Shown piece after piece: positions 1-64,000 of a stretch of 64,000 nt of DNA; positions within the stretch are counted from its first letter, which is position 1, and every line of letters starts with the position of its first letter. The notes beneath the pieces were generated by a model that ran no database searches, was not told where the DNA came from, and was given only the letters and a program-made list of their open reading frames with translations. The stretch lies in IMG/VR virus record IMGVR_UViG_3300029286_000013, one strand, 5' to 3'. Made by a program: the position numbers and the translations under genes. The DNA is from a virus.

Positions 1-1
1 A

Positions 2-1315
2 TTTGTTGCTAGTGAAGAACCTGACCCTGACACGAACAGTCCAGAAGTTGTTACAAAAAAAGATATACCTCCTGTTAAATGGTATAATTTAAGCACTGAA
101 GTTAAAGCATTAGGTTTTGATACTAAAGTAGGTGATTTTGCATATGAAATTACATATGTAATACAACCATATGAAACTCCGGCTGCATCCTCACCATACA
201 CAAAATCTAGTAAGTATTATGGTCCGCACAAACGATATGAATATTGGTTTACTGGCAAGAACAGTGAAGTTATATCATATGAACAGACTATGGATAATAC
301 ATTTATGAATGTGGCACTAACACCTAATGGCGATCCAGCAAGTCAAGGCGGAGGGGCAAACATACCTACATTTCCTAATAAAAAACAAAACCAAGATACA
401 CAGGGAAGACAAGATGTGGGTATGGAAGCACAAAACGCATATATGACTAGTCTGTTTGATCCAGGTTCATATACTAAAGCCAAAGTTACTATATTAGGTG
501 ATCCTGATTATCTGGTGCAAGAAACACCGGCAAGTGTTAATCAAGTTTATAATCAGTTTTACGGTAGTGATGGGTTTACTATTAATCCTAACGGTGGACA
601 AGTTTTTATTGAGATAGATTTTAAAGAAGCAGTGGATTACACAAATAGTGACGGTTTATTAAACATCAACGAATCTATATACTTTTGGAACTATCCTGCC
701 GCAGTAGCTAATAAGGTTAAGGGTGTTAGCTTTATGGTTCTTGATATAGAACATAATTTTAGAGGTGGCAAGTTTGAGCAAGTATTAAATTGTACCATCA
801 ATGATTTCCCGGGCGTAGTAGGAACACCGGCGGCGGCACTTGGTGGAAGAGCAAATGTAACAGATGCTACAGCCGCAAGAACGGGCGTAGCATTAACTAC
901 TGAAACTGCTGCCAATGCAAGGGCAACATTTGCGGCAAATGATCCTAGAAGAATTGATTTATCAAGTTCAGATGTACGCACTAGCACAAGCGAAGGAGGA
1001 AATGGATCAACACCAAGTAGTGGAAGTAGCACATCGGCATCAACTGGGTTTACGCAAGATGACGCAACTGGTGTAGCTGAGGCAGTCGCTGTTCAAGCGG
1101 CAATTCAACAGCCAGAAAATTTATCATATGACTATGCCGATACTCCAACTACAACTACAACAGAAAGCACAAATCAAGGTGTAGCAAATGACGATAGCGT
1201 TCAAAATGCAGGTCAAACACAATCCGGTATTGCTAATTCTCAAAGTCCGGATGCAGGTAGAGAAACAGAAAACACAACATTACTTACTGGTGCAAGACCG
1301 GGTGAAGGCGCATAA
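2..1315 (+). CDS. Baseplate hub-like (gp27-like) tail protein, 5'-truncated by the window edge
   Basis: Frame is open from base 2 (FVASEEPDPD...YEYWFTGKNSEV) into the tracked ORF 290..1315, so the real start lies upstream. Contains 'VTILGDP' and 'IEHNFRGGKFEQVL' segments like hub proteins and lies directly upstream of a gp5-like gene (TAATG overlap). Confidence 0.55.
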   Translation, partial: FVASEEPDPDTNSPEVVTKKDIPPVKWYNLSTEVKALGFDTKVGDFAYEITYVIQPYETPAASSPYTKSSKYYGPHKRYEYWFTGKNSEVISYEQTMDNTFMNVALTPNGDPASQGGGANIPTFPNKKQNQDTQGRQDVGMEAQNAYMTSLFDPGSYTKAKVTILGDPDYLVQETPASVNQVYNQFYGSDGFTINPNGGQVFIEIDFKEAVDYTNSDGLLNINESIYFWNYPAAVANKVKGVSFMVLDIEHNFRGGKFEQVLNCTINDFPGVVGTPAAALGGRANVTDATAARTGVALTTETAANARATFAANDPRRIDLSSSDVRTSTSEGGNGSTPSSGSSTSASTGFTQDDATGVAEAVAVQAAIQQPENLSYDYADTPTTTTTESTNQGVANDDSVQNAGQTQSGIANSQSPDAGRETENTTLLTGARPGEGA

Positions 1316-4300
1316 TGGCAAATAATATCTTTAAACCCAAAGGCGCAACAAGCGCAAATAAACTAGGTGCAGGTGGTGCAGTAGTTAGTCCTGTACCTGT
1401 ATTTGGAATAGTAAAAGATAACATCGACCCTATACGTTCGGGTAGATTACGTGTATACCTAAGTGATATGGGCGGTACAGATCCAGATGATGCCAATAGT
1501 TGGGTAACCGTCAACTATATGACTTCATTCTATGGCTTGACTGAGGGTACAGGTGACAAGACAGGGTATGGCACATATTTGCAAAATCCAATTAGTTATG
1601 GTGTGTGGAATAGTCCACCGGATATAGGCACAACTGTTATATGTATTTTTATTAATGGTGATCCTAACTATGGTTATTGGATTGGTTGTGTACCTGAGCC
1701 AGAAGCATTATACATGGTGCCAGCTAACGGATCAACTGAAACTGCTGTATTAAATCCTAGTGAAGCAAATAGTTACGGTGGTGCAAAGAAACTTCCAGTA
1801 ACTAATATCAATACTAATAACGATGCAATCAATAATAGTCCTGCTTTTTATAATGAACCTAAACCAGTTAACAGTTATCTTGCAGGCGTATTAAATCAAC
1901 AAGGTCTAATAAGAGATACAATACGTGGTACTATAGGAACCAGTAGTCAACGTGAAAGTCCTAGTCGTGTTGGTTGGGGAGTTAATACACCAGGTAGACC
2001 TATATATGAAGGTGGATTTACAGATGAAACGATTGCAGATGCCGCAACTGGAACAGGACAACAAAGTAGTTTAAAAATAACTTCACGTAGAGTTGGTCAC
2101 AGTATTGTAATGGATGATGGTGATCTATTAGGTAGAGACCAATTAGTAAGATTACGTAGTAGCTTAGGTCATCAGATATTAATGAGTGATGACGGACAAT
2201 GTTTGTTCATTATTCACGCTAACGGACAAAGTTGGATAGAGTTAGGTAAAGAAGGTACAATTGATATGTACGCTACTAACTCAGTTAACATACGAACACA
2301 GGGTGATTTAAATCTACACGCTGATAACAATATTAATATAAATGCTAAAAAAGATTTAAAAATCTCAGCAGAGAATATTAATATTGAGACTGACAAAAAG
2401 ATGGAAATCAAAGCGGGCACAGATTTCTCAACTTATACATTAGGTAAATACACATTAAAAACTGATTACCAAATGAGTTTTAAATCAGGTGGTGAAGCAA
2501 GTTTTGCAAGTCAGAATACAACATATATCAATGGTAGTAAGATTAACTTGAACACAGGTTCATCAGGTACAGTTCCTCAGGTAGTCAAACCACTAACTAG
2601 AGTGGCACACACTGATACACTATACGATGCTACAAAAGGTTGGGCGGCAGCACCGGGAGCATTAGTAAGCATTGTAAGTAGAGCACCTGCACATAGTCCT
2701 TGGGCTAGTGCAAATCAAGGTGTTGATGTAAAAGTAGATAACAATGCTAGTGCAAACTTCCCAAGCGCACCCTCAGCGGCTGTTGCAGCCACTAATGCTT
2801 CTGTACCAAGTACACCTAGTGCACCGGTTGCACCTAGTGTAGCATCAACTGTTCCAGTGACTGGGGCAATCAGTAAAGCACTAGATACAAATACTACAAC
2901 CGGTATGGTTGGTGCTGTTGCAACAGCGGCACAGACTGGAAAAGCCGCTGCCGCAGTTAAACTAGGAGCAGGAGTGGTAGACGGTACTGCTGTAATAGGT
3001 AAAATGGCACAATCTACGCAACAACTTGAAGCGGCTGGTGTAATTAAACCTGGATCAGCCACATTAGTAAATGCATTAATTAGTTCAGGTAAAACAATTG
3101 AACAGGCGATGCCTTCGGCTATTTTTACAGGAAAGCCGGGAGCAGAAAACATCGCAACTTATATTAATAATCCTACAGCACAGGTTCAAACACAAGTTAG
3201 TAACTTCCAACAAGCACAAACACAACTTACACAAGCAGGCGTTATAACAGGCAAAGAAGCATCTGGTCAAATTGCCGGACTAGTTACTGCTACTGCCAGT
3301 GTTGGTTTAGCTAGTACTGTTAATTATTTAAAAACAGCATCAGGTGCATTAGGTGTCGGCGGAGTTTCTGGAATAGTGGGTAAGGCAGGTGGAGCAGTCA
3401 ACACAATGTTAGGTAGTGTAACTGGTGCAATATCTTCTGGTAATTTTGCAGCCAACTTAACTTCAGTTGTAACAGGTGGATTAGGTTCTATTGCAACATC
3501 ATTAGGTGGTTTAACAAAACTAGGTGGCGGACTAAGTGGGTTATTAGATAGTGCTAAAGGTGTTGCTGGTAGTGCGTTTGCCGCAATTACTAAAGGATTT
3601 CCAACTCTCAAGGCAGGCGTTCCGCAAAACTTAAAACAAATTGCTGATAAGGCTACAGCAGATGTACAAGCGTCTGGTACAGAAGCTAGCGATGTTGCAG
3701 GAGTACTAAAATCTGCGGCTGCAAACTCAGGAATAGATGCCGCAAGTATTGCCTCAGGAGCAGCCTCATCAGCTACTAATGGACTAGCAAGTGTTACAAC
3801 AGCAGTTACTACTGGTTTAGGAGCTTCTACTAATTTAGCATCAGCCGCAGAAAATGCAGTAAATGCGGCTAAAGCAACATTACCAGCAAGTGCATCGACT
3901 GGACTAAGTGGATTACCGGGAGCACAAAGTGCTGTATCAAATATTATAGATAATGCTAAAGGTGCGGTAAATCTAATACCTGGAACTGCTGGAATAACAG
4001 CCGCTTTGGGACAAGTTAATGCGGCTGTAAATATAGGCTCATTACCAGGTGGTGCAAGTAGTTTAATCAATCAACTAAAATTACCCGGCGCATCATTACA
4101 AGCATTAGCGAGTATTGGACTAAGTCCTGCATTGGCTGCTAAATTGAATAGTTCAATAGCATCATTAAGTTCGGGTGGGTCAGTGCCAATAACATTACCA
4201 AATATAGGTACTAGAACTGATAATACTCGCCCTGCTTTAGCAAGTCAACTAGAGAATTTATTTGGTAGCAGTAAAATACCTACACCAAACTACGCCGGCA

Positions 4301-4575
4301 ATCCTGCAACGACAGGGGAAACTTCAGGTACTGTGGCAGTAAATAAATTACAAGAAAAATTAAAACAACTTAATGATATAACGGCTGAAATTGATGTACA
4401 AAAGGAGGTAGTATCTACGGCAACATTGGCTCTACGCAAAGCGACAGAAGATTTGCCTGCAGGAGATCCGGGAATTGAAACTGCAAAACAAGAATATATT
4501 GCACAACAAGTAAAAATGTTAGCGTTATTAAAGAAATCGACTGAATTAGCTTCCGATGCTAATAAACTTATCTAA
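1315..4575 (+). CDS. gp5/VgrG-like baseplate central spike with long Ala/Ser/Thr/Gly-rich C-terminal extension
   Basis: N-terminal OB-fold pattern 'GIVKDNIDPIRSGRLRVYL...WV...PPDIGTTVICIFINGDPNYGYWIGC', then beta-helix-like repeats (GHSIVMDD...GHQILMSDD...INGSKINLN); followed by gp25- and gp6-like genes. Confidence 0.8.
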   Translation: MANNIFKPKGATSANKLGAGGAVVSPVPVFGIVKDNIDPIRSGRLRVYLSDMGGTDPDDANSWVTVNYMTSFYGLTEGTGDKTGYGTYLQNPISYGVWNSPPDIGTTVICIFINGDPNYGYWIGCVPEPEALYMVPANGSTETAVLNPSEANSYGGAKKLPVTNINTNNDAINNSPAFYNEPKPVNSYLAGVLNQQGLIRDTIRGTIGTSSQRESPSRVGWGVNTPGRPIYEGGFTDETIADAATGTGQQSSLKITSRRVGHSIVMDDGDLLGRDQLVRLRSSLGHQILMSDDGQCLFIIHANGQSWIELGKEGTIDMYATNSVNIRTQGDLNLHADNNININAKKDLKISAENINIETDKKMEIKAGTDFSTYTLGKYTLKTDYQMSFKSGGEASFASQNTTYINGSKINLNTGSSGTVPQVVKPLTRVAHTDTLYDATKGWAAAPGALVSIVSRAPAHSPWASANQGVDVKVDNNASANFPSAPSAAVAATNASVPSTPSAPVAPSVASTVPVTGAISKALDTNTTTGMVGAVATAAQTGKAAAAVKLGAGVVDGTAVIGKMAQSTQQLEAAGVIKPGSATLVNALISSGKTIEQAMPSAIFTGKPGAENIATYINNPTAQVQTQVSNFQQAQTQLTQAGVITGKEASGQIAGLVTATASVGLASTVNYLKTASGALGVGGVSGIVGKAGGAVNTMLGSVTGAISSGNFAANLTSVVTGGLGSIATSLGGLTKLGGGLSGLLDSAKGVAGSAFAAITKGFPTLKAGVPQNLKQIADKATADVQASGTEASDVAGVLKSAAANSGIDAASIASGAASSATNGLASVTTAVTTGLGASTNLASAAENAVNAAKATLPASASTGLSGLPGAQSAVSNIIDNAKGAVNLIPGTAGITAALGQVNAAVNIGSLPGGASSLINQLKLPGASLQALASIGLSPALAAKLNSSIASLSSGGSVPITLPNIGTRTDNTRPALASQLENLFGSSKIPTPNYAGNPATTGETSGTVAVNKLQEKLKQLNDITAEIDVQKEVVSTATLALRKATEDLPAGDPGIETAKQEYIAQQVKMLALLKKSTELASDANKLI

Positions 4576-4595
4576 ATACATTATAGGATAAAAAT

Positions 4596-5045
4596 ATGCC
4601 AACATATATAGGATTTTCAACAATCGGGGCGAATGAACCAAAGACAACTAATGCTAGTACCGGTATAGATGGTGGTACAGGTGGTGTATTACAACCAACT
4701 ATCCCGGGTAAAAAGTATCGTTTAGTAGATGAAGCTTTAGTGGTAAGAGACTTTATAAATGCATTGAATATTCAACAAGGACAAAAAGTTGGTAATCCTG
4801 GATATGGTTCTACTATTTGGAGCTTTGTTTTTGAGCCCAATGATCCACAGACTCAATTTAGACTTGAAAATGAAATTCGTAGAATTGCCAATGGTGATCC
4901 TAGATTGATAATTAATACTGTAAAAAGTTATTCTCAGGAAAATGGCATATTACTTGAAGTAGAATTAGCTATCGCACCCTTTAACAATGCTGAAATATTG
5001 AATGTATTCTTCAATAATTTAACTAATACAGCAACGATTCAATAA
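4596..5045 (+). CDS. gp25-like baseplate wedge protein
   Basis: 149 aa, 'RDFINALNIQQGQKVGNPGYGSTIWSFVFEP...IRRIANGDPRL' matches the gp25/GPW pattern; AGGA Shine-Dalgarno upstream. Confidence 0.85.
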   Translation: MPTYIGFSTIGANEPKTTNASTGIDGGTGGVLQPTIPGKKYRLVDEALVVRDFINALNIQQGQKVGNPGYGSTIWSFVFEPNDPQTQFRLENEIRRIANGDPRLIINTVKSYSQENGILLEVELAIAPFNNAEILNVFFNNLTNTATIQ

Positions 5046-5066
5046 CAAAACAGTGGTTTCCTTTAA

Positions 5067-5074
5067 GATAAATA
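5067..5074 (+). promoter_or_regulatory. T4-like late promoter element (GATAAATA)
   Basis: Intergenic, upstream of the gp6-like gene. Related copies at 4572, 8459 (GATAAGTA), 27705, 28488, 30739, 52926 (TATAAATA), 56644 (CATAAGTA), 61597 and 61531-61538 (minus strand). Confidence 0.6.
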
Positions 5075-5091
5075 CTTAAAAGAGAATAACT

Positions 5092-8000
5092 ATGGCTACA
5101 AGTTCAAGACAATCAGCAATATTTGGTGTGCAAAATTGGCAGGCCATTTACCAAACCTTCCGAGAAGCAGATTTTAAAAGCTATGATTATGAAACTCTGC
5201 GTAAGAGTTTTATAGATTATCTGCGAGTGTATTATCCTGAAACGTTTAACGATTACATTGAGTCTAGCGAATTTATTGCTTTACTTGACGTTATTGCGTT
5301 TATGGGTCAAGGTCTTGCTTTCCGCAACGATTTAAATACACGTGAAAACTTCATTGATACTGCCGAACGTAGAGACAGTGTTGTTAAACTAGCCAACTTA
5401 GTAAGCTATAACCCAAAGCGTAATAATGCAGGACAGGGTTATTTAAAAGTAACTAATATTAGTACAACTGAGAATATCACCGACATTAATGGTGTTAATC
5501 TAAGTAATCAAACAATTCTTTGGAATGATCCTGCAAATGCTAACTGGTTAGAGCAGTTCAATACAGTTGTAAATGCCACATTAATTAATAGTCAACGAGT
5601 AGGTCGTCCTGGAAATAGTGCTGATTTGTTAGGAGTTAAGACTGATGAATATAGTATTAATATTCCACCTGCTAGTTTACCTATTGTACCATTTACAAGT
5701 ACAGTAGATACTATCAATATGAATTTTGAATTAGTTAGTGCCACTAGTTTAGATGAAGATTATGTTTATGAGATACCGCCGGCACCAAGCGGCAAGATGA
5801 ATATGATGTATCGTAACGATAGATTAGGTTACGGTAGTCCAAATACAGGTTTCTTCTTTTATTTTAAACAAGGAACATTACAGACTTACGATTTCAATTT
5901 AGCTCAACAGATTAGTAATCAGGTAGTTGATATTGATATTCAGGGTATTAATAACACAGATACATGGTTATATCAAATAAATGCTAGCAATGGTGGTAGA
6001 ACATTATGGAGATTAGTAGATAGTGTTTACGCTAATGCTAATTTACAAACGGAAACTAGTTATAAGAAAGTATTCTCAGTTGTTTCCAGATTCAATGACC
6101 AAGTTAGTTATACTTTCGGTGATGGAGTATTTTCCGAAGCACCAGTTGGAACATTTAGAGCATATGTACGTGCAGGTAATGCATTGACATATACTATTGA
6201 CCAAACTGAAATGCAAGGAATTCAAGTAACAATACAGTATATTAGCAGAGCAGGACGAACAGAAGCACTCACTATAGGATTAGCATTACAAACACCAGCT
6301 TCAACAGCGCAAGCCAGAGAATCATTAGCAAACATTAAACTACGTGCTCCTGCTCGATATTATACACAGAACAGAATGGTTAATGGTGAAGATTATACAA
6401 ATTTCCCATATACATTATACAGTTCAATTATTAAAAGTGCCGCTATTAATCGCAGTTCTATTGGCGTGTCTAAAAACTTAGACCTACTTGATCCTACAGG
6501 AAAATACTCCAGCACGAATTCATTTGCAAGTGATGGTGGATTATATCAAAATAGCGATAACGGTAATTTGTTATTGACTATAACTAACACTGGCGATATT
6601 ATTAAGTTCTTAACTGATAACTTAGCATTAGCGTTAGCTGACAATAGAGCAAGACAATATTATCTACAAAATTATCCACGCTATAATATTAACAATGCTT
6701 CAGGTGATGGCACTGTATATTGGAACACAAGCACAACTGACGCAAATAGCATCACTGGTTATTTTTATAACATTGATGGTTCAGCAAATACTCCTATTGC
6801 TACTGGAACATACAACACACATAATATGAAGTATGTAACTAAAAGCGCATTAATTAAAGTTACTGCACCAAACGGTGCATACTTTGATGATAACAATCGA
6901 TTAGTTTATGGTATTGCAAGTGCAAGCGATACCACATACTTTTGGACTACTGTATTAAATGTTATTGGTGATGGTTATAATAATGGTGAAGGTAATTTCA
7001 GCAACGGCTCAGGTCCAGTTACACTAAACGGATATATTCCAACTGGAGCAATTATCACACAGGTTATACCATCATTTGGTAACACTCTTCCTACAGCAGT
7101 TATTAATGAATGTGTTATCAGAATGGAATTAAATCAAAGTTTCAGTTTGTTATTTAACAACGCATTATTGATTACACAAGACCGTTGGAGTATTGATGCA
7201 TATAACGCTACTGGTTGGTTTGTAAACTTTAACAGTGTTGGTAATAACAGATATCAAATTGAGTATAAGTCATTAAGATATTATTTTGGTAGTGTCGCAG
7301 ATACACGCTTCTGGTATGAGAGTGGTAAATTAGTATATGACCCATTTACTGGTAAAATATTAGCTGATTTTGTTAAAGTACTACCTTCAAATACACAACC
7401 AAATAGTAATGCACCATTAGCAAGACCAGTACAAATGAATGTAATTGGACAAACTGTTGAGAGTGATGGCTATGTAAATGATTTTGAAGTTGAAGTAGCA
7501 AGTATAGATATAAACAACAATGAAATTGTTGTTGACCCTGACTTCTTCCAAACAGTAACTGGTTATGTAACTGGTTCTAGTAATACAGGTATCTACACAT
7601 TCTTTGAATTAATTGAAGATGCTGTTAATTTATCACGTTACCAATTAATTGCTACGAGTGATATAATATACCAGTACCCAACATTAACAAATATTGAAGT
7701 AATTAAATATGAATATCCATTAGGCCAAGTATTCTATGCATTCAGCGAAAATGTATTTTATACTACTGTACAAGATACAAGTGTAACAACTCCTTATTAT
7801 CTAGTAGTTGAACAACCGCAATATAGTATGCAGCCTGGAAGACAAGCAATATTATATCAGTATAGGCATAACAGTAACAATACAACACGTATTGATCCTG
7901 CTACTACAAACATTATTGATTTATATTTGGTAACACAGGCATACTATACAGCCTACACAAATTGGATACAAGATACTACCGGTACAGTACCTAAACCAGA

Positions 8001-8463
8001 TGTCCCTACCATTAATGAATTACAGCAAGCATATGGTAATTTAGATGATTATAAAATGTTAACCGATAGTGTCATACCAAATAGTGTTCGCTTCCTTCCT
8101 TTGTTTGGAACAAAAGCCCCTGCACAATTGCAAGGAACAGTTAAGGTAATCAAGTCACCATCAACTAACGCAAGTGATAGTGAAATACGTAGCGCAGTAT
8201 TATCTGCAATGAATAGTTATTTTAATATTAATAACTGGAGCTTTGGAGACACATTTTATTTTAGTGAATTAGGAGCATATTTACACGCACAACTGGGAGA
8301 CCTTGTAAGTTCAGTTGTACTTGTACCAAACGATCCAACTATGAGCTTTGGAGATTTGTATGAAATCAAATCAGCACCTTATGAAATTTTTGTGAATGGT
8401 GCAACTGCAAGTGATGTAGTTGTGATTGCGGCTTTAACACCAGTGCAATTACAAATAAGATAA
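5092..8463 (+). CDS. gp6-like baseplate wedge protein
   Basis: 'DFKSYDYETLRKSFIDYLR...FNDYIESSEFIALLDVIA...ENFIDTAERRDSVVKLANLVSYNP', 'FGDGVF' and 'ESLANIKLRAPARYYTQNRMVNGEDY' are gp6/baseplate-J-type motifs. Confidence 0.85.
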   Translation: MATSSRQSAIFGVQNWQAIYQTFREADFKSYDYETLRKSFIDYLRVYYPETFNDYIESSEFIALLDVIAFMGQGLAFRNDLNTRENFIDTAERRDSVVKLANLVSYNPKRNNAGQGYLKVTNISTTENITDINGVNLSNQTILWNDPANANWLEQFNTVVNATLINSQRVGRPGNSADLLGVKTDEYSINIPPASLPIVPFTSTVDTINMNFELVSATSLDEDYVYEIPPAPSGKMNMMYRNDRLGYGSPNTGFFFYFKQGTLQTYDFNLAQQISNQVVDIDIQGINNTDTWLYQINASNGGRTLWRLVDSVYANANLQTETSYKKVFSVVSRFNDQVSYTFGDGVFSEAPVGTFRAYVRAGNALTYTIDQTEMQGIQVTIQYISRAGRTEALTIGLALQTPASTAQARESLANIKLRAPARYYTQNRMVNGEDYTNFPYTLYSSIIKSAAINRSSIGVSKNLDLLDPTGKYSSTNSFASDGGLYQNSDNGNLLLTITNTGDIIKFLTDNLALALADNRARQYYLQNYPRYNINNASGDGTVYWNTSTTDANSITGYFYNIDGSANTPIATGTYNTHNMKYVTKSALIKVTAPNGAYFDDNNRLVYGIASASDTTYFWTTVLNVIGDGYNNGEGNFSNGSGPVTLNGYIPTGAIITQVIPSFGNTLPTAVINECVIRMELNQSFSLLFNNALLITQDRWSIDAYNATGWFVNFNSVGNNRYQIEYKSLRYYFGSVADTRFWYESGKLVYDPFTGKILADFVKVLPSNTQPNSNAPLARPVQMNVIGQTVESDGYVNDFEVEVASIDINNNEIVVDPDFFQTVTGYVTGSSNTGIYTFFELIEDAVNLSRYQLIATSDIIYQYPTLTNIEVIKYEYPLGQVFYAFSENVFYTTVQDTSVTTPYYLVVEQPQYSMQPGRQAILYQYRHNSNNTTRIDPATTNIIDLYLVTQAYYTAYTNWIQDTTGTVPKPDVPTINELQQAYGNLDDYKMLTDSVIPNSVRFLPLFGTKAPAQLQGTVKVIKSPSTNASDSEIRSAVLSAMNSYFNINNWSFGDTFYFSELGAYLHAQLGDLVSSVVLVPNDPTMSFGDLYEIKSAPYEIFVNGATASDVVVIAALTPVQLQIR

Positions 8464-8487
8464 GTATATAACAACTAGAGAGTTATA

Positions 8488-11400
8488 ATGGCAGCACGAA
8501 TTAGAACACTAAATTTTTTACCAGAGATATTCCAAACACCTACTAATAGTCAATTCTTGGGGGCAACACTGGATCAAATCGTTGACCAACCCAATACGAT
8601 GAGGATTGAGGGTTATATTGGTAGTAAATTTGGTTATGGTATTAACGCTAAAGATAATTACGTAGTAGAACCTACAAAAGTTCGCAGAGATTATCAATTA
8701 GATCCTGGAGTTGTTTTTACCAAAACAAATACAAATACTGCTAAAGATTTTATCAGTTATCCCGGTATCATAGATGCATTAAAATTAGAAGGTGCATTAA
8801 CAGATAACAATGATAGATTATTCAACAGTGAATTTTATTCTTGGGATAGCTTTACTAACTTAGATAAAATAATTAACTTTAATCAATATTATTGGTTGCC
8901 AACAGGTGCACCATCTGTTAATATTTCCACAGATATTGTTTATACTGCCACAGACTACACAGTTAGAAGTCTACCTAATGGTTATAATATATCGAGTGAC
9001 GTTAATCCAGCCGGCACAACCAATCCCACATTAACATTGATTCGTGGTGGCACATATACGTTTACTGTAAATCAGCCTACTGAATTTTGGATTCAAGGTA
9101 AACCGGGTATTACTGGATATGATCCACAACAACTTAATTTACAAACACGTGATGTATTGGGTGTTGAAAATAATGGCACGACTACCGGTGTCGTTATATT
9201 TACAGTACCATATAAAAATGCACAAGATGAATATAACTTCCCGGGTAATAATTTAGTAGACGTTGTGTCTACTACACCGTTCGACCAAATCAATGGTCAG
9301 TTGTTAAGTGATGTAGGCAACATTGATGGCGTGACAGGACTTGAAGGTCTTACTGTTATGTTTTACAATACCGGAGTTGTTGATGAACAAGGATTTACTT
9401 CTAAGTTTTATGATACTACATTATTTGATGAAGATGGTGGTGCGAGCTACACACCACCTGGCACTAGTGCTGATTTCAATAATTTTGAAGGTGGCTTTTA
9501 TACGGATGTATCTGCTACATTCTACACAATAACTTATGTAGGTGACCCATCTGATCCTGTATTAAGATTAGTTCCTGCAAGTAACATTCCAACAAATGAA
9601 AAGATTACTGCAAACTATGGCACAGAATGGAAAGCACGAAACTTTTTCCGCAACACTAGTGGATCTATTAATCTTGTACCATATCTAAGTGCTATATTAG
9701 ATACATTGTATTACCAAGACGGCACAAGTGCTAACAAGGTTGGTATCATTAGATTGATTGAAAGCAATTCAACTAATCAAATAGATATTACTGAAATATT
9801 AGGTCAACAACAATATACAAGTCCAAATGGTGTAGTGTTTACTAATGGTCTTAAAGTAAGTTTCAGTGGTGATATTTTTCCTACAAGCTATAAAGATGGT
9901 GAATATTATGTAGAAGGTGTTGGTACAGCAATTGAATTATTAAACGTAGCAGACCTTATTACACCGGAACCTTTTACTGAAGGTGCATACACCCCATTTG
10001 ATTCATTGCCATATGATATAGGTAACTATGATAGCACACTATACATCCCTGTGTATCAAGATTATATTACGATTGCACGAAACAGTATAGATAAAAATGC
10101 TTGGTCAAGAAGCAACCGTTGGTTCCACATTGATGTTATCAATGCAACTGCTACCTATAATAATAATCCTGCGATTGCAACAATATATGCAACACAGGAC
10201 AATAAAGCTAAACGCCCAATCATTGAGTTTTATCCTAATTTAAGGTTATTTAATAATGGTGTCGTTGGCAAAGATCCAATTGATTTCTTTGATGATAGAA
10301 CAACTGATGCATTTACACTTGTAGCCGGTCAAGAAAATTATTGGCCAGACGTTGAAACATATACTGCTTATACTGCAACTATTGCAGGTGTTACTGGAAC
10401 AAGTACGACAATTACTATTGCCGCATCAGATGTTACCGGCACATTTCAGGTTGGGCAATACATAAGTGATACTACAAATGTCTTACCTAGAAATACTCAA
10501 ATTACTACTATTACAGGTACGTCAACCTTAACACTTACTGTGACTTGGGATACTTCTACAACGATTCCTGCCACTACAGGTTCATCATTGGTAGCAAATG
10601 ATTTATCAAATGATAATTATTCATTATATGATGGTGCAAGAATTGTTTTTTCTGCCGATACAAATGAAAATGTTAGAAACAAAATATATGTTGTAAGATT
10701 TTCTGATATACAAGGTACAGGCACGCCGGTAATTACTCTTACTGAAGCAAGTGACGGATTAGTATTACCGTTGGAATGCACCTTTGCATTTAAGGGATAT
10801 AATAATGAAGGTAAAGATTTTTACTTTGATGGTATTGAATGGTTAATAGCACAACAAAAAACAACAGTTAATCAAGCACCATACTTTGATATATTTGATA
10901 ATGATGGCATTAGTTTTGGCAACACCGATGTATATGTAGGTACATCATTTGCTGGCAATAAATTATTCAGTTATGGAATTGGTTCTGGAATTAAAGATAT
11001 TGTACTAGGATTCCCACTACGTTATAGTGCAGTTAATAACGTAGGTGATATCAGTTTTGACGTACCATTAAACAGTGAAACATTTAATTATGTAAGTGGT
11101 ACTAATCCAATTACACAAAAAGTTAATACAGGTTATGTATATAATTACACATCTGGAACAACTGTTGTTAGACAATTAGGATGGCAAACCGCTGTTGCAG
11201 AAAGTCGTCAGTATCAAATATTTTCTTTTAACTATGTTGCATCTGAAGCAACTACAACCTATACTTGTGATATAGCTGCCTCAACAAATACAGTATGGCC
11301 TAATATTCAAGTTTACGTTAATAACGTATTACAAGATACATCAACTTATACTTTTACCATTACAGATAATACTACAGTTGTAAATTTCACTGTACCTAAT

Positions 11401-14400
11401 CCACTGATTGATACAGTAGTTGAAATCACATTATTAAGCGATCAGGTAAGTCCAACTGCATACTATCAAATACCTATCAACTTACAAAACAATCCGTTCA
11501 ATGATGATGTATCTGTTGTTAACGTAGGTGACATTCGCGGTCAATATCAAAGTATTTTCTATAACAACCCAAACACAACCGGCGACGTTTTTGGCTCAAA
11601 CAATTATCGTGACTTAGGTAATCTTGTGCCTTGGGGAAATAAGATTATTCAAAATAGTGCAAGTTTAGCATTACCTGGATCGTTGTTAAGGTCACAAAAT
11701 AATAATCTTATTAATTCTTTGCAGTATAACAGTCAGCAGTATATTACTTTTAGGTCGTTATTGGTTTATACTATAGATAGAACTGAATATAACATATATC
11801 AGACTCCTGCAACTATTTTAGATGATGCATTGGATCAAATTACCCAAAACAAAACAGAATCAGAACCTTTTTTCTGGAGTGATATGTTGCCAAGTAAAGC
11901 GGCATATGCTACTAATACATATACTTTTGCTAACTCATTAGATACAAGTATCTACCCTTTAACAAGAATTTATAATTTTGATACCGCAAATTATTATGGC
12001 GTATTAGTTTATTTGACTACAACAGTAGATAACTTTACATCAACACAACAATTGATTGTTAATCAGGATTATACAGTAAGTACAGATACTCCATCATTGA
12101 CTATTACAAAAGACTTATCTGCTGGAGACATTGTAACAATTAAAGAATACAATCAGACTTTTGGAAGTTATGTACCAAACACTCCTACTAAATTAGGATT
12201 ATACCCCTCATTTATTCCCGGAGTTGTATTAGATAGTAATTATTCTCAACCTACATATTTTATTCAAGGACATGATGGTTCATATACTAAATTATATGGA
12301 GAATATATTGATGGAAATTTAGTTGACTTTAGAGACCAAGCACTATTGGAATTTGAATCACGTGTTTATAATAATCTTAAATTAACAGACATAGTTCCTA
12401 TTACTGAATATGATGTTATTCCGGGATTCTTTAGAACAACCAACTACTCATATGATGAAGTCTTACAAATATACAGTCAGTATTTCTTAAATTGGGTTGG
12501 GCAGAATCGCATTGAATATAAGAAACAATTTTATCAACCCAATGACCAGTTTAGTTATAATTACACCCAGTCCGGTAATAGAATTAATGGACAACCAATT
12601 CCACAAGGATTCTGGAGAGGTATATATGAGTACTTCTATGATACAAGTACTCCAAACACCACACCTTGGGAAATGATTGGCTTTACAAATCAACCAACTT
12701 GGTGGACTGATAGATACGGCGCCGCACCATACACAAGTGATAACTTGGTATTATGGGGAGATATGGCTGCGGGCATCAACTGGAATAACGGTGATCCAAT
12801 TGTCTTGCCTGAATTTATTAGAGAAGAATTATTAAGTGTAATACCAGTAGATGGTGCAGGTAATTTATTATCCCCGTTTGATGCAGTGATGGGTAACTAT
12901 AATTTCAGAACATTTAGAAATGAATGGGCTGTAGGAGATGTAGGCCCAGTTGAATTCTCATACCGCAGAAGCAGTAGTTGGCCTTTCGACTTAATGAAGA
13001 TTCTTGCTCTTACTAAACCTGCAAAATTCTTTAACTTGGGTTTTGATGTAGACAACTACAAATTTAGTACGGAGTTTAATCAATATCTAGTTAATAATCG
13101 CAGTCACTTAGTGATTAGTGATGTTGCCATATATGGTAATGGAACGGCAAAAACAAGTTATATAAACTGGATAGTTGATTATGAAAAGCAAGTTGGTATT
13201 AATGCCACACAAAATATTACAGACTTATTTGATAATTTAGATGTAAGATTGATTTATAGATTGGCAGGATTTAGTGATAAGAGTTTGCTTGGTTTCTATG
13301 TTGAAAAGGGAACACCAAACAGTAGAAATGCATCATTACTAATTCCAGACGAAAGTTATAGTGTAGTATTGTATGATAATGTACCTATAACCACTGTAAT
13401 TTATAGCGGCGTTGTTGTGCAAAGCACAAACGCTGGTTGGAAAGTATTTGGTAACTCACAAGATACCGCATACTTCACTACGGTAACTCCTAAGATTAAT
13501 GGAAACTACAATAAAGTTACAGTGGGTAATATATCAGTTCAACTAGCAAATGACTATACTGAAAACAAAACTAATATTGTACCATACGGAACTGAGTTTC
13601 TTGACTTACAATCACTAAGTCAATTTATAGCTAACTATGGAAGATATTTATTAACACAAGGTGTATTATTTGACCAAATAGAATCTGGTATAGATGTTAA
13701 CTGGCGTCAAATGGTTACGGAATTATTATACTGGGCACAGAGTGGTTGGGAAACAGGAAGTTTAATTAACTTAAATCCAGCCGCTAATTTGATTACTATT
13801 AATAAAGATAGTCATATAGTTCAACCTCTAACACTACAAAGACAAAACTTTATTTTAAATCAAAACTTCTACCCAATACAAAGTAATGAATTATCAGTAA
13901 CACGTGATAGTACGTTCTTTAGTGCAACACCATTAAATGAAGGTGATACTGTTGCGTATGGTCAGTTTAACATTAGTAACTTTGAACACGGTATTGTGTT
14001 TGATAATGTTACTGTGTTCAATGACGTATTGTATAATTTAGTAACTGGCTTAAGACAAAATCGTATCTTAACCAGAGGCACAAAGTCTGCTGATTGGAAT
14101 GGTACTATTGATGCACAAGGCTTTATTCTTAACCAAAATAATATTGAAGAATGGAGTACTAATCAAAAGTATACAAGAGGCAGTATTGTTAAGTATAAAA
14201 ACAAATATTGGTTTGCATTAAAAGTATTAAATGCAAAGGAAATATTTGAAGAACAGTATTGGAAAGAAACTGATTATAATGAGATTCAGAAAGGGTTACT
14301 GCCTAACAGTTCAACACGTTCATATGAAGCAACATTGTTTTATGATACAAACAAAACTAATTTAGACCAAGATAGTGACCTACTAAGTTGGTCATTGATT

Positions 14401-17400
14401 GGATATAGACCACGTGATTACTTAGCATTAGCTGATTTGACAGACATAACACAGGTTAATGTTTATAAAAATCTTATCAAAGAAAAAGGTACACGAATTG
14501 CGGCAAATAGTTTTAAAGGATTAAACTTACCACAAGGTGGTATTGATTATGATGTGTATGAAAACTGGGCTATTAAGACCGGCGAGTTTGGTGGTGTATT
14601 AAACAATAACTTTGTTGATTTTAGATTAAATCAAAATCAATTAACAGGTAATCCATCTATTGTTGGACTTACTACCGGTGTGTATACTGATGGTGTAGAA
14701 CAAGAAGTACCGTTATATTCAGTTTTTAATTATGGAAGACCTATAAATAATCCAAATGTATTACCCACATTACCGTCAGATACACCAAATAGAGTGTTCC
14801 CGGATGCAGGTTATACTAACTTTAATGATGTTAAAATCTCATCGTACTATTATAATGGATTGAATACTGCAACAACTCCTCTATCACATTTATATGTAAA
14901 TGAATACGTATGGTTAGCTGATTATAATAGCACTTGGCAAGTATATACTCCAACAAGTGCCGGACAAGTAGTGGGTGCAATCAATAACTTAAATGGAACT
15001 GTCACACTACAGTTTGCAACACCGCACAATTTAACAAAATATCAACCATTTGCTATTATTAATTTTAATAGTAATATTGATGGTTACAGAATTGTTGCAA
15101 CAGTAGTAGATCCATTTAGAGTAACTATTCTATTAAGTTTATCATCGGCATTGACAACAATCACCGGTGAAGGTGTTGCGATGAAATTCTCATCTCAACG
15201 TGTAGCTACACCAAGTGATATTAATAACTTGCCTTTACTTGACAGTGAATTTGTAAAGAACAAAGTTTGGGTTGATGAAAATGATGATGGCTCTTGGGCT
15301 GTATATCGTAAGAGTTTAAACTATGTATATGAAGATGAATTATTAAAAACTAATTCATTAACATATGGTAGTGCAGTTGCACAAACAAGTAATTTAGGTT
15401 ATTTGATTAGTGACGCAGAGACCGGTGTTGCATATCGTTATTCTTATAGCTCGGTTTTTGATTCTTATAGTATTGTTCAAACAATTACTGAGGGTATATC
15501 TTTTGGTTCTACGATTGCATATTCAGATAATTTATTTGTAATATCACAACCAACTGGTGCAGCCTATACTGACAGAAAAGTTTATATTTACGATTTAGTA
15601 ATTAACAATTTACTTAACGAATTGCAAGAAGTACAAGTAATTGAATCACCTGATGACGATTCTGTAACCAACTGGGGTTCTTCAATCGCATTATCTGGTG
15701 ACCAAAATTGGCTATACATCTCTGCATATGAACAGAATTTAGTTTATGTCTATCGTAAATCTGATTTAACTACTTTATATGAATTATCTGACACGATTAC
15801 AGTTGCCGGATTAAGTGCAGGTGATAGTTTTGGTTATTCTATTGCCACAAACTATTATGGTAATATTGTAGCTGTTAGTGCGCCAGAAAATGATACCGTT
15901 GTTGCTGATTTAGGTACTGCTTACTCTTTTGAAAGGTTAGTACAAACGTTTGAGGCACCATTTACAAGCTCACCGTTTGCCCCACAAACGTTTAGTTTGA
16001 TATTTACACCAATCACAACACCAGTGACGGTCACTGATACTAACGCAGGTACTGACCGTTTTACGTGTACTGACAGTTCTGTTCTAACAGTTGGTTATCC
16101 TATCGTGTTTACTGGAACTGTATTTGGTGGAGTATCATTAAACACAGTTTATTATGTATTGGCTAAACCATCAGGAACTACTTTCACTGTATCTACTGAA
16201 CGAGGTGGTTCAACATTACAATTAATTACCGACACTGGTTCAATGTCCGCTGTTCAACAAACTGAACCAATCTTTGTAAGCGTTAATGGGACATTGATTG
16301 ATGATAATGAATACGGTGTTGTTGGAACAAATATTAATGTTTACCAATCATTAACTGCAGGTGATATCATTACTGTAAGCGGTTCTGAATTTGTATTAAC
16401 ACAAGAATTCACATCAGTAGATGCTAATCCTGAAGTTGGAACAAACTTTGGTTATAGCTTAGATGTAGACACTTATGCAAATGAATTATTGATTGGCGCA
16501 CCGTTTGAAATTAACAGTCAAAATGCTGAAGGTGCTGTTTATCGTTATACATATGGAGGTAGCAGTTATGGTATAGTTACCGGCACTACTGAGTGCAACG
16601 TAACTGCGGCTACTACAATATTAGTAAATGGTTATGCTGTAAATATTCCTGCAGGAAATGCAACGGCAGCTGCCAATGCTATTACTTCTGCAAACATCAC
16701 AAACGTTACTGCATCTGCTTCAAATAACATTTTAACTATTCAAGTTATCAGTGTAGATTTAGCGTTTATCAATGCTAAGTTAACTGTGTCTGTTTTAGAT
16801 GCTGATGTATTAGACCAATTGGGTATACAGTTATATACACAAACACAATTAATCAATGACCCGCATAGTCAAGGTAGAACACAATTTGGTTCTACTATTA
16901 AATTTAACTCTAGTGGTTCATTTGTAGTAAGTGCTCCGGCATCAGCACGATATGCAGAAACAACGTTTGATGCAAGTGATGATGAAAACTATGACAATGA
17001 TACATTGTTTGATAACAATACAACACAGTTCATAGATAGTTTTGTTAATGCAGGCGCAGTGTATATGTACGATTACTTGCCTGTTTACAATGAAAATGTA
17101 AATAATTCTGGTGCATATGTATATGCTCAAAGCGTTAATGCACTGAATGAAGATTATGGTAGCCAACCATATTATGGTACAGCGTTAGATTTTAATAATA
17201 ACAGCGTTATCATTGGTACACCTAACTTTAGACCTGGATATGATAATGGTCAAGTAGTGATTTATAACAATAGTTCAGGTGAATCTGATTGGATAGTGTA
17301 TCGTAATTCTGCACCAATCGTTGATACTGATGCTATACAAAACGTTCAGTTATATAGTGTATCAACTAACAATACATTAGACAATTTAGATTATATTGAT

Positions 17401-20400
17401 CCGTTGCAAGGTAAATTATTGGGCGCAGTACGTGAGAATTTAGACATAGTATCTAACACTGATCCTGCAAATTACAATAGTCCTGATGCAACGAATAAAG
17501 GTTCTACCGTATGGGGTCCGGGACAATTAGGTAAGTTATGGTTCGATACAAGCACTACACGATTTGTAAACTATCATCAAAGTGATGATGTTGTTTATAA
17601 TAGTAAATGGTGGGGTAGAGTATTCCCAGGCAGTGACGTTAAAGTATATAGTTGGGTTACCAGTGACGTTGAACCAATCGTATATCAAGGACCAGGCACA
17701 CCTCGTAGTATTGATGACTATGCAATTGAATATAGATTGAATAGCACAGGAGCTCTTGTACCTGTATATTACTATTGGGTAAGAAATACAAACATTGTGT
17801 TTAACCAAATAGGAAAAACATTATCAGATACTATATGTGAATCATATATAGCTACCCCATTGTCTACAGGTATTTCATATATGGCAGCAATACAACCAAA
17901 TGTATTTGGTTTATATAATTGCGGTAGTAATATCAATGCGACTGATACTGCATTGCATATTGGCTTTGCTACAGGAACAAATGACGATGTTTCGCATAGT
18001 GTGTACAGTTTAATACGTTCTAATTATGCTGATGATTTCTTACCAGGACTACCTGGCATAGGAGATACAGTAGTACCGGAATCATTGTATAACAGAATGC
18101 TTGAGAGTTTCAGTGGTGTCAATCAAACCGGCGCTGTTGTTCCTGATCCGTTCTTACCAAAACCAGTACAGAGTGGTATATTAGTACGTCCTCGTCAAAG
18201 TTTCTTCTACAATAGATTTAAAGCATTAGAAAACTATTTGCAATTCTATAACACAGTATTAGCACAATATCCATTAGCTGAAACAAGCAGTTTGAAATTC
18301 TTATTCACAGAAGGTGCAATCAATCCTTCTACAGTTGATAACCCAAATTGGCCTGGTGCACCAGAATTATTCTACAACACACAAGATTACTGGGAATTAA
18401 TTAACTGGTGGGCACCTGGATATAATGATAATACTAAGTCTGCTATGTTAGTGGAATCATATTATGATTTAGCTCCAATCAATGCTCAACTTGGACTAAT
18501 TGTTACTGTTAATAAGAATGGTGACGGATTACAAGAAACATATGTGTATGATGGCATTGAGTGGGTCCGTATTGGATTGCAAAATGGTACAATACAGTTT
18601 AGTAGTTCATTATGGGATTATGCAGAAGCACGAATAGGATTTGGTGATAACTTTTTTGACACGACACCTTTTGATACCTTCCCAAGTGAAGAAACACGTA
18701 GTATTATTCGTGCAGTAAATGAAGAATTACCTAGCAATTTATTATTGTTTAGAAATAAATCATTAATTTTGATGTTCAATTATATTGTTAGTGAAACAAT
18801 TGAGAGTCAAAATTATTTACCATGGTTAAACAAAACGTCATTCATAGATGTTGCACATACCATACGTGAATTATTACCATTAGAAGTATTCCAAAGTGAT
18901 AACCAAGAATTCTTAGCAGGTTATTTAAATGAAGCTAAACCTTATCATGTGGTAATCAAAGACTTCTTATTTAAATACACTGGCACTAATGTGTACGAAG
19001 GTGAGATAACTGATTTTGATTTACCTGCACAATATAACACACAGTTTCAACAGTATATCACTCCTGAATTAGTATACGCTAATCCAAGTAGTATCAATCA
19101 ATACTTGCCAACTGACCCTATCTGGCAAACTCAACCATATATCAATTGGTTCAATAATCAAGGCTTAAGCATCACCGGGGTAAATGATTATCCAATCACT
19201 TTATTATTATCATATTTGACATTGAATAGCATATCAATGGTTGTTGATAATGTATACGGCTTCCCAACTACAGGTGTTATATTAATAGGTGAAGAGGAAA
19301 TTGCATACAGTAGTGTTGATAGAGCATATAGCACATTGAGTGGATTGACTCGTGGAGTTAACGGTACTACCATAACAAATCATCTCCCCGGTGAACAAAT
19401 TATCATTGACTTACCTCCTGTGTTGTTATTAAATGGCGGTAGAGGTTATGCTGAACCACCAAAGGTCACTGCATATATTGATACAACTATATATCCAGCA
19501 CCAAGACGTGCGGCTATATTACAACCTGTGATGAACTTAGATACGATTCTACGAATTGATGTAATCGATCCAGGTGAAGGTTATCAAGTATTGCCAGAAA
19601 TTCGAATTGATCCGAGTGAGATTGTAACATTTGCTAGTACCGATGTTGATGTACTAACAAACACAATTACATTACAAACTCAATTTGTACAAACAGGTGA
19701 TTTAATACAATACTATGTAGGTACTGATACCACTGCGGTGGGTGGATTAGATGATGGTCAATATTATTATCTAGCAGTATTAGAAAATACTCCTTTCTAT
19801 GTTGTTGCATTGTATACTAGTTACGCAAATGCATTACAAGACCATGATAGAGTCGTACTAACTAATACTGGAACCGGAAGTAATAATAATATTGCAGTAA
19901 GTGCCAGAGCAAGTTGTGTTTCAACTTCTTTACCAACTAGAGAAAATATCATTACATTACGATTTGATAGAACTACATATGATTCTCAAGTAACTGAGTG
20001 GGCACCTGACAATTTTTATGGTAGCTTTTATGCTGGTTTATTTAATAACAGCACAAGAATTGCAAGTTCTGCTATTACATTAGAACAAACTCAGCCACCG
20101 GTTAATGATATTTTGGCAAGCGCACAAGGTGCAACATTTGAAATACAAGATATTACAAATGACCAAGTGCTTACATGGTCATCATTTATCCGTCAAGTAG
20201 GTGAAACAGTAGCCGCAAATGATGCAGTGAGATTAACTTACGACAGTACCCAACCAAATGCTTCCGGATCAACAATTGGTTTCTATGTTGGAATGCCAGT
20301 TAAATTTGTTGGCGCAGTAGGTCCAGTAATTACAAATAATACTACCTACTATGTAGCTGAAGTTATAAATGAGAGTGACTTCTCAATATCAACTACAGTT

Positions 20401-23400
20401 AGTGGTTCAGTACTGCCATTAACTGACTACACCGTTACCGCAGCCGGCTTGTCTTGCTACGCCGGTGAAGTAACTAACACAGCTATTGTTACAATTGCAT
20501 ATCCTGGTATATTAGATGTAACAGCAACAGAATTAACAACCAACTTCATTACAACTCCAACACTACCAACAGGTACTGCGGGAACTAGTGGCTTCTATGT
20601 TGGTCTACCTGTATACTTTGTTGGAAATGTATTTGGTGGTATCATTGAAAATGAAACTTACTATATCATAACTGTTATAGATAGTGAAACATTTACTATA
20701 TCAACAACAAATGATCCTTTAATATTAACAGCAACTAACACTACTGTAACAACTAACTTAGTAACAGTTGGTTCTACGTTAGAATTAAGTGTGAATGACC
20801 CGATAATCTTTACTGGAACTATGTTTGGTGGTCTTGTTGCAGGTCAAATTTATTATGTTGCAAGCATTTACAATGGTACACAAATTACATTGTCATCTAC
20901 TATCAACGGACCGGTCACAACATTGAGTACTGCAACAGGTAGTTGCACATTAACTAGCCAAACTACTGCGGTACAACTAACAACTGCAACAGGTTCAATG
21001 ACAATGAACGTTGGACTACCAGTAAGCCCAGGACAAGTTACTGGTCAATTGTTTACGTTCTACCCAACTGTAGCTAGTGTAGGTACTGGTGTATCAGGAA
21101 CTAATGGTAATTTAGTAACAAGAGATACAGTAGCCGCTACAAGCAACGGTGATTATTTATATTTGAGATATCTAAGCGGTGGATTAACAAACATATACAA
21201 CAACTTACCGTTTGTATTGTCTGAAAGCATCGGCGGATTAACTGCAGGTGACACATACTATGTAGTATCTAACGGTGCATTAGCTGTTGAAGTGGCAAGC
21301 TCATCTTCATCTACTAATGAATATACATTAGCCTCAGGCACACTAACAACCGGATTCTATATTGGCATGCCAATATCATTCTCTGGTGCGGTATTTGGTA
21401 ATGTAGTTGCATTAGTAACATATTTTATCAATAGCTATGATTTAGGTGGCGACACGTTTACTATTACTGATACAATAGGAGGCAGTGACCTTGTATTAAC
21501 TACTGACAATGGTCAGATGACATTAACAGCGGATAACCCTTATATCACATTGACAGACACATTAGGTGATCCTGCAATCGGATTAACGGATGAAATACTA
21601 GAAACAGTCTTTACGCAAGATCCAATATCTTCGCCAACATTCAATGTTGGTAAGAAATTAGGTGGATATACCATTGATATAGTAAATCCGGGTTCAGGAT
21701 ACACGTTTGATAACACTATCACTATTTCTGGAACTGATTTAGGTGGAACAAGTCCATTAAATGATTTGGTATTAACTGTTAGTGGAATTGATGTAATAGT
21801 CGCTAACACTAATCCAAATTATGATTTCTTATTACCAGTAGAATCAGACGGAAACGTTACAAGTGTAATTGGTTCTGGTACTCCTGCAGGTATAGTACGT
21901 CAATATTACTTAAAAGTAATTTCTGCAACACAATGTGAAGTATATGCTAATCCTTTATTAAATGTCCCGGTAAATGGTCTAGTATTAGAAACAGAATACA
22001 CATTGGGTGATTATGTTTTTTTACCAGAGCCATTCTACTTCAATCAAAGTATTGTTAAGTATAACAACCAAGTATGGCAATGTATTATCAGTAACAATGA
22101 TAATGAATTCATTATAGGTAAATGGGAATTATTAAATAGTGGTAGTAGAAAACTCAACGAGTTGGATCGTATCATTGGTTACTATGACCCTACAGTTAAT
22201 ATGCCTGGTGTAGATTTAACACAATTGATTGAAGGCATTACTTATCCAAATAGTACATATTTAGATAATGCATTTGCTCCGGAAGATCAATATACATTAG
22301 ATACTATATTGCAAGACCAACCATTCTACCCAACAAGTGTAGATACTGTTGCTATTTCTTGGAACGGTACAACATATGTTGCAGCCGCAAATACACCTGA
22401 ATATTCTGCATCACTGTTAAGCGTAGATGCATCAAGTTGGGCAATAAACAAATTAGTAAATATTCCAGTTAATGCTTCTGACATAATCTATGCTAATGGA
22501 TTGTTCGTAATAGTTTGTGAAAGTGCAACTACACCTATTTACACAAGTACTGATGGTATAGTGTTTACTACTGCCGGCGGAGCCTTCACACCCTATGATG
22601 CTACACCCTATTCTATAAATAATTACGATTCTACTTTATTATCTGTAGAATCTACTTCACTATCAAGTGTTGCTTATGGAAATGCTATTTGGATTGCAGT
22701 AGGAGAAAACATTGTATTATCAACTGATACGTTCTCATGGGCACAAGTAGACACATTTACTAATGGATTAGTAAATAATTTAAACAGTGTAACGTATGTA
22801 AACATACCTAGCTATGTAGGTTTTATATCTGTTGGTAATGGTCAAGAGATAATATCCGGATCTACACAAGGAACAAGTGTTATTAAAATCAGTTCTGATG
22901 GATACGTTTGGACTACACTTCCTATTGTATCATACAAAGGATTTAACGGTGTTACATCAAGCAGTTCAATGATTGTTGCTGTTGGTGAGGATGGTGTAAT
23001 ATATACATCATTGAACGGCACTAATTGGTTTGGACTAAATGAATCTAACATTATTAGTGTAAACGCAAGCACTAACGTTATTAACGTTGGCAGTACTACT
23101 GGATTCCAAGTAGGTAATACAGTAAGATTTACTCAGTCATTTAATGTGATTTCATCCGGTACAACTTACTATGTAGTTGATGTTACTTCTTCTACACAAC
23201 TTAAAGTAAGCACTACATCAGGTGGATCTCCAATTACATTGAATGCAACTAATCCACCTTCAACTACATTTATGTACATCTACCCAACAGGTCCTACATT
23301 AAATGATGTGTTGTATGCTAACTCATTGTTTATGGCTGTGGGTAATACAGGTACTATTAAAACATCATCTGATGGATATACTTGGACGATTAAAACGTCA

Positions 23401-26400
23401 GGTACAACAAAAGATTTAAATGGTATAACATATAACAGTATTGATGGTGAATGGATAGTAGTAGGTGATGATAACGCTATCATTACAAGTACAAATAATG
23501 GAAATACTTGGATTAGTTCATCTGTGTTTGAAACTGCACCTACTGTATACGATGTACAAGGAGATGCATTCACTGCAGGTTATGGTCCAGAAGAATTAGT
23601 TCCTGGGGTAGTATCTGATAATTTAACAATGATTGTCACAACAAGACCTGGCACTGATTGGGATACGTCAATATACGGACATGCTGGTTACAATGTTGTC
23701 TCTACTGAAATAGTACCAGACTCTGGTCAAACAGAGTTCTCATTTGAAGGTGTTGTAGAGAACCCGGCAAATATATCATTGTTTGATATTACAACTGCAA
23801 CAAATACTAGTATAAGAATTTATGATTTTACTGTTGACTGGGTGAATAAAGTAGTTACTATCGGAACAGCATTAGCAGTAGACCATACACTACGACTAGA
23901 TGTATACGAAGTAGGCAATGGTAATCAACTAGTTAAAGCCAATTCGCAAACTATACCGTTCGTTGATAATATCTCGACTGGTTTTGTTGAGATGCCATTG
24001 AACTGTAATTATTCTGCTGATAGATTTAATGGCTCCGGAGTAATACGACCAAATACTGATCCAAAATCAGTTAACGCAATCGAAACGGATGCGATTGATA
24101 ATGGCATCGTATGCGAGTCAGTAGATTATTTTGCGGTAAATGCACCTATAACATTCCAAGGTGCAGTGTTTGGTGGAATAGTATCCGGTACTACATATTG
24201 GATAAAGACAATAAGTTACATAACTAACAAAATAACTATATCTGCATCTGTGTCAGGTGGTATAGCAGGCCCTACATTTGATGTTACATCTGCTACTGGA
24301 ATAATGCTTGTAAACATCCAATCAACAAATGGATTAGTTTGGACGGATCCTATACTTATTCACAACGGCACTAATTTAGTATTAGGCGAACAGGGTATTG
24401 TTTCAGAAACAAATAGTGGAACAAATACTATTGTTGTTAATAGTACCGATCATTATGAGGTAGGTGACACAATTGTGTTCAGTGATGCGATAGATACTGG
24501 ATCATTCGTTTCGTCTGGACTAATAGCACAGCAACAATATTATATTACTTCTATTGTTGGTAATGAGTTTACTGTATCATTAACATCAAGTGGAACAAAT
24601 GTAACATTAGCTAATGCAACTGGTATAGCATTATGCGTTACAAATGACTATGCAATAGCTATTGCAGATGAGGGTATAACAGCAAAGATTGTTTTCGCTA
24701 ATCAATATACTCAAGCAAATGACTTTGTTGTATTATCTGTTTTTGGTGAGACCGCGCCAGTTCAGTATGGATACACAGTCCCAGAAGTAGAGTTATTCGA
24801 ACTTACAACTGCTGTTACTGAGTTTACGTTATCTAATTATGTAGGTGGCGATAATGCCAAAAATGCTATTGTTGAACACAATGGTAGACGTTTAGTAGAA
24901 ACATCTGACTATACTATTGATTTCAATACTGAAACATTAAGCTTAAACTTTGGAACAAGTGCAGGCGATACTGTTGCAGTTACAAGCTATAACTTAACTG
25001 ATAGACAATATCTACATACTACGTATGGTGGAACTTTCTCTGGATCAACTACTAATTCATTCTTCATAGGTAGTACAACTCATACACCGGGATATGATGC
25101 AAATATAACCGCCGGACAATTCTTAGTAGGTAGTGAGTATGTTATTACTAAAGTTGGAACGACGGACTTCACCCTAATTGGTTCAACTCAAATAAATGCC
25201 GGCTCGTTCGTTATAGGCACTTCATATACTATTGATGGATTAGGTACTACTGACTTTACATTGATCGGCGCCACTCAAGTGGCTGCTGGCTCGTTTGTTA
25301 TTGGAAATGTATATATTATAAATTCAATCGGTACTACTGATTTTACATTAATAGGTGCATCGTCAAATACAATTGGTCTGGAATTTGTTGCAACAGGCGT
25401 TGGTACAGGTACAGGCACTGCTTTAAACAACATTTTTGTAGCTACAGGAATAGGATCAGGAACAGGTACTTCACTTGAAAGTTTGTTTACTGCTAGTGGT
25501 GCGGGTACTGGAACAGGCACTGCGGCAATTGGTTTTGATGGCGGAGTAATAACTACTGCTGGATCGTTTACTATAGGTGCTACCTATGAAATATTGACAG
25601 TTGGTACAACAAACTTTACATTGATAGGATCAGTTGACAACAATGTAGGAACTATGTTTACAGCAACTGGTGTAGGCACCGGAACTGGAACAGCCGGCAC
25701 CGGATTGTATAGTCCAGGACCTGACTACTTAACTTTAAGTTCAGGTAACACAAATTCATTGAATATTAATGACGCTATCACATTTACTGGTACAACATTT
25801 GGTGGCATCGTTGCTAACCAAACTTATTATGTAGTAAATATTATTAGCTCGACTGAATTTGCAGTATCAGAAACACCGGGCGGCTCGGCGATACAATTGA
25901 CTACTGATTTTGGCTCAATGATTGGCATTACTAATCCACCAACAGTAGCGCCAATATCAGGAGTAGACAATCTTATTACCGCTCCAATTACAGTTGGTAT
26001 AACCAGCACAACGATTACTACTAATGTGGTTACTTGTTCTTCCACTATAGGATTCTCTCCTGGACAACCAATTATGTTTAAGCGTTCTAATCCTGCAACA
26101 CCATATGGTAATATATTGTGTGACGGAACAGTGTATTTTATTAAAACAGTAGTTAATGGATTTGATTTTACTATATCAGAAACACCTAGCGGACCTGTAA
26201 TGGTTCAAGTTACTACTTCAGGCGCAATTCTAGCTGAAGTTAGTGGAAATCCTGCTGTGTCTATTACAACTGGTGTACCGCATAATTTAGCAGAAAATGA
26301 TATTGTTAGAATTGACGGAACGTTAGGATCTGTACAACTAAACAATAATACATATTATGCTAAAATTATAAGTGCAACTCAAATTGCGTTATACAATAGT

Positions 26401-27702
26401 GCATATGATCCTACAGCAAATGCAATTAACGATCCAGTAACAATAGTATCAACTTGGACTGGTGGTGGATATGTTTGGTTAGATAAGACATTCACAATTA
26501 CAACTACTCTTGCTACTGCCACAACTGCATCTAATGACAGAATAACAGTATCTAGTTCACTTGAATTAATATTAGGAACACCAATTATCTTTACTGGTTC
26601 TGACTTATTGGGAGGATTGGAATCTGAAGTTACTGCTGGCAGTTTTACAGAAGGCAATACATATCAAATCAATAGTCAAGGTACTACTGACTTCACACTA
26701 ATAGGTGCATTGAATAATAATGTAGGAACTAACTTTGTTGCAACAGGAGTTGGTACAGGTACAGGAACTGCTACTGCAATTTATTATGTATATGATAAAC
26801 CTTCTGCAACAACCTTTAGAGTCACTGCGGTTCGTGATGGTGATGTATTTGCATTGACTAATGACACTGGTTCAATGAACGTATCACAGTGGGAACAAGG
26901 CAATGTTGATAGACTATGGGTAACTATAAATGGTTATCGTATTCCATCAAGTGCATTGAGATTAAATCCTGATAATAATTTAAGTATACTATCAACAGTT
27001 GAGCCAGGTGATGTTGTAATTATTACAAGTATGATACCAACAGCAACACCTAATCAAGCAGTATATCTACAAAATGTTAACAAGACCGGAGTACCGTCTG
27101 TATACAGAGCAAACTCATTAACAAGAACTTGGTTGACTGAAACCCTACAAGATACTGACGATACTATCTATGTAGAAGATGTGACTATGATTACAGAAAC
27201 TATCATTCAAAATGAAACTGCTCCTGCTGAGATTGACGGAATTATAAGCATTGGTCTTGAGGGTGACAAACAGGCAATTTGTCAGGTAATTGTATACAAC
27301 AATGACACTACTCAGACTGTTGACCCTGCAGATTATTATATTGCAGTTGAGGCAACAGCTCCGATACTTAAAATAACTGGTGGGGTTTCTGGAGGTGAGT
27401 TGTTAACAATTACAGTCATATTGGGTAATTTGATATATGTTAACGGTGAGCAGATTGGATTTACCACAGTAAACTTTGACACAAACACAGTGACAGGATT
27501 GCAACGTGGTGCTAACGGAACAGGAGAACAGACATTTATTCCTAAATATTCTGAAGTTTATGGTATATTGTCATCTAATAAACTACCTACTGTTTATAAC
27601 GCACTTACTTGGAATTCGTACAACTATAATCTAGTAGACGGTGATCCATTACAAATTAGTACGACATTTAGTGCTAATTTCTTAAATGCTGATGTTCCAT
27701 AA
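8488..27702 (+). CDS. Giant (6404 aa) multidomain baseplate/tail-associated structural or adhesin protein
   Basis: Uninterrupted 19.2 kb ORF in the gp7 position after gp6; Thr/Ser/Asn/Gly-rich; contains propeller-like repeats and many small beta-rich repeats. Confidence 0.75.
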   Translation: MAARIRTLNFLPEIFQTPTNSQFLGATLDQIVDQPNTMRIEGYIGSKFGYGINAKDNYVVEPTKVRRDYQLDPGVVFTKTNTNTAKDFISYPGIIDALKLEGALTDNNDRLFNSEFYSWDSFTNLDKIINFNQYYWLPTGAPSVNISTDIVYTATDYTVRSLPNGYNISSDVNPAGTTNPTLTLIRGGTYTFTVNQPTEFWIQGKPGITGYDPQQLNLQTRDVLGVENNGTTTGVVIFTVPYKNAQDEYNFPGNNLVDVVSTTPFDQINGQLLSDVGNIDGVTGLEGLTVMFYNTGVVDEQGFTSKFYDTTLFDEDGGASYTPPGTSADFNNFEGGFYTDVSATFYTITYVGDPSDPVLRLVPASNIPTNEKITANYGTEWKARNFFRNTSGSINLVPYLSAILDTLYYQDGTSANKVGIIRLIESNSTNQIDITEILGQQQYTSPNGVVFTNGLKVSFSGDIFPTSYKDGEYYVEGVGTAIELLNVADLITPEPFTEGAYTPFDSLPYDIGNYDSTLYIPVYQDYITIARNSIDKNAWSRSNRWFHIDVINATATYNNNPAIATIYATQDNKAKRPIIEFYPNLRLFNNGVVGKDPIDFFDDRTTDAFTLVAGQENYWPDVETYTAYTATIAGVTGTSTTITIAASDVTGTFQVGQYISDTTNVLPRNTQITTITGTSTLTLTVTWDTSTTIPATTGSSLVANDLSNDNYSLYDGARIVFSADTNENVRNKIYVVRFSDIQGTGTPVITLTEASDGLVLPLECTFAFKGYNNEGKDFYFDGIEWLIAQQKTTVNQAPYFDIFDNDGISFGNTDVYVGTSFAGNKLFSYGIGSGIKDIVLGFPLRYSAVNNVGDISFDVPLNSETFNYVSGTNPITQKVNTGYVYNYTSGTTVVRQLGWQTAVAESRQYQIFSFNYVASEATTTYTCDIAASTNTVWPNIQVYVNNVLQDTSTYTFTITDNTTVVNFTVPNPLIDTVVEITLLSDQVSPTAYYQIPINLQNNPFNDDVSVVNVGDIRGQYQSIFYNNPNTTGDVFGSNNYRDLGNLVPWGNKIIQNSASLALPGSLLRSQNNNLINSLQYNSQQYITFRSLLVYTIDRTEYNIYQTPATILDDALDQITQNKTESEPFFWSDMLPSKAAYATNTYTFANSLDTSIYPLTRIYNFDTANYYGVLVYLTTTVDNFTSTQQLIVNQDYTVSTDTPSLTITKDLSAGDIVTIKEYNQTFGSYVPNTPTKLGLYPSFIPGVVLDSNYSQPTYFIQGHDGSYTKLYGEYIDGNLVDFRDQALLEFESRVYNNLKLTDIVPITEYDVIPGFFRTTNYSYDEVLQIYSQYFLNWVGQNRIEYKKQFYQPNDQFSYNYTQSGNRINGQPIPQGFWRGIYEYFYDTSTPNTTPWEMIGFTNQPTWWTDRYGAAPYTSDNLVLWGDMAAGINWNNGDPIVLPEFIREELLSVIPVDGAGNLLSPFDAVMGNYNFRTFRNEWAVGDVGPVEFSYRRSSSWPFDLMKILALTKPAKFFNLGFDVDNYKFSTEFNQYLVNNRSHLVISDVAIYGNGTAKTSYINWIVDYEKQVGINATQNITDLFDNLDVRLIYRLAGFSDKSLLGFYVEKGTPNSRNASLLIPDESYSVVLYDNVPITTVIYSGVVVQSTNAGWKVFGNSQDTAYFTTVTPKINGNYNKVTVGNISVQLANDYTENKTNIVPYGTEFLDLQSLSQFIANYGRYLLTQGVLFDQIESGIDVNWRQMVTELLYWAQSGWETGSLINLNPAANLITINKDSHIVQPLTLQRQNFILNQNFYPIQSNELSVTRDSTFFSATPLNEGDTVAYGQFNISNFEHGIVFDNVTVFNDVLYNLVTGLRQNRILTRGTKSADWNGTIDAQGFILNQNNIEEWSTNQKYTRGSIVKYKNKYWFALKVLNAKEIFEEQYWKETDYNEIQKGLLPNSSTRSYEATLFYDTNKTNLDQDSDLLSWSLIGYRPRDYLALADLTDITQVNVYKNLIKEKGTRIAANSFKGLNLPQGGIDYDVYENWAIKTGEFGGVLNNNFVDFRLNQNQLTGNPSIVGLTTGVYTDGVEQEVPLYSVFNYGRPINNPNVLPTLPSDTPNRVFPDAGYTNFNDVKISSYYYNGLNTATTPLSHLYVNEYVWLADYNSTWQVYTPTSAGQVVGAINNLNGTVTLQFATPHNLTKYQPFAIINFNSNIDGYRIVATVVDPFRVTILLSLSSALTTITGEGVAMKFSSQRVATPSDINNLPLLDSEFVKNKVWVDENDDGSWAVYRKSLNYVYEDELLKTNSLTYGSAVAQTSNLGYLISDAETGVAYRYSYSSVFDSYSIVQTITEGISFGSTIAYSDNLFVISQPTGAAYTDRKVYIYDLVINNLLNELQEVQVIESPDDDSVTNWGSSIALSGDQNWLYISAYEQNLVYVYRKSDLTTLYELSDTITVAGLSAGDSFGYSIATNYYGNIVAVSAPENDTVVADLGTAYSFERLVQTFEAPFTSSPFAPQTFSLIFTPITTPVTVTDTNAGTDRFTCTDSSVLTVGYPIVFTGTVFGGVSLNTVYYVLAKPSGTTFTVSTERGGSTLQLITDTGSMSAVQQTEPIFVSVNGTLIDDNEYGVVGTNINVYQSLTAGDIITVSGSEFVLTQEFTSVDANPEVGTNFGYSLDVDTYANELLIGAPFEINSQNAEGAVYRYTYGGSSYGIVTGTTECNVTAATTILVNGYAVNIPAGNATAAANAITSANITNVTASASNNILTIQVISVDLAFINAKLTVSVLDADVLDQLGIQLYTQTQLINDPHSQGRTQFGSTIKFNSSGSFVVSAPASARYAETTFDASDDENYDNDTLFDNNTTQFIDSFVNAGAVYMYDYLPVYNENVNNSGAYVYAQSVNALNEDYGSQPYYGTALDFNNNSVIIGTPNFRPGYDNGQVVIYNNSSGESDWIVYRNSAPIVDTDAIQNVQLYSVSTNNTLDNLDYIDPLQGKLLGAVRENLDIVSNTDPANYNSPDATNKGSTVWGPGQLGKLWFDTSTTRFVNYHQSDDVVYNSKWWGRVFPGSDVKVYSWVTSDVEPIVYQGPGTPRSIDDYAIEYRLNSTGALVPVYYYWVRNTNIVFNQIGKTLSDTICESYIATPLSTGISYMAAIQPNVFGLYNCGSNINATDTALHIGFATGTNDDVSHSVYSLIRSNYADDFLPGLPGIGDTVVPESLYNRMLESFSGVNQTGAVVPDPFLPKPVQSGILVRPRQSFFYNRFKALENYLQFYNTVLAQYPLAETSSLKFLFTEGAINPSTVDNPNWPGAPELFYNTQDYWELINWWAPGYNDNTKSAMLVESYYDLAPINAQLGLIVTVNKNGDGLQETYVYDGIEWVRIGLQNGTIQFSSSLWDYAEARIGFGDNFFDTTPFDTFPSEETRSIIRAVNEELPSNLLLFRNKSLILMFNYIVSETIESQNYLPWLNKTSFIDVAHTIRELLPLEVFQSDNQEFLAGYLNEAKPYHVVIKDFLFKYTGTNVYEGEITDFDLPAQYNTQFQQYITPELVYANPSSINQYLPTDPIWQTQPYINWFNNQGLSITGVNDYPITLLLSYLTLNSISMVVDNVYGFPTTGVILIGEEEIAYSSVDRAYSTLSGLTRGVNGTTITNHLPGEQIIIDLPPVLLLNGGRGYAEPPKVTAYIDTTIYPAPRRAAILQPVMNLDTILRIDVIDPGEGYQVLPEIRIDPSEIVTFASTDVDVLTNTITLQTQFVQTGDLIQYYVGTDTTAVGGLDDGQYYYLAVLENTPFYVVALYTSYANALQDHDRVVLTNTGTGSNNNIAVSARASCVSTSLPTRENIITLRFDRTTYDSQVTEWAPDNFYGSFYAGLFNNSTRIASSAITLEQTQPPVNDILASAQGATFEIQDITNDQVLTWSSFIRQVGETVAANDAVRLTYDSTQPNASGSTIGFYVGMPVKFVGAVGPVITNNTTYYVAEVINESDFSISTTVSGSVLPLTDYTVTAAGLSCYAGEVTNTAIVTIAYPGILDVTATELTTNFITTPTLPTGTAGTSGFYVGLPVYFVGNVFGGIIENETYYIITVIDSETFTISTTNDPLILTATNTTVTTNLVTVGSTLELSVNDPIIFTGTMFGGLVAGQIYYVASIYNGTQITLSSTINGPVTTLSTATGSCTLTSQTTAVQLTTATGSMTMNVGLPVSPGQVTGQLFTFYPTVASVGTGVSGTNGNLVTRDTVAATSNGDYLYLRYLSGGLTNIYNNLPFVLSESIGGLTAGDTYYVVSNGALAVEVASSSSSTNEYTLASGTLTTGFYIGMPISFSGAVFGNVVALVTYFINSYDLGGDTFTITDTIGGSDLVLTTDNGQMTLTADNPYITLTDTLGDPAIGLTDEILETVFTQDPISSPTFNVGKKLGGYTIDIVNPGSGYTFDNTITISGTDLGGTSPLNDLVLTVSGIDVIVANTNPNYDFLLPVESDGNVTSVIGSGTPAGIVRQYYLKVISATQCEVYANPLLNVPVNGLVLETEYTLGDYVFLPEPFYFNQSIVKYNNQVWQCIISNNDNEFIIGKWELLNSGSRKLNELDRIIGYYDPTVNMPGVDLTQLIEGITYPNSTYLDNAFAPEDQYTLDTILQDQPFYPTSVDTVAISWNGTTYVAAANTPEYSASLLSVDASSWAINKLVNIPVNASDIIYANGLFVIVCESATTPIYTSTDGIVFTTAGGAFTPYDATPYSINNYDSTLLSVESTSLSSVAYGNAIWIAVGENIVLSTDTFSWAQVDTFTNGLVNNLNSVTYVNIPSYVGFISVGNGQEIISGSTQGTSVIKISSDGYVWTTLPIVSYKGFNGVTSSSSMIVAVGEDGVIYTSLNGTNWFGLNESNIISVNASTNVINVGSTTGFQVGNTVRFTQSFNVISSGTTYYVVDVTSSTQLKVSTTSGGSPITLNATNPPSTTFMYIYPTGPTLNDVLYANSLFMAVGNTGTIKTSSDGYTWTIKTSGTTKDLNGITYNSIDGEWIVVGDDNAIITSTNNGNTWISSSVFETAPTVYDVQGDAFTAGYGPEELVPGVVSDNLTMIVTTRPGTDWDTSIYGHAGYNVVSTEIVPDSGQTEFSFEGVVENPANISLFDITTATNTSIRIYDFTVDWVNKVVTIGTALAVDHTLRLDVYEVGNGNQLVKANSQTIPFVDNISTGFVEMPLNCNYSADRFNGSGVIRPNTDPKSVNAIETDAIDNGIVCESVDYFAVNAPITFQGAVFGGIVSGTTYWIKTISYITNKITISASVSGGIAGPTFDVTSATGIMLVNIQSTNGLVWTDPILIHNGTNLVLGEQGIVSETNSGTNTIVVNSTDHYEVGDTIVFSDAIDTGSFVSSGLIAQQQYYITSIVGNEFTVSLTSSGTNVTLANATGIALCVTNDYAIAIADEGITAKIVFANQYTQANDFVVLSVFGETAPVQYGYTVPEVELFELTTAVTEFTLSNYVGGDNAKNAIVEHNGRRLVETSDYTIDFNTETLSLNFGTSAGDTVAVTSYNLTDRQYLHTTYGGTFSGSTTNSFFIGSTTHTPGYDANITAGQFLVGSEYVITKVGTTDFTLIGSTQINAGSFVIGTSYTIDGLGTTDFTLIGATQVAAGSFVIGNVYIINSIGTTDFTLIGASSNTIGLEFVATGVGTGTGTALNNIFVATGIGSGTGTSLESLFTASGAGTGTGTAAIGFDGGVITTAGSFTIGATYEILTVGTTNFTLIGSVDNNVGTMFTATGVGTGTGTAGTGLYSPGPDYLTLSSGNTNSLNINDAITFTGTTFGGIVANQTYYVVNIISSTEFAVSETPGGSAIQLTTDFGSMIGITNPPTVAPISGVDNLITAPITVGITSTTITTNVVTCSSTIGFSPGQPIMFKRSNPATPYGNILCDGTVYFIKTVVNGFDFTISETPSGPVMVQVTTSGAILAEVSGNPAVSITTGVPHNLAENDIVRIDGTLGSVQLNNNTYYAKIISATQIALYNSAYDPTANAINDPVTIVSTWTGGGYVWLDKTFTITTTLATATTASNDRITVSSSLELILGTPIIFTGSDLLGGLESEVTAGSFTEGNTYQINSQGTTDFTLIGALNNNVGTNFVATGVGTGTGTATAIYYVYDKPSATTFRVTAVRDGDVFALTNDTGSMNVSQWEQGNVDRLWVTINGYRIPSSALRLNPDNNLSILSTVEPGDVVIITSMIPTATPNQAVYLQNVNKTGVPSVYRANSLTRTWLTETLQDTDDTIYVEDVTMITETIIQNETAPAEIDGIISIGLEGDKQAICQVIVYNNDTTQTVDPADYYIAVEATAPILKITGGVSGGELLTITVILGNLIYVNGEQIGFTTVNFDTNTVTGLQRGANGTGEQTFIPKYSEVYGILSSNKLPTVYNALTWNSYNYNLVDGDPLQISTTFSANFLNADVP
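15360..17260 (+). repeat. FG-GAP-like beta-propeller blade repeats in the giant protein
   Basis: YGSAVA, FGSTIA, WGSSIALSGD, FGYSIA..VSAP, FGYSLDVD..LIGAP, FGSTIK..VSAP, YGTALD..IGTP, mostly followed by G-x-V/A-Y-x-Y/F strands. Boundaries approximate. Confidence 0.6.
22345..23520 (+). repeat. BNR/Asp-box-like propeller repeats (VAVGxxGxIxTSxDGxxW)
   Basis: IYTSTDGIVF, KISSDGYVW, VAVGEDGVIYTSLNGTNW, MAVGNTGTIKTSSDGYTW, IVVGDDNAIITSTNNGNTW. Confidence 0.65.
25105..26780 (+). repeat. Five copies of a ~48-aa Gly/Thr module (AGSFxxGxxYxIxxxGTTDFTLIG...FxATGVGTGTGTA), three of them nested
   Basis: Three N-halves followed by three C-halves at ~25105-25527; intact copies at ~25552-25695 and ~26629-26778. 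Confidence 0.8.
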
Positions 27703-27717
27703 GAGATAAATAAGTAA

Positions 27718-27867
27718 ATGAATAATAATCAAGAAAATAGAATAGAAGACAAACCGGAAGTTGGACCAAAGCCCGATGAGTCCGGCGGTTTCTATTTTTC
27801 ATCATTTCTAAAAATAACAGATCCAAACACTAAAGAAGTTTTGGTTCAAACACGGGGCGATAACTAA
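27718..27867 (+). CDS. Small 49-aa protein missing from the ORF track (MNNNQENRIEDKPEVGPKPDESGGFYFSSFLKITDPNTKEVLVQTRGDN)
   Basis: Fills the gap between the giant gene and 27867; preceded by GATAAATA; stop overlaps the next start (TAATG); C-terminus resembles the N-terminus of the next protein. Confidence 0.7.
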   Translation: MNNNQENRIEDKPEVGPKPDESGGFYFSSFLKITDPNTKEVLVQTRGDN

Positions 27868-28487
27868 TGTCAGGAATACAATTAACATATAAAATTGAAG
27901 GCTTTTTGAAAGTCTACGATCCCAATAACGGGGAAGTGTTCGTGGATAAACATAATGCCATTAATTATGAAAATATGTCAGAAGCAATTGCTGACACATT
28001 AAGTAGTCGTGGCTACGGAGAAATCTATCAAATGGCATTTGGTAATGGTGGTGCGTCAGTTGACGAAACCGGAGTTATCACTTATTTGCCCCCAAATACA
28101 ACAGGTCAGAATGCGGCACTATACAATCAAACCTACGCTAAAATCGTAGATGATACAAGTGTTTTTAATCTTGACCCTACAAGAAATAAAATGACTGTAT
28201 CTCACACAACAGGCCGTGTATATACAGACATTTTGGTACAATGTTTACTAGACTACGGCGAGCCGTCAGGACAGGCAGCATTTGATAATAGCACACAAAC
28301 TGATTCAAGCTATATTTTTGACGAATTAGGTTTATTAGCAAACTATGGAACTGATAGTAACGGAAACGTTATTACACGATTATTGACGCACGTTATTTTT
28401 CACCCAGTCCAAAAGAGTTTAAATAGACAAATTCAGATAGATTATACTGTCAGAATCCAAGCACTAACGAACTTAGTGACGATATAA
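27867..28487 (+). CDS. Putative virion structural protein (tail/baseplate associated), 206 aa
   Basis: Position in the tail module; 'MAFGNGG...FDELGL...LLTHVIFHPVQKSLNRQIQIDYTVRI' resembles tail-collar/fibre-attachment-type domains. Confidence 0.5.
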   Translation: MSGIQLTYKIEGFLKVYDPNNGEVFVDKHNAINYENMSEAIADTLSSRGYGEIYQMAFGNGGASVDETGVITYLPPNTTGQNAALYNQTYAKIVDDTSVFNLDPTRNKMTVSHTTGRVYTDILVQCLLDYGEPSGQAAFDNSTQTDSSYIFDELGLLANYGTDSNGNVITRLLTHVIFHPVQKSLNRQIQIDYTVRIQALTNLVTI

Positions 28488-28519
28488 GATAAATAAAAGA
28501 GAACACCGGAGTAATATAA

Positions 28520-29752
28520 ATGGCATATACAATTGTAAAAAGTGATGGAACTGTTCTAACGACCATCGCTGACGGTACCATAAATACCACTAGCACTTCC
28601 GTAGGACTTCCTGGAAGAAACTTTGCTGGTTATGGTCAAACACTAGACACAAACTTTGTTCACCAACTAGAAAATTTTGCAGATACAACACCACCAGCTA
28701 ATCCGTTAACTGGTCAATTATGGTATAACACTAATGCAAACACATTGTATGTTTGCCCTACAGATGGATTATCAAACGCAAATGCGTGGGTGTCATTAGC
28801 TGTAAGTTCAGCAAACTCCACAACTACTTTTGGTTCAGTTCAAGTTACCGGTAATTTATCAGCAAATAATGTTACTGCTGTTAATAATGTTCAAGGCGCA
28901 AATGGAATTTTTACAAATATTTCTGTAAGTTCTACAGCAAATATTAGTTCAGGTACAGCAAACATTGGTACTGGTAATATTGGTTCATTGTTTACTCAAT
29001 CTATCAATGCAGGATCACAGTCAACCGCAGTAACATTAACAGGTGTATTAACTCAGAACGGTGCAGGTACTGCTAATAGCATTGCTGGTACAAGTATGTG
29101 GGTTACTGGTGGTAACTTAGTGGTAGGCGGAGTAGGTAGTCCCTTAGGTATTAGAACAGATGGTTATTATTATGCCAATGGCGCCAATATCAATTTTGGA
29201 GGCACTTACTCAAATAGTAATGTACAAGCACTTCTACCAGTATACAACGGCGCAATTCTTGCAACAACTGTTACATTAACAACATTAACAACTGGATCAA
29301 ATACAACAGCCGGTACAATGACAGGTAATTTCACACTAAGTGCAGGATCACGACTACAGTCAACTTATGCTGACTTGGCAGAACGCTTTGAAGCTGATGC
29401 TTTCTATGATGCAGGTACTGTTGTTGAGATGGGCGGAGACAAAGAAATTACTGCGGTGCAATACGAATTATCAGAAGATGTATTTGGTGTTGTATCGTCA
29501 ACTGCGGGTTACTTGATGAACGCTATGGCAGGTAATGATGACACCCATCCTGCAATTGCAGTTGGTGGACGAGTTCAAGTTAAGGTTATAGGTAAAGTTA
29601 AAAAAGGCCAGCGTTTAGTAAGCGCAGGCAATGGTATGGCACGTGCCGCACAAAAGGGTGAGGCAACTGCATTCAACACTATCGGTCGTTCATTGGAAGA
29701 TAAACTGACAGATGAAATAGGGGCCGTAGAAGCCTTCGTTAAAATAAATTAA
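28520..29752 (+). CDS. Tail fibre/spike-like protein with putative C-terminal intramolecular chaperone (autocleavage) domain
   Basis: N-terminal 'GRNFAGYGQTLDTNFVHQLENFA...PLTGQLWYN' attachment region, Asn/Thr/Gly-rich shaft, C-terminal 'YADLAERF...GTVV...GVVS...IAVGGRVQVKV.GKVKKGQRLVS' typical of peptidase-G2-like chaperone domains; GGAG SD. Confidence 0.65.
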   Translation: MAYTIVKSDGTVLTTIADGTINTTSTSVGLPGRNFAGYGQTLDTNFVHQLENFADTTPPANPLTGQLWYNTNANTLYVCPTDGLSNANAWVSLAVSSANSTTTFGSVQVTGNLSANNVTAVNNVQGANGIFTNISVSSTANISSGTANIGTGNIGSLFTQSINAGSQSTAVTLTGVLTQNGAGTANSIAGTSMWVTGGNLVVGGVGSPLGIRTDGYYYANGANINFGGTYSNSNVQALLPVYNGAILATTVTLTTLTTGSNTTAGTMTGNFTLSAGSRLQSTYADLAERFEADAFYDAGTVVEMGGDKEITAVQYELSEDVFGVVSSTAGYLMNAMAGNDDTHPAIAVGGRVQVKVIGKVKKGQRLVSAGNGMARAAQKGEATAFNTIGRSLEDKLTDEIGAVEAFVKIN

Positions 29753-29761
29753 GGATAAACA

Positions 29762-30715
29762 ATGAGTTACGCACAATATCAAACAATTGCAGCCGCAGAT
29801 TACAATGCTTTAGTTGGAGGAAACCCGGCTACAGCATCAGGAACATTGAATACTGTTTGGGCTACCGGTGGTACCACAGCTGGTTATGGTCAACCTGCAT
29901 TAGCAAACGTTGCAACCGGTGATACTATTTTAGCATCAAGTTGGGCTAATTTAGTAAATAGAACTGCAAATGCAGCCACACATCAGGGTACTTCTATCAC
30001 CAGCGTAACTGCCCCAGCAACAGGTGGAACAATTACATATCTTTCTGCTATTCCTACTAATCTAACAACCATTTATACAAGTAGATTGAATGCGGCAACG
30101 CAAAGCTCTACTACATCAAATACTGTAGTAGCCGGTGCCACTTGGACAAGTATTGCAACCTTTACGCAAACAGTTACTTTTGCAAACGGAGATGCGGCAC
30201 GTTACTTCTTTAATTCAGGTGGTCAATTAGCAATGACTGTATCACATGCTAATAATACTGCCGGTATCAATTTATTATTAAATAACTTGTGTTCTAATGT
30301 TGGTACAGTTGTATTGTCTGCTCCTACATCAGGTACAGTAACTATTGCTGGAACACCATATAGCGGTGTCACACGTATAGGTGGTGGTGGAAATTCACCA
30401 ACTATCAGTGCTAACAGCGGTTACTATGCACTAACAACAAGTAATGCTAATGTTTACTATCAAACAGCATCAACCGGCCCAGCAGGTTATCTATCAACTA
30501 ACATCAACATCTTTGTTAAGACAAATGGTACAGTTGGTAGTAATGGTGACGTTGGTAACGTTATTACAATCACTACAGTTTGGGATGAAATTCCAAACGG
30601 CTTAACAGTTGGTACAGGTTCAACAACAGTATTAACAGTTCGTCCACCAGAAGTTACTAATTTAGCCAATACATGGGGTACAATCTCATTGGCTGGTTCA
30701 GTTTCAGTATCTTAA
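29762..30715 (+). CDS. Thr/Ala/Gly-rich virion structural protein (fibre-like)
   Basis: Last gene of the tail module; AAGGA SD; 'GYGQ' and 'ARYFFNSGG' motifs; very few charged residues. Confidence 0.55.
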   Translation: MSYAQYQTIAAADYNALVGGNPATASGTLNTVWATGGTTAGYGQPALANVATGDTILASSWANLVNRTANAATHQGTSITSVTAPATGGTITYLSAIPTNLTTIYTSRLNAATQSSTTSNTVVAGATWTSIATFTQTVTFANGDAARYFFNSGGQLAMTVSHANNTAGINLLLNNLCSNVGTVVLSAPTSGTVTIAGTPYSGVTRIGGGGNSPTISANSGYYALTTSNANVYYQTASTGPAGYLSTNINIFVKTNGTVGSNGDVGNVITITTVWDEIPNGLTVGTGSTTVLTVRPPEVTNLANTWGTISLAGSVSVS

Positions 30716-30738
30716 TTTTTCAATAGATTGGTATCTAT

Positions 30739-30745
30739 CTAAATA
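30739..30745 (+). promoter_or_regulatory. Late-promoter-like element (CTAAATA) heading the enzyme cluster
   Basis: Same TAAATA core and intergenic placement as the elements before structural genes. Confidence 0.5.
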
Positions 30746-30766
30746 CTCTTAAGTCAGGAGTTATAG

Positions 30767-31072
30767 ATGGATACCAAAACCTTAATCAGCGAGGCTAAAG
30801 CCCGCTTCAATCTCAATACTGCCAAAGCGCAATTAAAAGACAAATACGATGGAAAACTAATACTAGCCGATCAAGGTGGGCTTTGGAAAGCCGACCCGGA
30901 AACAATTAATTTTTTAAATTCTTCAGATGATGAGGAGATGATTTTAATTGACAATTTTAATAATCCAGTTAACGTTAATAGAATCACTCTTTTAACCAAA
31001 CTTAAAGAAACCCGTACATCTATTATGCTAGCATGGTATAACGATTATAAAGAAATAGAGAACAAGAGATGA
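30767..31072 (+). CDS. Hypothetical protein, first gene of the enzyme cluster
   Basis: AGGAG SD and CTAAATA element upstream; ATGA overlap with the next gene. Confidence 0.7.
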   Translation: MDTKTLISEAKARFNLNTAKAQLKDKYDGKLILADQGGLWKADPETINFLNSSDDEEMILIDNFNNPVNVNRITLLTKLKETRTSIMLAWYNDYKEIENKR

Positions 31073-31872
31073 GTAGAGGGGCAATATTATTTGCATTCAA
31101 CTCGCCAAAGTTTGATTACTATAAAATGGCAGTTGCTACTGCAAAACGAATCAATCACTTTTTAGATATGCCTGTAACAGTTGTGACAGATGAATCTTCA
31201 GTTTCTAACGATCCTTACAAATTTGATAACACAATATTAGTTGAACCTGACAAAAGCAATAACAGAGACTGGGGAATTTGGATCAATAAAGGTCGCTATC
31301 AGGCGTATGAACTAAGTCCATACGATGAAACATTGTTGCTTGATACTGACTATATGGTCAACTCAAATAAGATACTAGACATATTTAATTATTATGATGA
31401 TTTCTGTTGTCACAATAAAACAAGTTATTTGATGCAACCTGGCTTAGTACAAGAAGTTCTTAGTGTTTATAGTTTTGAAACATTATGGGCTACTGTTGTT
31501 GCATTTAAAAAATCAAATCGTACTAAACAAATATTTGAATGTTTAGAAATGGTTCAGAAAAACTTTGAACATTACAGTAATTTACATGGATTCGTTGCTG
31601 GAACATTTAGAAATGATTATGCATTAACTCTTGCACTTAGAATAGTTAATGGACATACCTCAGTTGACCAAGATTTTATCCCGTGGAATTTAGTTCATTT
31701 AGGTCAAAAGAATGTACATATCTATAGAAATAATGACAATGAATTTAATAATCAATATACTATAATATATGATAATTGGCAACGAGGTAAAGTCAAAAAA
31801 GAATATACAACAATCAAAGACATGGATTTTCATGTGATGAATAAACTTAACTTTATGGAATTAATAGAATGA
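31069..31872 (+). CDS. GT-A fold glycosyltransferase (GT8/GT71-like)
   Basis: 'SRGAILFA' first strand; 'AYELSPYDETLLLDTD' with DxD motif; 'FRND' downstream. Confidence 0.7.
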   Translation: MSRGAILFAFNSPKFDYYKMAVATAKRINHFLDMPVTVVTDESSVSNDPYKFDNTILVEPDKSNNRDWGIWINKGRYQAYELSPYDETLLLDTDYMVNSNKILDIFNYYDDFCCHNKTSYLMQPGLVQEVLSVYSFETLWATVVAFKKSNRTKQIFECLEMVQKNFEHYSNLHGFVAGTFRNDYALTLALRIVNGHTSVDQDFIPWNLVHLGQKNVHIYRNNDNEFNNQYTIIYDNWQRGKVKKEYTTIKDMDFHVMNKLNFMELIE

Positions 31873-32642
31873 CTAGAGGTTTTGTAATCATGGCGCAGAA
31901 CACAGAAAAAACTGACTATGTTAAGTGTGCCAAAGCATTAGAAATAAGTATCAAGCGAGTTATGCCTGATGCCAATGTAACCATCATTACAACTGATATG
32001 TTACCGTACGGCGATCAAGCACCAGACAGTGATTGGAAACTTATAAATGATTGGCAAGTATATGAAGCAAGCCCATATGATGAAACAATTAAATTAGAAG
32101 CTGACATATTTTTACCCCGTAGTATTGAACATTGGTTTGATATCTTATCAATCAATGATGTGACATTATGTACAAAGATACGTAACTACAAAGGTGAAAT
32201 TTCTGATATAAGAGTTTATAGAAAGTTTATTGATGATAACAATTTACCTGATATCTATAATGCTATTACATATTTTAAAAAATCAGATACAGCAGAAAAG
32301 TTTTACAGAATAGTTAGAGATGTGTTTGAAAATTGGGAAGAATACAAAGCAATACTAAAATGTAATCCCACAGAAGAAGCAACAACTGATTGGGTTTATG
32401 CAATTGCAAGTCATATAATTGGAGTAGAAAAAACCACACTACCCAATTTTAACGAATTTTGTATGATACATATGAAACAGTTTGTCACCGGAACATTTAC
32501 TGAAAATTGGACTGATACTTTGGTATATGAATGTACACCTGACGCAATTAAGGTGAATACTTATGTACAAGAATATCCATTTCACTATCATATAAAGTCT
32601 TTTAGTGATAAAATTATAGAGAAATACAAATGGAACACGTAA
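31869..32642 (+). CDS. GT-A fold glycosyltransferase paralogue (EAD in place of DxD)
   Basis: 'TRGFVIMA...VYEASPYDETIKLEAD' aligns with the preceding gene; C-terminal 'PFHYHIK'. Confidence 0.65.
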   Translation: MTRGFVIMAQNTEKTDYVKCAKALEISIKRVMPDANVTIITTDMLPYGDQAPDSDWKLINDWQVYEASPYDETIKLEADIFLPRSIEHWFDILSINDVTLCTKIRNYKGEISDIRVYRKFIDDNNLPDIYNAITYFKKSDTAEKFYRIVRDVFENWEEYKAILKCNPTEEATTDWVYAIASHIIGVEKTTLPNFNEFCMIHMKQFVTGTFTENWTDTLVYECTPDAIKVNTYVQEYPFHYHIKSFSDKIIEKYKWNT

Positions 32643-32965
32643 TACTTTGGGAAGCACCAACTATCACTAAACCTGAATTCAGGTTATATTATGATGATAA
32701 AGGTAATGTATTATTTTATACCTGTGAAAAACCAGAAGGTAATTACATTGTTATCGATGCAACAACATATGCAATAGGTAGACCGGACGTTAGGATTATT
32801 GACGGGAAAATATCTACTGTAGTTACAAGTGCAGTTGTATCAAAGCTTATGCCCAATAAGGAAGATGGTATTATTTGTGCCGAAGAAGATATTAGTATTG
32901 TAGTAGATAAAAACTACAAAGGTAAAACTATTAATTGGAAATTAACAACTTATGAACTCGAATGA
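32630..32965 (+). CDS. Hypothetical protein (111 aa)
   Basis: Overlaps both neighbours in the coupled cluster; no recognised motif. Confidence 0.65.
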   Translation: MEHVILWEAPTITKPEFRLYYDDKGNVLFYTCEKPEGNYIVIDATTYAIGRPDVRIIDGKISTVVTSAVVSKLMPNKEDGIICAEEDISIVVDKNYKGKTINWKLTTYELE

Positions 32966-33905
32966 TATTATTGATGTAGCAGACTTAGATTGCATTTATC
33001 TTAGCTATGATGAACCACAAAAAGAAGAATTTTGGCTTAAAGTCAAACACATGGTGCCTTGGGCAAAACGTGTTGACAATGTTAAAGGTAGTGATGCCGC
33101 ACACAAAGCCGCAGGTGAGGCAAGTGATACAGAACGCTTCATTCTAATTGATGGCGACAACATGCCAGAAGAAAGTTTTTTCAACATTCAATTAGACTTT
33201 ACAGGCAAAGACGAAAAGTTTAGACAAGCGCAGTTTCGTTGGAAAGCTATCAATAACATCAACGGATTGCGTTATGGTAATGGTGGCATGAGTTCATGGA
33301 CTAAAGAATATGTGGCTAACATGAAAACCCATGAACATCAGAAAGACGGAGATGTTTCACGTATTGCTGACTTCTGTATGGGAGGTGATGACAACTTGTA
33401 TTGGGCTATGTGGGATTGTTATTCAACTACATATCCAAACATGACACCATTCCAAGCTTGGCGTGCAGGTTTCCGTGAAGGTGTTAAGATGAGTTTGGAT
33501 AGAGGTGCACGCCCTACTGTAGACCAATTTAAAGAAACGGTGGCAAGTCGTAACTTAGACAATCTGACCATATGGCATAATGTTGGTATGGATGTTGAGA
33601 ATGGTGAATGGGCTATATATGGTGCTCGTCTTGGTACATATATGACTATGCTTACAGAATGGGATCACACTAATGTTCAATGGTTTGACAACTATATCAC
33701 ATTGTGGGAAGAACATGTGAATAGAGATCCTGTGCGTGAATCAGCATTGTTAGGAGCCGCACTACATGATAAACTAGGACTACCTATGGCTACATTAGAT
33801 GGCTTACAAAGTAAATTCTTTAAACGTCATTATGGGGCAGACAAATACAATCGTGGCCCACTGGTAACAGAGATGGAAGTTATTCGTCAGATTCAGGGCT
33901 GGTAA
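32952..33905 (+). CDS. GT-A-like nucleotide-diphospho-sugar transferase
   Basis: 'DCIYLSYDEP...RVDNVKGSDAAHKAA...RFILIDGDN' (DxD after a hydrophobic strand), 'LRYGNGG', 'AWRAGFREGVK'. Confidence 0.6.
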   Translation: MNSNDIIDVADLDCIYLSYDEPQKEEFWLKVKHMVPWAKRVDNVKGSDAAHKAAGEASDTERFILIDGDNMPEESFFNIQLDFTGKDEKFRQAQFRWKAINNINGLRYGNGGMSSWTKEYVANMKTHEHQKDGDVSRIADFCMGGDDNLYWAMWDCYSTTYPNMTPFQAWRAGFREGVKMSLDRGARPTVDQFKETVASRNLDNLTIWHNVGMDVENGEWAIYGARLGTYMTMLTEWDHTNVQWFDNYITLWEEHVNRDPVRESALLGAALHDKLGLPMATLDGLQSKFFKRHYGADKYNRGPLVTEMEVIRQIQGW

Positions 33906-35470
33906 TGAGCGGTGAGTACGACCAGTTTGCTAGAGACATGCGTGACCGCTTAAATGCGGTCAGTCCATCACTATGTCTTGCTAAATGGCAACAAGTATCT
34001 ATTCACTTGCCTAGTGGATTGACTCAAAGTTGTTATCACCCACCCACCCACAAGATACCATTGGAGTTATTGAAAGATAAGCCCAGTGTACTACACAATA
34101 CTCCTACCAAAATACACGAACGTAAACAAATGCTTGAGGGTAAACGTCCTGAAGGTTGTAGCTATTGTTGGAAAGTAGAAGATGCTAAAAGTGATGATCC
34201 CAAAGGTCATATGAGTGACAGACATTATCGCAGTAGTGAATGGTGGAATGCACCTACATTTGAAGAAGTCACTGAAAACAAGTTTGACTATGATGTTGTC
34301 CCTCGATATATAGAAGTCAATTTCAATCAAGCATGTAACTTTAAATGTATGTATTGTAGTCCACATCTTTCCAGTAGTTGGGAAGAAGAAGTTAAGAAGC
34401 ACGGTGGTTATCAATTAACCGGAATGACACATAATAACTTAGAAGCATTAGAACAAAAAGGAATGATGCCACTCAAAGTGTCTAATAAAGACAATCCTTA
34501 TGTTGAAGCATTTTGGCAATGGTTCCCTGAAATCTATCGTAAACTACGTGTGTTCAGAATGACAGGTGGTGAGCCACTTATGGATAAGAACACTTTCAAA
34601 GTCTTAGACTATGTGAATGAGAATCCACATGGTCAACTTGAGTTATCTATAACAAGTAACATGTGTCCTCCGGATCAAAAGTTATTTGACAAGTTTGTCG
34701 AGAAAGTTAAAGCATTAGAAGAACTACGCACATACGAGGATAAAGAAAACTTCAACGTACATAGTGGTAATAACTGGTACGTAGATAAAGGATTTAAACA
34801 CTTTTGGTTGTTTGTATCACTTGATGGGTTTGGCGAGCAAGCAGAATATATGCGTACTGGGTTAGAGTTTGAACGCATGTTGGATAACGTTAGAACCTTC
34901 TTGCGTGAGACAAAGTACAGTACTGTTAGCTTTATCAATACATTTAATATCATGTCCATTCCTAGCTTACATAAGTTCTTGGAGATGGTACTAGAGTTAA
35001 GAGCAGAGTTTGGTGGAAGAAGTCAAGTTGAATTTGAAATTGCACCCGAACAAACTGAGGTAGAAAAAGAGAACGACATTGTACACAAAGTTTATACCCA
35101 GAAGAAATATCAACGTGTATTCTTTGATATTCCAATACTAAGATACCCTCCCTGGTTCAGTATTCAAAATGCAGGACAATATGGTATCGATGAAGTAGAA
35201 CGTTGCTTAAAGTACATGGAAGATAATGTACAAGGTGACGACTATTTGGAAACATTCGAAGGCTTTAAACCATATGAGCTATTGAAAATCAAGCGAGACC
35301 TTGCTATAATGAAAGAATCTCTACCCCAGGATCAATTACTACTAAATAAAAAGAACTTCTACCTGTTCATCACAGAATATGATAGACGCAGGCAAACGAA
35401 TTTTATAGAAACATTTCCAGAACTAAAGAGTTACTGGAGAGAATGTATCAAAGCGCACACTAAACATTAA
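33905..35470 (+). CDS. Radical SAM enzyme 1, N-terminal Twitch-like domain (CxAKW subtype)
   Basis: CNFKCMYC (CX3CX2C), TGGEP; N-terminal CLAKW..SCYHP..CSYCW. Confidence 0.9.
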   Translation: MSGEYDQFARDMRDRLNAVSPSLCLAKWQQVSIHLPSGLTQSCYHPPTHKIPLELLKDKPSVLHNTPTKIHERKQMLEGKRPEGCSYCWKVEDAKSDDPKGHMSDRHYRSSEWWNAPTFEEVTENKFDYDVVPRYIEVNFNQACNFKCMYCSPHLSSSWEEEVKKHGGYQLTGMTHNNLEALEQKGMMPLKVSNKDNPYVEAFWQWFPEIYRKLRVFRMTGGEPLMDKNTFKVLDYVNENPHGQLELSITSNMCPPDQKLFDKFVEKVKALEELRTYEDKENFNVHSGNNWYVDKGFKHFWLFVSLDGFGEQAEYMRTGLEFERMLDNVRTFLRETKYSTVSFINTFNIMSIPSLHKFLEMVLELRAEFGGRSQVEFEIAPEQTEVEKENDIVHKVYTQKKYQRVFFDIPILRYPPWFSIQNAGQYGIDEVERCLKYMEDNVQGDDYLETFEGFKPYELLKIKRDLAIMKESLPQDQLLLNKKNFYLFITEYDRRRQTNFIETFPELKSYWRECIKAHTKH

Positions 35471-35478
35471 GGAATAAA

Positions 35479-37005
35479 ATGGCAGGCAAGAAACACGAAG
35501 AATCATTCGCACAATACAAAGCAAGACTTATTGACCCTATTAGCGATAGCTATTGTGCCGCTAAGTGGCTAAACGCTACAATATGGTTGGGTAACGGACA
35601 AACAACTAGTTGTCACCACCCATTGGGGCATCAAATTGATGCGGCAGAGTTACTCACTAATCCATCAGCAATTCACAATACTCCACATAAGAAGTATATG
35701 CGTAAGTTGATGCAAGAAGGTAAACGCCCACAAGAGTGTGAATACTGTTGGAAGATTGAAGATATTGGTCGTGATAACATGAGTGACCGTGTTTACAAAA
35801 CTGCTGTATTTGAAGAATCAGACATTCTTAAAACTGCTAAAGCTGATTGGCAAGAGAATACAATGTTGAAAACATTAGAGATTTCTTTTGACCGTACATG
35901 TAACTTTGCCTGTAGTTATTGCAATCCAAGTTTCAGCACAACATGGGTTAAAGATATTCACAAGTTTGGTCCTTATCGTAATATCGACGGTGATGCACGT
36001 AGTCACTTTATTAATGAAGCTGACCATGCTAAGCCATTACCAGATGACATTAACCCATACATTCAAGCGTTCTGGCGTTGGTGGGAAGAAGGACTTGCTG
36101 ACAACTTAGAAGAAATTCGAATTACAGGTGGTGAACCACTTATGGCTCCTGGTGTATGGAAGCTTTTTGAATGGTTCCGTAATAATCAAGAACGTGCCAC
36201 AAATCGTCCAGATGGTAAAGTATTACGTTATGCTATCAATAGTAACTTAGTTCCCAAAGATGATATTATGGACAAGTTAATTGAGTATAGTCACTTTGTC
36301 CCCTACATGGAAGTCTATACAAGCTGTGAAGCATTTGGTTCTCACGCTGAATATATACGTGATGGCTTTGATTGGAACAAATGGATTCATAACTTAGGTA
36401 GATTGCACACTGAAGGTAACATCAAAAAGACACACATGATGATGACTATCAATAGCTTATGTTTGTCTAGTATTGTTCAGTTCATGGATCAGATGATGGA
36501 ATTCAAAAAGATTCATAACACAGTTTATCCTACGATGAGCTTGAACATCTTGCGCTTCCCTAGCTTCCAATCTTGTGCTATGTTGCCAACAGAGATTCGT
36601 CAGAAGTATAAAGACCAATTGCAAGTATGGTTAGATAATCAGATTGCTATGGATTTCCGTACAAGTGATGGTAAACAAATGCTTATGAGCATTGAACGTG
36701 AACAGACTCAACGATTGATTGATTACCTTGACGTTATTAAGACTCCTCATAAGAATGTTAAAGACATTGAACAGAATCGTAGAGACTTTAAACAGTTCTA
36801 TGCTCAGTATGATGTCCGTCGTGGTAAGAACTTCCGTGCAACATTCCCGCCAGAGTTTGTTGCTTTCTATGATAGTATTCAAACAGAGTTGCCCACTGCA
36901 GAGGAAATTAACACACAAAATTATCGTCAAGGTGTTGATTTAATACCGGATCATCCGCCTGAAGATCCAAGTAAAGATGTGTTTGTTAATCCAGATTTAC
37001 AATGA
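35479..37005 (+). CDS. Radical SAM enzyme 2, N-terminal Twitch-like domain (CxAKW subtype)
   Basis: CNFACSYC, TGGEP; CAAKW..SCHHP..CEYCW. Confidence 0.9.
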   Translation: MAGKKHEESFAQYKARLIDPISDSYCAAKWLNATIWLGNGQTTSCHHPLGHQIDAAELLTNPSAIHNTPHKKYMRKLMQEGKRPQECEYCWKIEDIGRDNMSDRVYKTAVFEESDILKTAKADWQENTMLKTLEISFDRTCNFACSYCNPSFSTTWVKDIHKFGPYRNIDGDARSHFINEADHAKPLPDDINPYIQAFWRWWEEGLADNLEEIRITGGEPLMAPGVWKLFEWFRNNQERATNRPDGKVLRYAINSNLVPKDDIMDKLIEYSHFVPYMEVYTSCEAFGSHAEYIRDGFDWNKWIHNLGRLHTEGNIKKTHMMMTINSLCLSSIVQFMDQMMEFKKIHNTVYPTMSLNILRFPSFQSCAMLPTEIRQKYKDQLQVWLDNQIAMDFRTSDGKQMLMSIEREQTQRLIDYLDVIKTPHKNVKDIEQNRRDFKQFYAQYDVRRGKNFRATFPPEFVAFYDSIQTELPTAEEINTQNYRQGVDLIPDHPPEDPSKDVFVNPDLQ

Positions 37006-38402
37006 CAAATAAAATAATGCCAATATGGGGAACAGATGCTAAACCGCATCCAGATAGCCCCAATAAAGTATTTTGTATGGCACCCTGGACACATACCTAT
37101 ATCAGTCCACAAAGCGAACGTAGGATGTGTTGTGCTAGCAGAGAAGAACATTCATTTCAAAAGCAATATATTGATAGTAGTAACGATTCAAAGTATGGCG
37201 CTGTAACTGAAAGTAAAACTGCATTGGATGATTACCAACCAGTAAGTTTAAAAGAACACTGGAATAGTGACTACATGAAAGATATTCGTGTAAAACTAAT
37301 GCGAGGTGAAGAGATACCTCAATGTGATGTGTGCAATAAAAACTTATTGATGGAGGGTGAAAGCTATCGTGGATGGTTCACTGGCGTATTGTTTAAAGAT
37401 AAAATTCAACAAGCATTTGATACTACAGACGATACTGGATTCACTTCAATGGAGCCAATAAGTTTTGATTATCGTTTTAGTAATCTATGTAATTTTAAGT
37501 GTCGCATGTGTGGTGAACAATTAAGTTCAACATGGGAAACTGAAAAGAAGATTCATAATATGTGGACTCCTAAAAATCAACCCTTTATGGTTCCTGAAAT
37601 TAAATCAGCAATGCAAGACTTTCAACAAAATGTGGTTGAACCTGAATTTCGTGATGCAGTAAGTCGTGGTATCGTAGAAGAAATGTATTGGGTTGGTGGC
37701 GAACCATTGATGTATGATGTTCATTGGTGGACATTAGAAGAAATGTTAAAAAATGGCTCTGCCAAGAATTGCTATATGCGCTATAATAGTAATTTAAGTC
37801 GTGTTCAATTTGGTCAGAAAAACTTATATGACTACCTACCACATTACAAGGATTGGATGATGTGTGCTAGCATTGATGGTACAGGTGATATTGTAGAATA
37901 CATCCGTACTGGAATCAAATGGGACAAATGGTTAGAAAATTTTAAACAAGGTTTAGCATTGCCCGGTGGTAAAGACAAGATGAAGTTAGATTTGACTATT
38001 ACCGCACCCGGAATGTTCTCGTTAAAAGAGTTGTTTGATTTAAGCATTGAATTAGATGTTGAAATTATTACAAAGATTACATTTGCATTTCATCCAGATA
38101 TTATGTGGAGTCCAACTAGTTGGCCACGTGAAATATTAAATGAAATGGTAGATGACATACTTTTATATTGCGAATCACGTGCTACTTGGAAACAACGTAG
38201 TTTTATTGGCAATTTACAGGCATTAAAAGACAGCCGCAAAACGCATGAAGAAGAATGGCCTGATAAGTATAAAACTGCAAGATTGAATGGCAAACGTTGG
38301 GTTGAACACTTAGAAAAGATACGAGGTGATGAGAAAGTCACAATGCGTAACATATATAGTCGAAACCCTAAATTATTAACATGGTGGGATAGCATACAAT
38401 GA
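37002..38402 (+). CDS. Radical SAM enzyme 3, N-terminal Twitch-like domain (CxxPW subtype)
   Basis: CNFKCRMC, VGGEP; CMAPW..MCC..CDVC. Confidence 0.9.
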   Translation: MTNKIMPIWGTDAKPHPDSPNKVFCMAPWTHTYISPQSERRMCCASREEHSFQKQYIDSSNDSKYGAVTESKTALDDYQPVSLKEHWNSDYMKDIRVKLMRGEEIPQCDVCNKNLLMEGESYRGWFTGVLFKDKIQQAFDTTDDTGFTSMEPISFDYRFSNLCNFKCRMCGEQLSSTWETEKKIHNMWTPKNQPFMVPEIKSAMQDFQQNVVEPEFRDAVSRGIVEEMYWVGGEPLMYDVHWWTLEEMLKNGSAKNCYMRYNSNLSRVQFGQKNLYDYLPHYKDWMMCASIDGTGDIVEYIRTGIKWDKWLENFKQGLALPGGKDKMKLDLTITAPGMFSLKELFDLSIELDVEIITKITFAFHPDIMWSPTSWPREILNEMVDDILLYCESRATWKQRSFIGNLQALKDSRKTHEEEWPDKYKTARLNGKRWVEHLEKIRGDEKVTMRNIYSRNPKLLTWWDSIQ

Positions 38403-39094
38403 GTAAAAATATTTTAGTAGTGGGTGGAGGAACACCTGATAAATTTGGAAATCAATTTGTGAAAAAAGCCAGAGATGATGGTAATCGTGTAATAAATTTT
38501 TCATATAAGGATCACAATACTAATCACATAGATGATAGATATATCAACTATAGTGATACTAAACAAGTTAAAAGTAAATGTTTAGAATTGTCCAGTGAAC
38601 TATCCGTAATTGATATTATATTGTTTAATCAAAATGGATCAGGTTATCCAGGATTAGCAAATCAACTATTTAAAGAACCAAATCCTATTGAGTATGTTCA
38701 AACAATAAACAGAGCAGTAACTATTCCTCATCAAATTATTGCATCATTGTATGACAATTTAATTGTCGGCAGTAAAGTAGTATATATGGGTTCCACAATG
38801 TCATTTCAATATGAACGTGAAAATTATCCAGAAGGAGTGGGATATCCTAGCGCCAAATCATTTGCTATGCATTTAATATCAACCATGGCAAGATGTAGAA
38901 CAAAGGAAATTACCTTTAGTTGTATGTGTCCTTATTTCTTATATGATAAACCAGAATTGTACTCACACATTTTTGACCAAACTTACAGTTATATTTTAAC
39001 ACACGATGATAGTTTTAACGGAAAGATAGTAAATCAATTTAATGGATTTGAAAATCCATACGTACCGGGTAAAGTAGTTTATGCAAAACAATGA
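38399..39094 (+). CDS. Short-chain dehydrogenase/reductase (SDR)
   Basis: Rossmann start 'ILVVGGGTPDKFG', 'IDIILFNQ', 'VVYMGS' and catalytic-type YxxxK (YPSAK). Confidence 0.7.
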   Translation: MSKNILVVGGGTPDKFGNQFVKKARDDGNRVINFSYKDHNTNHIDDRYINYSDTKQVKSKCLELSSELSVIDIILFNQNGSGYPGLANQLFKEPNPIEYVQTINRAVTIPHQIIASLYDNLIVGSKVVYMGSTMSFQYERENYPEGVGYPSAKSFAMHLISTMARCRTKEITFSCMCPYFLYDKPELYSHIFDQTYSYILTHDDSFNGKIVNQFNGFENPYVPGKVVYAKQ

Positions 39095-40301
39095 TGACGT
39101 ATGGTGCGTATTGCCATGGTCACATTTATATGTAGGTCCTGATGGTAAAATTGCACCTTGTTGTGTAGGAAAACCATTAAATCAGTACGGGGATGCAAAG
39201 TTAGCAGAAGCATGGAACAGTGATGCCATGAAACAATTACGTGTAGACATGACAAATGGCATAAAAAATGATATATGTTCATCATGTTATAAAAAAGAAG
39301 ATATGGGATTTAAGTCAATGAGACAAAATTCTAATCGCACAATGAAAGATGTTGCGGACATAGTTAGGACAACAACGAATAGTGATGGATCAATTGATGA
39401 ATTTAAATTGTATTATTTAGATTTACGATTTAACAATCTTTGTAATTTTAAATGTAGGACATGTAATCCATTGTTTAGTAGTTCTATTGCAGTCGAGCAC
39501 ATACAAAATACTTCATTGAACAGATTTCACAAAACACCGGAACGTGGTATTACTCAAAATAAAAATATAATATCGGAAATAGAAAATCAATATCCTAATG
39601 TTACTAGGATATATTTTGCAGGTGGTGAACCAATGATGCAAGAAGAACATTGGAACATTTTAAAATATTATGTTGATAATGATACTGCTAAAAATGTCGA
39701 GTTAGTATATTCTACAAATACTAGTAGATTGACATATAAAAATAATTCAGTGTTTGATTATTGGAAACATTTTAAAAGTGTACATGTACAAACAAGCATT
39801 GATGCCGAAGGTAAAAGAGCAGAATATTGGAGAGACGGAACTGTTTGGGGAGACATACTTGCTAATATAAAACTTATTAAAGAAAGTAACGTTCAATGGT
39901 CTATACACAGTGTAATTTCTTGGGTTAATGTTTATAGTTACGTGGAATTAATTAAAACGTTATTACAAGAAAAATTATCATTAAGGTATAATTTTACCAT
40001 ATGGTGCTTAGACGAAAGCCATGAATTTAATCTACAAGAATTACCTGACTTTAAAAAACAAGAAATAGCAACTATGTTAGATACGTTTATCATAGATTTA
40101 GATGGGGGTAAATTTGGCAGATTTTTAGGTGGATCTGCAATAAAAACAAATATAGAAAATATTAAAATGTTTATGTTTTCTGAATCAATACCAATAAACA
40201 AAGAAAAATTTGAAAAACACTTCATACTAGATAGTATAAGAAATAAAGATTTTTTTGAATACTTCCCTGAACACGAAAATATGAGAGAATATATACAATG
40301 A
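39081..40301 (+). CDS. Radical SAM enzyme 4, N-terminal Twitch-like domain (CxxPW subtype)
   Basis: CNFKCRTC, AGGEP; CVLPW..PCC..CSSC. Confidence 0.9.
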   Translation: MQNNDDVWCVLPWSHLYVGPDGKIAPCCVGKPLNQYGDAKLAEAWNSDAMKQLRVDMTNGIKNDICSSCYKKEDMGFKSMRQNSNRTMKDVADIVRTTTNSDGSIDEFKLYYLDLRFNNLCNFKCRTCNPLFSSSIAVEHIQNTSLNRFHKTPERGITQNKNIISEIENQYPNVTRIYFAGGEPMMQEEHWNILKYYVDNDTAKNVELVYSTNTSRLTYKNNSVFDYWKHFKSVHVQTSIDAEGKRAEYWRDGTVWGDILANIKLIKESNVQWSIHSVISWVNVYSYVELIKTLLQEKLSLRYNFTIWCLDESHEFNLQELPDFKKQEIATMLDTFIIDLDGGKFGRFLGGSAIKTNIENIKMFMFSESIPINKEKFEKHFILDSIRNKDFFEYFPEHENMREYIQ

Positions 40302-41476
40302 GTAACACTCTATGCGTATTACCTTGGATGCATTTAGCCACACATCCAAACGGAGGCGCAAGCCTCTGTTGCCGTAGCAATCATACTGATGCGGTAAGTT
40401 GGGCAAAGAAATCTAATACACAAAATCTTGTCATGCTAGACGATGATAGCGTGGAAGATATAATGAACAGTGAAAAGTTTGTTGAAGTTAGACAAGCAAT
40501 GATTGACGGCAAACGACCTATTGAATGTGAAGGTTGCTGGAAAGATGAAGATGCTGGCATTAAAAGTAAACGCCAGTATGAGAATGAGCGTTGGGCACAC
40601 ATTATCCCTAAACTTGAAAAATCAGCAAAACTAAAAGACATTAATTTAATATATGTAGAGCTACGTTTGGGTAATGTGTGCAACAATGCCTGCTTAACAT
40701 GTAATAGTTATAGCAGTACTAAGTGGTACCCTGATGAGAAGAAGATTGCTAACGTATTACCTTGGTTTAAACTACGTGCAATGGAGAATTTCAAATGGTT
40801 TGAGAATGAAGATTTCTATTGGGATTTAGCAAACAAAAGTCAAAATGTAGAAGAAATCTATATCAATGGTGGTGAACCTACATTGATTAAGGCTCACTTT
40901 GAATACTTAAAGCACTTGATTACATTGGGTACAGCACAAAACGTTCATCTAGTTTATAGTTTGAACATGATGGATATACCTGACAGACTAATTGAGTTAT
41001 GGAAAGAATTTAAGCAAGTCACAGTCAATGCAAGCATTGACGATTTGGGTAATCGTAACTATTACATACGTTATCCTACTCAGTGGGAAGAAACAATAGC
41101 GAGTATTGAGAAACTAACTAAGTTGCCAAACTTAAATTGGCATGTAACACAGACTGTTAGCATTTTAAATATCTACCATCTAGCAGAGTTTGGTAATTGG
41201 TTGGAAACAAACTATAACAAAACACCGCATCACAACTATGTATTATACCCGGACTATCTAAGTATTGCGGCATTACCCGATTTTTATAAAGAAGAATTGC
41301 GTAGTCATTATGCAAACAGATTACATGAATGGCAACGCAAAGATTTATTAAATAAATTACATGAACCGTACCAGCCCGACTTGTTAAAGAAAGCAAAAGA
41401 ATTTATAATAGCAGTTGACAACGCACGTGGTTTAGATTATAATAACTATATACCAGAATTAAAAGATATACTATGA
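40298..41476 (+). CDS. Radical SAM enzyme 5, N-terminal Twitch-like domain (CxxPW subtype)
   Basis: CNNACLTC, NGGEP; CVLPW..LCC..CEGC. Confidence 0.9.
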   Translation: MSNTLCVLPWMHLATHPNGGASLCCRSNHTDAVSWAKKSNTQNLVMLDDDSVEDIMNSEKFVEVRQAMIDGKRPIECEGCWKDEDAGIKSKRQYENERWAHIIPKLEKSAKLKDINLIYVELRLGNVCNNACLTCNSYSSTKWYPDEKKIANVLPWFKLRAMENFKWFENEDFYWDLANKSQNVEEIYINGGEPTLIKAHFEYLKHLITLGTAQNVHLVYSLNMMDIPDRLIELWKEFKQVTVNASIDDLGNRNYYIRYPTQWEETIASIEKLTKLPNLNWHVTQTVSILNIYHLAEFGNWLETNYNKTPHHNYVLYPDYLSIAALPDFYKEELRSHYANRLHEWQRKDLLNKLHEPYQPDLLKKAKEFIIAVDNARGLDYNNYIPELKDIL

Positions 41477-42759
41477 TACCAATTATACCCGATAAAATTA
41501 AAGATTCATTCTGTTCAGCTAAATGGTTGATGGCCACTATGCATTTTGGTATGGGTGAGAATCACTCATGCTATCACCCACCTATTCATCGTTGGAACTT
41601 AGAAGATGTACAGCGTGATCCTAGTATGTTACATAACACCGCACACAAGATTGAACAGCGTAGACAGATGATGAATGGCGAGAAGCCAAAAGAATGTTAT
41701 TATTGCTTTGACATGGAATCAATCAATCCTGATGTTATCAGTGACCGCAAACGTTTCACTAATGAAGCATATGCTATTGAACGTAGACAAGAACTGATTG
41801 ATGCACCGTTTGATAGACACGTGAACCCAAGCTACTTGGAATTAAGTTTTAGTAATGTATGTAACTTTGGTTGTAGTTATTGCAGTCCGGGGCAATCAAG
41901 TAAGTGGGAGAACGAGGTACGCAAGTATGGAAGCTATCCAGTAGAGGATCCCACTGTTCATGCTGATAAATTACATGACATGCTCCCAGAAGATAACAAT
42001 CCATATATTGACGCATTCTGGAAATGGTTGCCTGACGCATACAAAGACTTGAAGTATTTGCGTATCACAGGTGGTGAACCATTGGCAACACGAAACTTTA
42101 TGAAGTTGTTAGACTTTGTATCACAAAATCATAATCCAAACTTAACATTAGTCGTTAATACAAACCTATGTGTGCCTGATAAAAATTTAAATATGTTCTT
42201 TGAAAAAGCAACAACACTATTAAACGCTAAAACTATCAAAGGTTTAGAAGTTTACACTAGTATGGATACATGGGGGCCTCAGGCTGAGTACATACGTGAT
42301 GGTTTAGATATTGCACGTTGGGAACAAACTGTACGCAAAGTCAGCACAACATTCCGTGTACCTATTCGTGTAATGGTTACATTTGGACTAATGAGTATCT
42401 TCAACTTTCAAACGTTTGCTGAGAAAATCATTCAAATGCGTAGTGAAGGTGTTGATATTATGTTTAACTGTGCAAGATTAGTTGACCCTAAACAGTTTGA
42501 TTTAAGAATACTTCCAGATTATTGTGACAAGTATTTTACCAAAATGAATACGTTTATAGTTGATAATGGTCAGATTGCAAATGTAGAACGTGAAACATGG
42601 CAGATGGTCTATGATTTTTGGAAAGCAAGACATGACACAATGACAACTGATGACCGTGAATGGCGTAGGCAACAGTTTGCAAAATTCATTAGTGAATATG
42701 ACAAACGCCGCGATAAGAACTTTGAAGAAAACTTTCCGGAGTTATCTGCATGGATCTAA
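41473..42759 (+). CDS. Radical SAM enzyme 6, N-terminal Twitch-like domain (CxAKW subtype)
   Basis: CNFGCSYC, TGGEP; CSAKW..SCYHP..CYYC. Confidence 0.9.
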   Translation: MIPIIPDKIKDSFCSAKWLMATMHFGMGENHSCYHPPIHRWNLEDVQRDPSMLHNTAHKIEQRRQMMNGEKPKECYYCFDMESINPDVISDRKRFTNEAYAIERRQELIDAPFDRHVNPSYLELSFSNVCNFGCSYCSPGQSSKWENEVRKYGSYPVEDPTVHADKLHDMLPEDNNPYIDAFWKWLPDAYKDLKYLRITGGEPLATRNFMKLLDFVSQNHNPNLTLVVNTNLCVPDKNLNMFFEKATTLLNAKTIKGLEVYTSMDTWGPQAEYIRDGLDIARWEQTVRKVSTTFRVPIRVMVTFGLMSIFNFQTFAEKIIQMRSEGVDIMFNCARLVDPKQFDLRILPDYCDKYFTKMNTFIVDNGQIANVERETWQMVYDFWKARHDTMTTDDREWRRQQFAKFISEYDKRRDKNFEENFPELSAWI

Positions 42760-43904
42760 CTCCATTTAAAGAATGTAGGGCACATAAAAATGCAATCTTC
42801 ATAGGTAATGAAGAACCACCGTTTAGACCTTGTTGTTGGTTTAAAAATCCTATTGATGCTAATTCATATGAAGAATATCAACAGAAATTATCACAATTAG
42901 ACGTTGAAGAAAATTGTAGATATTGTATTGAAACAGAGTCTAATGGTGGCACATGGAGTCACCGAATGAATTACATGGATCTCGAAAATGAAAACTTTAT
43001 TACAGTATCTATTTCTTTTGATAATTTATGTAATTTAAAATGTATTACTTGCTCACCTACAAATAGTTCTCAATTGGCTACTGAAATTAAAAATTCTACA
43101 CAGAAAAAAATATATACTTCAATTCACAAAAAGCGACCGATAAAAGCTGAATTTTTAAAAAAAATGCTATCCGACGCTAATAGCGTTACTCATCGAACAA
43201 TAAACCTAGAAATATTAGGAGGTGAACCGTTAATAAATCCCGTAGTGTATGATTTTTTAGATTGGTTAATAGAACAACCGTATGCTCCAATGGCACAGGT
43301 AAATCTTACTACTAATGGTACTACATTTGATGATAGAATTTTAAAATACATAAAATATTTTCGAAAATTTTTATTGCAACTTAGCATTGATGGTATAGAA
43401 AATACATTTGAATATGTACGTTTTGGCGCAAAGTTTTCTACCCTTGAACAGGTAACCAGTAAATTTTATGAGTTACTCACATTATACCCTGAAAAATTTG
43501 CAATATCAATGAACTACACGTTGACTTGGATGAACTCATTACACATTAAAGAATTTTTTAATTGGGTCAATATTAATTATCCTAAAATAAATCATATATT
43601 GGTTACAAAACTTGAGTGGCCATTTGAATACGCTATTAACATTTTACCAATAGAATTACGTAAACAAATAGTTGAAGAAGTATCAAAACTTACCACTGAT
43701 TCTAACAGTAGAGGTGTACAATCTGGACTTAAATATTACAAACAACATATGCTTAATACCCCTGATAATACAAGATTAAGATATACTATACAAACCGGTA
43801 TTAATACTTTAAATAGAAATGACAAACTTATAAATAGAAATTCAGATTTCAATAAAACTTTTAAACCAATGATAGATTTACTAAAAACAAACAACATTAT
43901 ATGA
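42750..43904 (+). CDS. Radical SAM enzyme 7, short N-terminal Twitch-like domain (MDLTP subtype)
   Basis: CNLKCITC, LGGEP; ECRA..RPCCWF..CRYC. Confidence 0.9.
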   Translation: MDLTPFKECRAHKNAIFIGNEEPPFRPCCWFKNPIDANSYEEYQQKLSQLDVEENCRYCIETESNGGTWSHRMNYMDLENENFITVSISFDNLCNLKCITCSPTNSSQLATEIKNSTQKKIYTSIHKKRPIKAEFLKKMLSDANSVTHRTINLEILGGEPLINPVVYDFLDWLIEQPYAPMAQVNLTTNGTTFDDRILKYIKYFRKFLLQLSIDGIENTFEYVRFGAKFSTLEQVTSKFYELLTLYPEKFAISMNYTLTWMNSLHIKEFFNWVNINYPKINHILVTKLEWPFEYAINILPIELRKQIVEEVSKLTTDSNSRGVQSGLKYYKQHMLNTPDNTRLRYTIQTGINTLNRNDKLINRNSDFNKTFKPMIDLLKTNNII

Positions 43905-45202
43905 ACTCTATAGAAAAAGCGGCAACCAGTAAAACATTTTGCATATATCCATGGATACACCAATATGTAGATACGACCGGAGACGTAAAACCCTGCTGTA
44001 TATATAATCCTAACAAAGAAGGTATAGGAAATCTTAAAGATAATAGTCTTAAAGAACTTTGGAACAATGACCTTACCAAACAAATGCGTTTAGATATGCT
44101 TAATGGTGTTACCATACAGGGTTGTTCAAAATGCAATGGTAGAGAAGGTATAAGTACTACTCACCGAGATGAGGTCAATATAATTTGGAATAACCAAATA
44201 CAAAATTTGGTTGAGCAGACTAATGTTGATGGTTCGTTGCCAACACATGAATTAAAATACATAGACGCAAGATTTAACAATTTATGCAATTTTAAATGTA
44301 GAACATGTGGTCCTAGATTTAGTACAAGTTGGTACGATGATTATCAAAATACAAGGGATGAAAACGCATACAATGAATTCCCCAAAACACTGTTGTATCC
44401 TGGTAATACAAAAGAACATCTTTTAGAAGAAATTATAGAGCAGTTGCCATATGTAGAACGTATTTATTTTGCAGGTGGCGAGCCTATGATGCAAGTAGAA
44501 CATTATTTGATATTAGAAAATTTAATTAATTTAAAAAATACAGGTGTAATTAATAAACTTCCCATGATTGTCTATAGTACTAATTTTAGTTCATTGAAAT
44601 TAGGTAATCGTTTTGCTATTGATTTATGGAGACAATTTCCAAAGGTTGTTTTAAATTTAAGCCTTGACGGTAGTTACGAACGAGCTGAATATTGGCGCAA
44701 GGGAACAAAGTGGAATGATATAGTTGATAATTTAAAAACAGTAATAAATGACAATCCTCGTGCTCGGATTTCTATTAATTACACATTGTCTTGGGTTAAT
44801 GCATTTAATTTACCTGACTTGCATAAAGAATGGGTAATGTTGGGTTACATAAATCCAAATAAAATTAATGTCGGTTGTTTAGATGATCCTGATAGGTACT
44901 CATTAAAAGGCATACCTACATGGAAAAAGAAACAAATTGAACAAAAGTTTTTAGAACATATTGACTGGTTACGTAGTATAAAATCAAGTGATAATAATAA
45001 ATTTTTTAAAGTATATGATAGTACCATAAAACAATTTACTGATGCCATTAGTTTTATGAATAGTTTTGATTCCGGCGATGATTTTATATACAAAGACACT
45101 TTTAAAGAAGTAAACAATAAATATGATCGAGTTCGTAATGAAGATTTTTTAAAAGTGTTTACTGAGCATACAGATATGATAGAATTTATACAAGAGAAAT
45201 AA
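43901..45202 (+). CDS. Radical SAM enzyme 8, N-terminal Twitch-like domain (CxxPW subtype)
   Basis: CNFKCRTC, AGGEP; CIYPW..PCC..CSKC. Confidence 0.9.
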   Translation: MNSIEKAATSKTFCIYPWIHQYVDTTGDVKPCCIYNPNKEGIGNLKDNSLKELWNNDLTKQMRLDMLNGVTIQGCSKCNGREGISTTHRDEVNIIWNNQIQNLVEQTNVDGSLPTHELKYIDARFNNLCNFKCRTCGPRFSTSWYDDYQNTRDENAYNEFPKTLLYPGNTKEHLLEEIIEQLPYVERIYFAGGEPMMQVEHYLILENLINLKNTGVINKLPMIVYSTNFSSLKLGNRFAIDLWRQFPKVVLNLSLDGSYERAEYWRKGTKWNDIVDNLKTVINDNPRARISINYTLSWVNAFNLPDLHKEWVMLGYINPNKINVGCLDDPDRYSLKGIPTWKKKQIEQKFLEHIDWLRSIKSSDNNKFFKVYDSTIKQFTDAISFMNSFDSGDDFIYKDTFKEVNNKYDRVRNEDFLKVFTEHTDMIEFIQEK

Positions 45203-45204
45203 TA

Positions 45205-46386
45205 ATGGATTTAACTCCCTATAAAAATTGTTTAGCATTAAAAAATAGTATTTTTATTGCTAACGAAGAAAAACCATATAGACCCTGTTGTTGGTTCAAA
45301 ACATACATAGATGCCACAGACATTAATGATTATAAACAACAACTTTCTGAAATGGATTTAGAATACAATTGTGATTATTGTATTAAACAAGACCAAGGCG
45401 GAAGTTATAGTTATAGACAAATGTTTAAAGATCCAAATGAAATGGTTATAACCGCATCATTCGACAATATTTGTAATTTAAAATGTGTTACTTGTACGCC
45501 TAATAATAGCACTCAAATTCTTGCAGAGAGATTTAAATTTGATGAGAAGGTTGATGCTGAATATACTAGAAAATATATTACGGAAGTAGTAGCTAAACAA
45601 GCTCCAAAAAAAATAGATTTTATAAAAACTACTTTAGCTAATGCTACATTTAATAGATTACGTTTTGATATATTAGGTGGAGAACCACTAATTAATCCGG
45701 CAATTTTTGAATTTATGGATTGGTTATCTGAACAACCGTATGCTAAACAAACTACGGTAGCTCTCACTACAAACGGCACGACTTATACAGATAAGCTAAC
45801 AAAATATTTAGACAAGTTTCTTAGAGTAGGCGTTCAGCTTAGTATAGATGGTATTGGTGAAGAGTTCGAATATTTACGCTACGGATCATCATTTGAAAAT
45901 TTAGAACAGGTGTCTAATAGTTTTTATGCATTAAAAACTAAATATTCTAATTTTGGAATAGGGGCACATTACACACTTTCTTGGATGAATTGTTTGACAT
46001 TTGCCGAATATTTTAATTGGTCACAATCTAATTACCCTGAGTTAGAAATATATGTTAGCAAATTACAAAGTCCCGATCATTATTCTATTGAACTATTATC
46101 ATTAGAAATGAGAGAAAAAATATTTGATGAAACAATGAAGAAGATAGCAACTCCGATTAATAAACATTATGAAAAGGCATTATTTTTGTATAAAGAACAT
46201 ATGCTATCTACTGCATACGATGAATATAATGAAAAATTATTACAGCATGGAATGTCCACATTGAACGTAATTGATTATAGACGTAATGCAGACCATAGAA
46301 AAATAATAAAAAACTTTGTAAATTTTCTATCACTATCTAAGAAAAATATTTGGTTTAATTATGTGACGGATACTAAACCGGTTTAA
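45205..46386 (+). CDS. Radical SAM enzyme 9, short N-terminal Twitch-like domain (MDLTP subtype)
   Basis: CNLKCVTC, LGGEP; NCLA..RPCCWF..CDYC; close paralogue of enzyme 7. Confidence 0.9.
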   Translation: MDLTPYKNCLALKNSIFIANEEKPYRPCCWFKTYIDATDINDYKQQLSEMDLEYNCDYCIKQDQGGSYSYRQMFKDPNEMVITASFDNICNLKCVTCTPNNSTQILAERFKFDEKVDAEYTRKYITEVVAKQAPKKIDFIKTTLANATFNRLRFDILGGEPLINPAIFEFMDWLSEQPYAKQTTVALTTNGTTYTDKLTKYLDKFLRVGVQLSIDGIGEEFEYLRYGSSFENLEQVSNSFYALKTKYSNFGIGAHYTLSWMNCLTFAEYFNWSQSNYPELEIYVSKLQSPDHYSIELLSLEMREKIFDETMKKIATPINKHYEKALFLYKEHMLSTAYDEYNEKLLQHGMSTLNVIDYRRNADHRKIIKNFVNFLSLSKKNIWFNYVTDTKPV

Positions 46387-46396
46387 TGGGATAATA

Positions 46397-47713
46397 ATGT
46401 TAGATAAAAAAATTGAAGATTTATCGGAACATTTTTGTAGTGTACCCTGGTTACAAATTCACACTGAGCCAAATGGTAAAGTGTTTCCTTGCTGTTATTA
46501 CAGCTTTGATGCAAAGCATGATTTAGGCAATTGGAATAAAGAAAAACTGGTTGACATATTTAATAGTAAAAAATGGAATCAACTTAGAAAAGATTTTTTA
46601 GATGGTAAAAAGCCAGAGGCTTGTACCCGTTGTTGGAAAGAAGAAGATTCAGGATCGACTAGTATGCGACAAAGATTTAACGAGCGATACTCTGACTTCC
46701 CTGACTATACAAATCAAAATGGCTATAATAAGCTAAAAGATATTATTACCTATACTAACGATGATGGGTCAGTTGACAATATTAAACTAGCTACTATTGA
46801 CTTGATTTTTAATAATCTATGTAATTTGAAATGCAGGTCATGTGGTCCCGGATTGAGCACGGGCTGGATACCGGATCAAATTAAGTTAGGTAGATATCAG
46901 ATTAATCCAACATCATTGATAACCAATGATGGTGTATTACACATGCAGGATGATTTAGACTATCTTATTGATATGATTGATCCCTACACAGAAATACATT
47001 TCAGTGGTGGTGAACCAATGATGCAAGAAGAACATTATTTGTTTTTAAAATTATTGGTTGAACGTGGCAAAACACAGACAAAAATACGATATAACACTAA
47101 TCTTACAGTGTACACTTTAAAAGACTATAATGCGTTTGAAATGCTACAGCATTTTGATAATGTGTTTATTGTGGGTAGTATTGATGCTATGGGTACTGAA
47201 GGAGAATATATACGTAAAGGCTTTGACTGGGAACTTGCTAAAAAATGGATAGAAACTGCTAAAAAATATTTACCCAAGGCTGACTATGGTATTAGTGCAG
47301 TATTCAGTTTGTTAAATTGTTACGGATCAGTTGATTTACATAGATACATGTGTGAAAGTGATGTATTTAAAAGACCAGATGGTAAAACTTTTGGATTTTA
47401 TTTAAACACGTTGCATTCCCCACCTCAATTACGAACTAAAATTTTGCCACCAAACGTAAAATTAGAAGTTACTGAAAAGATTAATAAACACATGGAATGG
47501 TTAGCAGAAACGCAAGAACATGATTTTAATTATGATGTTACTATCGCACATTGGAAAGATGCAATACTGTTTATGAACAGCGAAGATGAGAGTAACCACC
47601 TATCAAAATTTTATGTAGAGACAAACTTACTTGATGATATAAGAAAAGAACAATTTGGTGAGGTATTTCCTTACTTAGATTCAAAATTTAAAGAATATTT
47701 AACAAATGAGTAA
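46397..47713 (+). CDS. Radical SAM enzyme 10, N-terminal Twitch-like domain (CxxPW subtype)
   Basis: CNLKCRSC, SGGEP; CSVPW..PCC..CTRC. Confidence 0.9.
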   Translation: MLDKKIEDLSEHFCSVPWLQIHTEPNGKVFPCCYYSFDAKHDLGNWNKEKLVDIFNSKKWNQLRKDFLDGKKPEACTRCWKEEDSGSTSMRQRFNERYSDFPDYTNQNGYNKLKDIITYTNDDGSVDNIKLATIDLIFNNLCNLKCRSCGPGLSTGWIPDQIKLGRYQINPTSLITNDGVLHMQDDLDYLIDMIDPYTEIHFSGGEPMMQEEHYLFLKLLVERGKTQTKIRYNTNLTVYTLKDYNAFEMLQHFDNVFIVGSIDAMGTEGEYIRKGFDWELAKKWIETAKKYLPKADYGISAVFSLLNCYGSVDLHRYMCESDVFKRPDGKTFGFYLNTLHSPPQLRTKILPPNVKLEVTEKINKHMEWLAETQEHDFNYDVTIAHWKDAILFMNSEDESNHLSKFYVETNLLDDIRKEQFGEVFPYLDSKFKEYLTNE

Positions 47714-49034
47714 TAACTTTAACCCAGTTGAAATGGCAAAGAGTAGTAAAACGTTTTGCATCTTTCCGTGGATACAACAATACGTAGGCCCTCCCGGTGA
47801 CGTTAAACCTTGCTGTGTTTATGATAACAAAGACGAAATTGGTAGTCTTAAAGAAAACACATTAGCAGAGATTTGGAATAACGATAAAACAAAGCAAATG
47901 CGACTAAATTTCTTAAATGGAATAGAAGAACCAAGTTGTAGTATATGTAACCGTCGTGCAGAATTAGGACATGCACATAAGAATGAATATAATAGAATGT
48001 TCTTTGACACTGATGAAGAAATTCAAAAAATTGTAGCAAGCACTAATATAGACGGATCACTAGACGAACACAAACTATACTATATTGATGTTAGGTATAA
48101 TAATCTATGTAATTTAAGTTGCCGCAGTTGTGCCCCTCATTTTAGTACAAGTTGGGTAATGGATCATCGTAAGTTATACAACTTAGCTGAAAGACGAGAT
48201 AAAGATGACGGTTATCAGTTCCCGGGTAAAACTGAAGGTCAAGCATTAGAAGAAATTATTCCTCACCTTGCAACAGCAAAGATGATTTACTTTGCAGGTG
48301 GTGAGCCATTGATGCAAAAAGAACATTATGAAGTTCTTGAAAAATTAATTGAATTTGGAAACACCGATTTAGAGATTCGCTACAATACAAACTTCAGTAA
48401 TTTTAAACTAAAAAAATACGACAATGTATTAGAGTATTGGAAAAAGTTCAGCAACGTACACGTATATGCTAGCTTAGATGGTAGCCACGAAAAGGGTGAG
48501 TACTGGCGTAATGGTATAGATTGGAAACAAGTTGTAGAGAACCGTAAACAAATGATGGAAGAATGTCCGCACGTACATTTTATGATTTCATACACACTAA
48601 GTTGGCCTAATGCTTTTAACTTGGTAGAGTTTCATAGAGAATGGTCAGACTTAGGTTATCTAAAACCTGAACATATGATGGTCAATCCATTAGATACTCC
48701 ACCATACTATTGTTTAAAAAATATCCCAAACTGGAAGAAAACTGAGATTGAAGTAGCATTGCAAAAAAACATTGACTGGTTAAAATCTTTAGACCCGACG
48801 TTCGGAATCATAAGTATGTATGAAACTGCAATTAAATTCATGTGGGATGAAAATGGTCAATATTATAATGGAATTGATGAGAGTTTGAAAGAATTTAGTA
48901 AAATTACTACTAAGCTAGATGAAATTCGTGACCAAAATTTCTTTAAGGTGTATCCAGAACACATAAACATAAAGAATTATTTGATACACAATGAATTGAA
49001 TGTTGAATTTGATTATAGCAAATCCAAAAAATAA
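47706..49034 (+). CDS. Radical SAM enzyme 11, N-terminal Twitch-like domain (CxxPW subtype)
   Basis: CNLSCRSC, AGGEP; CIFPW..PCC..CSIC; close paralogue of enzyme 8. Confidence 0.9.
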   Translation: MSNNFNPVEMAKSSKTFCIFPWIQQYVGPPGDVKPCCVYDNKDEIGSLKENTLAEIWNNDKTKQMRLNFLNGIEEPSCSICNRRAELGHAHKNEYNRMFFDTDEEIQKIVASTNIDGSLDEHKLYYIDVRYNNLCNLSCRSCAPHFSTSWVMDHRKLYNLAERRDKDDGYQFPGKTEGQALEEIIPHLATAKMIYFAGGEPLMQKEHYEVLEKLIEFGNTDLEIRYNTNFSNFKLKKYDNVLEYWKKFSNVHVYASLDGSHEKGEYWRNGIDWKQVVENRKQMMEECPHVHFMISYTLSWPNAFNLVEFHREWSDLGYLKPEHMMVNPLDTPPYYCLKNIPNWKKTEIEVALQKNIDWLKSLDPTFGIISMYETAIKFMWDENGQYYNGIDESLKEFSKITTKLDEIRDQNFFKVYPEHINIKNYLIHNELNVEFDYSKSKK

Positions 49035-50287
49035 TGGACGAGAAGAAACTATTTAAGATAAGAGATGAGACAAGCGATACGTTTTGTCTTGCAAAATTTC
49101 ATGAGGCAAGTATCTGGGTTTACTCCGGTAAGATTGCCAGTTGCCATTACACTCCTTTTATTCAAGTAGGCAATACAGTAGATACATTCTATAATCCTGC
49201 GGAAAAACGTGAACAACAAAAGAAAATGTTAGCAGGAGAACAACCACCTGCATGTGATAGTTGCTGGCGTTATGAGAATCTAGGATTACGTAGCGACAGA
49301 ACACGTAAGAGTCTAAGCTTTAAGGATCACTTATCAGCAGAAGATTATAAGAACCCTAACTATGTATTCAAGCCCAAAGCATTAGAGTTAGCTTTTCAGA
49401 ATACATGCAACTTGGCATGTAGCTATTGTAGTCCACAGTTTAGTACAAGCTGGACTAATGATATCAGAGTAAATGGTGTTTATAAAGGCATCATTACTGA
49501 TGACCGCAGACATTATCAAAAAGATATCAACGAACTCAATGAGATGATAGACCCACCTGACATGACATTGTTCTGGGAATGGTTTGAGAGTGTTGCTACT
49601 AGTTTAGAATCTATCCGTGTCTCTGGTGGAGAACCACTGATGCACGAAGAAGTCTTTCGTGTATTTGAAATGATGACAGAGATAAACCCGAACATTGAAT
49701 GCGTGATACACAGCAACCTCTGCCAGAAGCCAGTAATCATGGATAGATTCTTTGACAAGATTAGTGGATTAACTAACTTGCGGATGAACATCAGTAATGA
49801 AAGTGCCGGTGAGACAGCAGAATTCATTCGTGAGGGTATGCTATACACTGAGTGGTTAGAGAATATCGAACGATTAGCAAACAGTACGGTCAGAGAGTTT
49901 AGTGTAAGTACAACAGTAAGTGCAATTGCGTTACAATCACTTGACCAAATGTATTTGGACATCATTGCTATACGCAATCGTTCTAAAGTAAAACCTTACA
50001 TCTCAATCAACATGGTTGATAAGCCAGACTTCCAAGGCTTTGCTTGTCTAACACGTGAAGAACGTGACTTTTACATTAAGAAGTATACAAAGTTTTACGA
50101 GTCAATTAAAGATGAGTTGTTACCAGTAGAACATGAACATTGTGCTAGATTACTTAAGTTTTTAGACGAGGGCTTCATTAAAGAAACCCAACCGCAACTA
50201 CGTAAAGACAGTGATATATTCTTTGAACAATATACACAGCGTAGAAACAAACCAGACAATTTAGCAAAATATATAGGATTAAGATAA
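49034..50287 (+). CDS. Radical SAM enzyme 12, N-terminal Twitch-like domain (CxAK subtype)
   Basis: CNLACSYC, SGGEP; CLAKF..SCHY..CDSCW. Confidence 0.9.
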   Translation: MDEKKLFKIRDETSDTFCLAKFHEASIWVYSGKIASCHYTPFIQVGNTVDTFYNPAEKREQQKKMLAGEQPPACDSCWRYENLGLRSDRTRKSLSFKDHLSAEDYKNPNYVFKPKALELAFQNTCNLACSYCSPQFSTSWTNDIRVNGVYKGIITDDRRHYQKDINELNEMIDPPDMTLFWEWFESVATSLESIRVSGGEPLMHEEVFRVFEMMTEINPNIECVIHSNLCQKPVIMDRFFDKISGLTNLRMNISNESAGETAEFIREGMLYTEWLENIERLANSTVREFSVSTTVSAIALQSLDQMYLDIIAIRNRSKVKPYISINMVDKPDFQGFACLTREERDFYIKKYTKFYESIKDELLPVEHEHCARLLKFLDEGFIKETQPQLRKDSDIFFEQYTQRRNKPDNLAKYIGLR

Positions 50288-51459
50288 TGGAACGAATGTA
50301 CGAAGTTAAAAACGTTAAAAGATTGCACATAGAATTGTCTAGTAGATGCAATGCTAGTTGTCCTGCATGTAGTAGAAACTATTCAGGCGGTCCTATTGCA
50401 GATGGTTTGGAACTAACTGACTTGTCATTGAGTGATATTAAACGTATGGTTCCAGTGGAAATAGCAAAGAATTTAATAGGCATTAACTTTTGTGGAAACG
50501 TCGGTGATCCAGGCATGGCACCAGACTTAATTCCTATATTAGAATATTTTAGAGAACATTCACCTAAGATAGTACAGCAACTTAGAACTAATAGTGGTAT
50601 GCGTAATGAAAAGTTTTGGACAACATTAGGTGAATTCTTTGTGAAACAACCTCCGCCTAGGGACAATCATTTGTTTAGTAAAGCCGGAGTTGTGTTTAGT
50701 GTAGATGGATTAGAAGATACTAATCACATATACCGAAGAGGTGTTATATGGGATAAACTAATCAGAAATATGAGGGCATACAGTGCGACCGGTGCATTTG
50801 CTGTATGGGAATGGTTATTATTTGAACACAATGAGCATCAAGTTGAAGAAGCAAGAACAATTGCAAAAGAGTTAGGATTTGAATTCATTGTTAAGAACCC
50901 GTTAGGATTCGGAGAGTATGAAGATTCACTAAGTGGTATGAACGTCTATGGTAAAGACGGTGACTATGAATACACAATTTGGCCTACTAAGTATACCGGA
51001 CACAGAAAAGAACCTTTGTTTGGTAAAAAAGTTGATTTTAGTTATATGAACAGACTAACTATTCCTATCTTACCTGAATTCAGTAAAGAGTTAGAAAAGA
51101 ATTCTAAGATAGTTTGTAAATCTATCGAACACTCTGAGTCAAAAGAAATATACATTTCAGCAAATGGATATATGCTCCCGTGTTGTTTCTTGGGTGGTGT
51201 GTTTGGTCAATTTCATAGTTCATACTCACGTTATCAATTTAACAAAATGATTAATGATTATGGATTAGAAGTATTCAATTTAAAGAATCAATCAATGCTT
51301 GATATTATTCAAGGTCCTGACTTTAGTAAGTTTTTCTTAGATGGATGGAAAGCAGATACGATTGAGAATGGTAAATTATTATATTGTTTAGAAACATGTG
51401 GACACAAGTCTGCTATGGATAAACTATACAGCACAAAAATGATAGAGGTAAACAAATGA
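50287..51459 (+). CDS. Radical SAM enzyme 13, conventional domain order with C-terminal Twitch/SPASM-like cysteines
   Basis: CNASCPAC near the N-terminus; 'FCGNVGDP' replaces GGEP; C-terminal VCKS..YISANGYMLPCC..CLETCG. Confidence 0.88.
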   Translation: MERMYEVKNVKRLHIELSSRCNASCPACSRNYSGGPIADGLELTDLSLSDIKRMVPVEIAKNLIGINFCGNVGDPGMAPDLIPILEYFREHSPKIVQQLRTNSGMRNEKFWTTLGEFFVKQPPPRDNHLFSKAGVVFSVDGLEDTNHIYRRGVIWDKLIRNMRAYSATGAFAVWEWLLFEHNEHQVEEARTIAKELGFEFIVKNPLGFGEYEDSLSGMNVYGKDGDYEYTIWPTKYTGHRKEPLFGKKVDFSYMNRLTIPILPEFSKELEKNSKIVCKSIEHSESKEIYISANGYMLPCCFLGGVFGQFHSSYSRYQFNKMINDYGLEVFNLKNQSMLDIIQGPDFSKFFLDGWKADTIENGKLLYCLETCGHKSAMDKLYSTKMIEVNK

Positions 51460-52187
51460 AAATAGGTATATTCGGAGATAGTTTTGCAGATAGAAATCCC
51501 TACAATCCAGAAAGTCCCTTTAAGGAAGATGAATCTTGGATTGCAGATATGGAAAACGCTGGACATAAAGTAGTTACGTATGGAAAAACAGGATCCTCTA
51601 CCTGGTACTCTTTTCAGCAATTTTTAGCTCACCGAGAACAGTTTGACCATATTATATTTTGCTACTCATCATTGCATAGAATACATCATTTGCCTGAGGG
51701 ACTTGAGGATTTGAGTTTTTTAACAACACCGGATGAATTGTATGCATTAAGAAGGAATAAAAATTTATCTAGGCAACAAGAATTAGAAATGGTTAGAATA
51801 TTAACCGGACATATACCCAATATTTCAATACCTTTTGATGTTTGGGTAAAACAACAAATATTCAATGACGTAAACATGATGTGTTACGGTAATAATATCA
51901 AACTTGTCAATTTACTTACATTTGATGATAGAAAAGATAAAAATACTACCATATCGTTAGAGTCAAGACAGGGAGATTGTTTGTATAATTTGTTCAATGT
52001 AAGTAAAAAAGAATTACCAACAATGGGTGATGTAGATAATAGATGGTGCCATCTTTCCAAAGAAAACAATTCAATATTGTCCGGGGTTATATTTAAATCA
52101 TTACTTAGTAAAGATAAAAATATTATTGATTTGTATAAACACACTGAATTTCAGTATAACAAAGAAATTACTGAGAGATATGAATGA
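51456..52187 (+). CDS. SGNH/GDSL-family hydrolase or acyltransferase-like protein
   Basis: N-terminal 'IGIFGDSF', block-II-like 'YGKTGSS', C-terminal 'DNRWCHLS'. Confidence 0.65.
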   Translation: MKIGIFGDSFADRNPYNPESPFKEDESWIADMENAGHKVVTYGKTGSSTWYSFQQFLAHREQFDHIIFCYSSLHRIHHLPEGLEDLSFLTTPDELYALRRNKNLSRQQELEMVRILTGHIPNISIPFDVWVKQQIFNDVNMMCYGNNIKLVNLLTFDDRKDKNTTISLESRQGDCLYNLFNVSKKELPTMGDVDNRWCHLSKENNSILSGVIFKSLLSKDKNIIDLYKHTEFQYNKEITERYE

Positions 52188-52930
52188 ATACAATTAATAG
52201 AGTGATTGTTTTAGGAGATAGTTATACTTTTGGTCACGGTTGTTCAGACCGAGAATTTCAATATGACAATTCTACTAAAACTTTTATAGGTAACGAGACT
52301 CCTTTTAAAAAAAATATTCCTAGCTCACATTGCTGGGCATCTTTGTTACAACATCAATTTAGTGATATAGAAGTAACAAATTTAGGAAAACCTGCAAATT
52401 GTAGTCAAGGACTATTTCGTAATTTAATAGAATACCATAATGAACATCCACTAAGTGAAAATGATATTATTATATATAATGGCACTTTCTTTGATAGAAT
52501 AGAAATTGCCTCAGGATCTAGGCCTGAGGTTGCAACACCGTGGGCAATGGGATGGGACCATCATTCTCAAATGGAAAATAAAATACCATATAATATGGCT
52601 AAAAAAATGTATATAACACATTTGTTTAACGATGATATTGGGTATAATCTTTCATTAACTTCATTATTAGCAACATATGGATTTGCAACAATACATAATT
52701 TAAAATTTATATGGAATCTTCCAATTCAAGCCTACCCGAATACATTTTTACAAAAACTTGTATGTATTAGTAAATTACAAATACCACATATTTCTAAATA
52801 TGATTTTTCTGGATGTGAAGATTATGATATTAATAAAACTTGTTACGCACCCGATCATCATGTAAATGATAAGGGCCATTTAATTTATTTTGAAAAAGAA
52901 ATAATCCCCCTGATGCAACGCCTTCTATAA
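52184..52930 (+). CDS. SGNH/GDSL-family protein
   Basis: 'VLGDSYTFGHG', 'VTNLGKPA', C-terminal 'PDHHVNDKGH'. Confidence 0.7.
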   Translation: MNTINRVIVLGDSYTFGHGCSDREFQYDNSTKTFIGNETPFKKNIPSSHCWASLLQHQFSDIEVTNLGKPANCSQGLFRNLIEYHNEHPLSENDIIIYNGTFFDRIEIASGSRPEVATPWAMGWDHHSQMENKIPYNMAKKMYITHLFNDDIGYNLSLTSLLATYGFATIHNLKFIWNLPIQAYPNTFLQKLVCISKLQIPHISKYDFSGCEDYDINKTCYAPDHHVNDKGHLIYFEKEIIPLMQRLL

Positions 52931-52933
52931 ATA
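52926..52933 (+). promoter_or_regulatory. Perfect T4 late promoter consensus TATAAATA inside the enzyme cluster
   Basis: At one of the few non-overlapping gene junctions, 5 nt before the ATG of rSAM 14. Confidence 0.6.
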
Positions 52934-52938
52934 GCTGT

Positions 52939-54246
52939 ATGATAAAAAAAACATTCCCTATACAAAATGATGCCGCTTGCTTATACAAATGGTCGTGGAG
53001 TACATTATTTTTAAGTAGAGGTACTACATCAAGCTGTCACCGAGGCCGTCATTGGAGATTAACTGAAGATAACTTTATGGATTTTCACAACCATCATGGT
53101 AAACTTGCTGATAGAGAAAAAATGGCTAGCGGGGAATGGCCAGGTAACGGATGTGAATACTGCAGGGATATTGAAAAGACTGGTGGTAAGAGTGATAGAA
53201 CAGGATTTGTTAACGAATCTATCGAATTATTACCGCCCGAGTTTGAAGGATATGTGCAACGTGCATATGAGTTTGAAAATATTCCATTAAAAGTTAGCCC
53301 CACACTACTTGAAGTTTATTTCAACAACGTTTGTAATCAATCATGTGTGTACTGTACCCCGGGTTTTAGTAGTCAGATTGAACAAGAGGTTCGTAAATTT
53401 GGACCTAGCGAGTTTAACGAAGATTATAGTACATGGCGTCCCGATAGTAAGTATGAATTATACAAAGAAAAGTTTTGGGAATGGATGGAAAAGAACAGTG
53501 AGCATGTACAAATCCTACAAGTATTAGGTGGAGAACCGCTGTATCAAAAAGAATTTGAACAATGTTTAGATTTCTTTGACAAGCATCCTAGACCAAATTT
53601 AGTATATCGCTCATTTAGTAATTTAAAACATGATCCTGAAAAGTTTAAAGCAAAGATTCAACGTGTGCAAAACTTAATAGACCAGGGTAAATTAAAGAGC
53701 ATGGAGTTTGTATGTAGTATTGATTGCTGGGGTCCTGAAATTGAATATGTACGTGATGGATTGATATTAACAGAGTGGGAACAAAATATGAATACGTTGT
53801 TAAATGCTCCGGGTGTAGGTGTATTAATACATGCAACGCTTACTGCATTAACATTACCTACATTGCATCAATTGATAGAGAAAACAAATGAATGGCGCAA
53901 AATTAAACCTACTGTTGGTATTAATTGGAATACTGTAGTTAGACCCTCAACATTTAATCCATACAACTTTGGAAAATATCTAGCACACTCTATTGATGCA
54001 CCAATTAAAGCATTAGAAAATTATAGCGATCCTATTGAAAGAGAAAAATTACAAACTCATTTAATGGGTATACAGCAACAACTATTAACTACTCCTGCAA
54101 ACAAGAAGGAAGTTAATGATTTTGCTAACTTCTTAGCTGACATAGACAAACGTAGGAATAGAGACTGGAAAGCAATATTTCCACAGATTGTGGACATAAT
54201 AAATACTATTAACAAAGAGGAGCCAGATTATGTTCAAGTGGATTAA
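52939..54246 (+). CDS. Radical SAM enzyme 14, N-terminal Twitch-like domain (CxxKW subtype)
   Basis: CNQSCVYC, LGGEP; CLYKW..SCHR..CEYC; perfect TATAAATA immediately upstream. Confidence 0.9.
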   Translation: MIKKTFPIQNDAACLYKWSWSTLFLSRGTTSSCHRGRHWRLTEDNFMDFHNHHGKLADREKMASGEWPGNGCEYCRDIEKTGGKSDRTGFVNESIELLPPEFEGYVQRAYEFENIPLKVSPTLLEVYFNNVCNQSCVYCTPGFSSQIEQEVRKFGPSEFNEDYSTWRPDSKYELYKEKFWEWMEKNSEHVQILQVLGGEPLYQKEFEQCLDFFDKHPRPNLVYRSFSNLKHDPEKFKAKIQRVQNLIDQGKLKSMEFVCSIDCWGPEIEYVRDGLILTEWEQNMNTLLNAPGVGVLIHATLTALTLPTLHQLIEKTNEWRKIKPTVGINWNTVVRPSTFNPYNFGKYLAHSIDAPIKALENYSDPIEREKLQTHLMGIQQQLLTTPANKKEVNDFANFLADIDKRRNRDWKAIFPQIVDIINTINKEEPDYVQVD

Positions 54247-54334
54247 AAATTTATATCATACTATTAGAGCAGAAATACGCTATCGCAAGCGTATTAAAGA
54301 ATTACGCAAAAGAGATCCGTTTATTTACAAATGA
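54230..54334 (+). CDS. Small basic 34-aa peptide missing from the ORF track (MFKWIKNLYHTIRAEIRYRKRIKELRKRDPFIYK)
   Basis: GAGGAG SD 7 nt upstream of the ATG, fills the gap between rSAM 14 and the next gene, and its TGA overlaps the next ATG (ATGA). Confidence 0.75.
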   Translation: MFKWIKNLYHTIRAEIRYRKRIKELRKRDPFIYK

Positions 54335-55167
54335 TTCTCGATAGTTTTGCTCAACTTAATTTATTAGATTCCACTGACATTTTAGATGTTAGGTATTTTA
54401 CTGCCAATGAAATAAGAGTACAGTCTATCAAAAAAGATGGAGTGACTATATTTGACTTCTTTAGTATGGATGACCTAAATTATGCTGATAAGTGGCAACA
54501 TCAACCATTTGATTACAAAATGAATTATTTGGGTTTTAGAATGGAAGAAGTTCCCAACGAAGTTGATATAGCAGTATTTGGTTGCAGTTTTACCTTTGGA
54601 TTGGGTCTACCTACTGAAATGTTATGGCATAATTTACTAGCTAAAGAGTTAAATATGTCTTGTGCAAATTTTGGAGTTGCGGGGGCATCTGCTAAAACAA
54701 TTATTGACATATTTTTAATTGTTTCTAAACATATTAAAATTAAAAAGGCAATATTTTTATTACCAACATTTACAAGAATGCAGATAGCAAAACATAATGA
54801 AATATCCAACAGAGTTCAAAATTTATCAGCAATCCCAGGGCATGAATCACAATTATGTGTGTCATATGGAATTGATACGCATGTTCTATTTAAAGCATTA
54901 CCCAATGAAGAACTATACAAAATTGTAAAAAATGAAATATATTTAGCAGAATATGTTGCCAATAACAGGGGCATAGAAACATATTTTGGTGCTTGGGAAG
55001 AAGAATCTGCTAATTTTTTAGAAATTATGAATTTAAAATATGGAACTAAATTGCCACAATGGCACACTCCAGCAGAATGTGTGGGTGATTTAGCAAGGGA
55101 TCAAATGCACCCTGGTCCAAAACATCAGGAATATTGGTTTAATAATATTAAAGATATTATAAAATGA
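54331..55167 (+). CDS. SGNH-like protein (GCS variant)
   Basis: 'YKMNYLGFR...IAVFGCSFTFGLG', 'NFGVAGAS', C-terminal 'ARDQMHPG' (DxxH). Confidence 0.7.
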   Translation: MILDSFAQLNLLDSTDILDVRYFTANEIRVQSIKKDGVTIFDFFSMDDLNYADKWQHQPFDYKMNYLGFRMEEVPNEVDIAVFGCSFTFGLGLPTEMLWHNLLAKELNMSCANFGVAGASAKTIIDIFLIVSKHIKIKKAIFLLPTFTRMQIAKHNEISNRVQNLSAIPGHESQLCVSYGIDTHVLFKALPNEELYKIVKNEIYLAEYVANNRGIETYFGAWEEESANFLEIMNLKYGTKLPQWHTPAECVGDLARDQMHPGPKHQEYWFNNIKDIIK

Positions 55168-56648
55168 ACTATGTAGGTATATCTAGTGGCTTTCATGATG
55201 CCGCACTAACTGTTATAGATGATAATGGCAACATACTGTTTGCCGGACATAGCGAACGTTATAATAAAGAAAAGCACACAAAAGATTTATGCTATGACAT
55301 AGTTAAAGATGCACTATCTTATACAACATCAAGTGATATTGAGATTCATTATTATGAACGTCCTTGGATGAAGTTTCTAAGGCAAGTTCGTTCAGGTGAA
55401 AAGCCTGCATTATCTAATTTGTTTGTTAAAAATATTATTGGTCAAGAATTGATTGATAAATTGCAAGGCGGTAAAGTATATACGCATAACCATCACTTAA
55501 GTCATGCAGCCGCAGGTTTTCAAACAAGTCCCTACGATGATGCTACTGTAGTTGTCATTGACGCTATCGGTGAGTTTGATACTATTAGTATTTACAATGC
55601 ACGGTATGATAAGAACGGTGTAGCACAATACAAAAAACTATGGGGACAAAAGTATCCACATAGTATTGGGTTATTCTATTCAGCAATGACACAGCACGTA
55701 GGCTTACGTCCATTAGATGAAGAATATATTCTTATGGGTATGGCTGCATACGGTAATCCTAAACACACAGATATAATGTCAGGATTAATTACAGACATAG
55801 AGGATATTCGTTTCGCTGAAAATTTACACATAGGAATACCTGATAAATTTTTAATTGATAAAAATGAAATGGATATTGCTAGTTCAACACAAAATGTAGT
55901 AGAAATATTAATTAAATCAGTCATATCAAAAGCAAAAATGTTAGGTGGTAGTAAAAACTTAGTATATGGTGGCGGTGTAGCATTAAACTGTTCGGCAAAT
56001 AGATTATTAGGAGAATATTATGACAACATTTGGATTATTCCTAATCCTGGCGATGCTGGTTCTAGTCTTGGAGCGGCCTGTCTTGGTTATGGTAAACGTG
56101 TTAACTGGACTAACGCTTTTCTCGGTTATGATATTAGTGGGCCTTATCCTACTAATCGCATTCTTGATAGTTTACTTACTGACAAAATTGTGGGAGTCGC
56201 TAGTGGACGAGCAGAGTTTGGGCCAAGGGCCTTGGGAAATAGAAGCTTACTTGCAGACCCAAGAGGAAATGAAATCAAGGACAAAGTAAATGAAATTAAA
56301 CGCAGACAGAAGTTTAGACCCTTTGCTCCAGTCATTCTGGAGGAGTATGCTGATATGTACTTTGATATGCCTCGTGGCTTCAGTAACAGTAGGTATATGC
56401 AAGTCATCGCTCGTTGCAGGCATCCTCAGTTATTTCCTGCTATCGTTCATCATGACGGGACTAGTCGTGTACAAACTGTGCCAAAGGATGGCACTGGAAT
56501 AAGAGAACTGTTAGAGAAATGGTATATATTAACAGGTTGCCCTATGTTATTAAACACATCATTGAACATCAGAGGCGAACCAATGGTTAATAATAGGGAA
56601 GACGCAGATAGATTTGAAAAACTATATAATGTAAAAGTTATATCATAA
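55164..56648 (+). CDS. O-carbamoyltransferase, NodU/CmcH/TobZ family
   Basis: FHDAA, HHLSHAA, GGVALNC, PGDAGSSLGAA, EFGPRALGNRSLLADP, FRPFAP, DGTSRVQTV, LLNTSLN. Confidence 0.93.
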   Translation: MNYVGISSGFHDAALTVIDDNGNILFAGHSERYNKEKHTKDLCYDIVKDALSYTTSSDIEIHYYERPWMKFLRQVRSGEKPALSNLFVKNIIGQELIDKLQGGKVYTHNHHLSHAAAGFQTSPYDDATVVVIDAIGEFDTISIYNARYDKNGVAQYKKLWGQKYPHSIGLFYSAMTQHVGLRPLDEEYILMGMAAYGNPKHTDIMSGLITDIEDIRFAENLHIGIPDKFLIDKNEMDIASSTQNVVEILIKSVISKAKMLGGSKNLVYGGGVALNCSANRLLGEYYDNIWIIPNPGDAGSSLGAACLGYGKRVNWTNAFLGYDISGPYPTNRILDSLLTDKIVGVASGRAEFGPRALGNRSLLADPRGNEIKDKVNEIKRRQKFRPFAPVILEEYADMYFDMPRGFSNSRYMQVIARCRHPQLFPAIVHHDGTSRVQTVPKDGTGIRELLEKWYILTGCPMLLNTSLNIRGEPMVNNREDADRFEKLYNVKVIS

Positions 56649-56658
56649 GTAAGTATCT

Positions 56659-59600
56659 ATGCTAAGAGATGTATTTTATTTCGGAGAAAAACCCAACGTT
56701 CACCCCAGAGAAAGATTTGCAACAGATTTATCTGATGCCAAACATCAATGCACTACTGAACACTTTTGGGTAATCAACGAACACTGCAATTATAAAGATT
56801 TTGATTGGGATTGGGACTTTGATTTCCTTCCTGACGAAGATGTATGGGCTGAAGAACACAATAATGTATGGCCAAGCCCTTACCAGAAAGACAGCGGAAC
56901 TTGGCTTTGTTCAACTAACACAGATGCGGTAACAATATATCGTGCTGATGTTGATCCTATCCCACTCAAAGAAGAAGTAACAACTAATTGGAAAATAATT
57001 GAATATATTGAAAAAGATAAATTTGATTTCAAATGGCACCCAGATCCAAGTGACCCTCCCTATATTTATGTATGGGGCAATAAATGGTATCCCGGTACTA
57101 TCATGCCAACGGTTGAATACCATGTACCGGGTGCTACGGATAAAAAATACATAACAGATACCTTAGCTACATTATTATCAATGCCTCGTTTGTTTAATAT
57201 TATATACGAGCCGGCAAATTTTGATTATACGTGGAGACCGGATCCAACTGCACCTCCCTACATTTATGTATTTGGTAACAGTCAATACCCAGCAAGTGTG
57301 ATGCCAACTATAGAGTACCATGTAGAAGGTGCAACTGAACGTAAGTTTATTGAGAATATTGCGCCTAAGTTGGCAGCTAGACCCGCAGACTTTGAAGCAC
57401 TTGAAGATATAGATCCAACTTCATTTGATATGACATGGGTACCTGATCCAACTGCGCCACCATACATCTATGCTTGGGGTAATCAATGGAATAAACCTGA
57501 ATTCAAAATTAGTGTCATACGTAAAGTAGAAGGTGCCACAGAATACAAGTACATGGAAGAACGTGTCAAGCGTAATCCATGCATGGATAACTGGATCATA
57601 CCTACTAACATGTTCCAGAATAAATTTGATTTTAGTTGGGAACCAGACTTATCAAAATATGATCCTCCATTCATATATCAATTTGGAACACAATGGCAAA
57701 AAACAGGTGGACCAAGATATGTAGTGCCAGGCGCAACGGATATAAAATATATTGATACATTAAAAGCAGAAGTTGTTTGTACAGAATTTGAAAATTGGCA
57801 AGTACCTAAAAATATAGACCAATCTAAATTTGATTTTAGTTGGCATCCTGATTCGACGGAAGAACCATTCATCTATCAATTTCCCGACCAATGGACACGC
57901 ACCGGAGGACCTAGGTATGTTGCCCCGGGCGCAACAGAGATAAAATATATCGATGCACAGATAGCAACAGCTAAACAAGATAAGATGCATTGGACAATAC
58001 CTGAAGGAATTGATACAACTGATTTTGATTTTAGTTGGCATCCTGATATAGACCATGCACCGTTGATATATCAATTTGGTACTCAATGGCAACGAACAGG
58101 TGGACCTAGATTCTATGCAGTAGGATGTACAGAAGATAGCGACATACAATATGTTAATGTGACAAAGGCAAAAGCATTATCAAACAAAGATAACTGGGAA
58201 ACATTAATTCCTGTAAAAGATTTTGATTATAGTTGGCACCCTGATACTACAGAAGAACCATTCATTTATGTGTTTGGTAATCAATGGTTCGATGCTGTTA
58301 CTGAACCTACTGTTATCTATACTGTACCTGGCGCAACACAAAAGAAATATATTAATGATGTGTCTGCTAATGTTGCACCTACTGTAGAAAACTGGGAAAC
58401 ATTAATACCAGTAGATAGTTTTGACTATAGCTGGAGACCACACCCTGATAGCCCACCGTACATATACGTATGGGGCAATCAATGGAACAACTGCTTCATC
58501 GAACCCACAGTATCTTATATTGTGCCAGGGGCAACTGAATACAAGTATATAGAAGATAATGTTGCTATGGTAAAATCTACTGAGAAAGAACCTCAGTGGG
58601 AAATACTGTTGTCTATTTCTAAGTTTGATTTTAGTTGGAGACCCGACCCATTAGAGCCACCCTTCATTTATGTGTTTGGTAACAAGTGGAATGATGCTGA
58701 GACAGAACCTACTGTGATGTATCGTGTTGAAGGTGCAACTGAATACAAATTCTTAGACTCTATCATTGCTACTCCCAAAGTGAATATGACTAACTGGTTA
58801 GTTCGTAATGAATTAGACTTGAAAGCATTTGATTTTTCATGGAGACCTAATCCTAACAAAGATCCTGCACGATATGAATGGGGAACAGACGGACCTGTTT
58901 ATATTGTACCAGACTTTAAGTCAACAATCACATTAGATTATGATGAATCTATAAGAGAAAACGTTGTTGTAGAAATAACCGATGAAGTTATTCAAAAGAT
59001 AATTCACCGTGATATGTTCTTTGTTGATAAGGGCAACAGTGAAAGCAGTTATAGATTTGAAAAATTAAAATTACAATTTCCATCTATTCAGAAAACTAGA
59101 TATTTAAATTCATGGGTGGAAACTATTTCACGCTGTACGTCAAAAAGCACAACTGAACTATTTTGGGTATTGTCTAGTGAATTAGACTATACTGAGTTTA
59201 ACTTTGACTATAACCCTAACCCGTGGCAAAAACGAATGATTCATGTGTTTGGTAGTCAGTGGACTCATTGGGGTAATACATACCTTGTAAACAAGAACAC
59301 ATTTAACGAAGATACCAAATATGTTAAAATCATAGAACATTTAAGTATGCTTAATTTTGTTAAAGATAAGAGAGCCAAAGCAGAAGGCTCATTGTATGAT
59401 GTGATATTAATTAATCATGGAAACAAGTCAAATGTAAATGAAGTTATCAAATCTAAGATTGGTAATAAATCTACAATTACGGTTGACTATAAGCATAGCT
59501 ACCTAAAAACATTCAAAGAGATATTAAAGAAATTAGACACTAGAAAAGAACACTATCTTTGGATATGTTCAAGTATATGTGACTATGAAAATTTTGATTT

Positions 59601-60732
59601 TAGTTATATATGCGATCCATATGCTAGGGAGCAATTACATGTGTTTCCTAGCGATAAACAGAAATTTGGAGACACATTTTTAATTGATGTAAACAAATTT
59701 AAGTCATTGATTGATGACATGATTATGATGGAAGACTATGAAAAGGTCAACTACAATCAACATCAAAGAGTAAAACGCTTACCCGCCCCTATTATTATTA
59801 CGAAAGAAGATACACATGTCACTAATATTCATACTGATTTTGATTGGCCTTATGCTACGTTTGTCACGGAAGATAACAAAGGATTAGATGTACTTGATAG
59901 TGAACCTATTAGTTTGTGGACACCGGACACTAAGAACATACTGATTACGAGTACAGGTGCAACACGAATAATTGTTCCTAAAGAAGCAAAAGATTATATA
60001 GAGAATGAGTTGTATGATTATCCATACATCAGTCGTAGTAAGTCTCTAGCTAAATCTCAACCGCTGGATATAGTCTTCCTAAGTAACGGTGAAACCGGTG
60101 CTGACGAGAACTACGAACACTTACTAAAAGTGACTAAGGGATTAAATAATAGAGTTGTTAGAGTTGATGGTGTTAACGGTCGTGTACAGGCGTATCATGC
60201 GGCAGCGAAAGCAAGTGAAACACCGTGGATGTTTACTGTATTTGCTAAATTAAAAGTCAACAATAAATTTGATTTCTCATGGCAACCTGATAGGCTACAA
60301 GTACCTAAGCATTATATCTTTCACGCTACAAACCCTGTTAATGGATTAGAGTATGGTCACCAAGCTATGATTGCTTATAATAAGAAGATTACACTTGCTA
60401 ACAGTGGAACGGGGCTTGACTTCACACTTGACAATGAACACGAAGTTGTAGAGTTAAATAGTGGTGTAGCAATATATAATACTGATGCTTGGAGTACATG
60501 GCGTACTAGTTTTAGAGAAGCATTGAAGTTAAGAGCCGATGATAGCCAAGCAAGTAAAGATAGACTTGAAGCATGGTTAAATATCGGTGAAGGAGACTTT
60601 GCCCAATATAGTTGCGAAGGTGCTCAACATGCTGTAGAATACTATGAATCAGTCAACGGTGAGTTAGACAAATTACGTTTAAGTTATGATTGGCCTTGGT
60701 TACAAGAGTATTTTAATACTAAATACAATTGA
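56659..60732 (+). CDS. 1357-aa repeat protein composed of degenerate GT-A-like domains and ~10 tandem ~66-aa repeats
   Basis: C-terminal domain (LDIVFLSNGE..RVDGVNGRVQAYHAAA..LEYGH..TWRTSFREALK) is clearly homologous to 32952..33905; internal FDFSWxPD...PYIYxFGxQW...GATExKY repeats. Confidence 0.7.
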   Translation: MLRDVFYFGEKPNVHPRERFATDLSDAKHQCTTEHFWVINEHCNYKDFDWDWDFDFLPDEDVWAEEHNNVWPSPYQKDSGTWLCSTNTDAVTIYRADVDPIPLKEEVTTNWKIIEYIEKDKFDFKWHPDPSDPPYIYVWGNKWYPGTIMPTVEYHVPGATDKKYITDTLATLLSMPRLFNIIYEPANFDYTWRPDPTAPPYIYVFGNSQYPASVMPTIEYHVEGATERKFIENIAPKLAARPADFEALEDIDPTSFDMTWVPDPTAPPYIYAWGNQWNKPEFKISVIRKVEGATEYKYMEERVKRNPCMDNWIIPTNMFQNKFDFSWEPDLSKYDPPFIYQFGTQWQKTGGPRYVVPGATDIKYIDTLKAEVVCTEFENWQVPKNIDQSKFDFSWHPDSTEEPFIYQFPDQWTRTGGPRYVAPGATEIKYIDAQIATAKQDKMHWTIPEGIDTTDFDFSWHPDIDHAPLIYQFGTQWQRTGGPRFYAVGCTEDSDIQYVNVTKAKALSNKDNWETLIPVKDFDYSWHPDTTEEPFIYVFGNQWFDAVTEPTVIYTVPGATQKKYINDVSANVAPTVENWETLIPVDSFDYSWRPHPDSPPYIYVWGNQWNNCFIEPTVSYIVPGATEYKYIEDNVAMVKSTEKEPQWEILLSISKFDFSWRPDPLEPPFIYVFGNKWNDAETEPTVMYRVEGATEYKFLDSIIATPKVNMTNWLVRNELDLKAFDFSWRPNPNKDPARYEWGTDGPVYIVPDFKSTITLDYDESIRENVVVEITDEVIQKIIHRDMFFVDKGNSESSYRFEKLKLQFPSIQKTRYLNSWVETISRCTSKSTTELFWVLSSELDYTEFNFDYNPNPWQKRMIHVFGSQWTHWGNTYLVNKNTFNEDTKYVKIIEHLSMLNFVKDKRAKAEGSLYDVILINHGNKSNVNEVIKSKIGNKSTITVDYKHSYLKTFKEILKKLDTRKEHYLWICSSICDYENFDFSYICDPYAREQLHVFPSDKQKFGDTFLIDVNKFKSLIDDMIMMEDYEKVNYNQHQRVKRLPAPIIITKEDTHVTNIHTDFDWPYATFVTEDNKGLDVLDSEPISLWTPDTKNILITSTGATRIIVPKEAKDYIENELYDYPYISRSKSLAKSQPLDIVFLSNGETGADENYEHLLKVTKGLNNRVVRVDGVNGRVQAYHAAAKASETPWMFTVFAKLKVNNKFDFSWQPDRLQVPKHYIFHATNPVNGLEYGHQAMIAYNKKITLANSGTGLDFTLDNEHEVVELNSGVAIYNTDAWSTWRTSFREALKLRADDSQASKDRLEAWLNIGEGDFAQYSCEGAQHAVEYYESVNGELDKLRLSYDWPWLQEYFNTKYN
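57022..58917 (+). repeat. Nine full and one partial tandem protein repeats, FD(F/Y)SW(H/R)PDxxxxP(F/Y)IYx(F/W)GxQW...(P/E)GATxxKY
   Basis: Directly visible in the translation of 56659..60732. Confidence 0.85.
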
Positions 60733-60734
60733 AG

Positions 60735-61030
60735 TTATTGCTGTATGAAACGATGTAAAATAAGTTCAAGACGCCGGGGCAGTGCCGGCCATCTCCACCT
60801 AAGTGTATGTTGTGTATTTAGGTGGGGATGACACAGGATCGATTGGGCAAAGAGTAACAGAGTGGACAGCTCGGCAAAGCAGAAGCCGTTAGGATTGGGG
60901 TGACCCGGTCGAAGAAGCAAAAACCATAAATGCAAACGATAGCGTTTATTCTTTAGCCGCGTGAGGTTAAGGTGCAGTAGGACTTACTGTATTAAATAAA
61001 AAACCACAATAGGAGCTTCGGCTCCTATTT
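60735..61030 (+). ncRNA. ssrA: Circularly permuted (two-piece) tmRNA; tag peptide (A)ANDSVYSLAA
   Basis: T-arm GCCGG-GGCAGTG-CCGGC (60773-60789) and acceptor 3' strand CATCTCC-A-CC (60790-60799) precede the 5' strand GGGGATG (60824-60830). They form a 7-bp stem with G3.U. Tag reading frame GCA..GCG TGA at 60932-60964 follows ATAAAT. Outer boundaries approximate. Confidence 0.92.
61008..61030. terminator. Hairpin between the convergent tmRNA and endonuclease genes (likely bidirectional terminator or processing site)
   Basis: AATAGGAGC-TTCG-GCTCCTATT, a perfect 9-bp stem with a cUUCGg tetraloop. Confidence 0.75.
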
Positions 61031-61513
61031 GTTTGGATATTCCCAAGTCCATGATCCGTCAGGTAATACTTTCTTTCTCCTACCAGTAACAGTAGATGAT
61101 AACTTACTTGCTCCTTTTTTGCCATTAATAATAGCCTGTGGATTTGCCTTACCTTTAGTTGTTGGTTTTCCTACTCTTGCGGCTGACATTTTAGATAGAG
61201 TTGCATCAGAGTATATATTAACTTTACCTTTGTTCCACGGTGCTGAGCCACGTGGTTTGCCGTGCTTTAAGTTATAATATTTTTTACCAAACTCATCTTC
61301 TTTAATCATATTCAATAGGCGATATTCTTCAGTTTTCATATCAGTTACTTCAATCATTTTTATAATGCGTCTTTTAAAATCGTGTGGTCTATATCTAACT
61401 TCACTTGTTAACCAATGTGAGGATGAAATGTATCCGTCATTAGGAGACCCGTCGTGCGAACCCACGTAATACATTTTGCGTATTTTGTCTCTCCAAATAT
61501 AAATAAAACCCAT
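61025..61513 (-). mobile_element. Free-standing GIY-YIG (Seg-like) homing endonuclease with NUMOD3-like C-terminal motifs
   Basis: 'MGFIYIWRDKIRKMYYVGSH...YISSS...F.RRII...E..LL...YYNL', then 'PWNKGK' and 'SDATLSKMSAARVGK'. Start moved to 61513 because of the AAAGGAG SD and GATAAATA upstream on the minus strand. Confidence 0.8.
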
Positions 61514-61609
61514 ATACTTCTCCTTTCTATTATTTATCAATGCGTGAAAAAATCACGCATTAGTAGCCTATTTTATTACTTTCTTTATTGGTTAAAGATA
61601 AATAATACT

Positions 61610-62011
61610 ATGAGACCAACTACCCCACAAGAATTCGCCAACTGTTATGGCACTTTTATAGCAGATTTAGTTATTATTCCCAATTATTTTAATACTTGGC
61701 TACGAACAACATTACCTGATGTAGAAAGTGTATATAAACTTAATATGGCATTGTTCAGTTCATATACAGCGTCAACAAGTGGTATTAGAAAAAAACCAAA
61801 GAAACCTACGTTTAGTAAAGACTATTCTGTAAAACAATATAATACGGATGTGAGGGCATATAATAAATCCGTTACTCTTGCTTGGGCTACAACGACAATT
61901 GACTTAAAAAATGCATTAACTTGTGCGGGAGTAGATCCTACACAAGCAGCCAGAATATTAGCGTCATTTGCAAAACTCAAACCATCTGAAATTAATGACT
62001 TTGCTAGATAA
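61610..62011 (+). CDS. Hypothetical protein (133 aa, MRPTTPQEF...)
   Basis: The tracked ORF 61454..62011 overlaps the endonuclease; the ATG at 61610 follows GATAAATA by 5 nt, and a terminator follows the stop. Confidence 0.55.
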   Translation: MRPTTPQEFANCYGTFIADLVIIPNYFNTWLRTTLPDVESVYKLNMALFSSYTASTSGIRKKPKKPTFSKDYSVKQYNTDVRAYNKSVTLAWATTTIDLKNALTCAGVDPTQAARILASFAKLKPSEINDFAR

Positions 62012-62033
62012 GACCTCGTAACAGAAACTCTAG

Positions 62034-62056
62034 AAAGGCTCTTAGGAGCCTTTTTT
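62034..62056 (+). terminator. Rho-independent terminator
   Basis: AAAGGCTC-TTAG-GAGCCTTT followed by further Ts. Confidence 0.8.
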
Positions 62057-62057
62057 A

Positions 62058-62086
62058 TTGACATAAATAGCATACTGTGTTACATT
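62058..62086 (+). promoter_or_regulatory. Sigma70-type promoter, probably giving a leaderless transcript
   Basis: TTGACA-17 nt-TACATT; the ATG at 62093 lies 6 nt after the -10 hexamer with no SD. Confidence 0.6.
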
Positions 62087-62092
62087 AACGAT

Positions 62093-62347
62093 ATGAAAAT
62101 TCAACATGCAATTGATTGGAATCAAGTTAGCATTGACTTAAGTAGTCAAATGAATGGCATTGGCTACAATCCAGACTTACATCGTATGCACAAAAACATT
62201 GACAAAATGGTAAGTGAATTAAGCAAACTAGAAGTCAATCTACGTAGAACAGGCAAATACTCTATGCTTGATGATAAAGTAAAAGAAATCAATACAGCAA
62301 TCAATCACTTAGAAAAACTAGTACTAATGGCGAATTTAATGAAATGA
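62093..62347 (+). CDS. Hypothetical helical protein (84 aa)
   Basis: ORF after a promoter; ATGA overlap with the next gene. Confidence 0.65.
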   Translation: MKIQHAIDWNQVSIDLSSQMNGIGYNPDLHRMHKNIDKMVSELSKLEVNLRRTGKYSMLDDKVKEINTAINHLEKLVLMANLMK

Positions 62348-62949
62348 AAATGAACAATATCTTGGGTTGGTTTTCTGGCTCACATCAAACAGAAACAATT
62401 AAATTATTATGGAAATACAATCAACCAGACTGTGTTGGTGTAGAAGTAGGGTGCCTGCATGGTAAAAGTAGTTATGCAATATCTATAGCAATCAATAAGG
62501 GCACATTATATTGTATTGATCTTTGGAATGGTAGAGATTCGTATGATCCTCAATTTAGTGATGAGGTAATTGCCAAAAATAATTTGCCATCTAAAGGAAG
62601 TTATAACACAAAAGAGACTTTCTTAAAAAATACAGAGAATCGAAAAAATATTGTTGCCATACAAGGTTCTAGTCCCGAAGTAGTAAAGGATTGGACAAGA
62701 CCCATAGATTTTATATTTTTAGATGCATCACATAAAAATCCAAATGATAGAGACAACATTGATTTTTGGTTACCTAAAATTAAGCCAGGCGGTATGTTTT
62801 TGGGTCATGATTGGTATGAAGGTGATCACCATAATAAAGGTTTCCCTGATGTAAATTTAAATGTAGAATATATGGAAGATTTGCTTAAACAAAAGGTTAC
62901 AATTATTCCTTCAACCTCAATTTGGTATTTCACATTGCCTAAAAGTTGA
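62344..62949 (+). CDS. Class I SAM-dependent methyltransferase (Methyltransf_24-like)
   Basis: 'GVEVGCLHGKSS', 'LYCIDLW', 'IDFIFLDASH', 'LPKIKPGGMFLGHDW'. Confidence 0.85.
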   Translation: MKMNNILGWFSGSHQTETIKLLWKYNQPDCVGVEVGCLHGKSSYAISIAINKGTLYCIDLWNGRDSYDPQFSDEVIAKNNLPSKGSYNTKETFLKNTENRKNIVAIQGSSPEVVKDWTRPIDFIFLDASHKNPNDRDNIDFWLPKIKPGGMFLGHDWYEGDHHNKGFPDVNLNVEYMEDLLKQKVTIIPSTSIWYFTLPKS

Positions 62950-62974
62950 CAATAAATCATTTTGGGTCTATAAT
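62946..62974 (+). promoter_or_regulatory. Consensus sigma70 promoter
   Basis: TTGACA-17 nt-TATAAT; AAGGA SD before the ATG at 63002. Confidence 0.85.
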
Positions 62975-63001
62975 AGTCTTTCACTTAACTAAGGACCTAT
63001 T

Positions 63002-63298
63002 ATGAAGATAGCAAATTATGTATTGAAGTACACAAAATCAATCGATGGGCCACTAATGATCCCTAAGAAAAAGATTGATAGCACGATGAAATGGGTAGAG
63101 TACAGTTTAGATATTGTAGATATGCAGAAAATGCTTATGGGCACAAGTGATTTAAAAGACAAATATCAACTAATGGACCTACTAGAAATTGCAGAACGTA
63201 AGAAAAAATGGCACTATCGTCAAGAAAACTTTAACGTAAGTAGGGCCAGTACTCTATTGCAAACTATGCTGAGTAGAGCATACACAAAACTGCCGTAA
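63002..63298 (+). CDS. Hypothetical protein (98 aa)
   Basis: ORF with SD, downstream of a consensus promoter. Confidence 0.7.
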   Translation: MKIANYVLKYTKSIDGPLMIPKKKIDSTMKWVEYSLDIVDMQKMLMGTSDLKDKYQLMDLLEIAERKKKWHYRQENFNVSRASTLLQTMLSRAYTKLP

Positions 63299-63299
63299 T

Positions 63300-63328
63300 T
63301 TGACAATAAATCGAATCGGTGATACAAT
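63300..63328 (+). promoter_or_regulatory. Sigma70-type promoter
   Basis: TTGACA-17 nt-TACAAT; shares the extended TTGACAATAAATC. Confidence 0.75.
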
Positions 63329-63400
63329 ACTTGTATTGAAGCTAGAAACTGACTAGTTAATCAAGTGGGCAGATGTTGTAAATAAACAACAACTCAAAAT

Positions 63401-63429
63401 TTGACAATAAATCAGTTTTAGACTATACT
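63401..63429 (+). promoter_or_regulatory. Sigma70-type promoter
   Basis: TTGACA-17 nt-TATACT; shares the extended TTGACAATAAATC. Confidence 0.75.
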
Positions 63430-63460
63430 TCATATATCAAATTTTCAACAGGAGCATCTA

Positions 63461-64000
63461 ATGGCATCAGTATCAGATAATCTGACGATTACGTCAGTTC
63501 AAGCCCGCAAAGCTATTCTTAAAGCTTTCAAGGCAAAACGTCCCTTATTCTTATGGGGTCCGCCCGGTATTGGCAAGAGTGAAGTTGTAGCAGAAGTTAC
63601 GGCAGAACTAGGCGGTCATATGATTGACTTGCGTATGGCACAAATGGAGCCTACAGATATTCGTGGTATTCCATACTTCAATCGTGATATCAATAAGATG
63701 GATTGGGCGGCACCAGTTGATTTGCCCGATGATGAATTAGCAAGTCAATACCCGATTGTTGTTCTATTCTTAGATGAAATGAATTCAGCAAGTCCCGCAG
63801 TACAGGCTGCAGGCTATCAGTTGATTCTTAACCGTCGTGTAGGTAAGTATGTCTTGCCCGATAACGTTGTTATTGTTGCGGCAGGTAATCGTGACTCTGA
63901 CAAAGGTGTTACATATCGTATGCCGATGCCCCTTGCTAATCGTTTCTTACACTTAGAAATGCGAGCCGATTTTACTGCTTGGCAGACTTGGGCTGTGAAT
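63461..64000 (+). CDS. MoxR/AAA_5-like AAA+ ATPase, 3'-truncated (missing from the ORF track)
   Basis: Translated by hand: MASVSDN...LFLWGPPGIGKS (Walker A)...VLFLDEMN (Walker B)...IVAAGNR...PLANRF; AGGAG SD at 63450. Confidence 0.9.
   Translation, partial: MASVSDNLTITSVQARKAILKAFKAKRPLFLWGPPGIGKSEVVAEVTAELGGHMIDLRMAQMEPTDIRGIPYFNRDINKMDWAAPVDLPDDELASQYPIVVLFLDEMNSASPAVQAAGYQLILNRRVGKYVLPDNVVIVAAGNRDSDKGVTYRMPMPLANRFLHLEMRADFTAWQTWAVN

Follow-up and report, generated by a model that had tools for sequence, protein, structure and literature searches.

Gene island behind the tail genes

The question raised by this locus is what an uncultured giant phage would make with a ~30-kb island of enzyme genes placed directly after its tail genes. 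Within the window, the whole 64,000-nucleotide stretch of DNA analysed here, the island (30767-60732) consists of 25 plus-strand open reading frames (ORFs) of at least 60 aa and one further ORF of 34 aa, and so contains the 26 co-oriented, mostly overlapping genes that a first-pass annotation had described (Table 1). Overlaps occur at 17 of the 24 gene junctions, ten of them by 4 nt, and the sole real gap between island genes, 84 nt in length, holds the 34-aa ORF. No membrane segment is likely in any of the island proteins (maximum Kyte-Doolittle 19-residue mean 1.62), supporting the cytoplasmic location proposed earlier. A search of the window found no nucleotide-sugar synthesis genes, flippase or polymerase, and the island and its flanks have no genes for scaffold formation (cyclase, NRPS/PKS), export or self-resistance. 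Beyond the island there is a DNA-methyltransferase-like ORF (62344-62949), and a ThyA-family gene lies ~10 kb downstream of the cluster. When related loci (L numbers) were compared, g01 had a 38% identical homolog in L017/L018, and g04 had orthologs in L004, L006-L008 and L017; against Pfam, g01 gave nothing beyond a sub-threshold PITH match. The short-chain dehydrogenase named in the first-pass annotation is a weak call, as g09 matches the Pfam family adh_short at 20.1 bits, under the 26.6-bit cutoff, and is present in L003 and L005 only among the relatives.

Immediately upstream of the island is the gene for a Thr-rich fibre-like protein, for which nothing was matched in PHROG. Homologs of this protein (35-38% identity, 17-22% Thr) are encoded just ahead of the g01-g05 counterparts in L017/L018, L120 and L121, and such a protein immediately precedes the module head in four lineages. 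The Ser/Thr/Asn content of the upstream proteins is 25-37%, compared to 18.5% in the cluster enzymes, in agreement with the earlier remark on Thr/Ser/Asn-rich tail or capsid proteins, and the fibre-like protein is a candidate glycosylation acceptor. The late-promoter-like element ahead of g01 recurs, as (G/C)(A/T)TAAATA, ahead of structural genes at 4571, 5069, 27707 and 28490. Intergenic TAAATA is enriched ahead of the structural genes and g01 (7 observed, 0.98 expected; P = 7e-5), while the canonical T4 element TATAAATA showed no enrichment. The island and the structural genes do share this element, as had been claimed, which supports placement of the island in a late operon.

Table 1. Features of the island and of the region directly upstream of it.
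Feature	Position	Strand	Length (aa)	Assignment and details
Fibre-like protein	29762..30715	+	317	Thr-rich; 18% Thr, 37% S+T+N
Late-promoter-like element	30738..30745	+		TCTAAATA, ahead of g01
g01	30767..31072	+	101	Conserved head gene of the module
g02	31069..31872	+	267	Putative nucleotide-sugar transferase (GT8/PF03407-like), lead only
g03	31869..32642	+	257	Paralog of g02 (25% identity, E = 1e-11)
g04	32630..32965	+	111	Conserved head gene of the module
g05	32952..33905	+	317	GT-A-fold glycosyltransferase-like; intact DxD (D67, D69)
g06	33905..35470	+		N_Twi_rSAM, subclade A; NF033640 288.6 bits; CX3CX2C at residue 144
g07	35479..37005	+		N_Twi_rSAM, subclade A; NF033640 297.2 bits
g08	37002..38402	+		N_Twi_rSAM, subclade B; NF033640 308.3 bits
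g09	38399..39094	+	231	Possible short-chain dehydrogenase (weak); variable
g10	39081..40301	+		N_Twi_rSAM, subclade B; NF033640 337.9 bits; variable
g11	40298..41476	+		N_Twi_rSAM, subclade B; NF033640 343.9 bits; core
g12	41473..42759	+		N_Twi_rSAM, subclade A; NF033640 282.3 bits; core
g13	42750..43904	+		N_Twi_rSAM, subclade C; NF033640 183.5 bits; variable
g14	43901..45202	+		N_Twi_rSAM, subclade B; NF033640 341.4 bits; variable
g15	45205..46386	+		N_Twi_rSAM, subclade C; NF033640 181.1 bits
g16	46397..47713	+		N_Twi_rSAM, subclade B; NF033640 358.7 bits
g17	47706..49034	+		N_Twi_rSAM, subclade B; NF033640 351.8 bits
g18	49034..50287	+		N_Twi_rSAM, subclade A; NF033640 243.4 bits
g19	50287..51459	+		Canonical radical SAM; CX3CX2C at residue 21, SPASM at 284-350
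g20	51456..52187	+	243	SGNH-like (GDS motif), motif level
g21	52184..52930	+	248	SGNH-like (GDS ... D-H-H), motif level
g22	52939..54246	+		N_Twi_rSAM, subclade A; NF033640 233.5 bits
Microprotein ORF	54230..54334	+	34	Basic; invariant DPFIY tail
g23	54331..55167	+	278	SGNH-fold hydrolase; G-C-S block I; S86, D257, H260
g24	55164..56648	+		NodU/CmcH/TobZ-family O-carbamoyltransferase; Pfam Carbam_trans_C 2.6e-48, Carbam_trans_N 8.2e-34
g25	56659..60732	+	1357	~10 tandem ~66-aa repeats plus GT-like domains

Radical SAM array

Each of the 14 radical SAM enzymes counted in the first reading carries CX3CX2C and matches Pfam Radical_SAM, so that the count stands. Thirteen of them score 181-359 bits, above the 170-bit cutoff, against NCBIfam NF033640 (N_Twi_rSAM), a family with an N-terminal twitch domain. 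The array proteins share with this family a permuted layout in which a Cys-rich twitch/SPASM-like domain lies ahead of the CX3CX2C core (in g08 a SPASM domain at residues 25-112 precedes the core), but in this phage the family has been amplified to 13 paralogs in one operon. These paralogs are old, being 19-45% identical to each other (g13 and g15, 45%; g14 and g17, 44%). The g10 gene is missing from L004, L006 and L007, g07 is the ortholog of RsoM2USA_202 (50% identity), and g16 has 1829 homologs in a large protein collection. The one radical SAM enzyme outside NF033640, g19, is laid out canonically, its SPASM domain being C-terminal, and it adjoins the microprotein ORF, directly upstream, in L005, L006, L027 and L097. 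Peptide maturation is the best-known role of SPASM/twitch radical SAM enzymes, and among solved structures the array comes closest by sequence to 8VPO, a RiPP cyclopropylglycine synthase. NF033640 itself is a curated sequence family; a literature search turned up neither a characterised member nor a paper that mentions the family by name. Nishimura et al. (2017; PMC5332604) noted in passing 12 radical SAM genes in a T4-like environmental viral genome of marine origin. There too a large aquatic myovirus has such genes in unusual number, but they were counted as Fe-S proteins with no description of an operon, peptide or function.

Glycosyltransferase-like and SGNH proteins

Three GT-A-like proteins had been proposed, and the fold bears this out for g05. 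Its model (pLDDT 89.6) has only GT-A enzymes as top PDB matches (Z 8 to 10.2), the two Asp residues of its DxD motif are each conserved in at least 90% of an alignment of 52 diverse homologs, and it has more than 8000 homolog clusters. The GT-A fold is shared with PBCV-1 A64R and the glycocin peptide glycosyltransferases SunS and ThuS (Z 8.0-9.2), fold-level matches only, at 8-14% identity. For g02 and g03 the evidence is a language-model lead to PF03407/GT8 (atlas feature score of g02 to PF03407/PF01501 clusters, 0.96); g02 has no sequence match in Pfam or PDB, and g03 is conserved in L006, L008 and L017. The GT-derived repeat protein was confirmed in g25, whose repeats derive from a GT-A sub-domain. 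The GT-like domain tested, at its C-terminus, is homologous to g05 (E = 1e-9) but lacks the DxD, the IDGDN of g05 aligning to TVFA-K. Of 80 loci, 58 have a g25-like gene after the carbamoyltransferase. As in virus-encoded glycosylation by GT-A enzymes, g05 adjoins structural genes, whereas none of the known systems, viral or glycocin, has radical SAM arrays or a carbamoyltransferase.

Among the three proteins annotated as SGNH, g23 was verified by fold (pLDDT 94.6; Z 15.4-13.5 to SGNH hydrolases) and by its triad, with S86 and H260 invariant and D257 present in at least 90% of the alignment. The assignments of g20 and g21 stay at the level of motifs, joined for g20 by alignment A1 and a profile match to the GDSL protein 4rsh_A (E = 3.9e-4). 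The best PDB match of g23 is the crocagin leader peptidase CgnD (8a2n_A; Z 15.4, 214 residues aligned), followed by TesA (Z 14.4, 158 aligned), and carbohydrate esterases match at Z 12-13.

Carbamoyltransferase and the adjoining microprotein

The NodU-type carbamoyltransferase reported in the first reading is g24, as both Pfam domains attest (Table 1), and its profile matches to the NovN, GdmN and TobZ structures range from 2.5e-70 to 1e-40. These solved relatives, which all act on sugar or small-molecule hydroxyls, have the same two-domain architecture; the phage enzyme differs in being shorter (494 aa versus 576-702) and in being accompanied by a dedicated microprotein, with the carbamoyltransferase located 0-2 genes downstream of the microprotein in 79 of the 80 probed loci. 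The linkage is the same with 0 or at least 6 twitch radical SAM genes upstream. The 34-aa ORF had been underweighted, and we found that it is the most conserved gene of the module, kept in every module version including that of the cultured phage RsoM2USA; its conservation and its tie to the carbamoyltransferase are new. The microprotein was found on no fewer than 375 viral contigs, and 591 contigs carry one exact variant of it. It matches no Pfam family and is under protein-level purifying selection, with a mean column identity of 81% versus 53% for the carbamoyltransferase. Its length across loci is 33-36 aa, and the residues following the Tyr of DPFIY vary (none, K, R or EE), indicating that the C-terminus itself is not the fixed reactive point. 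The microprotein stop codon overlaps the start of the next ORF as ATGA in 32 of 65 loci.

When the microprotein was modelled together with the carbamoyltransferase, an ipSAE of 0.75 was obtained, compared to 0.00 for the best control; 58 of 80 solved complexes attain this value, as do 2 of 110 mismatched pairs. Contacts agreed in at least 96% between runs, with a partner pLDDT of at least 79. The microprotein is predicted to bind the Kae1-like domain of the carbamoyltransferase, and in the model its tail (residues 30-34) rests on enzyme positions that include 10 and 134-135, next to the conserved H11-D12 and D133 (metal-site) motifs. This placement would suit an acceptor and an adaptor equally. 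The complex model thus supports binding, and the microprotein as a partner, whether adaptor or acceptor, of the carbamoyltransferase. That the small ORF is instead a regulatory leader (ribosome-arrest) peptide, tuning carbamoyltransferase translation with no protein partner, is hardly credible. A conserved part at the C-terminus beside the stop codon and the overlap with the next start codon would suit such a role, but the N-terminal amphipathic part is conserved too, the modelled helix-on-enzyme interface is confident and reproducible, and in some relatives, as in this window, it is g23 and not the carbamoyltransferase gene that comes next.

An acceptor role could also mean that the microprotein is a ribosomal precursor or carrier, a reading that is unlikely but carries real weight. 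In such a RiPP-like pathway the enzymes would recognise its basic helix, and the radical SAM enzymes would modify its DPFIY tail; the GT-A enzymes would then glycosylate the tail, the carbamoyltransferase would act on it, and an SGNH-fold peptidase might set it free, following the logic of crocagin biosynthesis. Ultra-conservation under protein-level selection, with an invariant tail, is expected of a peptide that many enzymes must recognise, and the modelled position of the tail near H11-D12 and D133, the radical SAM-SPASM gene g19 directly upstream in several loci, CgnD as the top match of g23 and a minimal RsoM2USA module without a glycosyltransferase all agree with it. In the crocagin pathway, a short basic precursor (CgnA) with a C-terminal Ile-Tyr-Trp core is paired with the esterase-fold peptidase CgnD and the carbamoyltransferase CgnI, and crocagin-related clusters carry a glycosyltransferase instead (PMC10070186). 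The phage module resembles it in its short basic peptide with an aromatic C-terminal motif, its CgnD-like SGNH fold, its carbamoyltransferase and, through the related clusters, its glycosyltransferases. However, the oxidative enzymes are radical SAM proteins in the phage and a 2OG dioxygenase with CgnB/CgnE in crocagin, modification of the phage peptide is hypothetical, and CgnD stands only ~1 Z unit above generic SGNH esterases such as TesA. The peptide is also unchanged over a radical SAM repertoire of 0 to 13 and tracks the carbamoyltransferase only, a core of five residues is too small for twenty-odd enzymes, the residues after the Tyr vary, and a Pfam search detected no RiPP recognition element. 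Moreover, small ORFs beside a carbamoyltransferase need not be precursors, since in the saxitoxin cluster, which encodes a small-molecule pathway, the short ORFs sxtJ and sxtK lie beside the carbamoyltransferase gene sxtI, together with the GDSL-type SxtL (PMC2885083). The phage module likewise has a short ORF adjoining its carbamoyltransferase and an SGNH/GDSL protein in the cluster, although the surrounding pathway is entirely different and the likeness to SxtJ/SxtK is positional.

Distribution and variants of the module

The module is common in large aquatic phages, and the same layout is found in lineages whose radical SAM enzymes share only ~35% identity. The recurring order is the Thr-rich fibre-like protein, GT-like genes, a variable radical SAM array, the microprotein, the carbamoyltransferase and the large dead-GT repeat protein. 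Conservation of the linkage between GT-like, radical SAM and carbamoyltransferase genes had been set in advance as a test that could refute the first proposal, and the linkage is conserved in relatives and distant lineages. A literature search found no published characterisation of the module, and the statement that no characterised pathway has such a composition stands within the literature searched. The variant L037 keeps the microprotein-carbamoyltransferase-g25 core, but in place of the twitch array upstream of it has a methyltransferase, a B12-radical SAM enzyme and a fragment of a DegT/EryC1 aminotransferase (2e-18). In RsoM2USA the minimal module consists of one radical SAM enzyme, three DUF6071 proteins, the microprotein and the carbamoyltransferase, and lies ~100 kb from the baseplate genes. 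The fibre-like neighbour in four lineages speaks for the asserted link to structural genes, and the RsoM2USA location speaks against a strict link.

That location, and the variant L037 with its DegT and B12-radical SAM enzymes, would also be compatible with a free small molecule (aminoglycoside-like or another carbamoylated pseudo-saccharide), made late and acting on the host or competitors without attachment to the virion, with the microprotein merely a carbamoyltransferase subunit. The enzymes resemble aminocyclitol tailoring sets (a TobZ-type carbamoyltransferase and BtrN-like twitch domains), and the saxitoxin genes offer a precedent for a carbamoyltransferase with small ORFs and a GDSL protein. 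We nevertheless regard this as improbable, given the lack of cyclase, NRPS/PKS, exporter and self-resistance genes noted above, the constant Thr-rich fibre-like neighbour, the placement in a late operon and the large g25 protein, which is hard to fit.

Proposed function

Our tentative preference, held at somewhat short of an even chance, is that the island is expressed late and tailors a sugar or glycan, probably one carried by a fibre protein, and that the microprotein is the partner of the carbamoyltransferase. The gene content, the family memberships, the folds of g05 and g23, the synteny and the microprotein's conservation and linkage are observations; that the substrate is a sugar, that the target belongs to the virion and what each enzyme does are inferred. 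The island would be transcribed together with the late structural genes and its products would work in the cytoplasm. Its frame would run from the Thr-rich fibre-like protein and a GT-A-type head (g02, g03, g05), through an expandable N-terminal-twitch radical SAM array and SGNH-fold hydrolases, to a NodU/TobZ-type O-carbamoyltransferase in complex with its 33-36-aa microprotein as adaptor subunit, and lastly to the large protein of dead GT-like domains (g25). Some late phage product, for which the neighbouring Thr-rich fibre protein is the best candidate, would receive a sugar-containing group. Subsequent editing of this group would involve radical oxidation, epimerisation or deoxygenation, as well as O-acyl handling and O-carbamoylation.

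Sugar-type chemistry is made plausible by the GT-A fold with DxD in g05, the DegT-type aminotransferase in L037 and the substrates of the carbamoyltransferase relatives, to which the GT8/PF03407 lead of g02 and the matches of g23 to carbohydrate esterases can be added. The shared promoter-like element and the fibre-like neighbour speak for a late structural context, a variable middle in a fixed frame is a pattern seen in glycan loci, and the linkage, ATGA overlap, conservation and complex model of the microprotein favour a carbamoyltransferase partner. Counting against glycan tailoring are the lack of nucleotide-sugar synthesis, flippase and polymerase genes in the window, the fact that g05 is the only fold-verified glycosyltransferase while the GT-like domain of g25 has no DxD, the RsoM2USA module with neither a glycosyltransferase nor baseplate genes nearby, the peptide-maturase renown of SPASM/twitch enzymes together with the 8VPO relative, CgnD as the top structural match of g23, and the modelled position of the microprotein tail, which suits an acceptor equally well. 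Overall, the glycan proposal of the first-pass annotation is partly supported, by the enzyme inventory, the late-operon placement and the cytoplasmic location.

Possible DNA hypermodification

A phage NodU-type enzyme is known to carbamoylate 5hmC in DNA (PMC8670742), and the carbamoyltransferase and glycosyltransferases of the island might similarly decorate hydroxymethylated bases, as in 5-carbamoyloxymethylcytosine phages; the ThyA-family gene and the DNA-methyltransferase-like ORF would fit. We consider this highly improbable. The cluster lies in a late structural operon and not amid nucleotide-metabolism genes, and in the same eLife study (PMC8670742) the carbamoyltransferases of unmodified contigs adjoin glycosyltransferases, as here. 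No Tet_JBP match was found in the contig or in a complete 352-kb relative, although the control genomes gave none either. The possibility is further weakened by the ThyA homolog, which is a true thymidylate synthase: it scores 341 bits against NF002497 (cutoff 327) and 334 bits against TIGR03284 (cutoff 108), and it keeps the dUMP-specifying Asn, in a PFNIASYALL motif.

Architecture of the cluster and its surroundings

The window lies on a 116-kb IMG/VR viral contig with an estimated completeness of 33%, and its baseplate hub and wedge genes, as assigned with PHROGs, show kinship to the Rak2/GAP32/Atu_ph07 group of jumbo myoviruses. On the 3' side of the baseplate genes, a single giant ORF is followed by three Ser/Thr/Asn-rich ORFs (coordinates of all features are collected in the table below). 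The cluster itself contains 25 ORFs of at least 60 aa in the same orientation (g01-g25), and adding a 34-aa ORF, here called the microprotein, restores the 26 genes counted in the first-pass annotation. The overlap coupling described there was found at 17 of the 24 junctions, and, as had also been proposed, none of the cluster proteins has a likely membrane segment. The TAAATA element said to be shared with structural genes proved to be real: (G/C)(A/T)TAAATA lies 5' of the head gene g01 and of several structural genes, and TAAATA is enriched about seven-fold in intergenic DNA (P = 7e-5). No enrichment was seen for TATAAATA, the canonical late promoter of T4. Genes 3' of the cluster are preceded by sigma-70-like TTGACA...TAnnnT promoters, and the three intergenic regions carrying them ahead of a DNA-methyltransferase-like ORF and an ATPase indicate a switch from late to early/middle transcription units. 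Directly 3' of the cluster there is a permuted tmRNA gene, for which ARAGORN made no call.

Coordinates of the cluster, its flanking features and related sites on other sequences
Feature	Sequence	Position	Strand	Remarks
Single ORF, 6404 aa	window	8488-27702	+	between baseplate wedge gene and fibre-like genes; 28% Ser+Thr+Asn
Thr-rich protein ORF	window	29762-30715		5' of g01
Cluster g01-g25	window	30767-60732	+	
Stretch with middle genes of low G+C	window	38399-47713		
Microprotein ORF, 34 aa	window	54230-54334	+	DPFIY tail
P(F/Y)IY of microprotein tail	window	54314-54328		
Nine ~66-aa g25 repeats with P(F/Y)IY	window	57034-58680		context W.PD..P(F/Y)IY.(F/W)G
Permuted (two-piece) tmRNA gene	window	60739-60964	+	Rfam RF04321, 111 bits (gathering score 47)
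Three intergenic regions with sigma-70-like promoters	window	62012-63460		TTGACA-N17-TAnnnT
DNA-methyltransferase-like ORF	window	62344-62949		
ATPase	window	63461 onward		
Further radical SAM genes (two)	same contig, G000:C1	4607-5086 and 99494-99973		outside the window
Unannotated 36-aa ORF ending DPFIYK	L001 (RsoM2USA, MG752970, about 125.9 kb)	19026-19136		between RsoM2USA_201 and _200
Gene just 5' of the peptide	L037	7261-8016		sub-threshold Peptidase_C10 match, 23 bits, E = 1e-4

An array of N-terminal twitch radical SAM proteins

All 14 proteins that had been called radical SAM enzymes carry CX3CX2C together with a Pfam Radical_SAM match, and the motif is invariant in the array alignment. 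Thirteen of them (g06-g08, g10-g18 and g22) scored 181-359 bits against the NCBIfam model NF033640 (N_Twi_rSAM), above its curated whole-protein cutoff of 170, and are members of that family; g19, with 45 bits, is a non-member and represents a canonical radical SAM protein with a C-terminal SPASM domain. In the N_Twi_rSAM layout a Cys-rich twitch/SPASM-like domain stands N-terminal to the radical SAM core. Pfam SPASM was matched before the core (residues ~6-112) in six of the 13, four Cys are invariant in the N-terminal region of the array proteins, and profile positions 12-78, in the N-terminal part, align to the C-terminal twitch domain of BtrN. The 13 paralogs are old, sharing 19-45% identity and falling into three subclades. 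Searches of g07 and g19 against PDB sequences returned zero matches, and 8.6 kb of the array, compared with phage records by megablast, matched nothing. Our literature search found neither a paper naming NF033640 or describing the operon nor a characterised member of the family, so that establishing even one substrate would supply an annotation for thousands of genes. A 2017 survey mentions in passing a marine T4-like genome that has 12 radical SAM genes (PMC5332604).

The middle genes g09, g10 and g13-g16 have a G+C content of 0.29-0.32, compared with 0.36-0.41 for the conserved genes g05-g08, g12 and g18, a difference in keeping with an exchange of cassettes within the array. Two further radical SAM genes of the same contig, which have the top Pfam scores of all 16 (59 and 42 bits), are probably of housekeeping types.

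A microprotein paired with the carbamoyltransferase

The NodU-type carbamoyltransferase recognized in the first reading, g24, matched Carbam_trans_N at 118 bits and Carbam_trans_C at 164 bits (Pfam cutoffs 24 and 27, respectively), and on these sequence matches it is a clear member of the NodU/CmcH/TobZ family, with NovN, GdmN and TobZ as its nearest solved relatives in a profile search. Among 31 homologs, H11, D12, H110, H111, H114 and D133, which form putative Kae1-like metal-site motifs, are each at least 90% conserved.

The microprotein occurs in every version of the module, including those of the cultured Ralstonia phage RsoM2USA and the marine single-cell virus contig AG-345-D19, as a peptide of 33-36 aa with an invariant DP(F/Y)IY core, after which it ends or continues with K, R or EE. 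A search with the peptide as probe hit at least 375 viral contigs, and one exact 33-aa variant is present on 591 public contigs, annotated as "hypothetical protein" every time. Eight diverse variants matched no Pfam family at E values up to 10, and tblastn with the 34-aa peptide against phage records gave no match, probably owing to the shortness and filtering of the query; in the fetched loci the peptide was located by motif scan. The 97 distinct nucleotide versions compared employ every synonymous codon for K-(R)-D-P-F-I-Y and never alter these residues, and the last 20 codons show 39,374 synonymous versus 14,771 non-synonymous codon differences, indicating that the ORF is translated and that strong purifying selection acts on it.

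In 79 of 80 probed loci the carbamoyltransferase gene lies 0-2 genes downstream of the peptide, the one exception being a locus truncated by the end of its contig; 71 of the 80 have twitch radical SAM genes upstream, and 58 have a g25-like gene downstream. The stop of the peptide and the start of the next ORF overlap as ATGA in 32 of 65 loci. The mean column identity is 81% for the peptide as against 53% for the carbamoyltransferase of the same loci. Since the peptide does not change between loci with no twitch radical SAM gene upstream and loci with 6 or more, the constraint tracks the carbamoyltransferase and not the array; that the ORF is a regulatory leader peptide strikes us as hardly credible. 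HTVC008M, S-SSM7 and C48C1 have more distant carbamoyltransferases, and no such peptide is encoded in their vicinity. In cellular genomes, for which the alignment of the 13 paralogs proved too divergent to act as a probe, the peptide was found on 13 aquatic MAG contigs of scattered taxonomy and in no isolate genome, and these 13 occurrences are likely mis-binned phage DNA.

A model of the peptide-carbamoyltransferase complex reached an ipSAE, a measure of model confidence, of 0.75, compared with 0.00 for the best control. Solved complexes attained this mark in 58 of 80 cases, mismatched pairs in 2 of 110. Contacts agreed between runs at 96% or better, with a partner pLDDT of at least 79. In the model, the peptide helix lies with one face against residues 216-224 in the Kae1-like domain, and the tail contacts residues 10 and 134-135, which adjoin the conserved H11-D12 and D133 motifs. 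The prediction thus supports binding of the peptide to the carbamoyltransferase. When the predicted interface was compared between peptide-linked and peptide-less carbamoyltransferases, no clear deletion that the peptide could fill was seen.

An obligate pairing of this kind would be a concrete and testable addition to the well-studied NodU/TobZ-type enzyme family, and may explain orphan small ORFs next to such carbamoyltransferases elsewhere. The saxitoxin cluster, which also contains a GDSL protein, has two short ORFs of uncharacterised function, sxtJ and sxtK, flanking its carbamoyltransferase gene sxtI (PMC2885083); the small proteins of that cluster do not serve as precursors. A free carbamoylated small molecule as the product of the phage module is, in our judgment, quite unlikely.

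Phage NodU-type enzymes acting with a ThyA-like hydroxymethylase can give 5-carbamoyloxymethylcytosine (PMC8670742), which raises DNA hypermodification as a role for the cluster. However, the sole ThyA homolog, ~10 kb 3' of the cluster, is a thymidylate synthase at equivalog level and has retained the Asn that specifies dUMP, and neither dCMP deaminase nor MazG-like genes are present among the cluster genes or the adjacent ORFs scanned. Tet_JBP was found neither in the contig nor in the complete relative, in a search whose positive controls also gave nothing. Moreover, carbamoyltransferases of unmodified contigs adjoin glycosyltransferases (PMC8670742), and the neighbourhood of g24 resembles theirs. 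Overall, we regard DNA hypermodification as very improbable.

A fixed frame with a variable middle

Seven related viral contigs, among them a 352-kb genome that is rated complete, preserve the gene order; g02-g08, g11, g12 and g16-g25 form the core across these relatives, and g09, g10 and g13-g15 the variable middle. The frame persists in lineages in which radical SAM identity falls to only ~35%, and it consists, in order, of a ~316-aa protein, genes of ~101, ~267, ~257, ~110 and ~308 aa, the radical SAM array, the 33-aa ORF and the carbamoyltransferase. The ~316-aa protein is a homolog of the Thr-rich protein encoded 5' of g01; its Thr content is 17-22% in all four lineages, and in one of them it is fused to a glycine-rich, fibre-type domain.

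The cultured phage RsoM2USA has a minimal module comprising three DUF6071 proteins with a G-C-S motif, one g07 ortholog (50% identity), the small ORF and the carbamoyltransferase, in which no glycosyltransferase is present and which lies ~100 kb away from the baseplate genes. RsoM2USA 199-203, annotated as hypothetical, comprise a carbamoyltransferase, the three DUF6071 proteins and an N_Twi_rSAM, and the RsoM2USA paper holds no data on the module genes. Comparison by hhalign of the profiles of g23 and g20/g21 with the DUF6071 proteins aligned short SGNH-block motifs only, with probabilities of 17% and 4%, too little to establish homology. In the variant locus L037, a DegT/EryC1 aminotransferase fragment, a B12-radical SAM enzyme and a methyltransferase take the place of the twitch array. 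The gene just 5' of the peptide in L037, with its Peptidase_C10 match, may encode a different protease in the slot held elsewhere by g23-type proteins.

Glycosyltransferase-like and SGNH proteins and a candidate SDR

The first-pass annotation had named three GT-A-like proteins, and for g05 this held at the level of both fold and motif. The g05 model (pLDDT 89.6) predicts a GT-A fold for residues ~6-165, with Z 10.2 to B4GALNT1 (3.1 A, 145 aligned) and values of 8-9.7 to a large number of GT2/GT-A enzymes, and its first ~160 residues match GT-A enzymes only. Among these matches are two peptide glycosyltransferases, SunS and ThuS, and the viral enzymes PBCV-1 A64R, STIV A197 and Mimivirus R699. 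D67 and D69 of the DxD motif are each at least 90% conserved in 52 homologs. The paralogs g02 and g03 are at present a GT8/PF03407 lead from the atlas, and profile searches of g02/g03 and of g05 against PDB sequences gave nothing useful. The 1357-aa g25 has about ten 66-aa repeats and a C-terminal domain homologous to g05, in which the DxD is lost (IDGDN of g05 aligns to TVFA-K).

The SGNH assignment stood in full for g23, whereas g20 and g21 reach the motif level only (GDS and a distal His). The g23 model (pLDDT 94.6) predicts an SGNH alpha/beta fold, with a Foldseek probability of 1.00 to GDSL proteins, and in 53 family sequences the block I nucleophile S86 never varies, nor does H260 of the block V Asp-x-x-His, whose D257 is conserved in at least 90%. 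The proposed SDR, g09, is a weak candidate with a Gly-rich N-terminus, since its adh_short score of 20.1 bits falls below the cutoff of 26.6. PHROGs gave no result for cluster proteins of no assigned function.

The best structural match of g23 was CgnD of the crocagin pathway (8a2n_A, Z 15.4, 3.6 A, 214 aligned), which would speak for a RiPP-like or peptide-scaffold pathway. CgnD, an esterase-fold peptidase, processes a short basic precursor with a C-terminal Ile-Tyr-Trp core that CgnI carbamoylates, and related clusters have a glycosyltransferase instead (PMC10070186). As in radical SAM-SPASM and crocagin-like RiPP clusters, where a short gene stands beside the maturase genes, every version of the phage module has its 33-36-aa ORF. 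However, the lead of CgnD over generic SGNH esterases is only ~1 Z unit (TesA, Z 14.4, 2.6 A, 158 aligned), and carbohydrate esterases reach Z 12-13. We rate a RiPP-like pathway as unlikely, though ahead of the other rivals of the favoured reading. A Pfam search of the cluster proteins gave no match to a PqqD-like RiPP recognition element. The specific proposal that the microprotein is a ribosomal scaffold or precursor, on whose DPFIY tail the permuted-twitch radical SAM array, the GT-A transferases and the carbamoyltransferase would build a heavily modified peptide-derived glycoconjugate, is likewise unlikely; if true, it would be a phage-borne RiPP-like natural-product pathway, carried by hundreds of large aquatic phages and expressed with virion genes, and would give access to new natural-product chemistry.

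Proposed sugar chemistry on a late phage product

On balance, the evidence favours sugar chemistry on a late phage product. Sugar chemistry is suggested by the fold-verified GT-A protein g05 with its DxD, by the replacement of the twitch array in L037, by the use of sugar or small-molecule hydroxyls among solved carbamoyltransferase relatives, and by a variable middle within a fixed frame, as in glycan loci. A late phage product is suggested by the late-operon placement and by the Thr-rich, fibre-like protein as constant upstream neighbour. We tentatively propose, with a little less than even confidence, that the island tailors a sugar or glycan, probably on the Thr-rich fibre protein, with the carbamoyltransferase and the microprotein acting as a holoenzyme; every individual reaction of the island is one that we infer. 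A slim chance is left for an explanation beyond those considered here. If tail fibres are what is decorated, this would matter for how the phage recognises its host and escapes the host's defences.

For a virus it is a very heavy commitment to set aside about 9% of a ~350-kb genome for a single pathway that includes 14 oxygen-sensitive radical enzymes. Hundreds of uncultured large phages of lakes and oceans carry the same frame, as does one cultured soil phage.

The P(F/Y)IY of the microprotein tail recurs in the g25 repeats. A recognition site common to both proteins was considered, but the repeat motif is present in only 25 of 84 loci and maps to a core beta-strand of the GT-A-like sub-domain; for these reasons the likeness was not taken as evidence. 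It may reflect strand mimicry or chance.

Follow-up and report, generated by a model that had tools for sequence, protein, structure and literature searches.

In the literature, the SPASM/Twitch domain of radical SAM (rSAM) enzymes by definition extends the core at its C-terminus (PMC9012708). In BtrN, the butirosin 2-deoxy-scyllo-inosamine dehydrogenase and founding Twitch enzyme, the auxiliary cluster is fully ligated by four Cys residues (PMC9012708). SkfB, CteB, SuiB, and anSME also carry an auxiliary cluster in a C-terminal domain, and RiPP maturases usually come with an RRE; BlsE and DesII edit sugar moieties by radical chemistry. The inverted domain order is already catalogued in databases as NCBIfam NF033640 (N_Twi_rSAM, “twitch domain-containing radical SAM protein”; 398 positions, curated cut-off 170 bits), a family matched by ~10,000 clusters at E ≤ 1e-30 (clustering at 50% identity). 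As originally predicted, this family has no assigned function: its NCBIfam entry is a generically named “subfamily”, and a literature search on rSAMs of this type found no paper. Among viruses, chlorovirus PBCV-1 encodes its own glycosyltransferases, including that for its capsid, A64R; we know of no described viral glycosylation system with rSAM enzymes, still less a 13-member array.

Such an array is found in the window analyzed here, 64,000 nt of DNA from an uncultured marine giant phage (IMGVR_UViG_3300029286_000013). Positions 33905–54246 hold 17 tightly packed ORFs on one strand, 14 of them rSAM genes; the other three are one SDR-like and two weakly SGNH-like ORFs (Table 1). ORFs of the array overlap at their stops and starts, on the same strand as the structural operon, indicating translational coupling.

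Table 1. The rSAM array and adjoining genes (positions are those of the window).
Feature	Coordinates	Strand	Remarks
Fibre-like structural genes (2)	28520..30715	+	410 aa with intramolecular-chaperone domain; 317 aa, Ser/Thr/Gly-rich
GT8-like glycosyltransferases (2, paralogous; 267 and 257 aa)	31069..32642	+	profile match to glycogenin-1
GT-A (GT2-like) glycosyltransferase-like protein	32952..33905	+	fold matches; adjoins array on upstream side
rSAM 1, N-terminal Twitch, subtype A	33905..35470	+	NF033640 288.6 bits
rSAM 2, subtype A	35479..37005	+	NF033640 297.2 bits
rSAM 3, subtype B	37002..38402	+	NF033640 308.3 bits; Pfam SPASM residues 25-112
SDR-like, 231 aa	38399..39094	+	adh_short E 5e-4 (under curated cut-off); YxxxK motif (YPSAK)
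rSAM 4, subtype B	39081..40301	+	NF033640 337.9 bits; SPASM residues 9-70
rSAM 5, subtype B	40298..41476	+	NF033640 343.9 bits; SPASM residues 6-81
rSAM 6, subtype A	41473..42759	+	NF033640 282.3 bits
rSAM 7, subtype C	42750..43904	+	NF033640 183.5 bits
rSAM 8, subtype B	43901..45202	+	NF033640 341.4 bits; SPASM residues 14-79
rSAM 9, subtype C	45205..46386	+	NF033640 181.1 bits
rSAM 10, subtype B (protein chosen for modelling)	46397..47713	+	NF033640 358.7 bits
rSAM 11, subtype B	47706..49034	+	NF033640 351.8 bits; SPASM residues 18-82
rSAM 12, subtype A	49034..50287	+	NF033640 243.4 bits
rSAM 13, usual order: core, then C-terminal SPASM/Twitch	50287..51459	+	Pfam SPASM residues 284-350
SGNH/GDSL-like (2; 243 and 248 aa), weak assignment	51456-52187, 52184-52930	+	N-terminal GDS blocks FGDSFAD, LGDSYTFGHG
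rSAM 14, subtype A	52939..54246	+	NF033640 233.5 bits
NodU/CmcH-type carbamoyltransferase	55164..56648	+	Carbam_trans_C 2.6e-48, Carbam_trans_N 8.2e-34

All 13 inverted rSAMs exceed the NF033640 cut-off (181.1–358.7 bits), 11 of them over model positions ~1–397 of 398; the subtype C pair begins at position 25 or 48. The exception, rSAM 13, matches this model in the core alone (45 bits), with its CX3CX2C motif at residues 21–28. Membership in the rSAM superfamily is clear from PF04055 matches, an invariant GGEP, and a model core like those of rSAM structures. The auxiliary domain precedes CX3CX2C in 13 of the 14 proteins, outside the classical definition by C-terminal extension; the order is Twitch, rSAM core, and a helical C-terminal region with a D..R motif. 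These 13 are a permuted variant of SPASM/Twitch, not classical members, and the N-terminal Twitch-like domain first noticed in the sequence is borne out by the NF033640 scores and by a four-Cys motif ahead of CX3CX2C. They share domain order with the rest of NF033640, but here form 13 tandem paralogues in three deep clades, in a phage. They are also larger than BtrN (384–521 vs. ~250 aa), with an extra C-terminal helical region of ~90 aa.

Several observations identify the N-terminal domain as Twitch-like, as had been proposed. All 13 copies have the pattern CX~12GX4C...CX2C, fitting the canonical Twitch CX9-15GX4C...CX2C shared by BtrN, and BtrN Twitch residues 161–240 align with residues 6–83 of the subtype B profile (E 6.5e-6). 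The Pfam SPASM model falls at the N-terminus in all six subtype B proteins, and the AlphaFold2 (AF2) model of rSAM 10 (pLDDT 92.2, pTM 0.91) begins with a β-hairpin (E20-23/E28-30) followed by helices. In the 13-way alignment (protein 1 numbering), C24, C43, C85, C88, the CX3CX2C cysteines, GGEP, and R496 are invariant; R496 belongs to the D..R..FPE motif, first described for most copies, that is found at the C-terminus of each. No copy has an internal stop or a missing motif, in agreement with the earlier view that none is pseudogenized. Two further rSAMs of the same contig have a C-terminal G-x4-CC...CxxC Twitch signature.

The N-terminal Twitch domain is predicted to bind an auxiliary [4Fe-4S] cluster. 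Both the GX4C rule and the BtrN alignment point to the first Cys of the “CC” pair of subtypes B and C as the ligand. Subtype A has Y or H in place of the second Cys, followed by His (in 93% of the clade), so that a conserved His stands beside the cluster ligand in clade A vs. an extra Cys in clades B and C. The original prediction suggested that this His might alter cluster ligation. That part finds no support: in 372 sequences from clades A and B, all four Twitch Cys, like the CX3CX2C cysteines, are 98–100% conserved, which is more simply read as a cluster with Cys at every ligand position, as in BtrN.

The three subtypes, whose motifs read as first described (A, CxxK(W/F)...SC(Y/H)(H/Y/R)...CxxC; B, CxxPW...CC...CxxC; C, MDLTP..C..RPCCWF..CxYC), came out as clades when 459 members of the family were placed in a maximum-likelihood tree. 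Copies 1, 2, 6, 12, and 14 make up clade A (support 0.99), which is almost wholly viral; clade B comprises copies 3, 4, 5, 8, 10, and 11; and copies 7 and 9 (subtype C) are sisters (support 1.0). Copies 4, 8, and 11 form a small clade, indicating a local expansion. Pairwise identity among the 13 is just 19–37%, and orthologues of copies 1, 2, 3, and 5 occur in 11–78 other viral loci each: the rSAM 1 orthogroup has 112 sequences (78 viral loci), and those of rSAM 2 and rSAM 3 span 48 and 34 viral loci, respectively. Between the orthogroups compared, 7–42 columns are conserved within each group yet differ between groups. These three lines of evidence favor the proposed specialization of the paralogues over simple gene dosage; to judge by their sequences, the 13 copies are intact, old, and functionally diverged, not dosage copies.

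What they act on is approached here through structure and gene neighborhood. The rSAM 10 model core matches solved rSAM structures at Z 11–14, and by this predicted structure it groups with SPASM/Twitch-type enzymes. The best match is BlsE, a sugar-nucleoside decarboxylase (Z 14.2, rmsd 3.4 Å over 220 residues), followed at Z ~13 by SuiB, CteB, anSME, viperin, SkfB, and MoaA; DesII is also among the matches. SkfB, CteB, SuiB, and anSME, from the same superfamily branch, resemble the core in sequence as well. BlsE and DesII share a sugar-editing chemistry and a structural likeness to the array core, but only 10–16% sequence identity, and their auxiliary domain is arranged differently. The BlsE score is tied within ~1 unit with those of peptide-modifying enzymes (SuiB, CteB, anSME, and SkfB lie within ~1–1.5 Z units of it), which counts against a glycan substrate, as does the fact that most characterized SPASM/Twitch enzymes modify peptides.

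One possibility, then, is that a protein or peptide, such as the fibre proteins or a 6404-aa giant protein, is the direct substrate of the rSAMs. They would introduce cross-links, epimerized residues, or oxidized side chains, much as RiPP maturases or anSME do, with one site per paralogue and the glycosyltransferases working in parallel. EpeE and PqqE join SuiB, CteB, anSME, and SkfB among the best structural matches, and the NCBIfam side-matches of the array are mostly peptide maturases; the array lies directly behind structural genes; and a TPR-linked double rSAM found among the homologues suggests protein binding. In Alphaproteobacteria, the family also occurs within a cluster of PqqD, HprK-like kinase, NTP_transf_5, and ABC exporter genes, a context that looks peptide-directed, and only in these homologues does PqqD adjoin an N-terminal-Twitch rSAM. 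However, the phage operon genes that were scanned gave no match to a PqqD/RRE domain, and the cassette shows no obvious precursor peptide gene, in contrast to the usual RiPP arrangement (absence of an RRE would be compatible with a protein substrate). Recurring neighbors and fusion partners are instead enzymes that decorate hydroxyls or sugars, and the closest solved sequence relative of the Twitch domain, BtrN, is a cyclitol dehydrogenase. We consider direct protein modification the less probable explanation, if one to be taken seriously.

The neighborhood was compared across 81 viral loci chosen by similarity to copy 1, so that this synteny largely reflects one lineage. The recurring order is fibre, two GT8-like genes, GT-A-like gene, rSAM array, C-terminal-SPASM rSAM, and carbamoyltransferase, and it is seen in loci whose first rSAM is just 36–88% identical. 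The fibre-like families at the head of the cassette occur in 45 and 55 of the 81 loci, the GT8-like family in 63, the GT-A-like family in 70, the rSAM 13 family in 30, and the carbamoyltransferase family in 28. Seven viral loci have a sugar-nucleotide epimerase/dehydratase inside or just past the rSAM array. In two cultured phages, Vibrio phage K566 and Ralstonia phage RsoM2USA, the rSAM family is present and these glycosyltransferase families are not nearby.

The match between the GT8-like profile and glycogenin-1 (GT8; E 6e-6) covers the nucleotide-binding half with its DxD region. The GT-A-like protein (AF2 model pLDDT 90.5) has an invariant D67xD69 in 46 sequences, and nearly all of its Foldseek matches listed, weak as they are (E 4e-4 to 7e-3), are GT-A glycosyltransferases (HAS, RmlT, TarP, SunS, and PBCV-1 A64R; as in the chlorovirus, these glycosyltransferases are virus-encoded). 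The longer fibre-like protein has a Peptidase_G2/IMC domain (E 1e-5), and both fibre-like proteins are candidate glycan acceptors. The SGNH-like assignments, like the SDR-like one, fall short of curated cut-offs (Lipase_GDSL_2 gives the second SGNH-like protein E 0.15 only).

Taken with fusions in bacteria, the synteny with glycosyltransferase, SDR-like, SGNH-like, and carbamoyltransferase genes suggests a hydroxyl-rich, probably glycan, substrate. One fusion, a 934-aa protein from a bacterial MAG, joins a carbamoyltransferase to an N-terminal-Twitch rSAM; another (749 aa, bacterial) joins an FkbM methyltransferase to one. Carbamoyltransferases and FkbM methyltransferases both decorate hydroxyl groups.

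The array most likely edits a phage-made sugar structure. The fuller proposal, that these NF033640 members form a late operon for building and tailoring glycans within the tail-fibre region of a Rak2/Atu_ph07-like jumbo myovirus, seems to us evenly balanced between right and wrong. Its glycan substrate, its acceptor, and each of its chemical steps are inferred, the chemistry by analogy with BtrN-type enzymes. The three GT-A-fold glycosyltransferases would assemble sugars on, or attach them to, an acceptor made by the phage; the Ser/Thr-rich fibre proteins next door are plausible acceptors. In each rSAM paralogue the CX3CX2C cluster would cleave SAM, and the resulting 5′-deoxyadenosyl radical would abstract one specific C-H of the sugar. 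Dehydrogenation, which in BtrN-type enzymes is the two-electron oxidation of a carbinol, is suggested by Twitch sequence similarity and gene context; the electron would be taken by the fully Cys-ligated auxiliary [4Fe-4S] cluster, as in BtrN, which itself acts on a sugar-like substrate. For epimerization, the radical would be quenched from the opposite side. Reduction, acylation or deacylation, and carbamoylation of the product might follow, through the SDR-like, SGNH-like, and carbamoyltransferase enzymes.

A more specific version, which we think doubtful, is that host-derived sugars are edited only after the three GT-A enzymes have put them on the fibres, being converted in place to rare sugars by position-specific N-terminal-Twitch dehydrogenases or epimerases, alongside reductase, acyl, and carbamoyl tailoring. 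As paralogues were gained and lost, the virion surface would change combinatorially, and the extra Cys (B and C) vs. His (A) might separate epimerizing from oxidizing members.

Against a glycan substrate, the bacterial neighborhoods are heterogeneous, with glycosyltransferases making up only ~6 of 111 neighbors (24 dereplicated loci). Independent support for such a substrate comes from several of them: Bdellovibrionia loci have an SDR, two rSAMs, and a carbamoyltransferase; Flavobacteriales have one to three copies beside GT4, UbiA, GDSL, carbamoyltransferase, UDP-glucose dehydrogenase, and epimerase genes; and Alphaproteobacteria loci include two GT2 genes. In Paenibacillus, the neighbors of the family by Pfam are a FabG-like SDR and two genes with ketosynthase domains, and two small ORFs nearby can be read, from sequence only, as ACP-like; this context looks lipid-directed.

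Clusters of this lipid- or natural-product-like kind (UbiA with GT4 and GDSL; PhyH and WelO5-like oxygenases; the ketosynthase-domain genes with FabG-like SDR) raise another possibility: that the molecule synthesized or remodeled by the phage cassette during infection is not part of the virion (a host envelope glycolipid, lipopolysaccharide, or diffusible secondary metabolite), its proximity to fibre genes being an accident of a hypervariable insertion site. There is a moderate match to GDGT-MAS, a lipid-tail-coupling rSAM described with an N-terminal auxiliary cluster, and array content differs strongly between related phages. We find this improbable: the order of fibre, glycosyltransferases, and array is kept across distant relatives, the ORFs are translationally coupled to the structural operon, and the search of the phage cassette yielded no gene for lipid synthesis or export.

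Far less probable again is a reaction on nucleotides or DNA, whether of viperin or MoaA type or a hypermodification of DNA. The array gives weak generic side-matches to the prokaryotic viperin and MoaA models, in addition to the structural matches above, but these side-matches cover only the shared SAM-binding core and are far under family cut-offs; the array is partnered by genes for glycosyltransferases and a carbamoyltransferase, and the operon and flanking genes scanned included none for nucleotide metabolism or DNA modification.

The N-terminal-Twitch family is a natural circular permutation of a well-studied architecture, with ~10,000 clusters and no characterized member. Should its target here be a virion glycan, this would be, to present knowledge, the first rSAM-based glycan tailoring described for a virus, with a bearing on fibre diversification in giant phages; a protein target would instead mean that RiPP-like chemistry reaches phage structural proteins. 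Because they combine many diverged, intact paralogues in one operon with candidate partner enzymes, the phage arrays offer a good entry to substrate and chemistry, and across hundreds of viral contigs they are the norm.

The region from 33905 to 54246 holds 17 ORFs on one strand, with overlapping stop and start codons in many. Thirteen score 181-359 bits against the NCBIfam model NF033640 ("twitch domain-containing radical SAM protein"), above its curated cut-off of 170 bits; 11 of these cover the model nearly fully, and the two subtype C proteins begin at model position 25 or 48. The Pfam SPASM model falls at the N-terminus in all six subtype B proteins. In a 13-way alignment, C24, C43, C85, C88, the CX3CX2C cysteines, GGEP, and R496 (part of the C-terminal D..R..F..FPE motif) are invariant. 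Scores, SPASM placement and alignment bear out the original prediction that 13 of the 14 radical SAM (rSAM) proteins here carry their auxiliary domain N-terminally; the subtype motifs read exactly as it gave them, and pseudogenisation, which it had doubted, is ruled out, every motif and reading frame being intact. The remaining rSAM has the conventional order (see table).

Searched against all PDB sequences, a subtype B profile found BtrN as its best match (query 6-83 to BtrN 161-240, E = 6.5e-6), with cysteine opposite cysteine at the first, GX4C and CxxC positions. The N-terminal domain bears the SPASM/Twitch signature, CX~12GX4C...CX2C. Only four or five cysteines lie outside CX3CX2C, none of them a conserved C-terminal one; this is enough for a single auxiliary cluster, and Twitch is favored over a SPASM domain with two. 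In BtrN itself the auxiliary site is about 16 Å from the CX3CX2C site. In an AF2 model of copy 10 (the protein starting at 46397), made from a 147-sequence alignment (pLDDT 92.2, pTM 0.91), residues 16-97 form a β-hairpin and helices and residues 102-110 a disordered linker; the barrel core follows, and four helices make up the C-terminal region. Together with the BtrN alignment and the cysteine signature, the predicted hairpin and helices agree with the earlier description of the domain as Twitch-like. The modeled core is predicted to resemble SPASM/Twitch-type enzymes: its structure matches include BlsE (Z 14.2) and, at about 13, SuiB, CteB, anSME, viperin, SkfB, and MoaA, and Foldseek gives a similar picture. 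That the array rSAMs perform nucleotide chemistry seems very unlikely.

A Twitch HMM matched two conventional rSAMs elsewhere on the parent contig (see table), one of which shares the heptapeptide GKVFPCC with copy 10; the C-terminal domain of the conventional rSAM in the array gave no clear match (E = 0.045). The contig therefore has at least 16 rSAM genes, with both domain orders in one genome, a combination that fits circular permutation. In Bacteriovoracaceae, BtrN-sized rSAMs of 241-256 aa adjoin N-Twitch genes (L090:6967-7737, - strand; L141:9090-9815, + strand), and the N-terminal Twitch profile recognises the C-terminal Twitch domains of these small proteins with E values of 1e-11 to 4e-10.

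Features of the conventional-order, bacterial and fused genes discussed in the text (G000:C1, parent contig of the window; L numbers, collected loci)
Feature	Position	Strand	Description
Conventional-order rSAM in the array	50287-51459		CX3CX2C first, Pfam SPASM at residues 284-350
Conventional rSAM outside the window	G000:C1:3600-5600 (L163 546-1568)	-	C-terminal Twitch, G-x4-CC...CxxC as in subtype B
Conventional rSAM outside the window	G000:C1:98800-101000 (L164 650-1528)	+	C-terminal Twitch, G-x4-CC...CxxC as in subtype B
Paenibacillus polysaccharolyticus cluster	L103:8023-17172		One N-Twitch rSAM; two ketosynthase-domain genes and a FabG-like SDR (Pfam)
Carbamoyltransferase + N-Twitch rSAM fusion	L090:1060-3861	-	934 aa, Bacteriovoracaceae MAG UBA6261
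FkbM-type methyltransferase + N-Twitch rSAM fusion	L131:8960-11206	+	749 aa, Hyphomicrobiales MAG

Viral stretches that encode relatives number more than 518; loci of about 21 kb typically hold arrays of 2-8 copies, and 13 is among the larger counts. Of 1.84 billion representative proteins searched with a profile, 9,973 clusters (50% identity) match at E<=1e-30, and double and triple tandem fusions are numerous among them; fusion of neighboring array genes could plausibly have led to the permuted order of domains. A literature search found no paper on the NF033640 family or on any N-terminal Twitch domain, in line with the claim that the family has no assigned function: the architecture is already catalogued (NF033640) and is biochemically unexplored. 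Proteins of 790-1400 aa with two or three complete tandem N-Twitch units include P0001-P0028 of the representative library, L047:12686-15226, and L102:3480-6800, in which TPR repeats separate the two units; the larger fusions had no significant match in the PDB. One subgroup has an extension of ~130 aa N-terminal to the Twitch domain (L043:13786-15501, L058:13771-15477, and library proteins P0051/P0061/P0078/P0082/P0104/P0105/P0116), for which PDB sequences gave only insignificant ARF GTPase matches (E = 0.03).

A tree of 459 full-length family members, with relatives gathered from 80 viral loci and 80 loci of a bacterial/archaeal genome collection, separates the three proposed subtypes as clades. 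Clade A (185 sequences, support 0.99) contains copies 1, 2, 6, 12, and 14 and is viral almost throughout; clade B (187 sequences) contains copies 3, 4, 5, 8, 10, and 11, plus most of the genuinely bacterial members; clade C has copies 7 and 9 as sisters on a long branch. Orthologues of copies 1, 2, and 3 are found in 78, 48, and 34 other viral loci, respectively, and by the tree only 4/8/11 and 7/9 look like local expansions. Identity between paralogues within the array is 19-37%. In comparisons between orthogroups, 7-42 columns are at least 85% conserved inside each group and differ from one group to the other; the Twitch domain and the barrel strands hold many of these columns. Given this divergence, the orthogroups shared with dozens of viral loci, and the orthogroup-specific residues, recent duplication is rejected, as is gene dosage, of which identical active-site residues across paralogues had been the expected sign; the view that the paralogues are specialised is upheld.

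A further suggestion, that the histidine beside the second cysteine alters cluster ligation in subtype A, finds no support. Next to this ligand, clade A has S-C-(Y/H)-H-P (H in 93%) and clade B P-C-C (second C in 98%); each of the four cysteine ligands is 98-100% conserved in A as well as in B, and histidine ligation of the auxiliary cluster is accordingly not supported.

The window is the reverse strand of bases 28381-92380 of a 116-kb IMG/VR virus contig, with an estimated completeness of about 33%. Genes on its left side code for a gp5-like OB-fold protein, gp25, a gp6-like baseplate wedge protein, a 6404-aa giant protein, and a fibre bearing an intramolecular-chaperone domain. The wedge protein shares 30-40% identity with its counterparts in jumbo myoviruses of 340-490 kb (Atu_ph07, Phosso, Salmonella phage Munch and Salicola phage SCTP-2 among them), and the source phage is therefore placed as an uncultured marine relative of that group. 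Among cultured phages, a nucleotide search gave no near match, and a protein search reached only relatives of 22-25% identity, in Vibrio phages K566 and K567 and Ralstonia phage RsoM2USA; their annotations are uninformative, and the glycosyltransferase families of the window's cassette are absent near these genes. K566 has four hits to the family in a stretch of about 7 kb, three of them annotated as radical SAM, and RsoM2USA has one or two.

A gene order is shared among the viral loci, which are largely of one lineage because they were found through copy 1: fibre (45 of 81 loci), a 317-aa Ser/Thr-rich protein (55), a 101-aa protein (58), two ~270-aa paralogues (63), in some a 111-aa protein (18), a ~310-aa protein (70), the rSAM array (all 81), the C-SPASM rSAM (30), and the carbamoyltransferase (28). 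The ~270-aa pair matches glycogenin (GT8) at E = 6e-6. The ~310-aa protein has an invariant DxD and a predicted GT-A fold (pLDDT 90.5), for which the matches listed are nearly all GT2-type transferases, A64R, the capsid glycosyltransferase of a chlorovirus, among them. The GT-A-like assignment is weak, as are those to SDR and SGNH. In seven loci a sugar-nucleotide epimerase/dehydratase is found inside or just past the array. PHROGs gave nothing useful for the neighbor genes, and the profiles of two array-associated families lacking a Pfam match found no PDB sequence. A ~380-aa family that occurs in 27 of 81 loci, frequently within arrays (e.g., L071:11313-12449; also L163:94-543), has no Pfam or PDB sequence match; its conserved "F.TEKT.KP...PF" block is reminiscent of the GT10 fucosyltransferase motif. 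An rSAM array within a phage glycosyltransferase cassette should interest both radical SAM and phage biologists.

The bacterial contexts of the family are mixed. Bdellovibrionia neighborhoods have an SDR, two rSAMs, and a carbamoyltransferase; those in Flavobacteriales have GT4, UbiA, GDSL, carbamoyltransferase, UDP-glucose dehydrogenase, epimerase, and PhyH and WelO5-like oxygenases; and those in Alphaproteobacteria have PqqD, an HprK-like kinase, two GT2 genes, NTP_transf_5, and an ABC exporter. In the Paenibacillus cluster, further genes read, from their sequences, as two ACP-like, dehydratase-like, and one thioesterase-like; this type-II fatty-acid-synthase-like arrangement suggests lipids as substrates for some members of the family. 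For the phage, a non-virion glycolipid or metabolite as the product of the array is considered improbable.

Two bacterial fusions bear on the substrate. The 934-aa protein, whose NodU/CmcH carbamoyltransferase part has both Pfam domains and whose rSAM part is of the N-terminal-SPASM/Twitch type, is a Rosetta-stone link between enzymes encoded separately in the window; the 749-aa protein lies within a cluster of PqqD, HprK-like, two GT2, and NTP_transf_5 genes. Both fusion partners, carbamoyltransferase and FkbM methyltransferase, decorate hydroxyl groups. On the combined evidence, the best explanation, held with middling confidence, is that the substrate of the array rSAMs would be hydroxyl-rich, most likely a carbohydrate. 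By analogy with BtrN (PMC9012708) and with NeoN, cited as a sugar epimerase in PMC10991966, the enzymes would probably abstract hydrogen at one specific C-H and then oxidise or epimerise the product. A serious rival, possible if rather doubtful, is that they modify protein directly; among the scanned genes of the phage operon there was no PqqD or RRE.

The window shows no enrichment of the T4-type late promoter TATAAATA (6 sites, 13.9 expected). Promoter-like sites there do not exceed the number expected from shuffling; terminator-like sites exceed it by only about two SD and do not pick out operon boundaries. One T4-late-promoter-like TATAAATA, at 52926-52933, is 6 nt upstream of the last rSAM start (52939). 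Downstream of the carbamoyltransferase lies a gene for a 1357-aa protein (56659-60732), and a possible 34-aa ORF (54230-54334) precedes the 278-aa SGNH-like gene.
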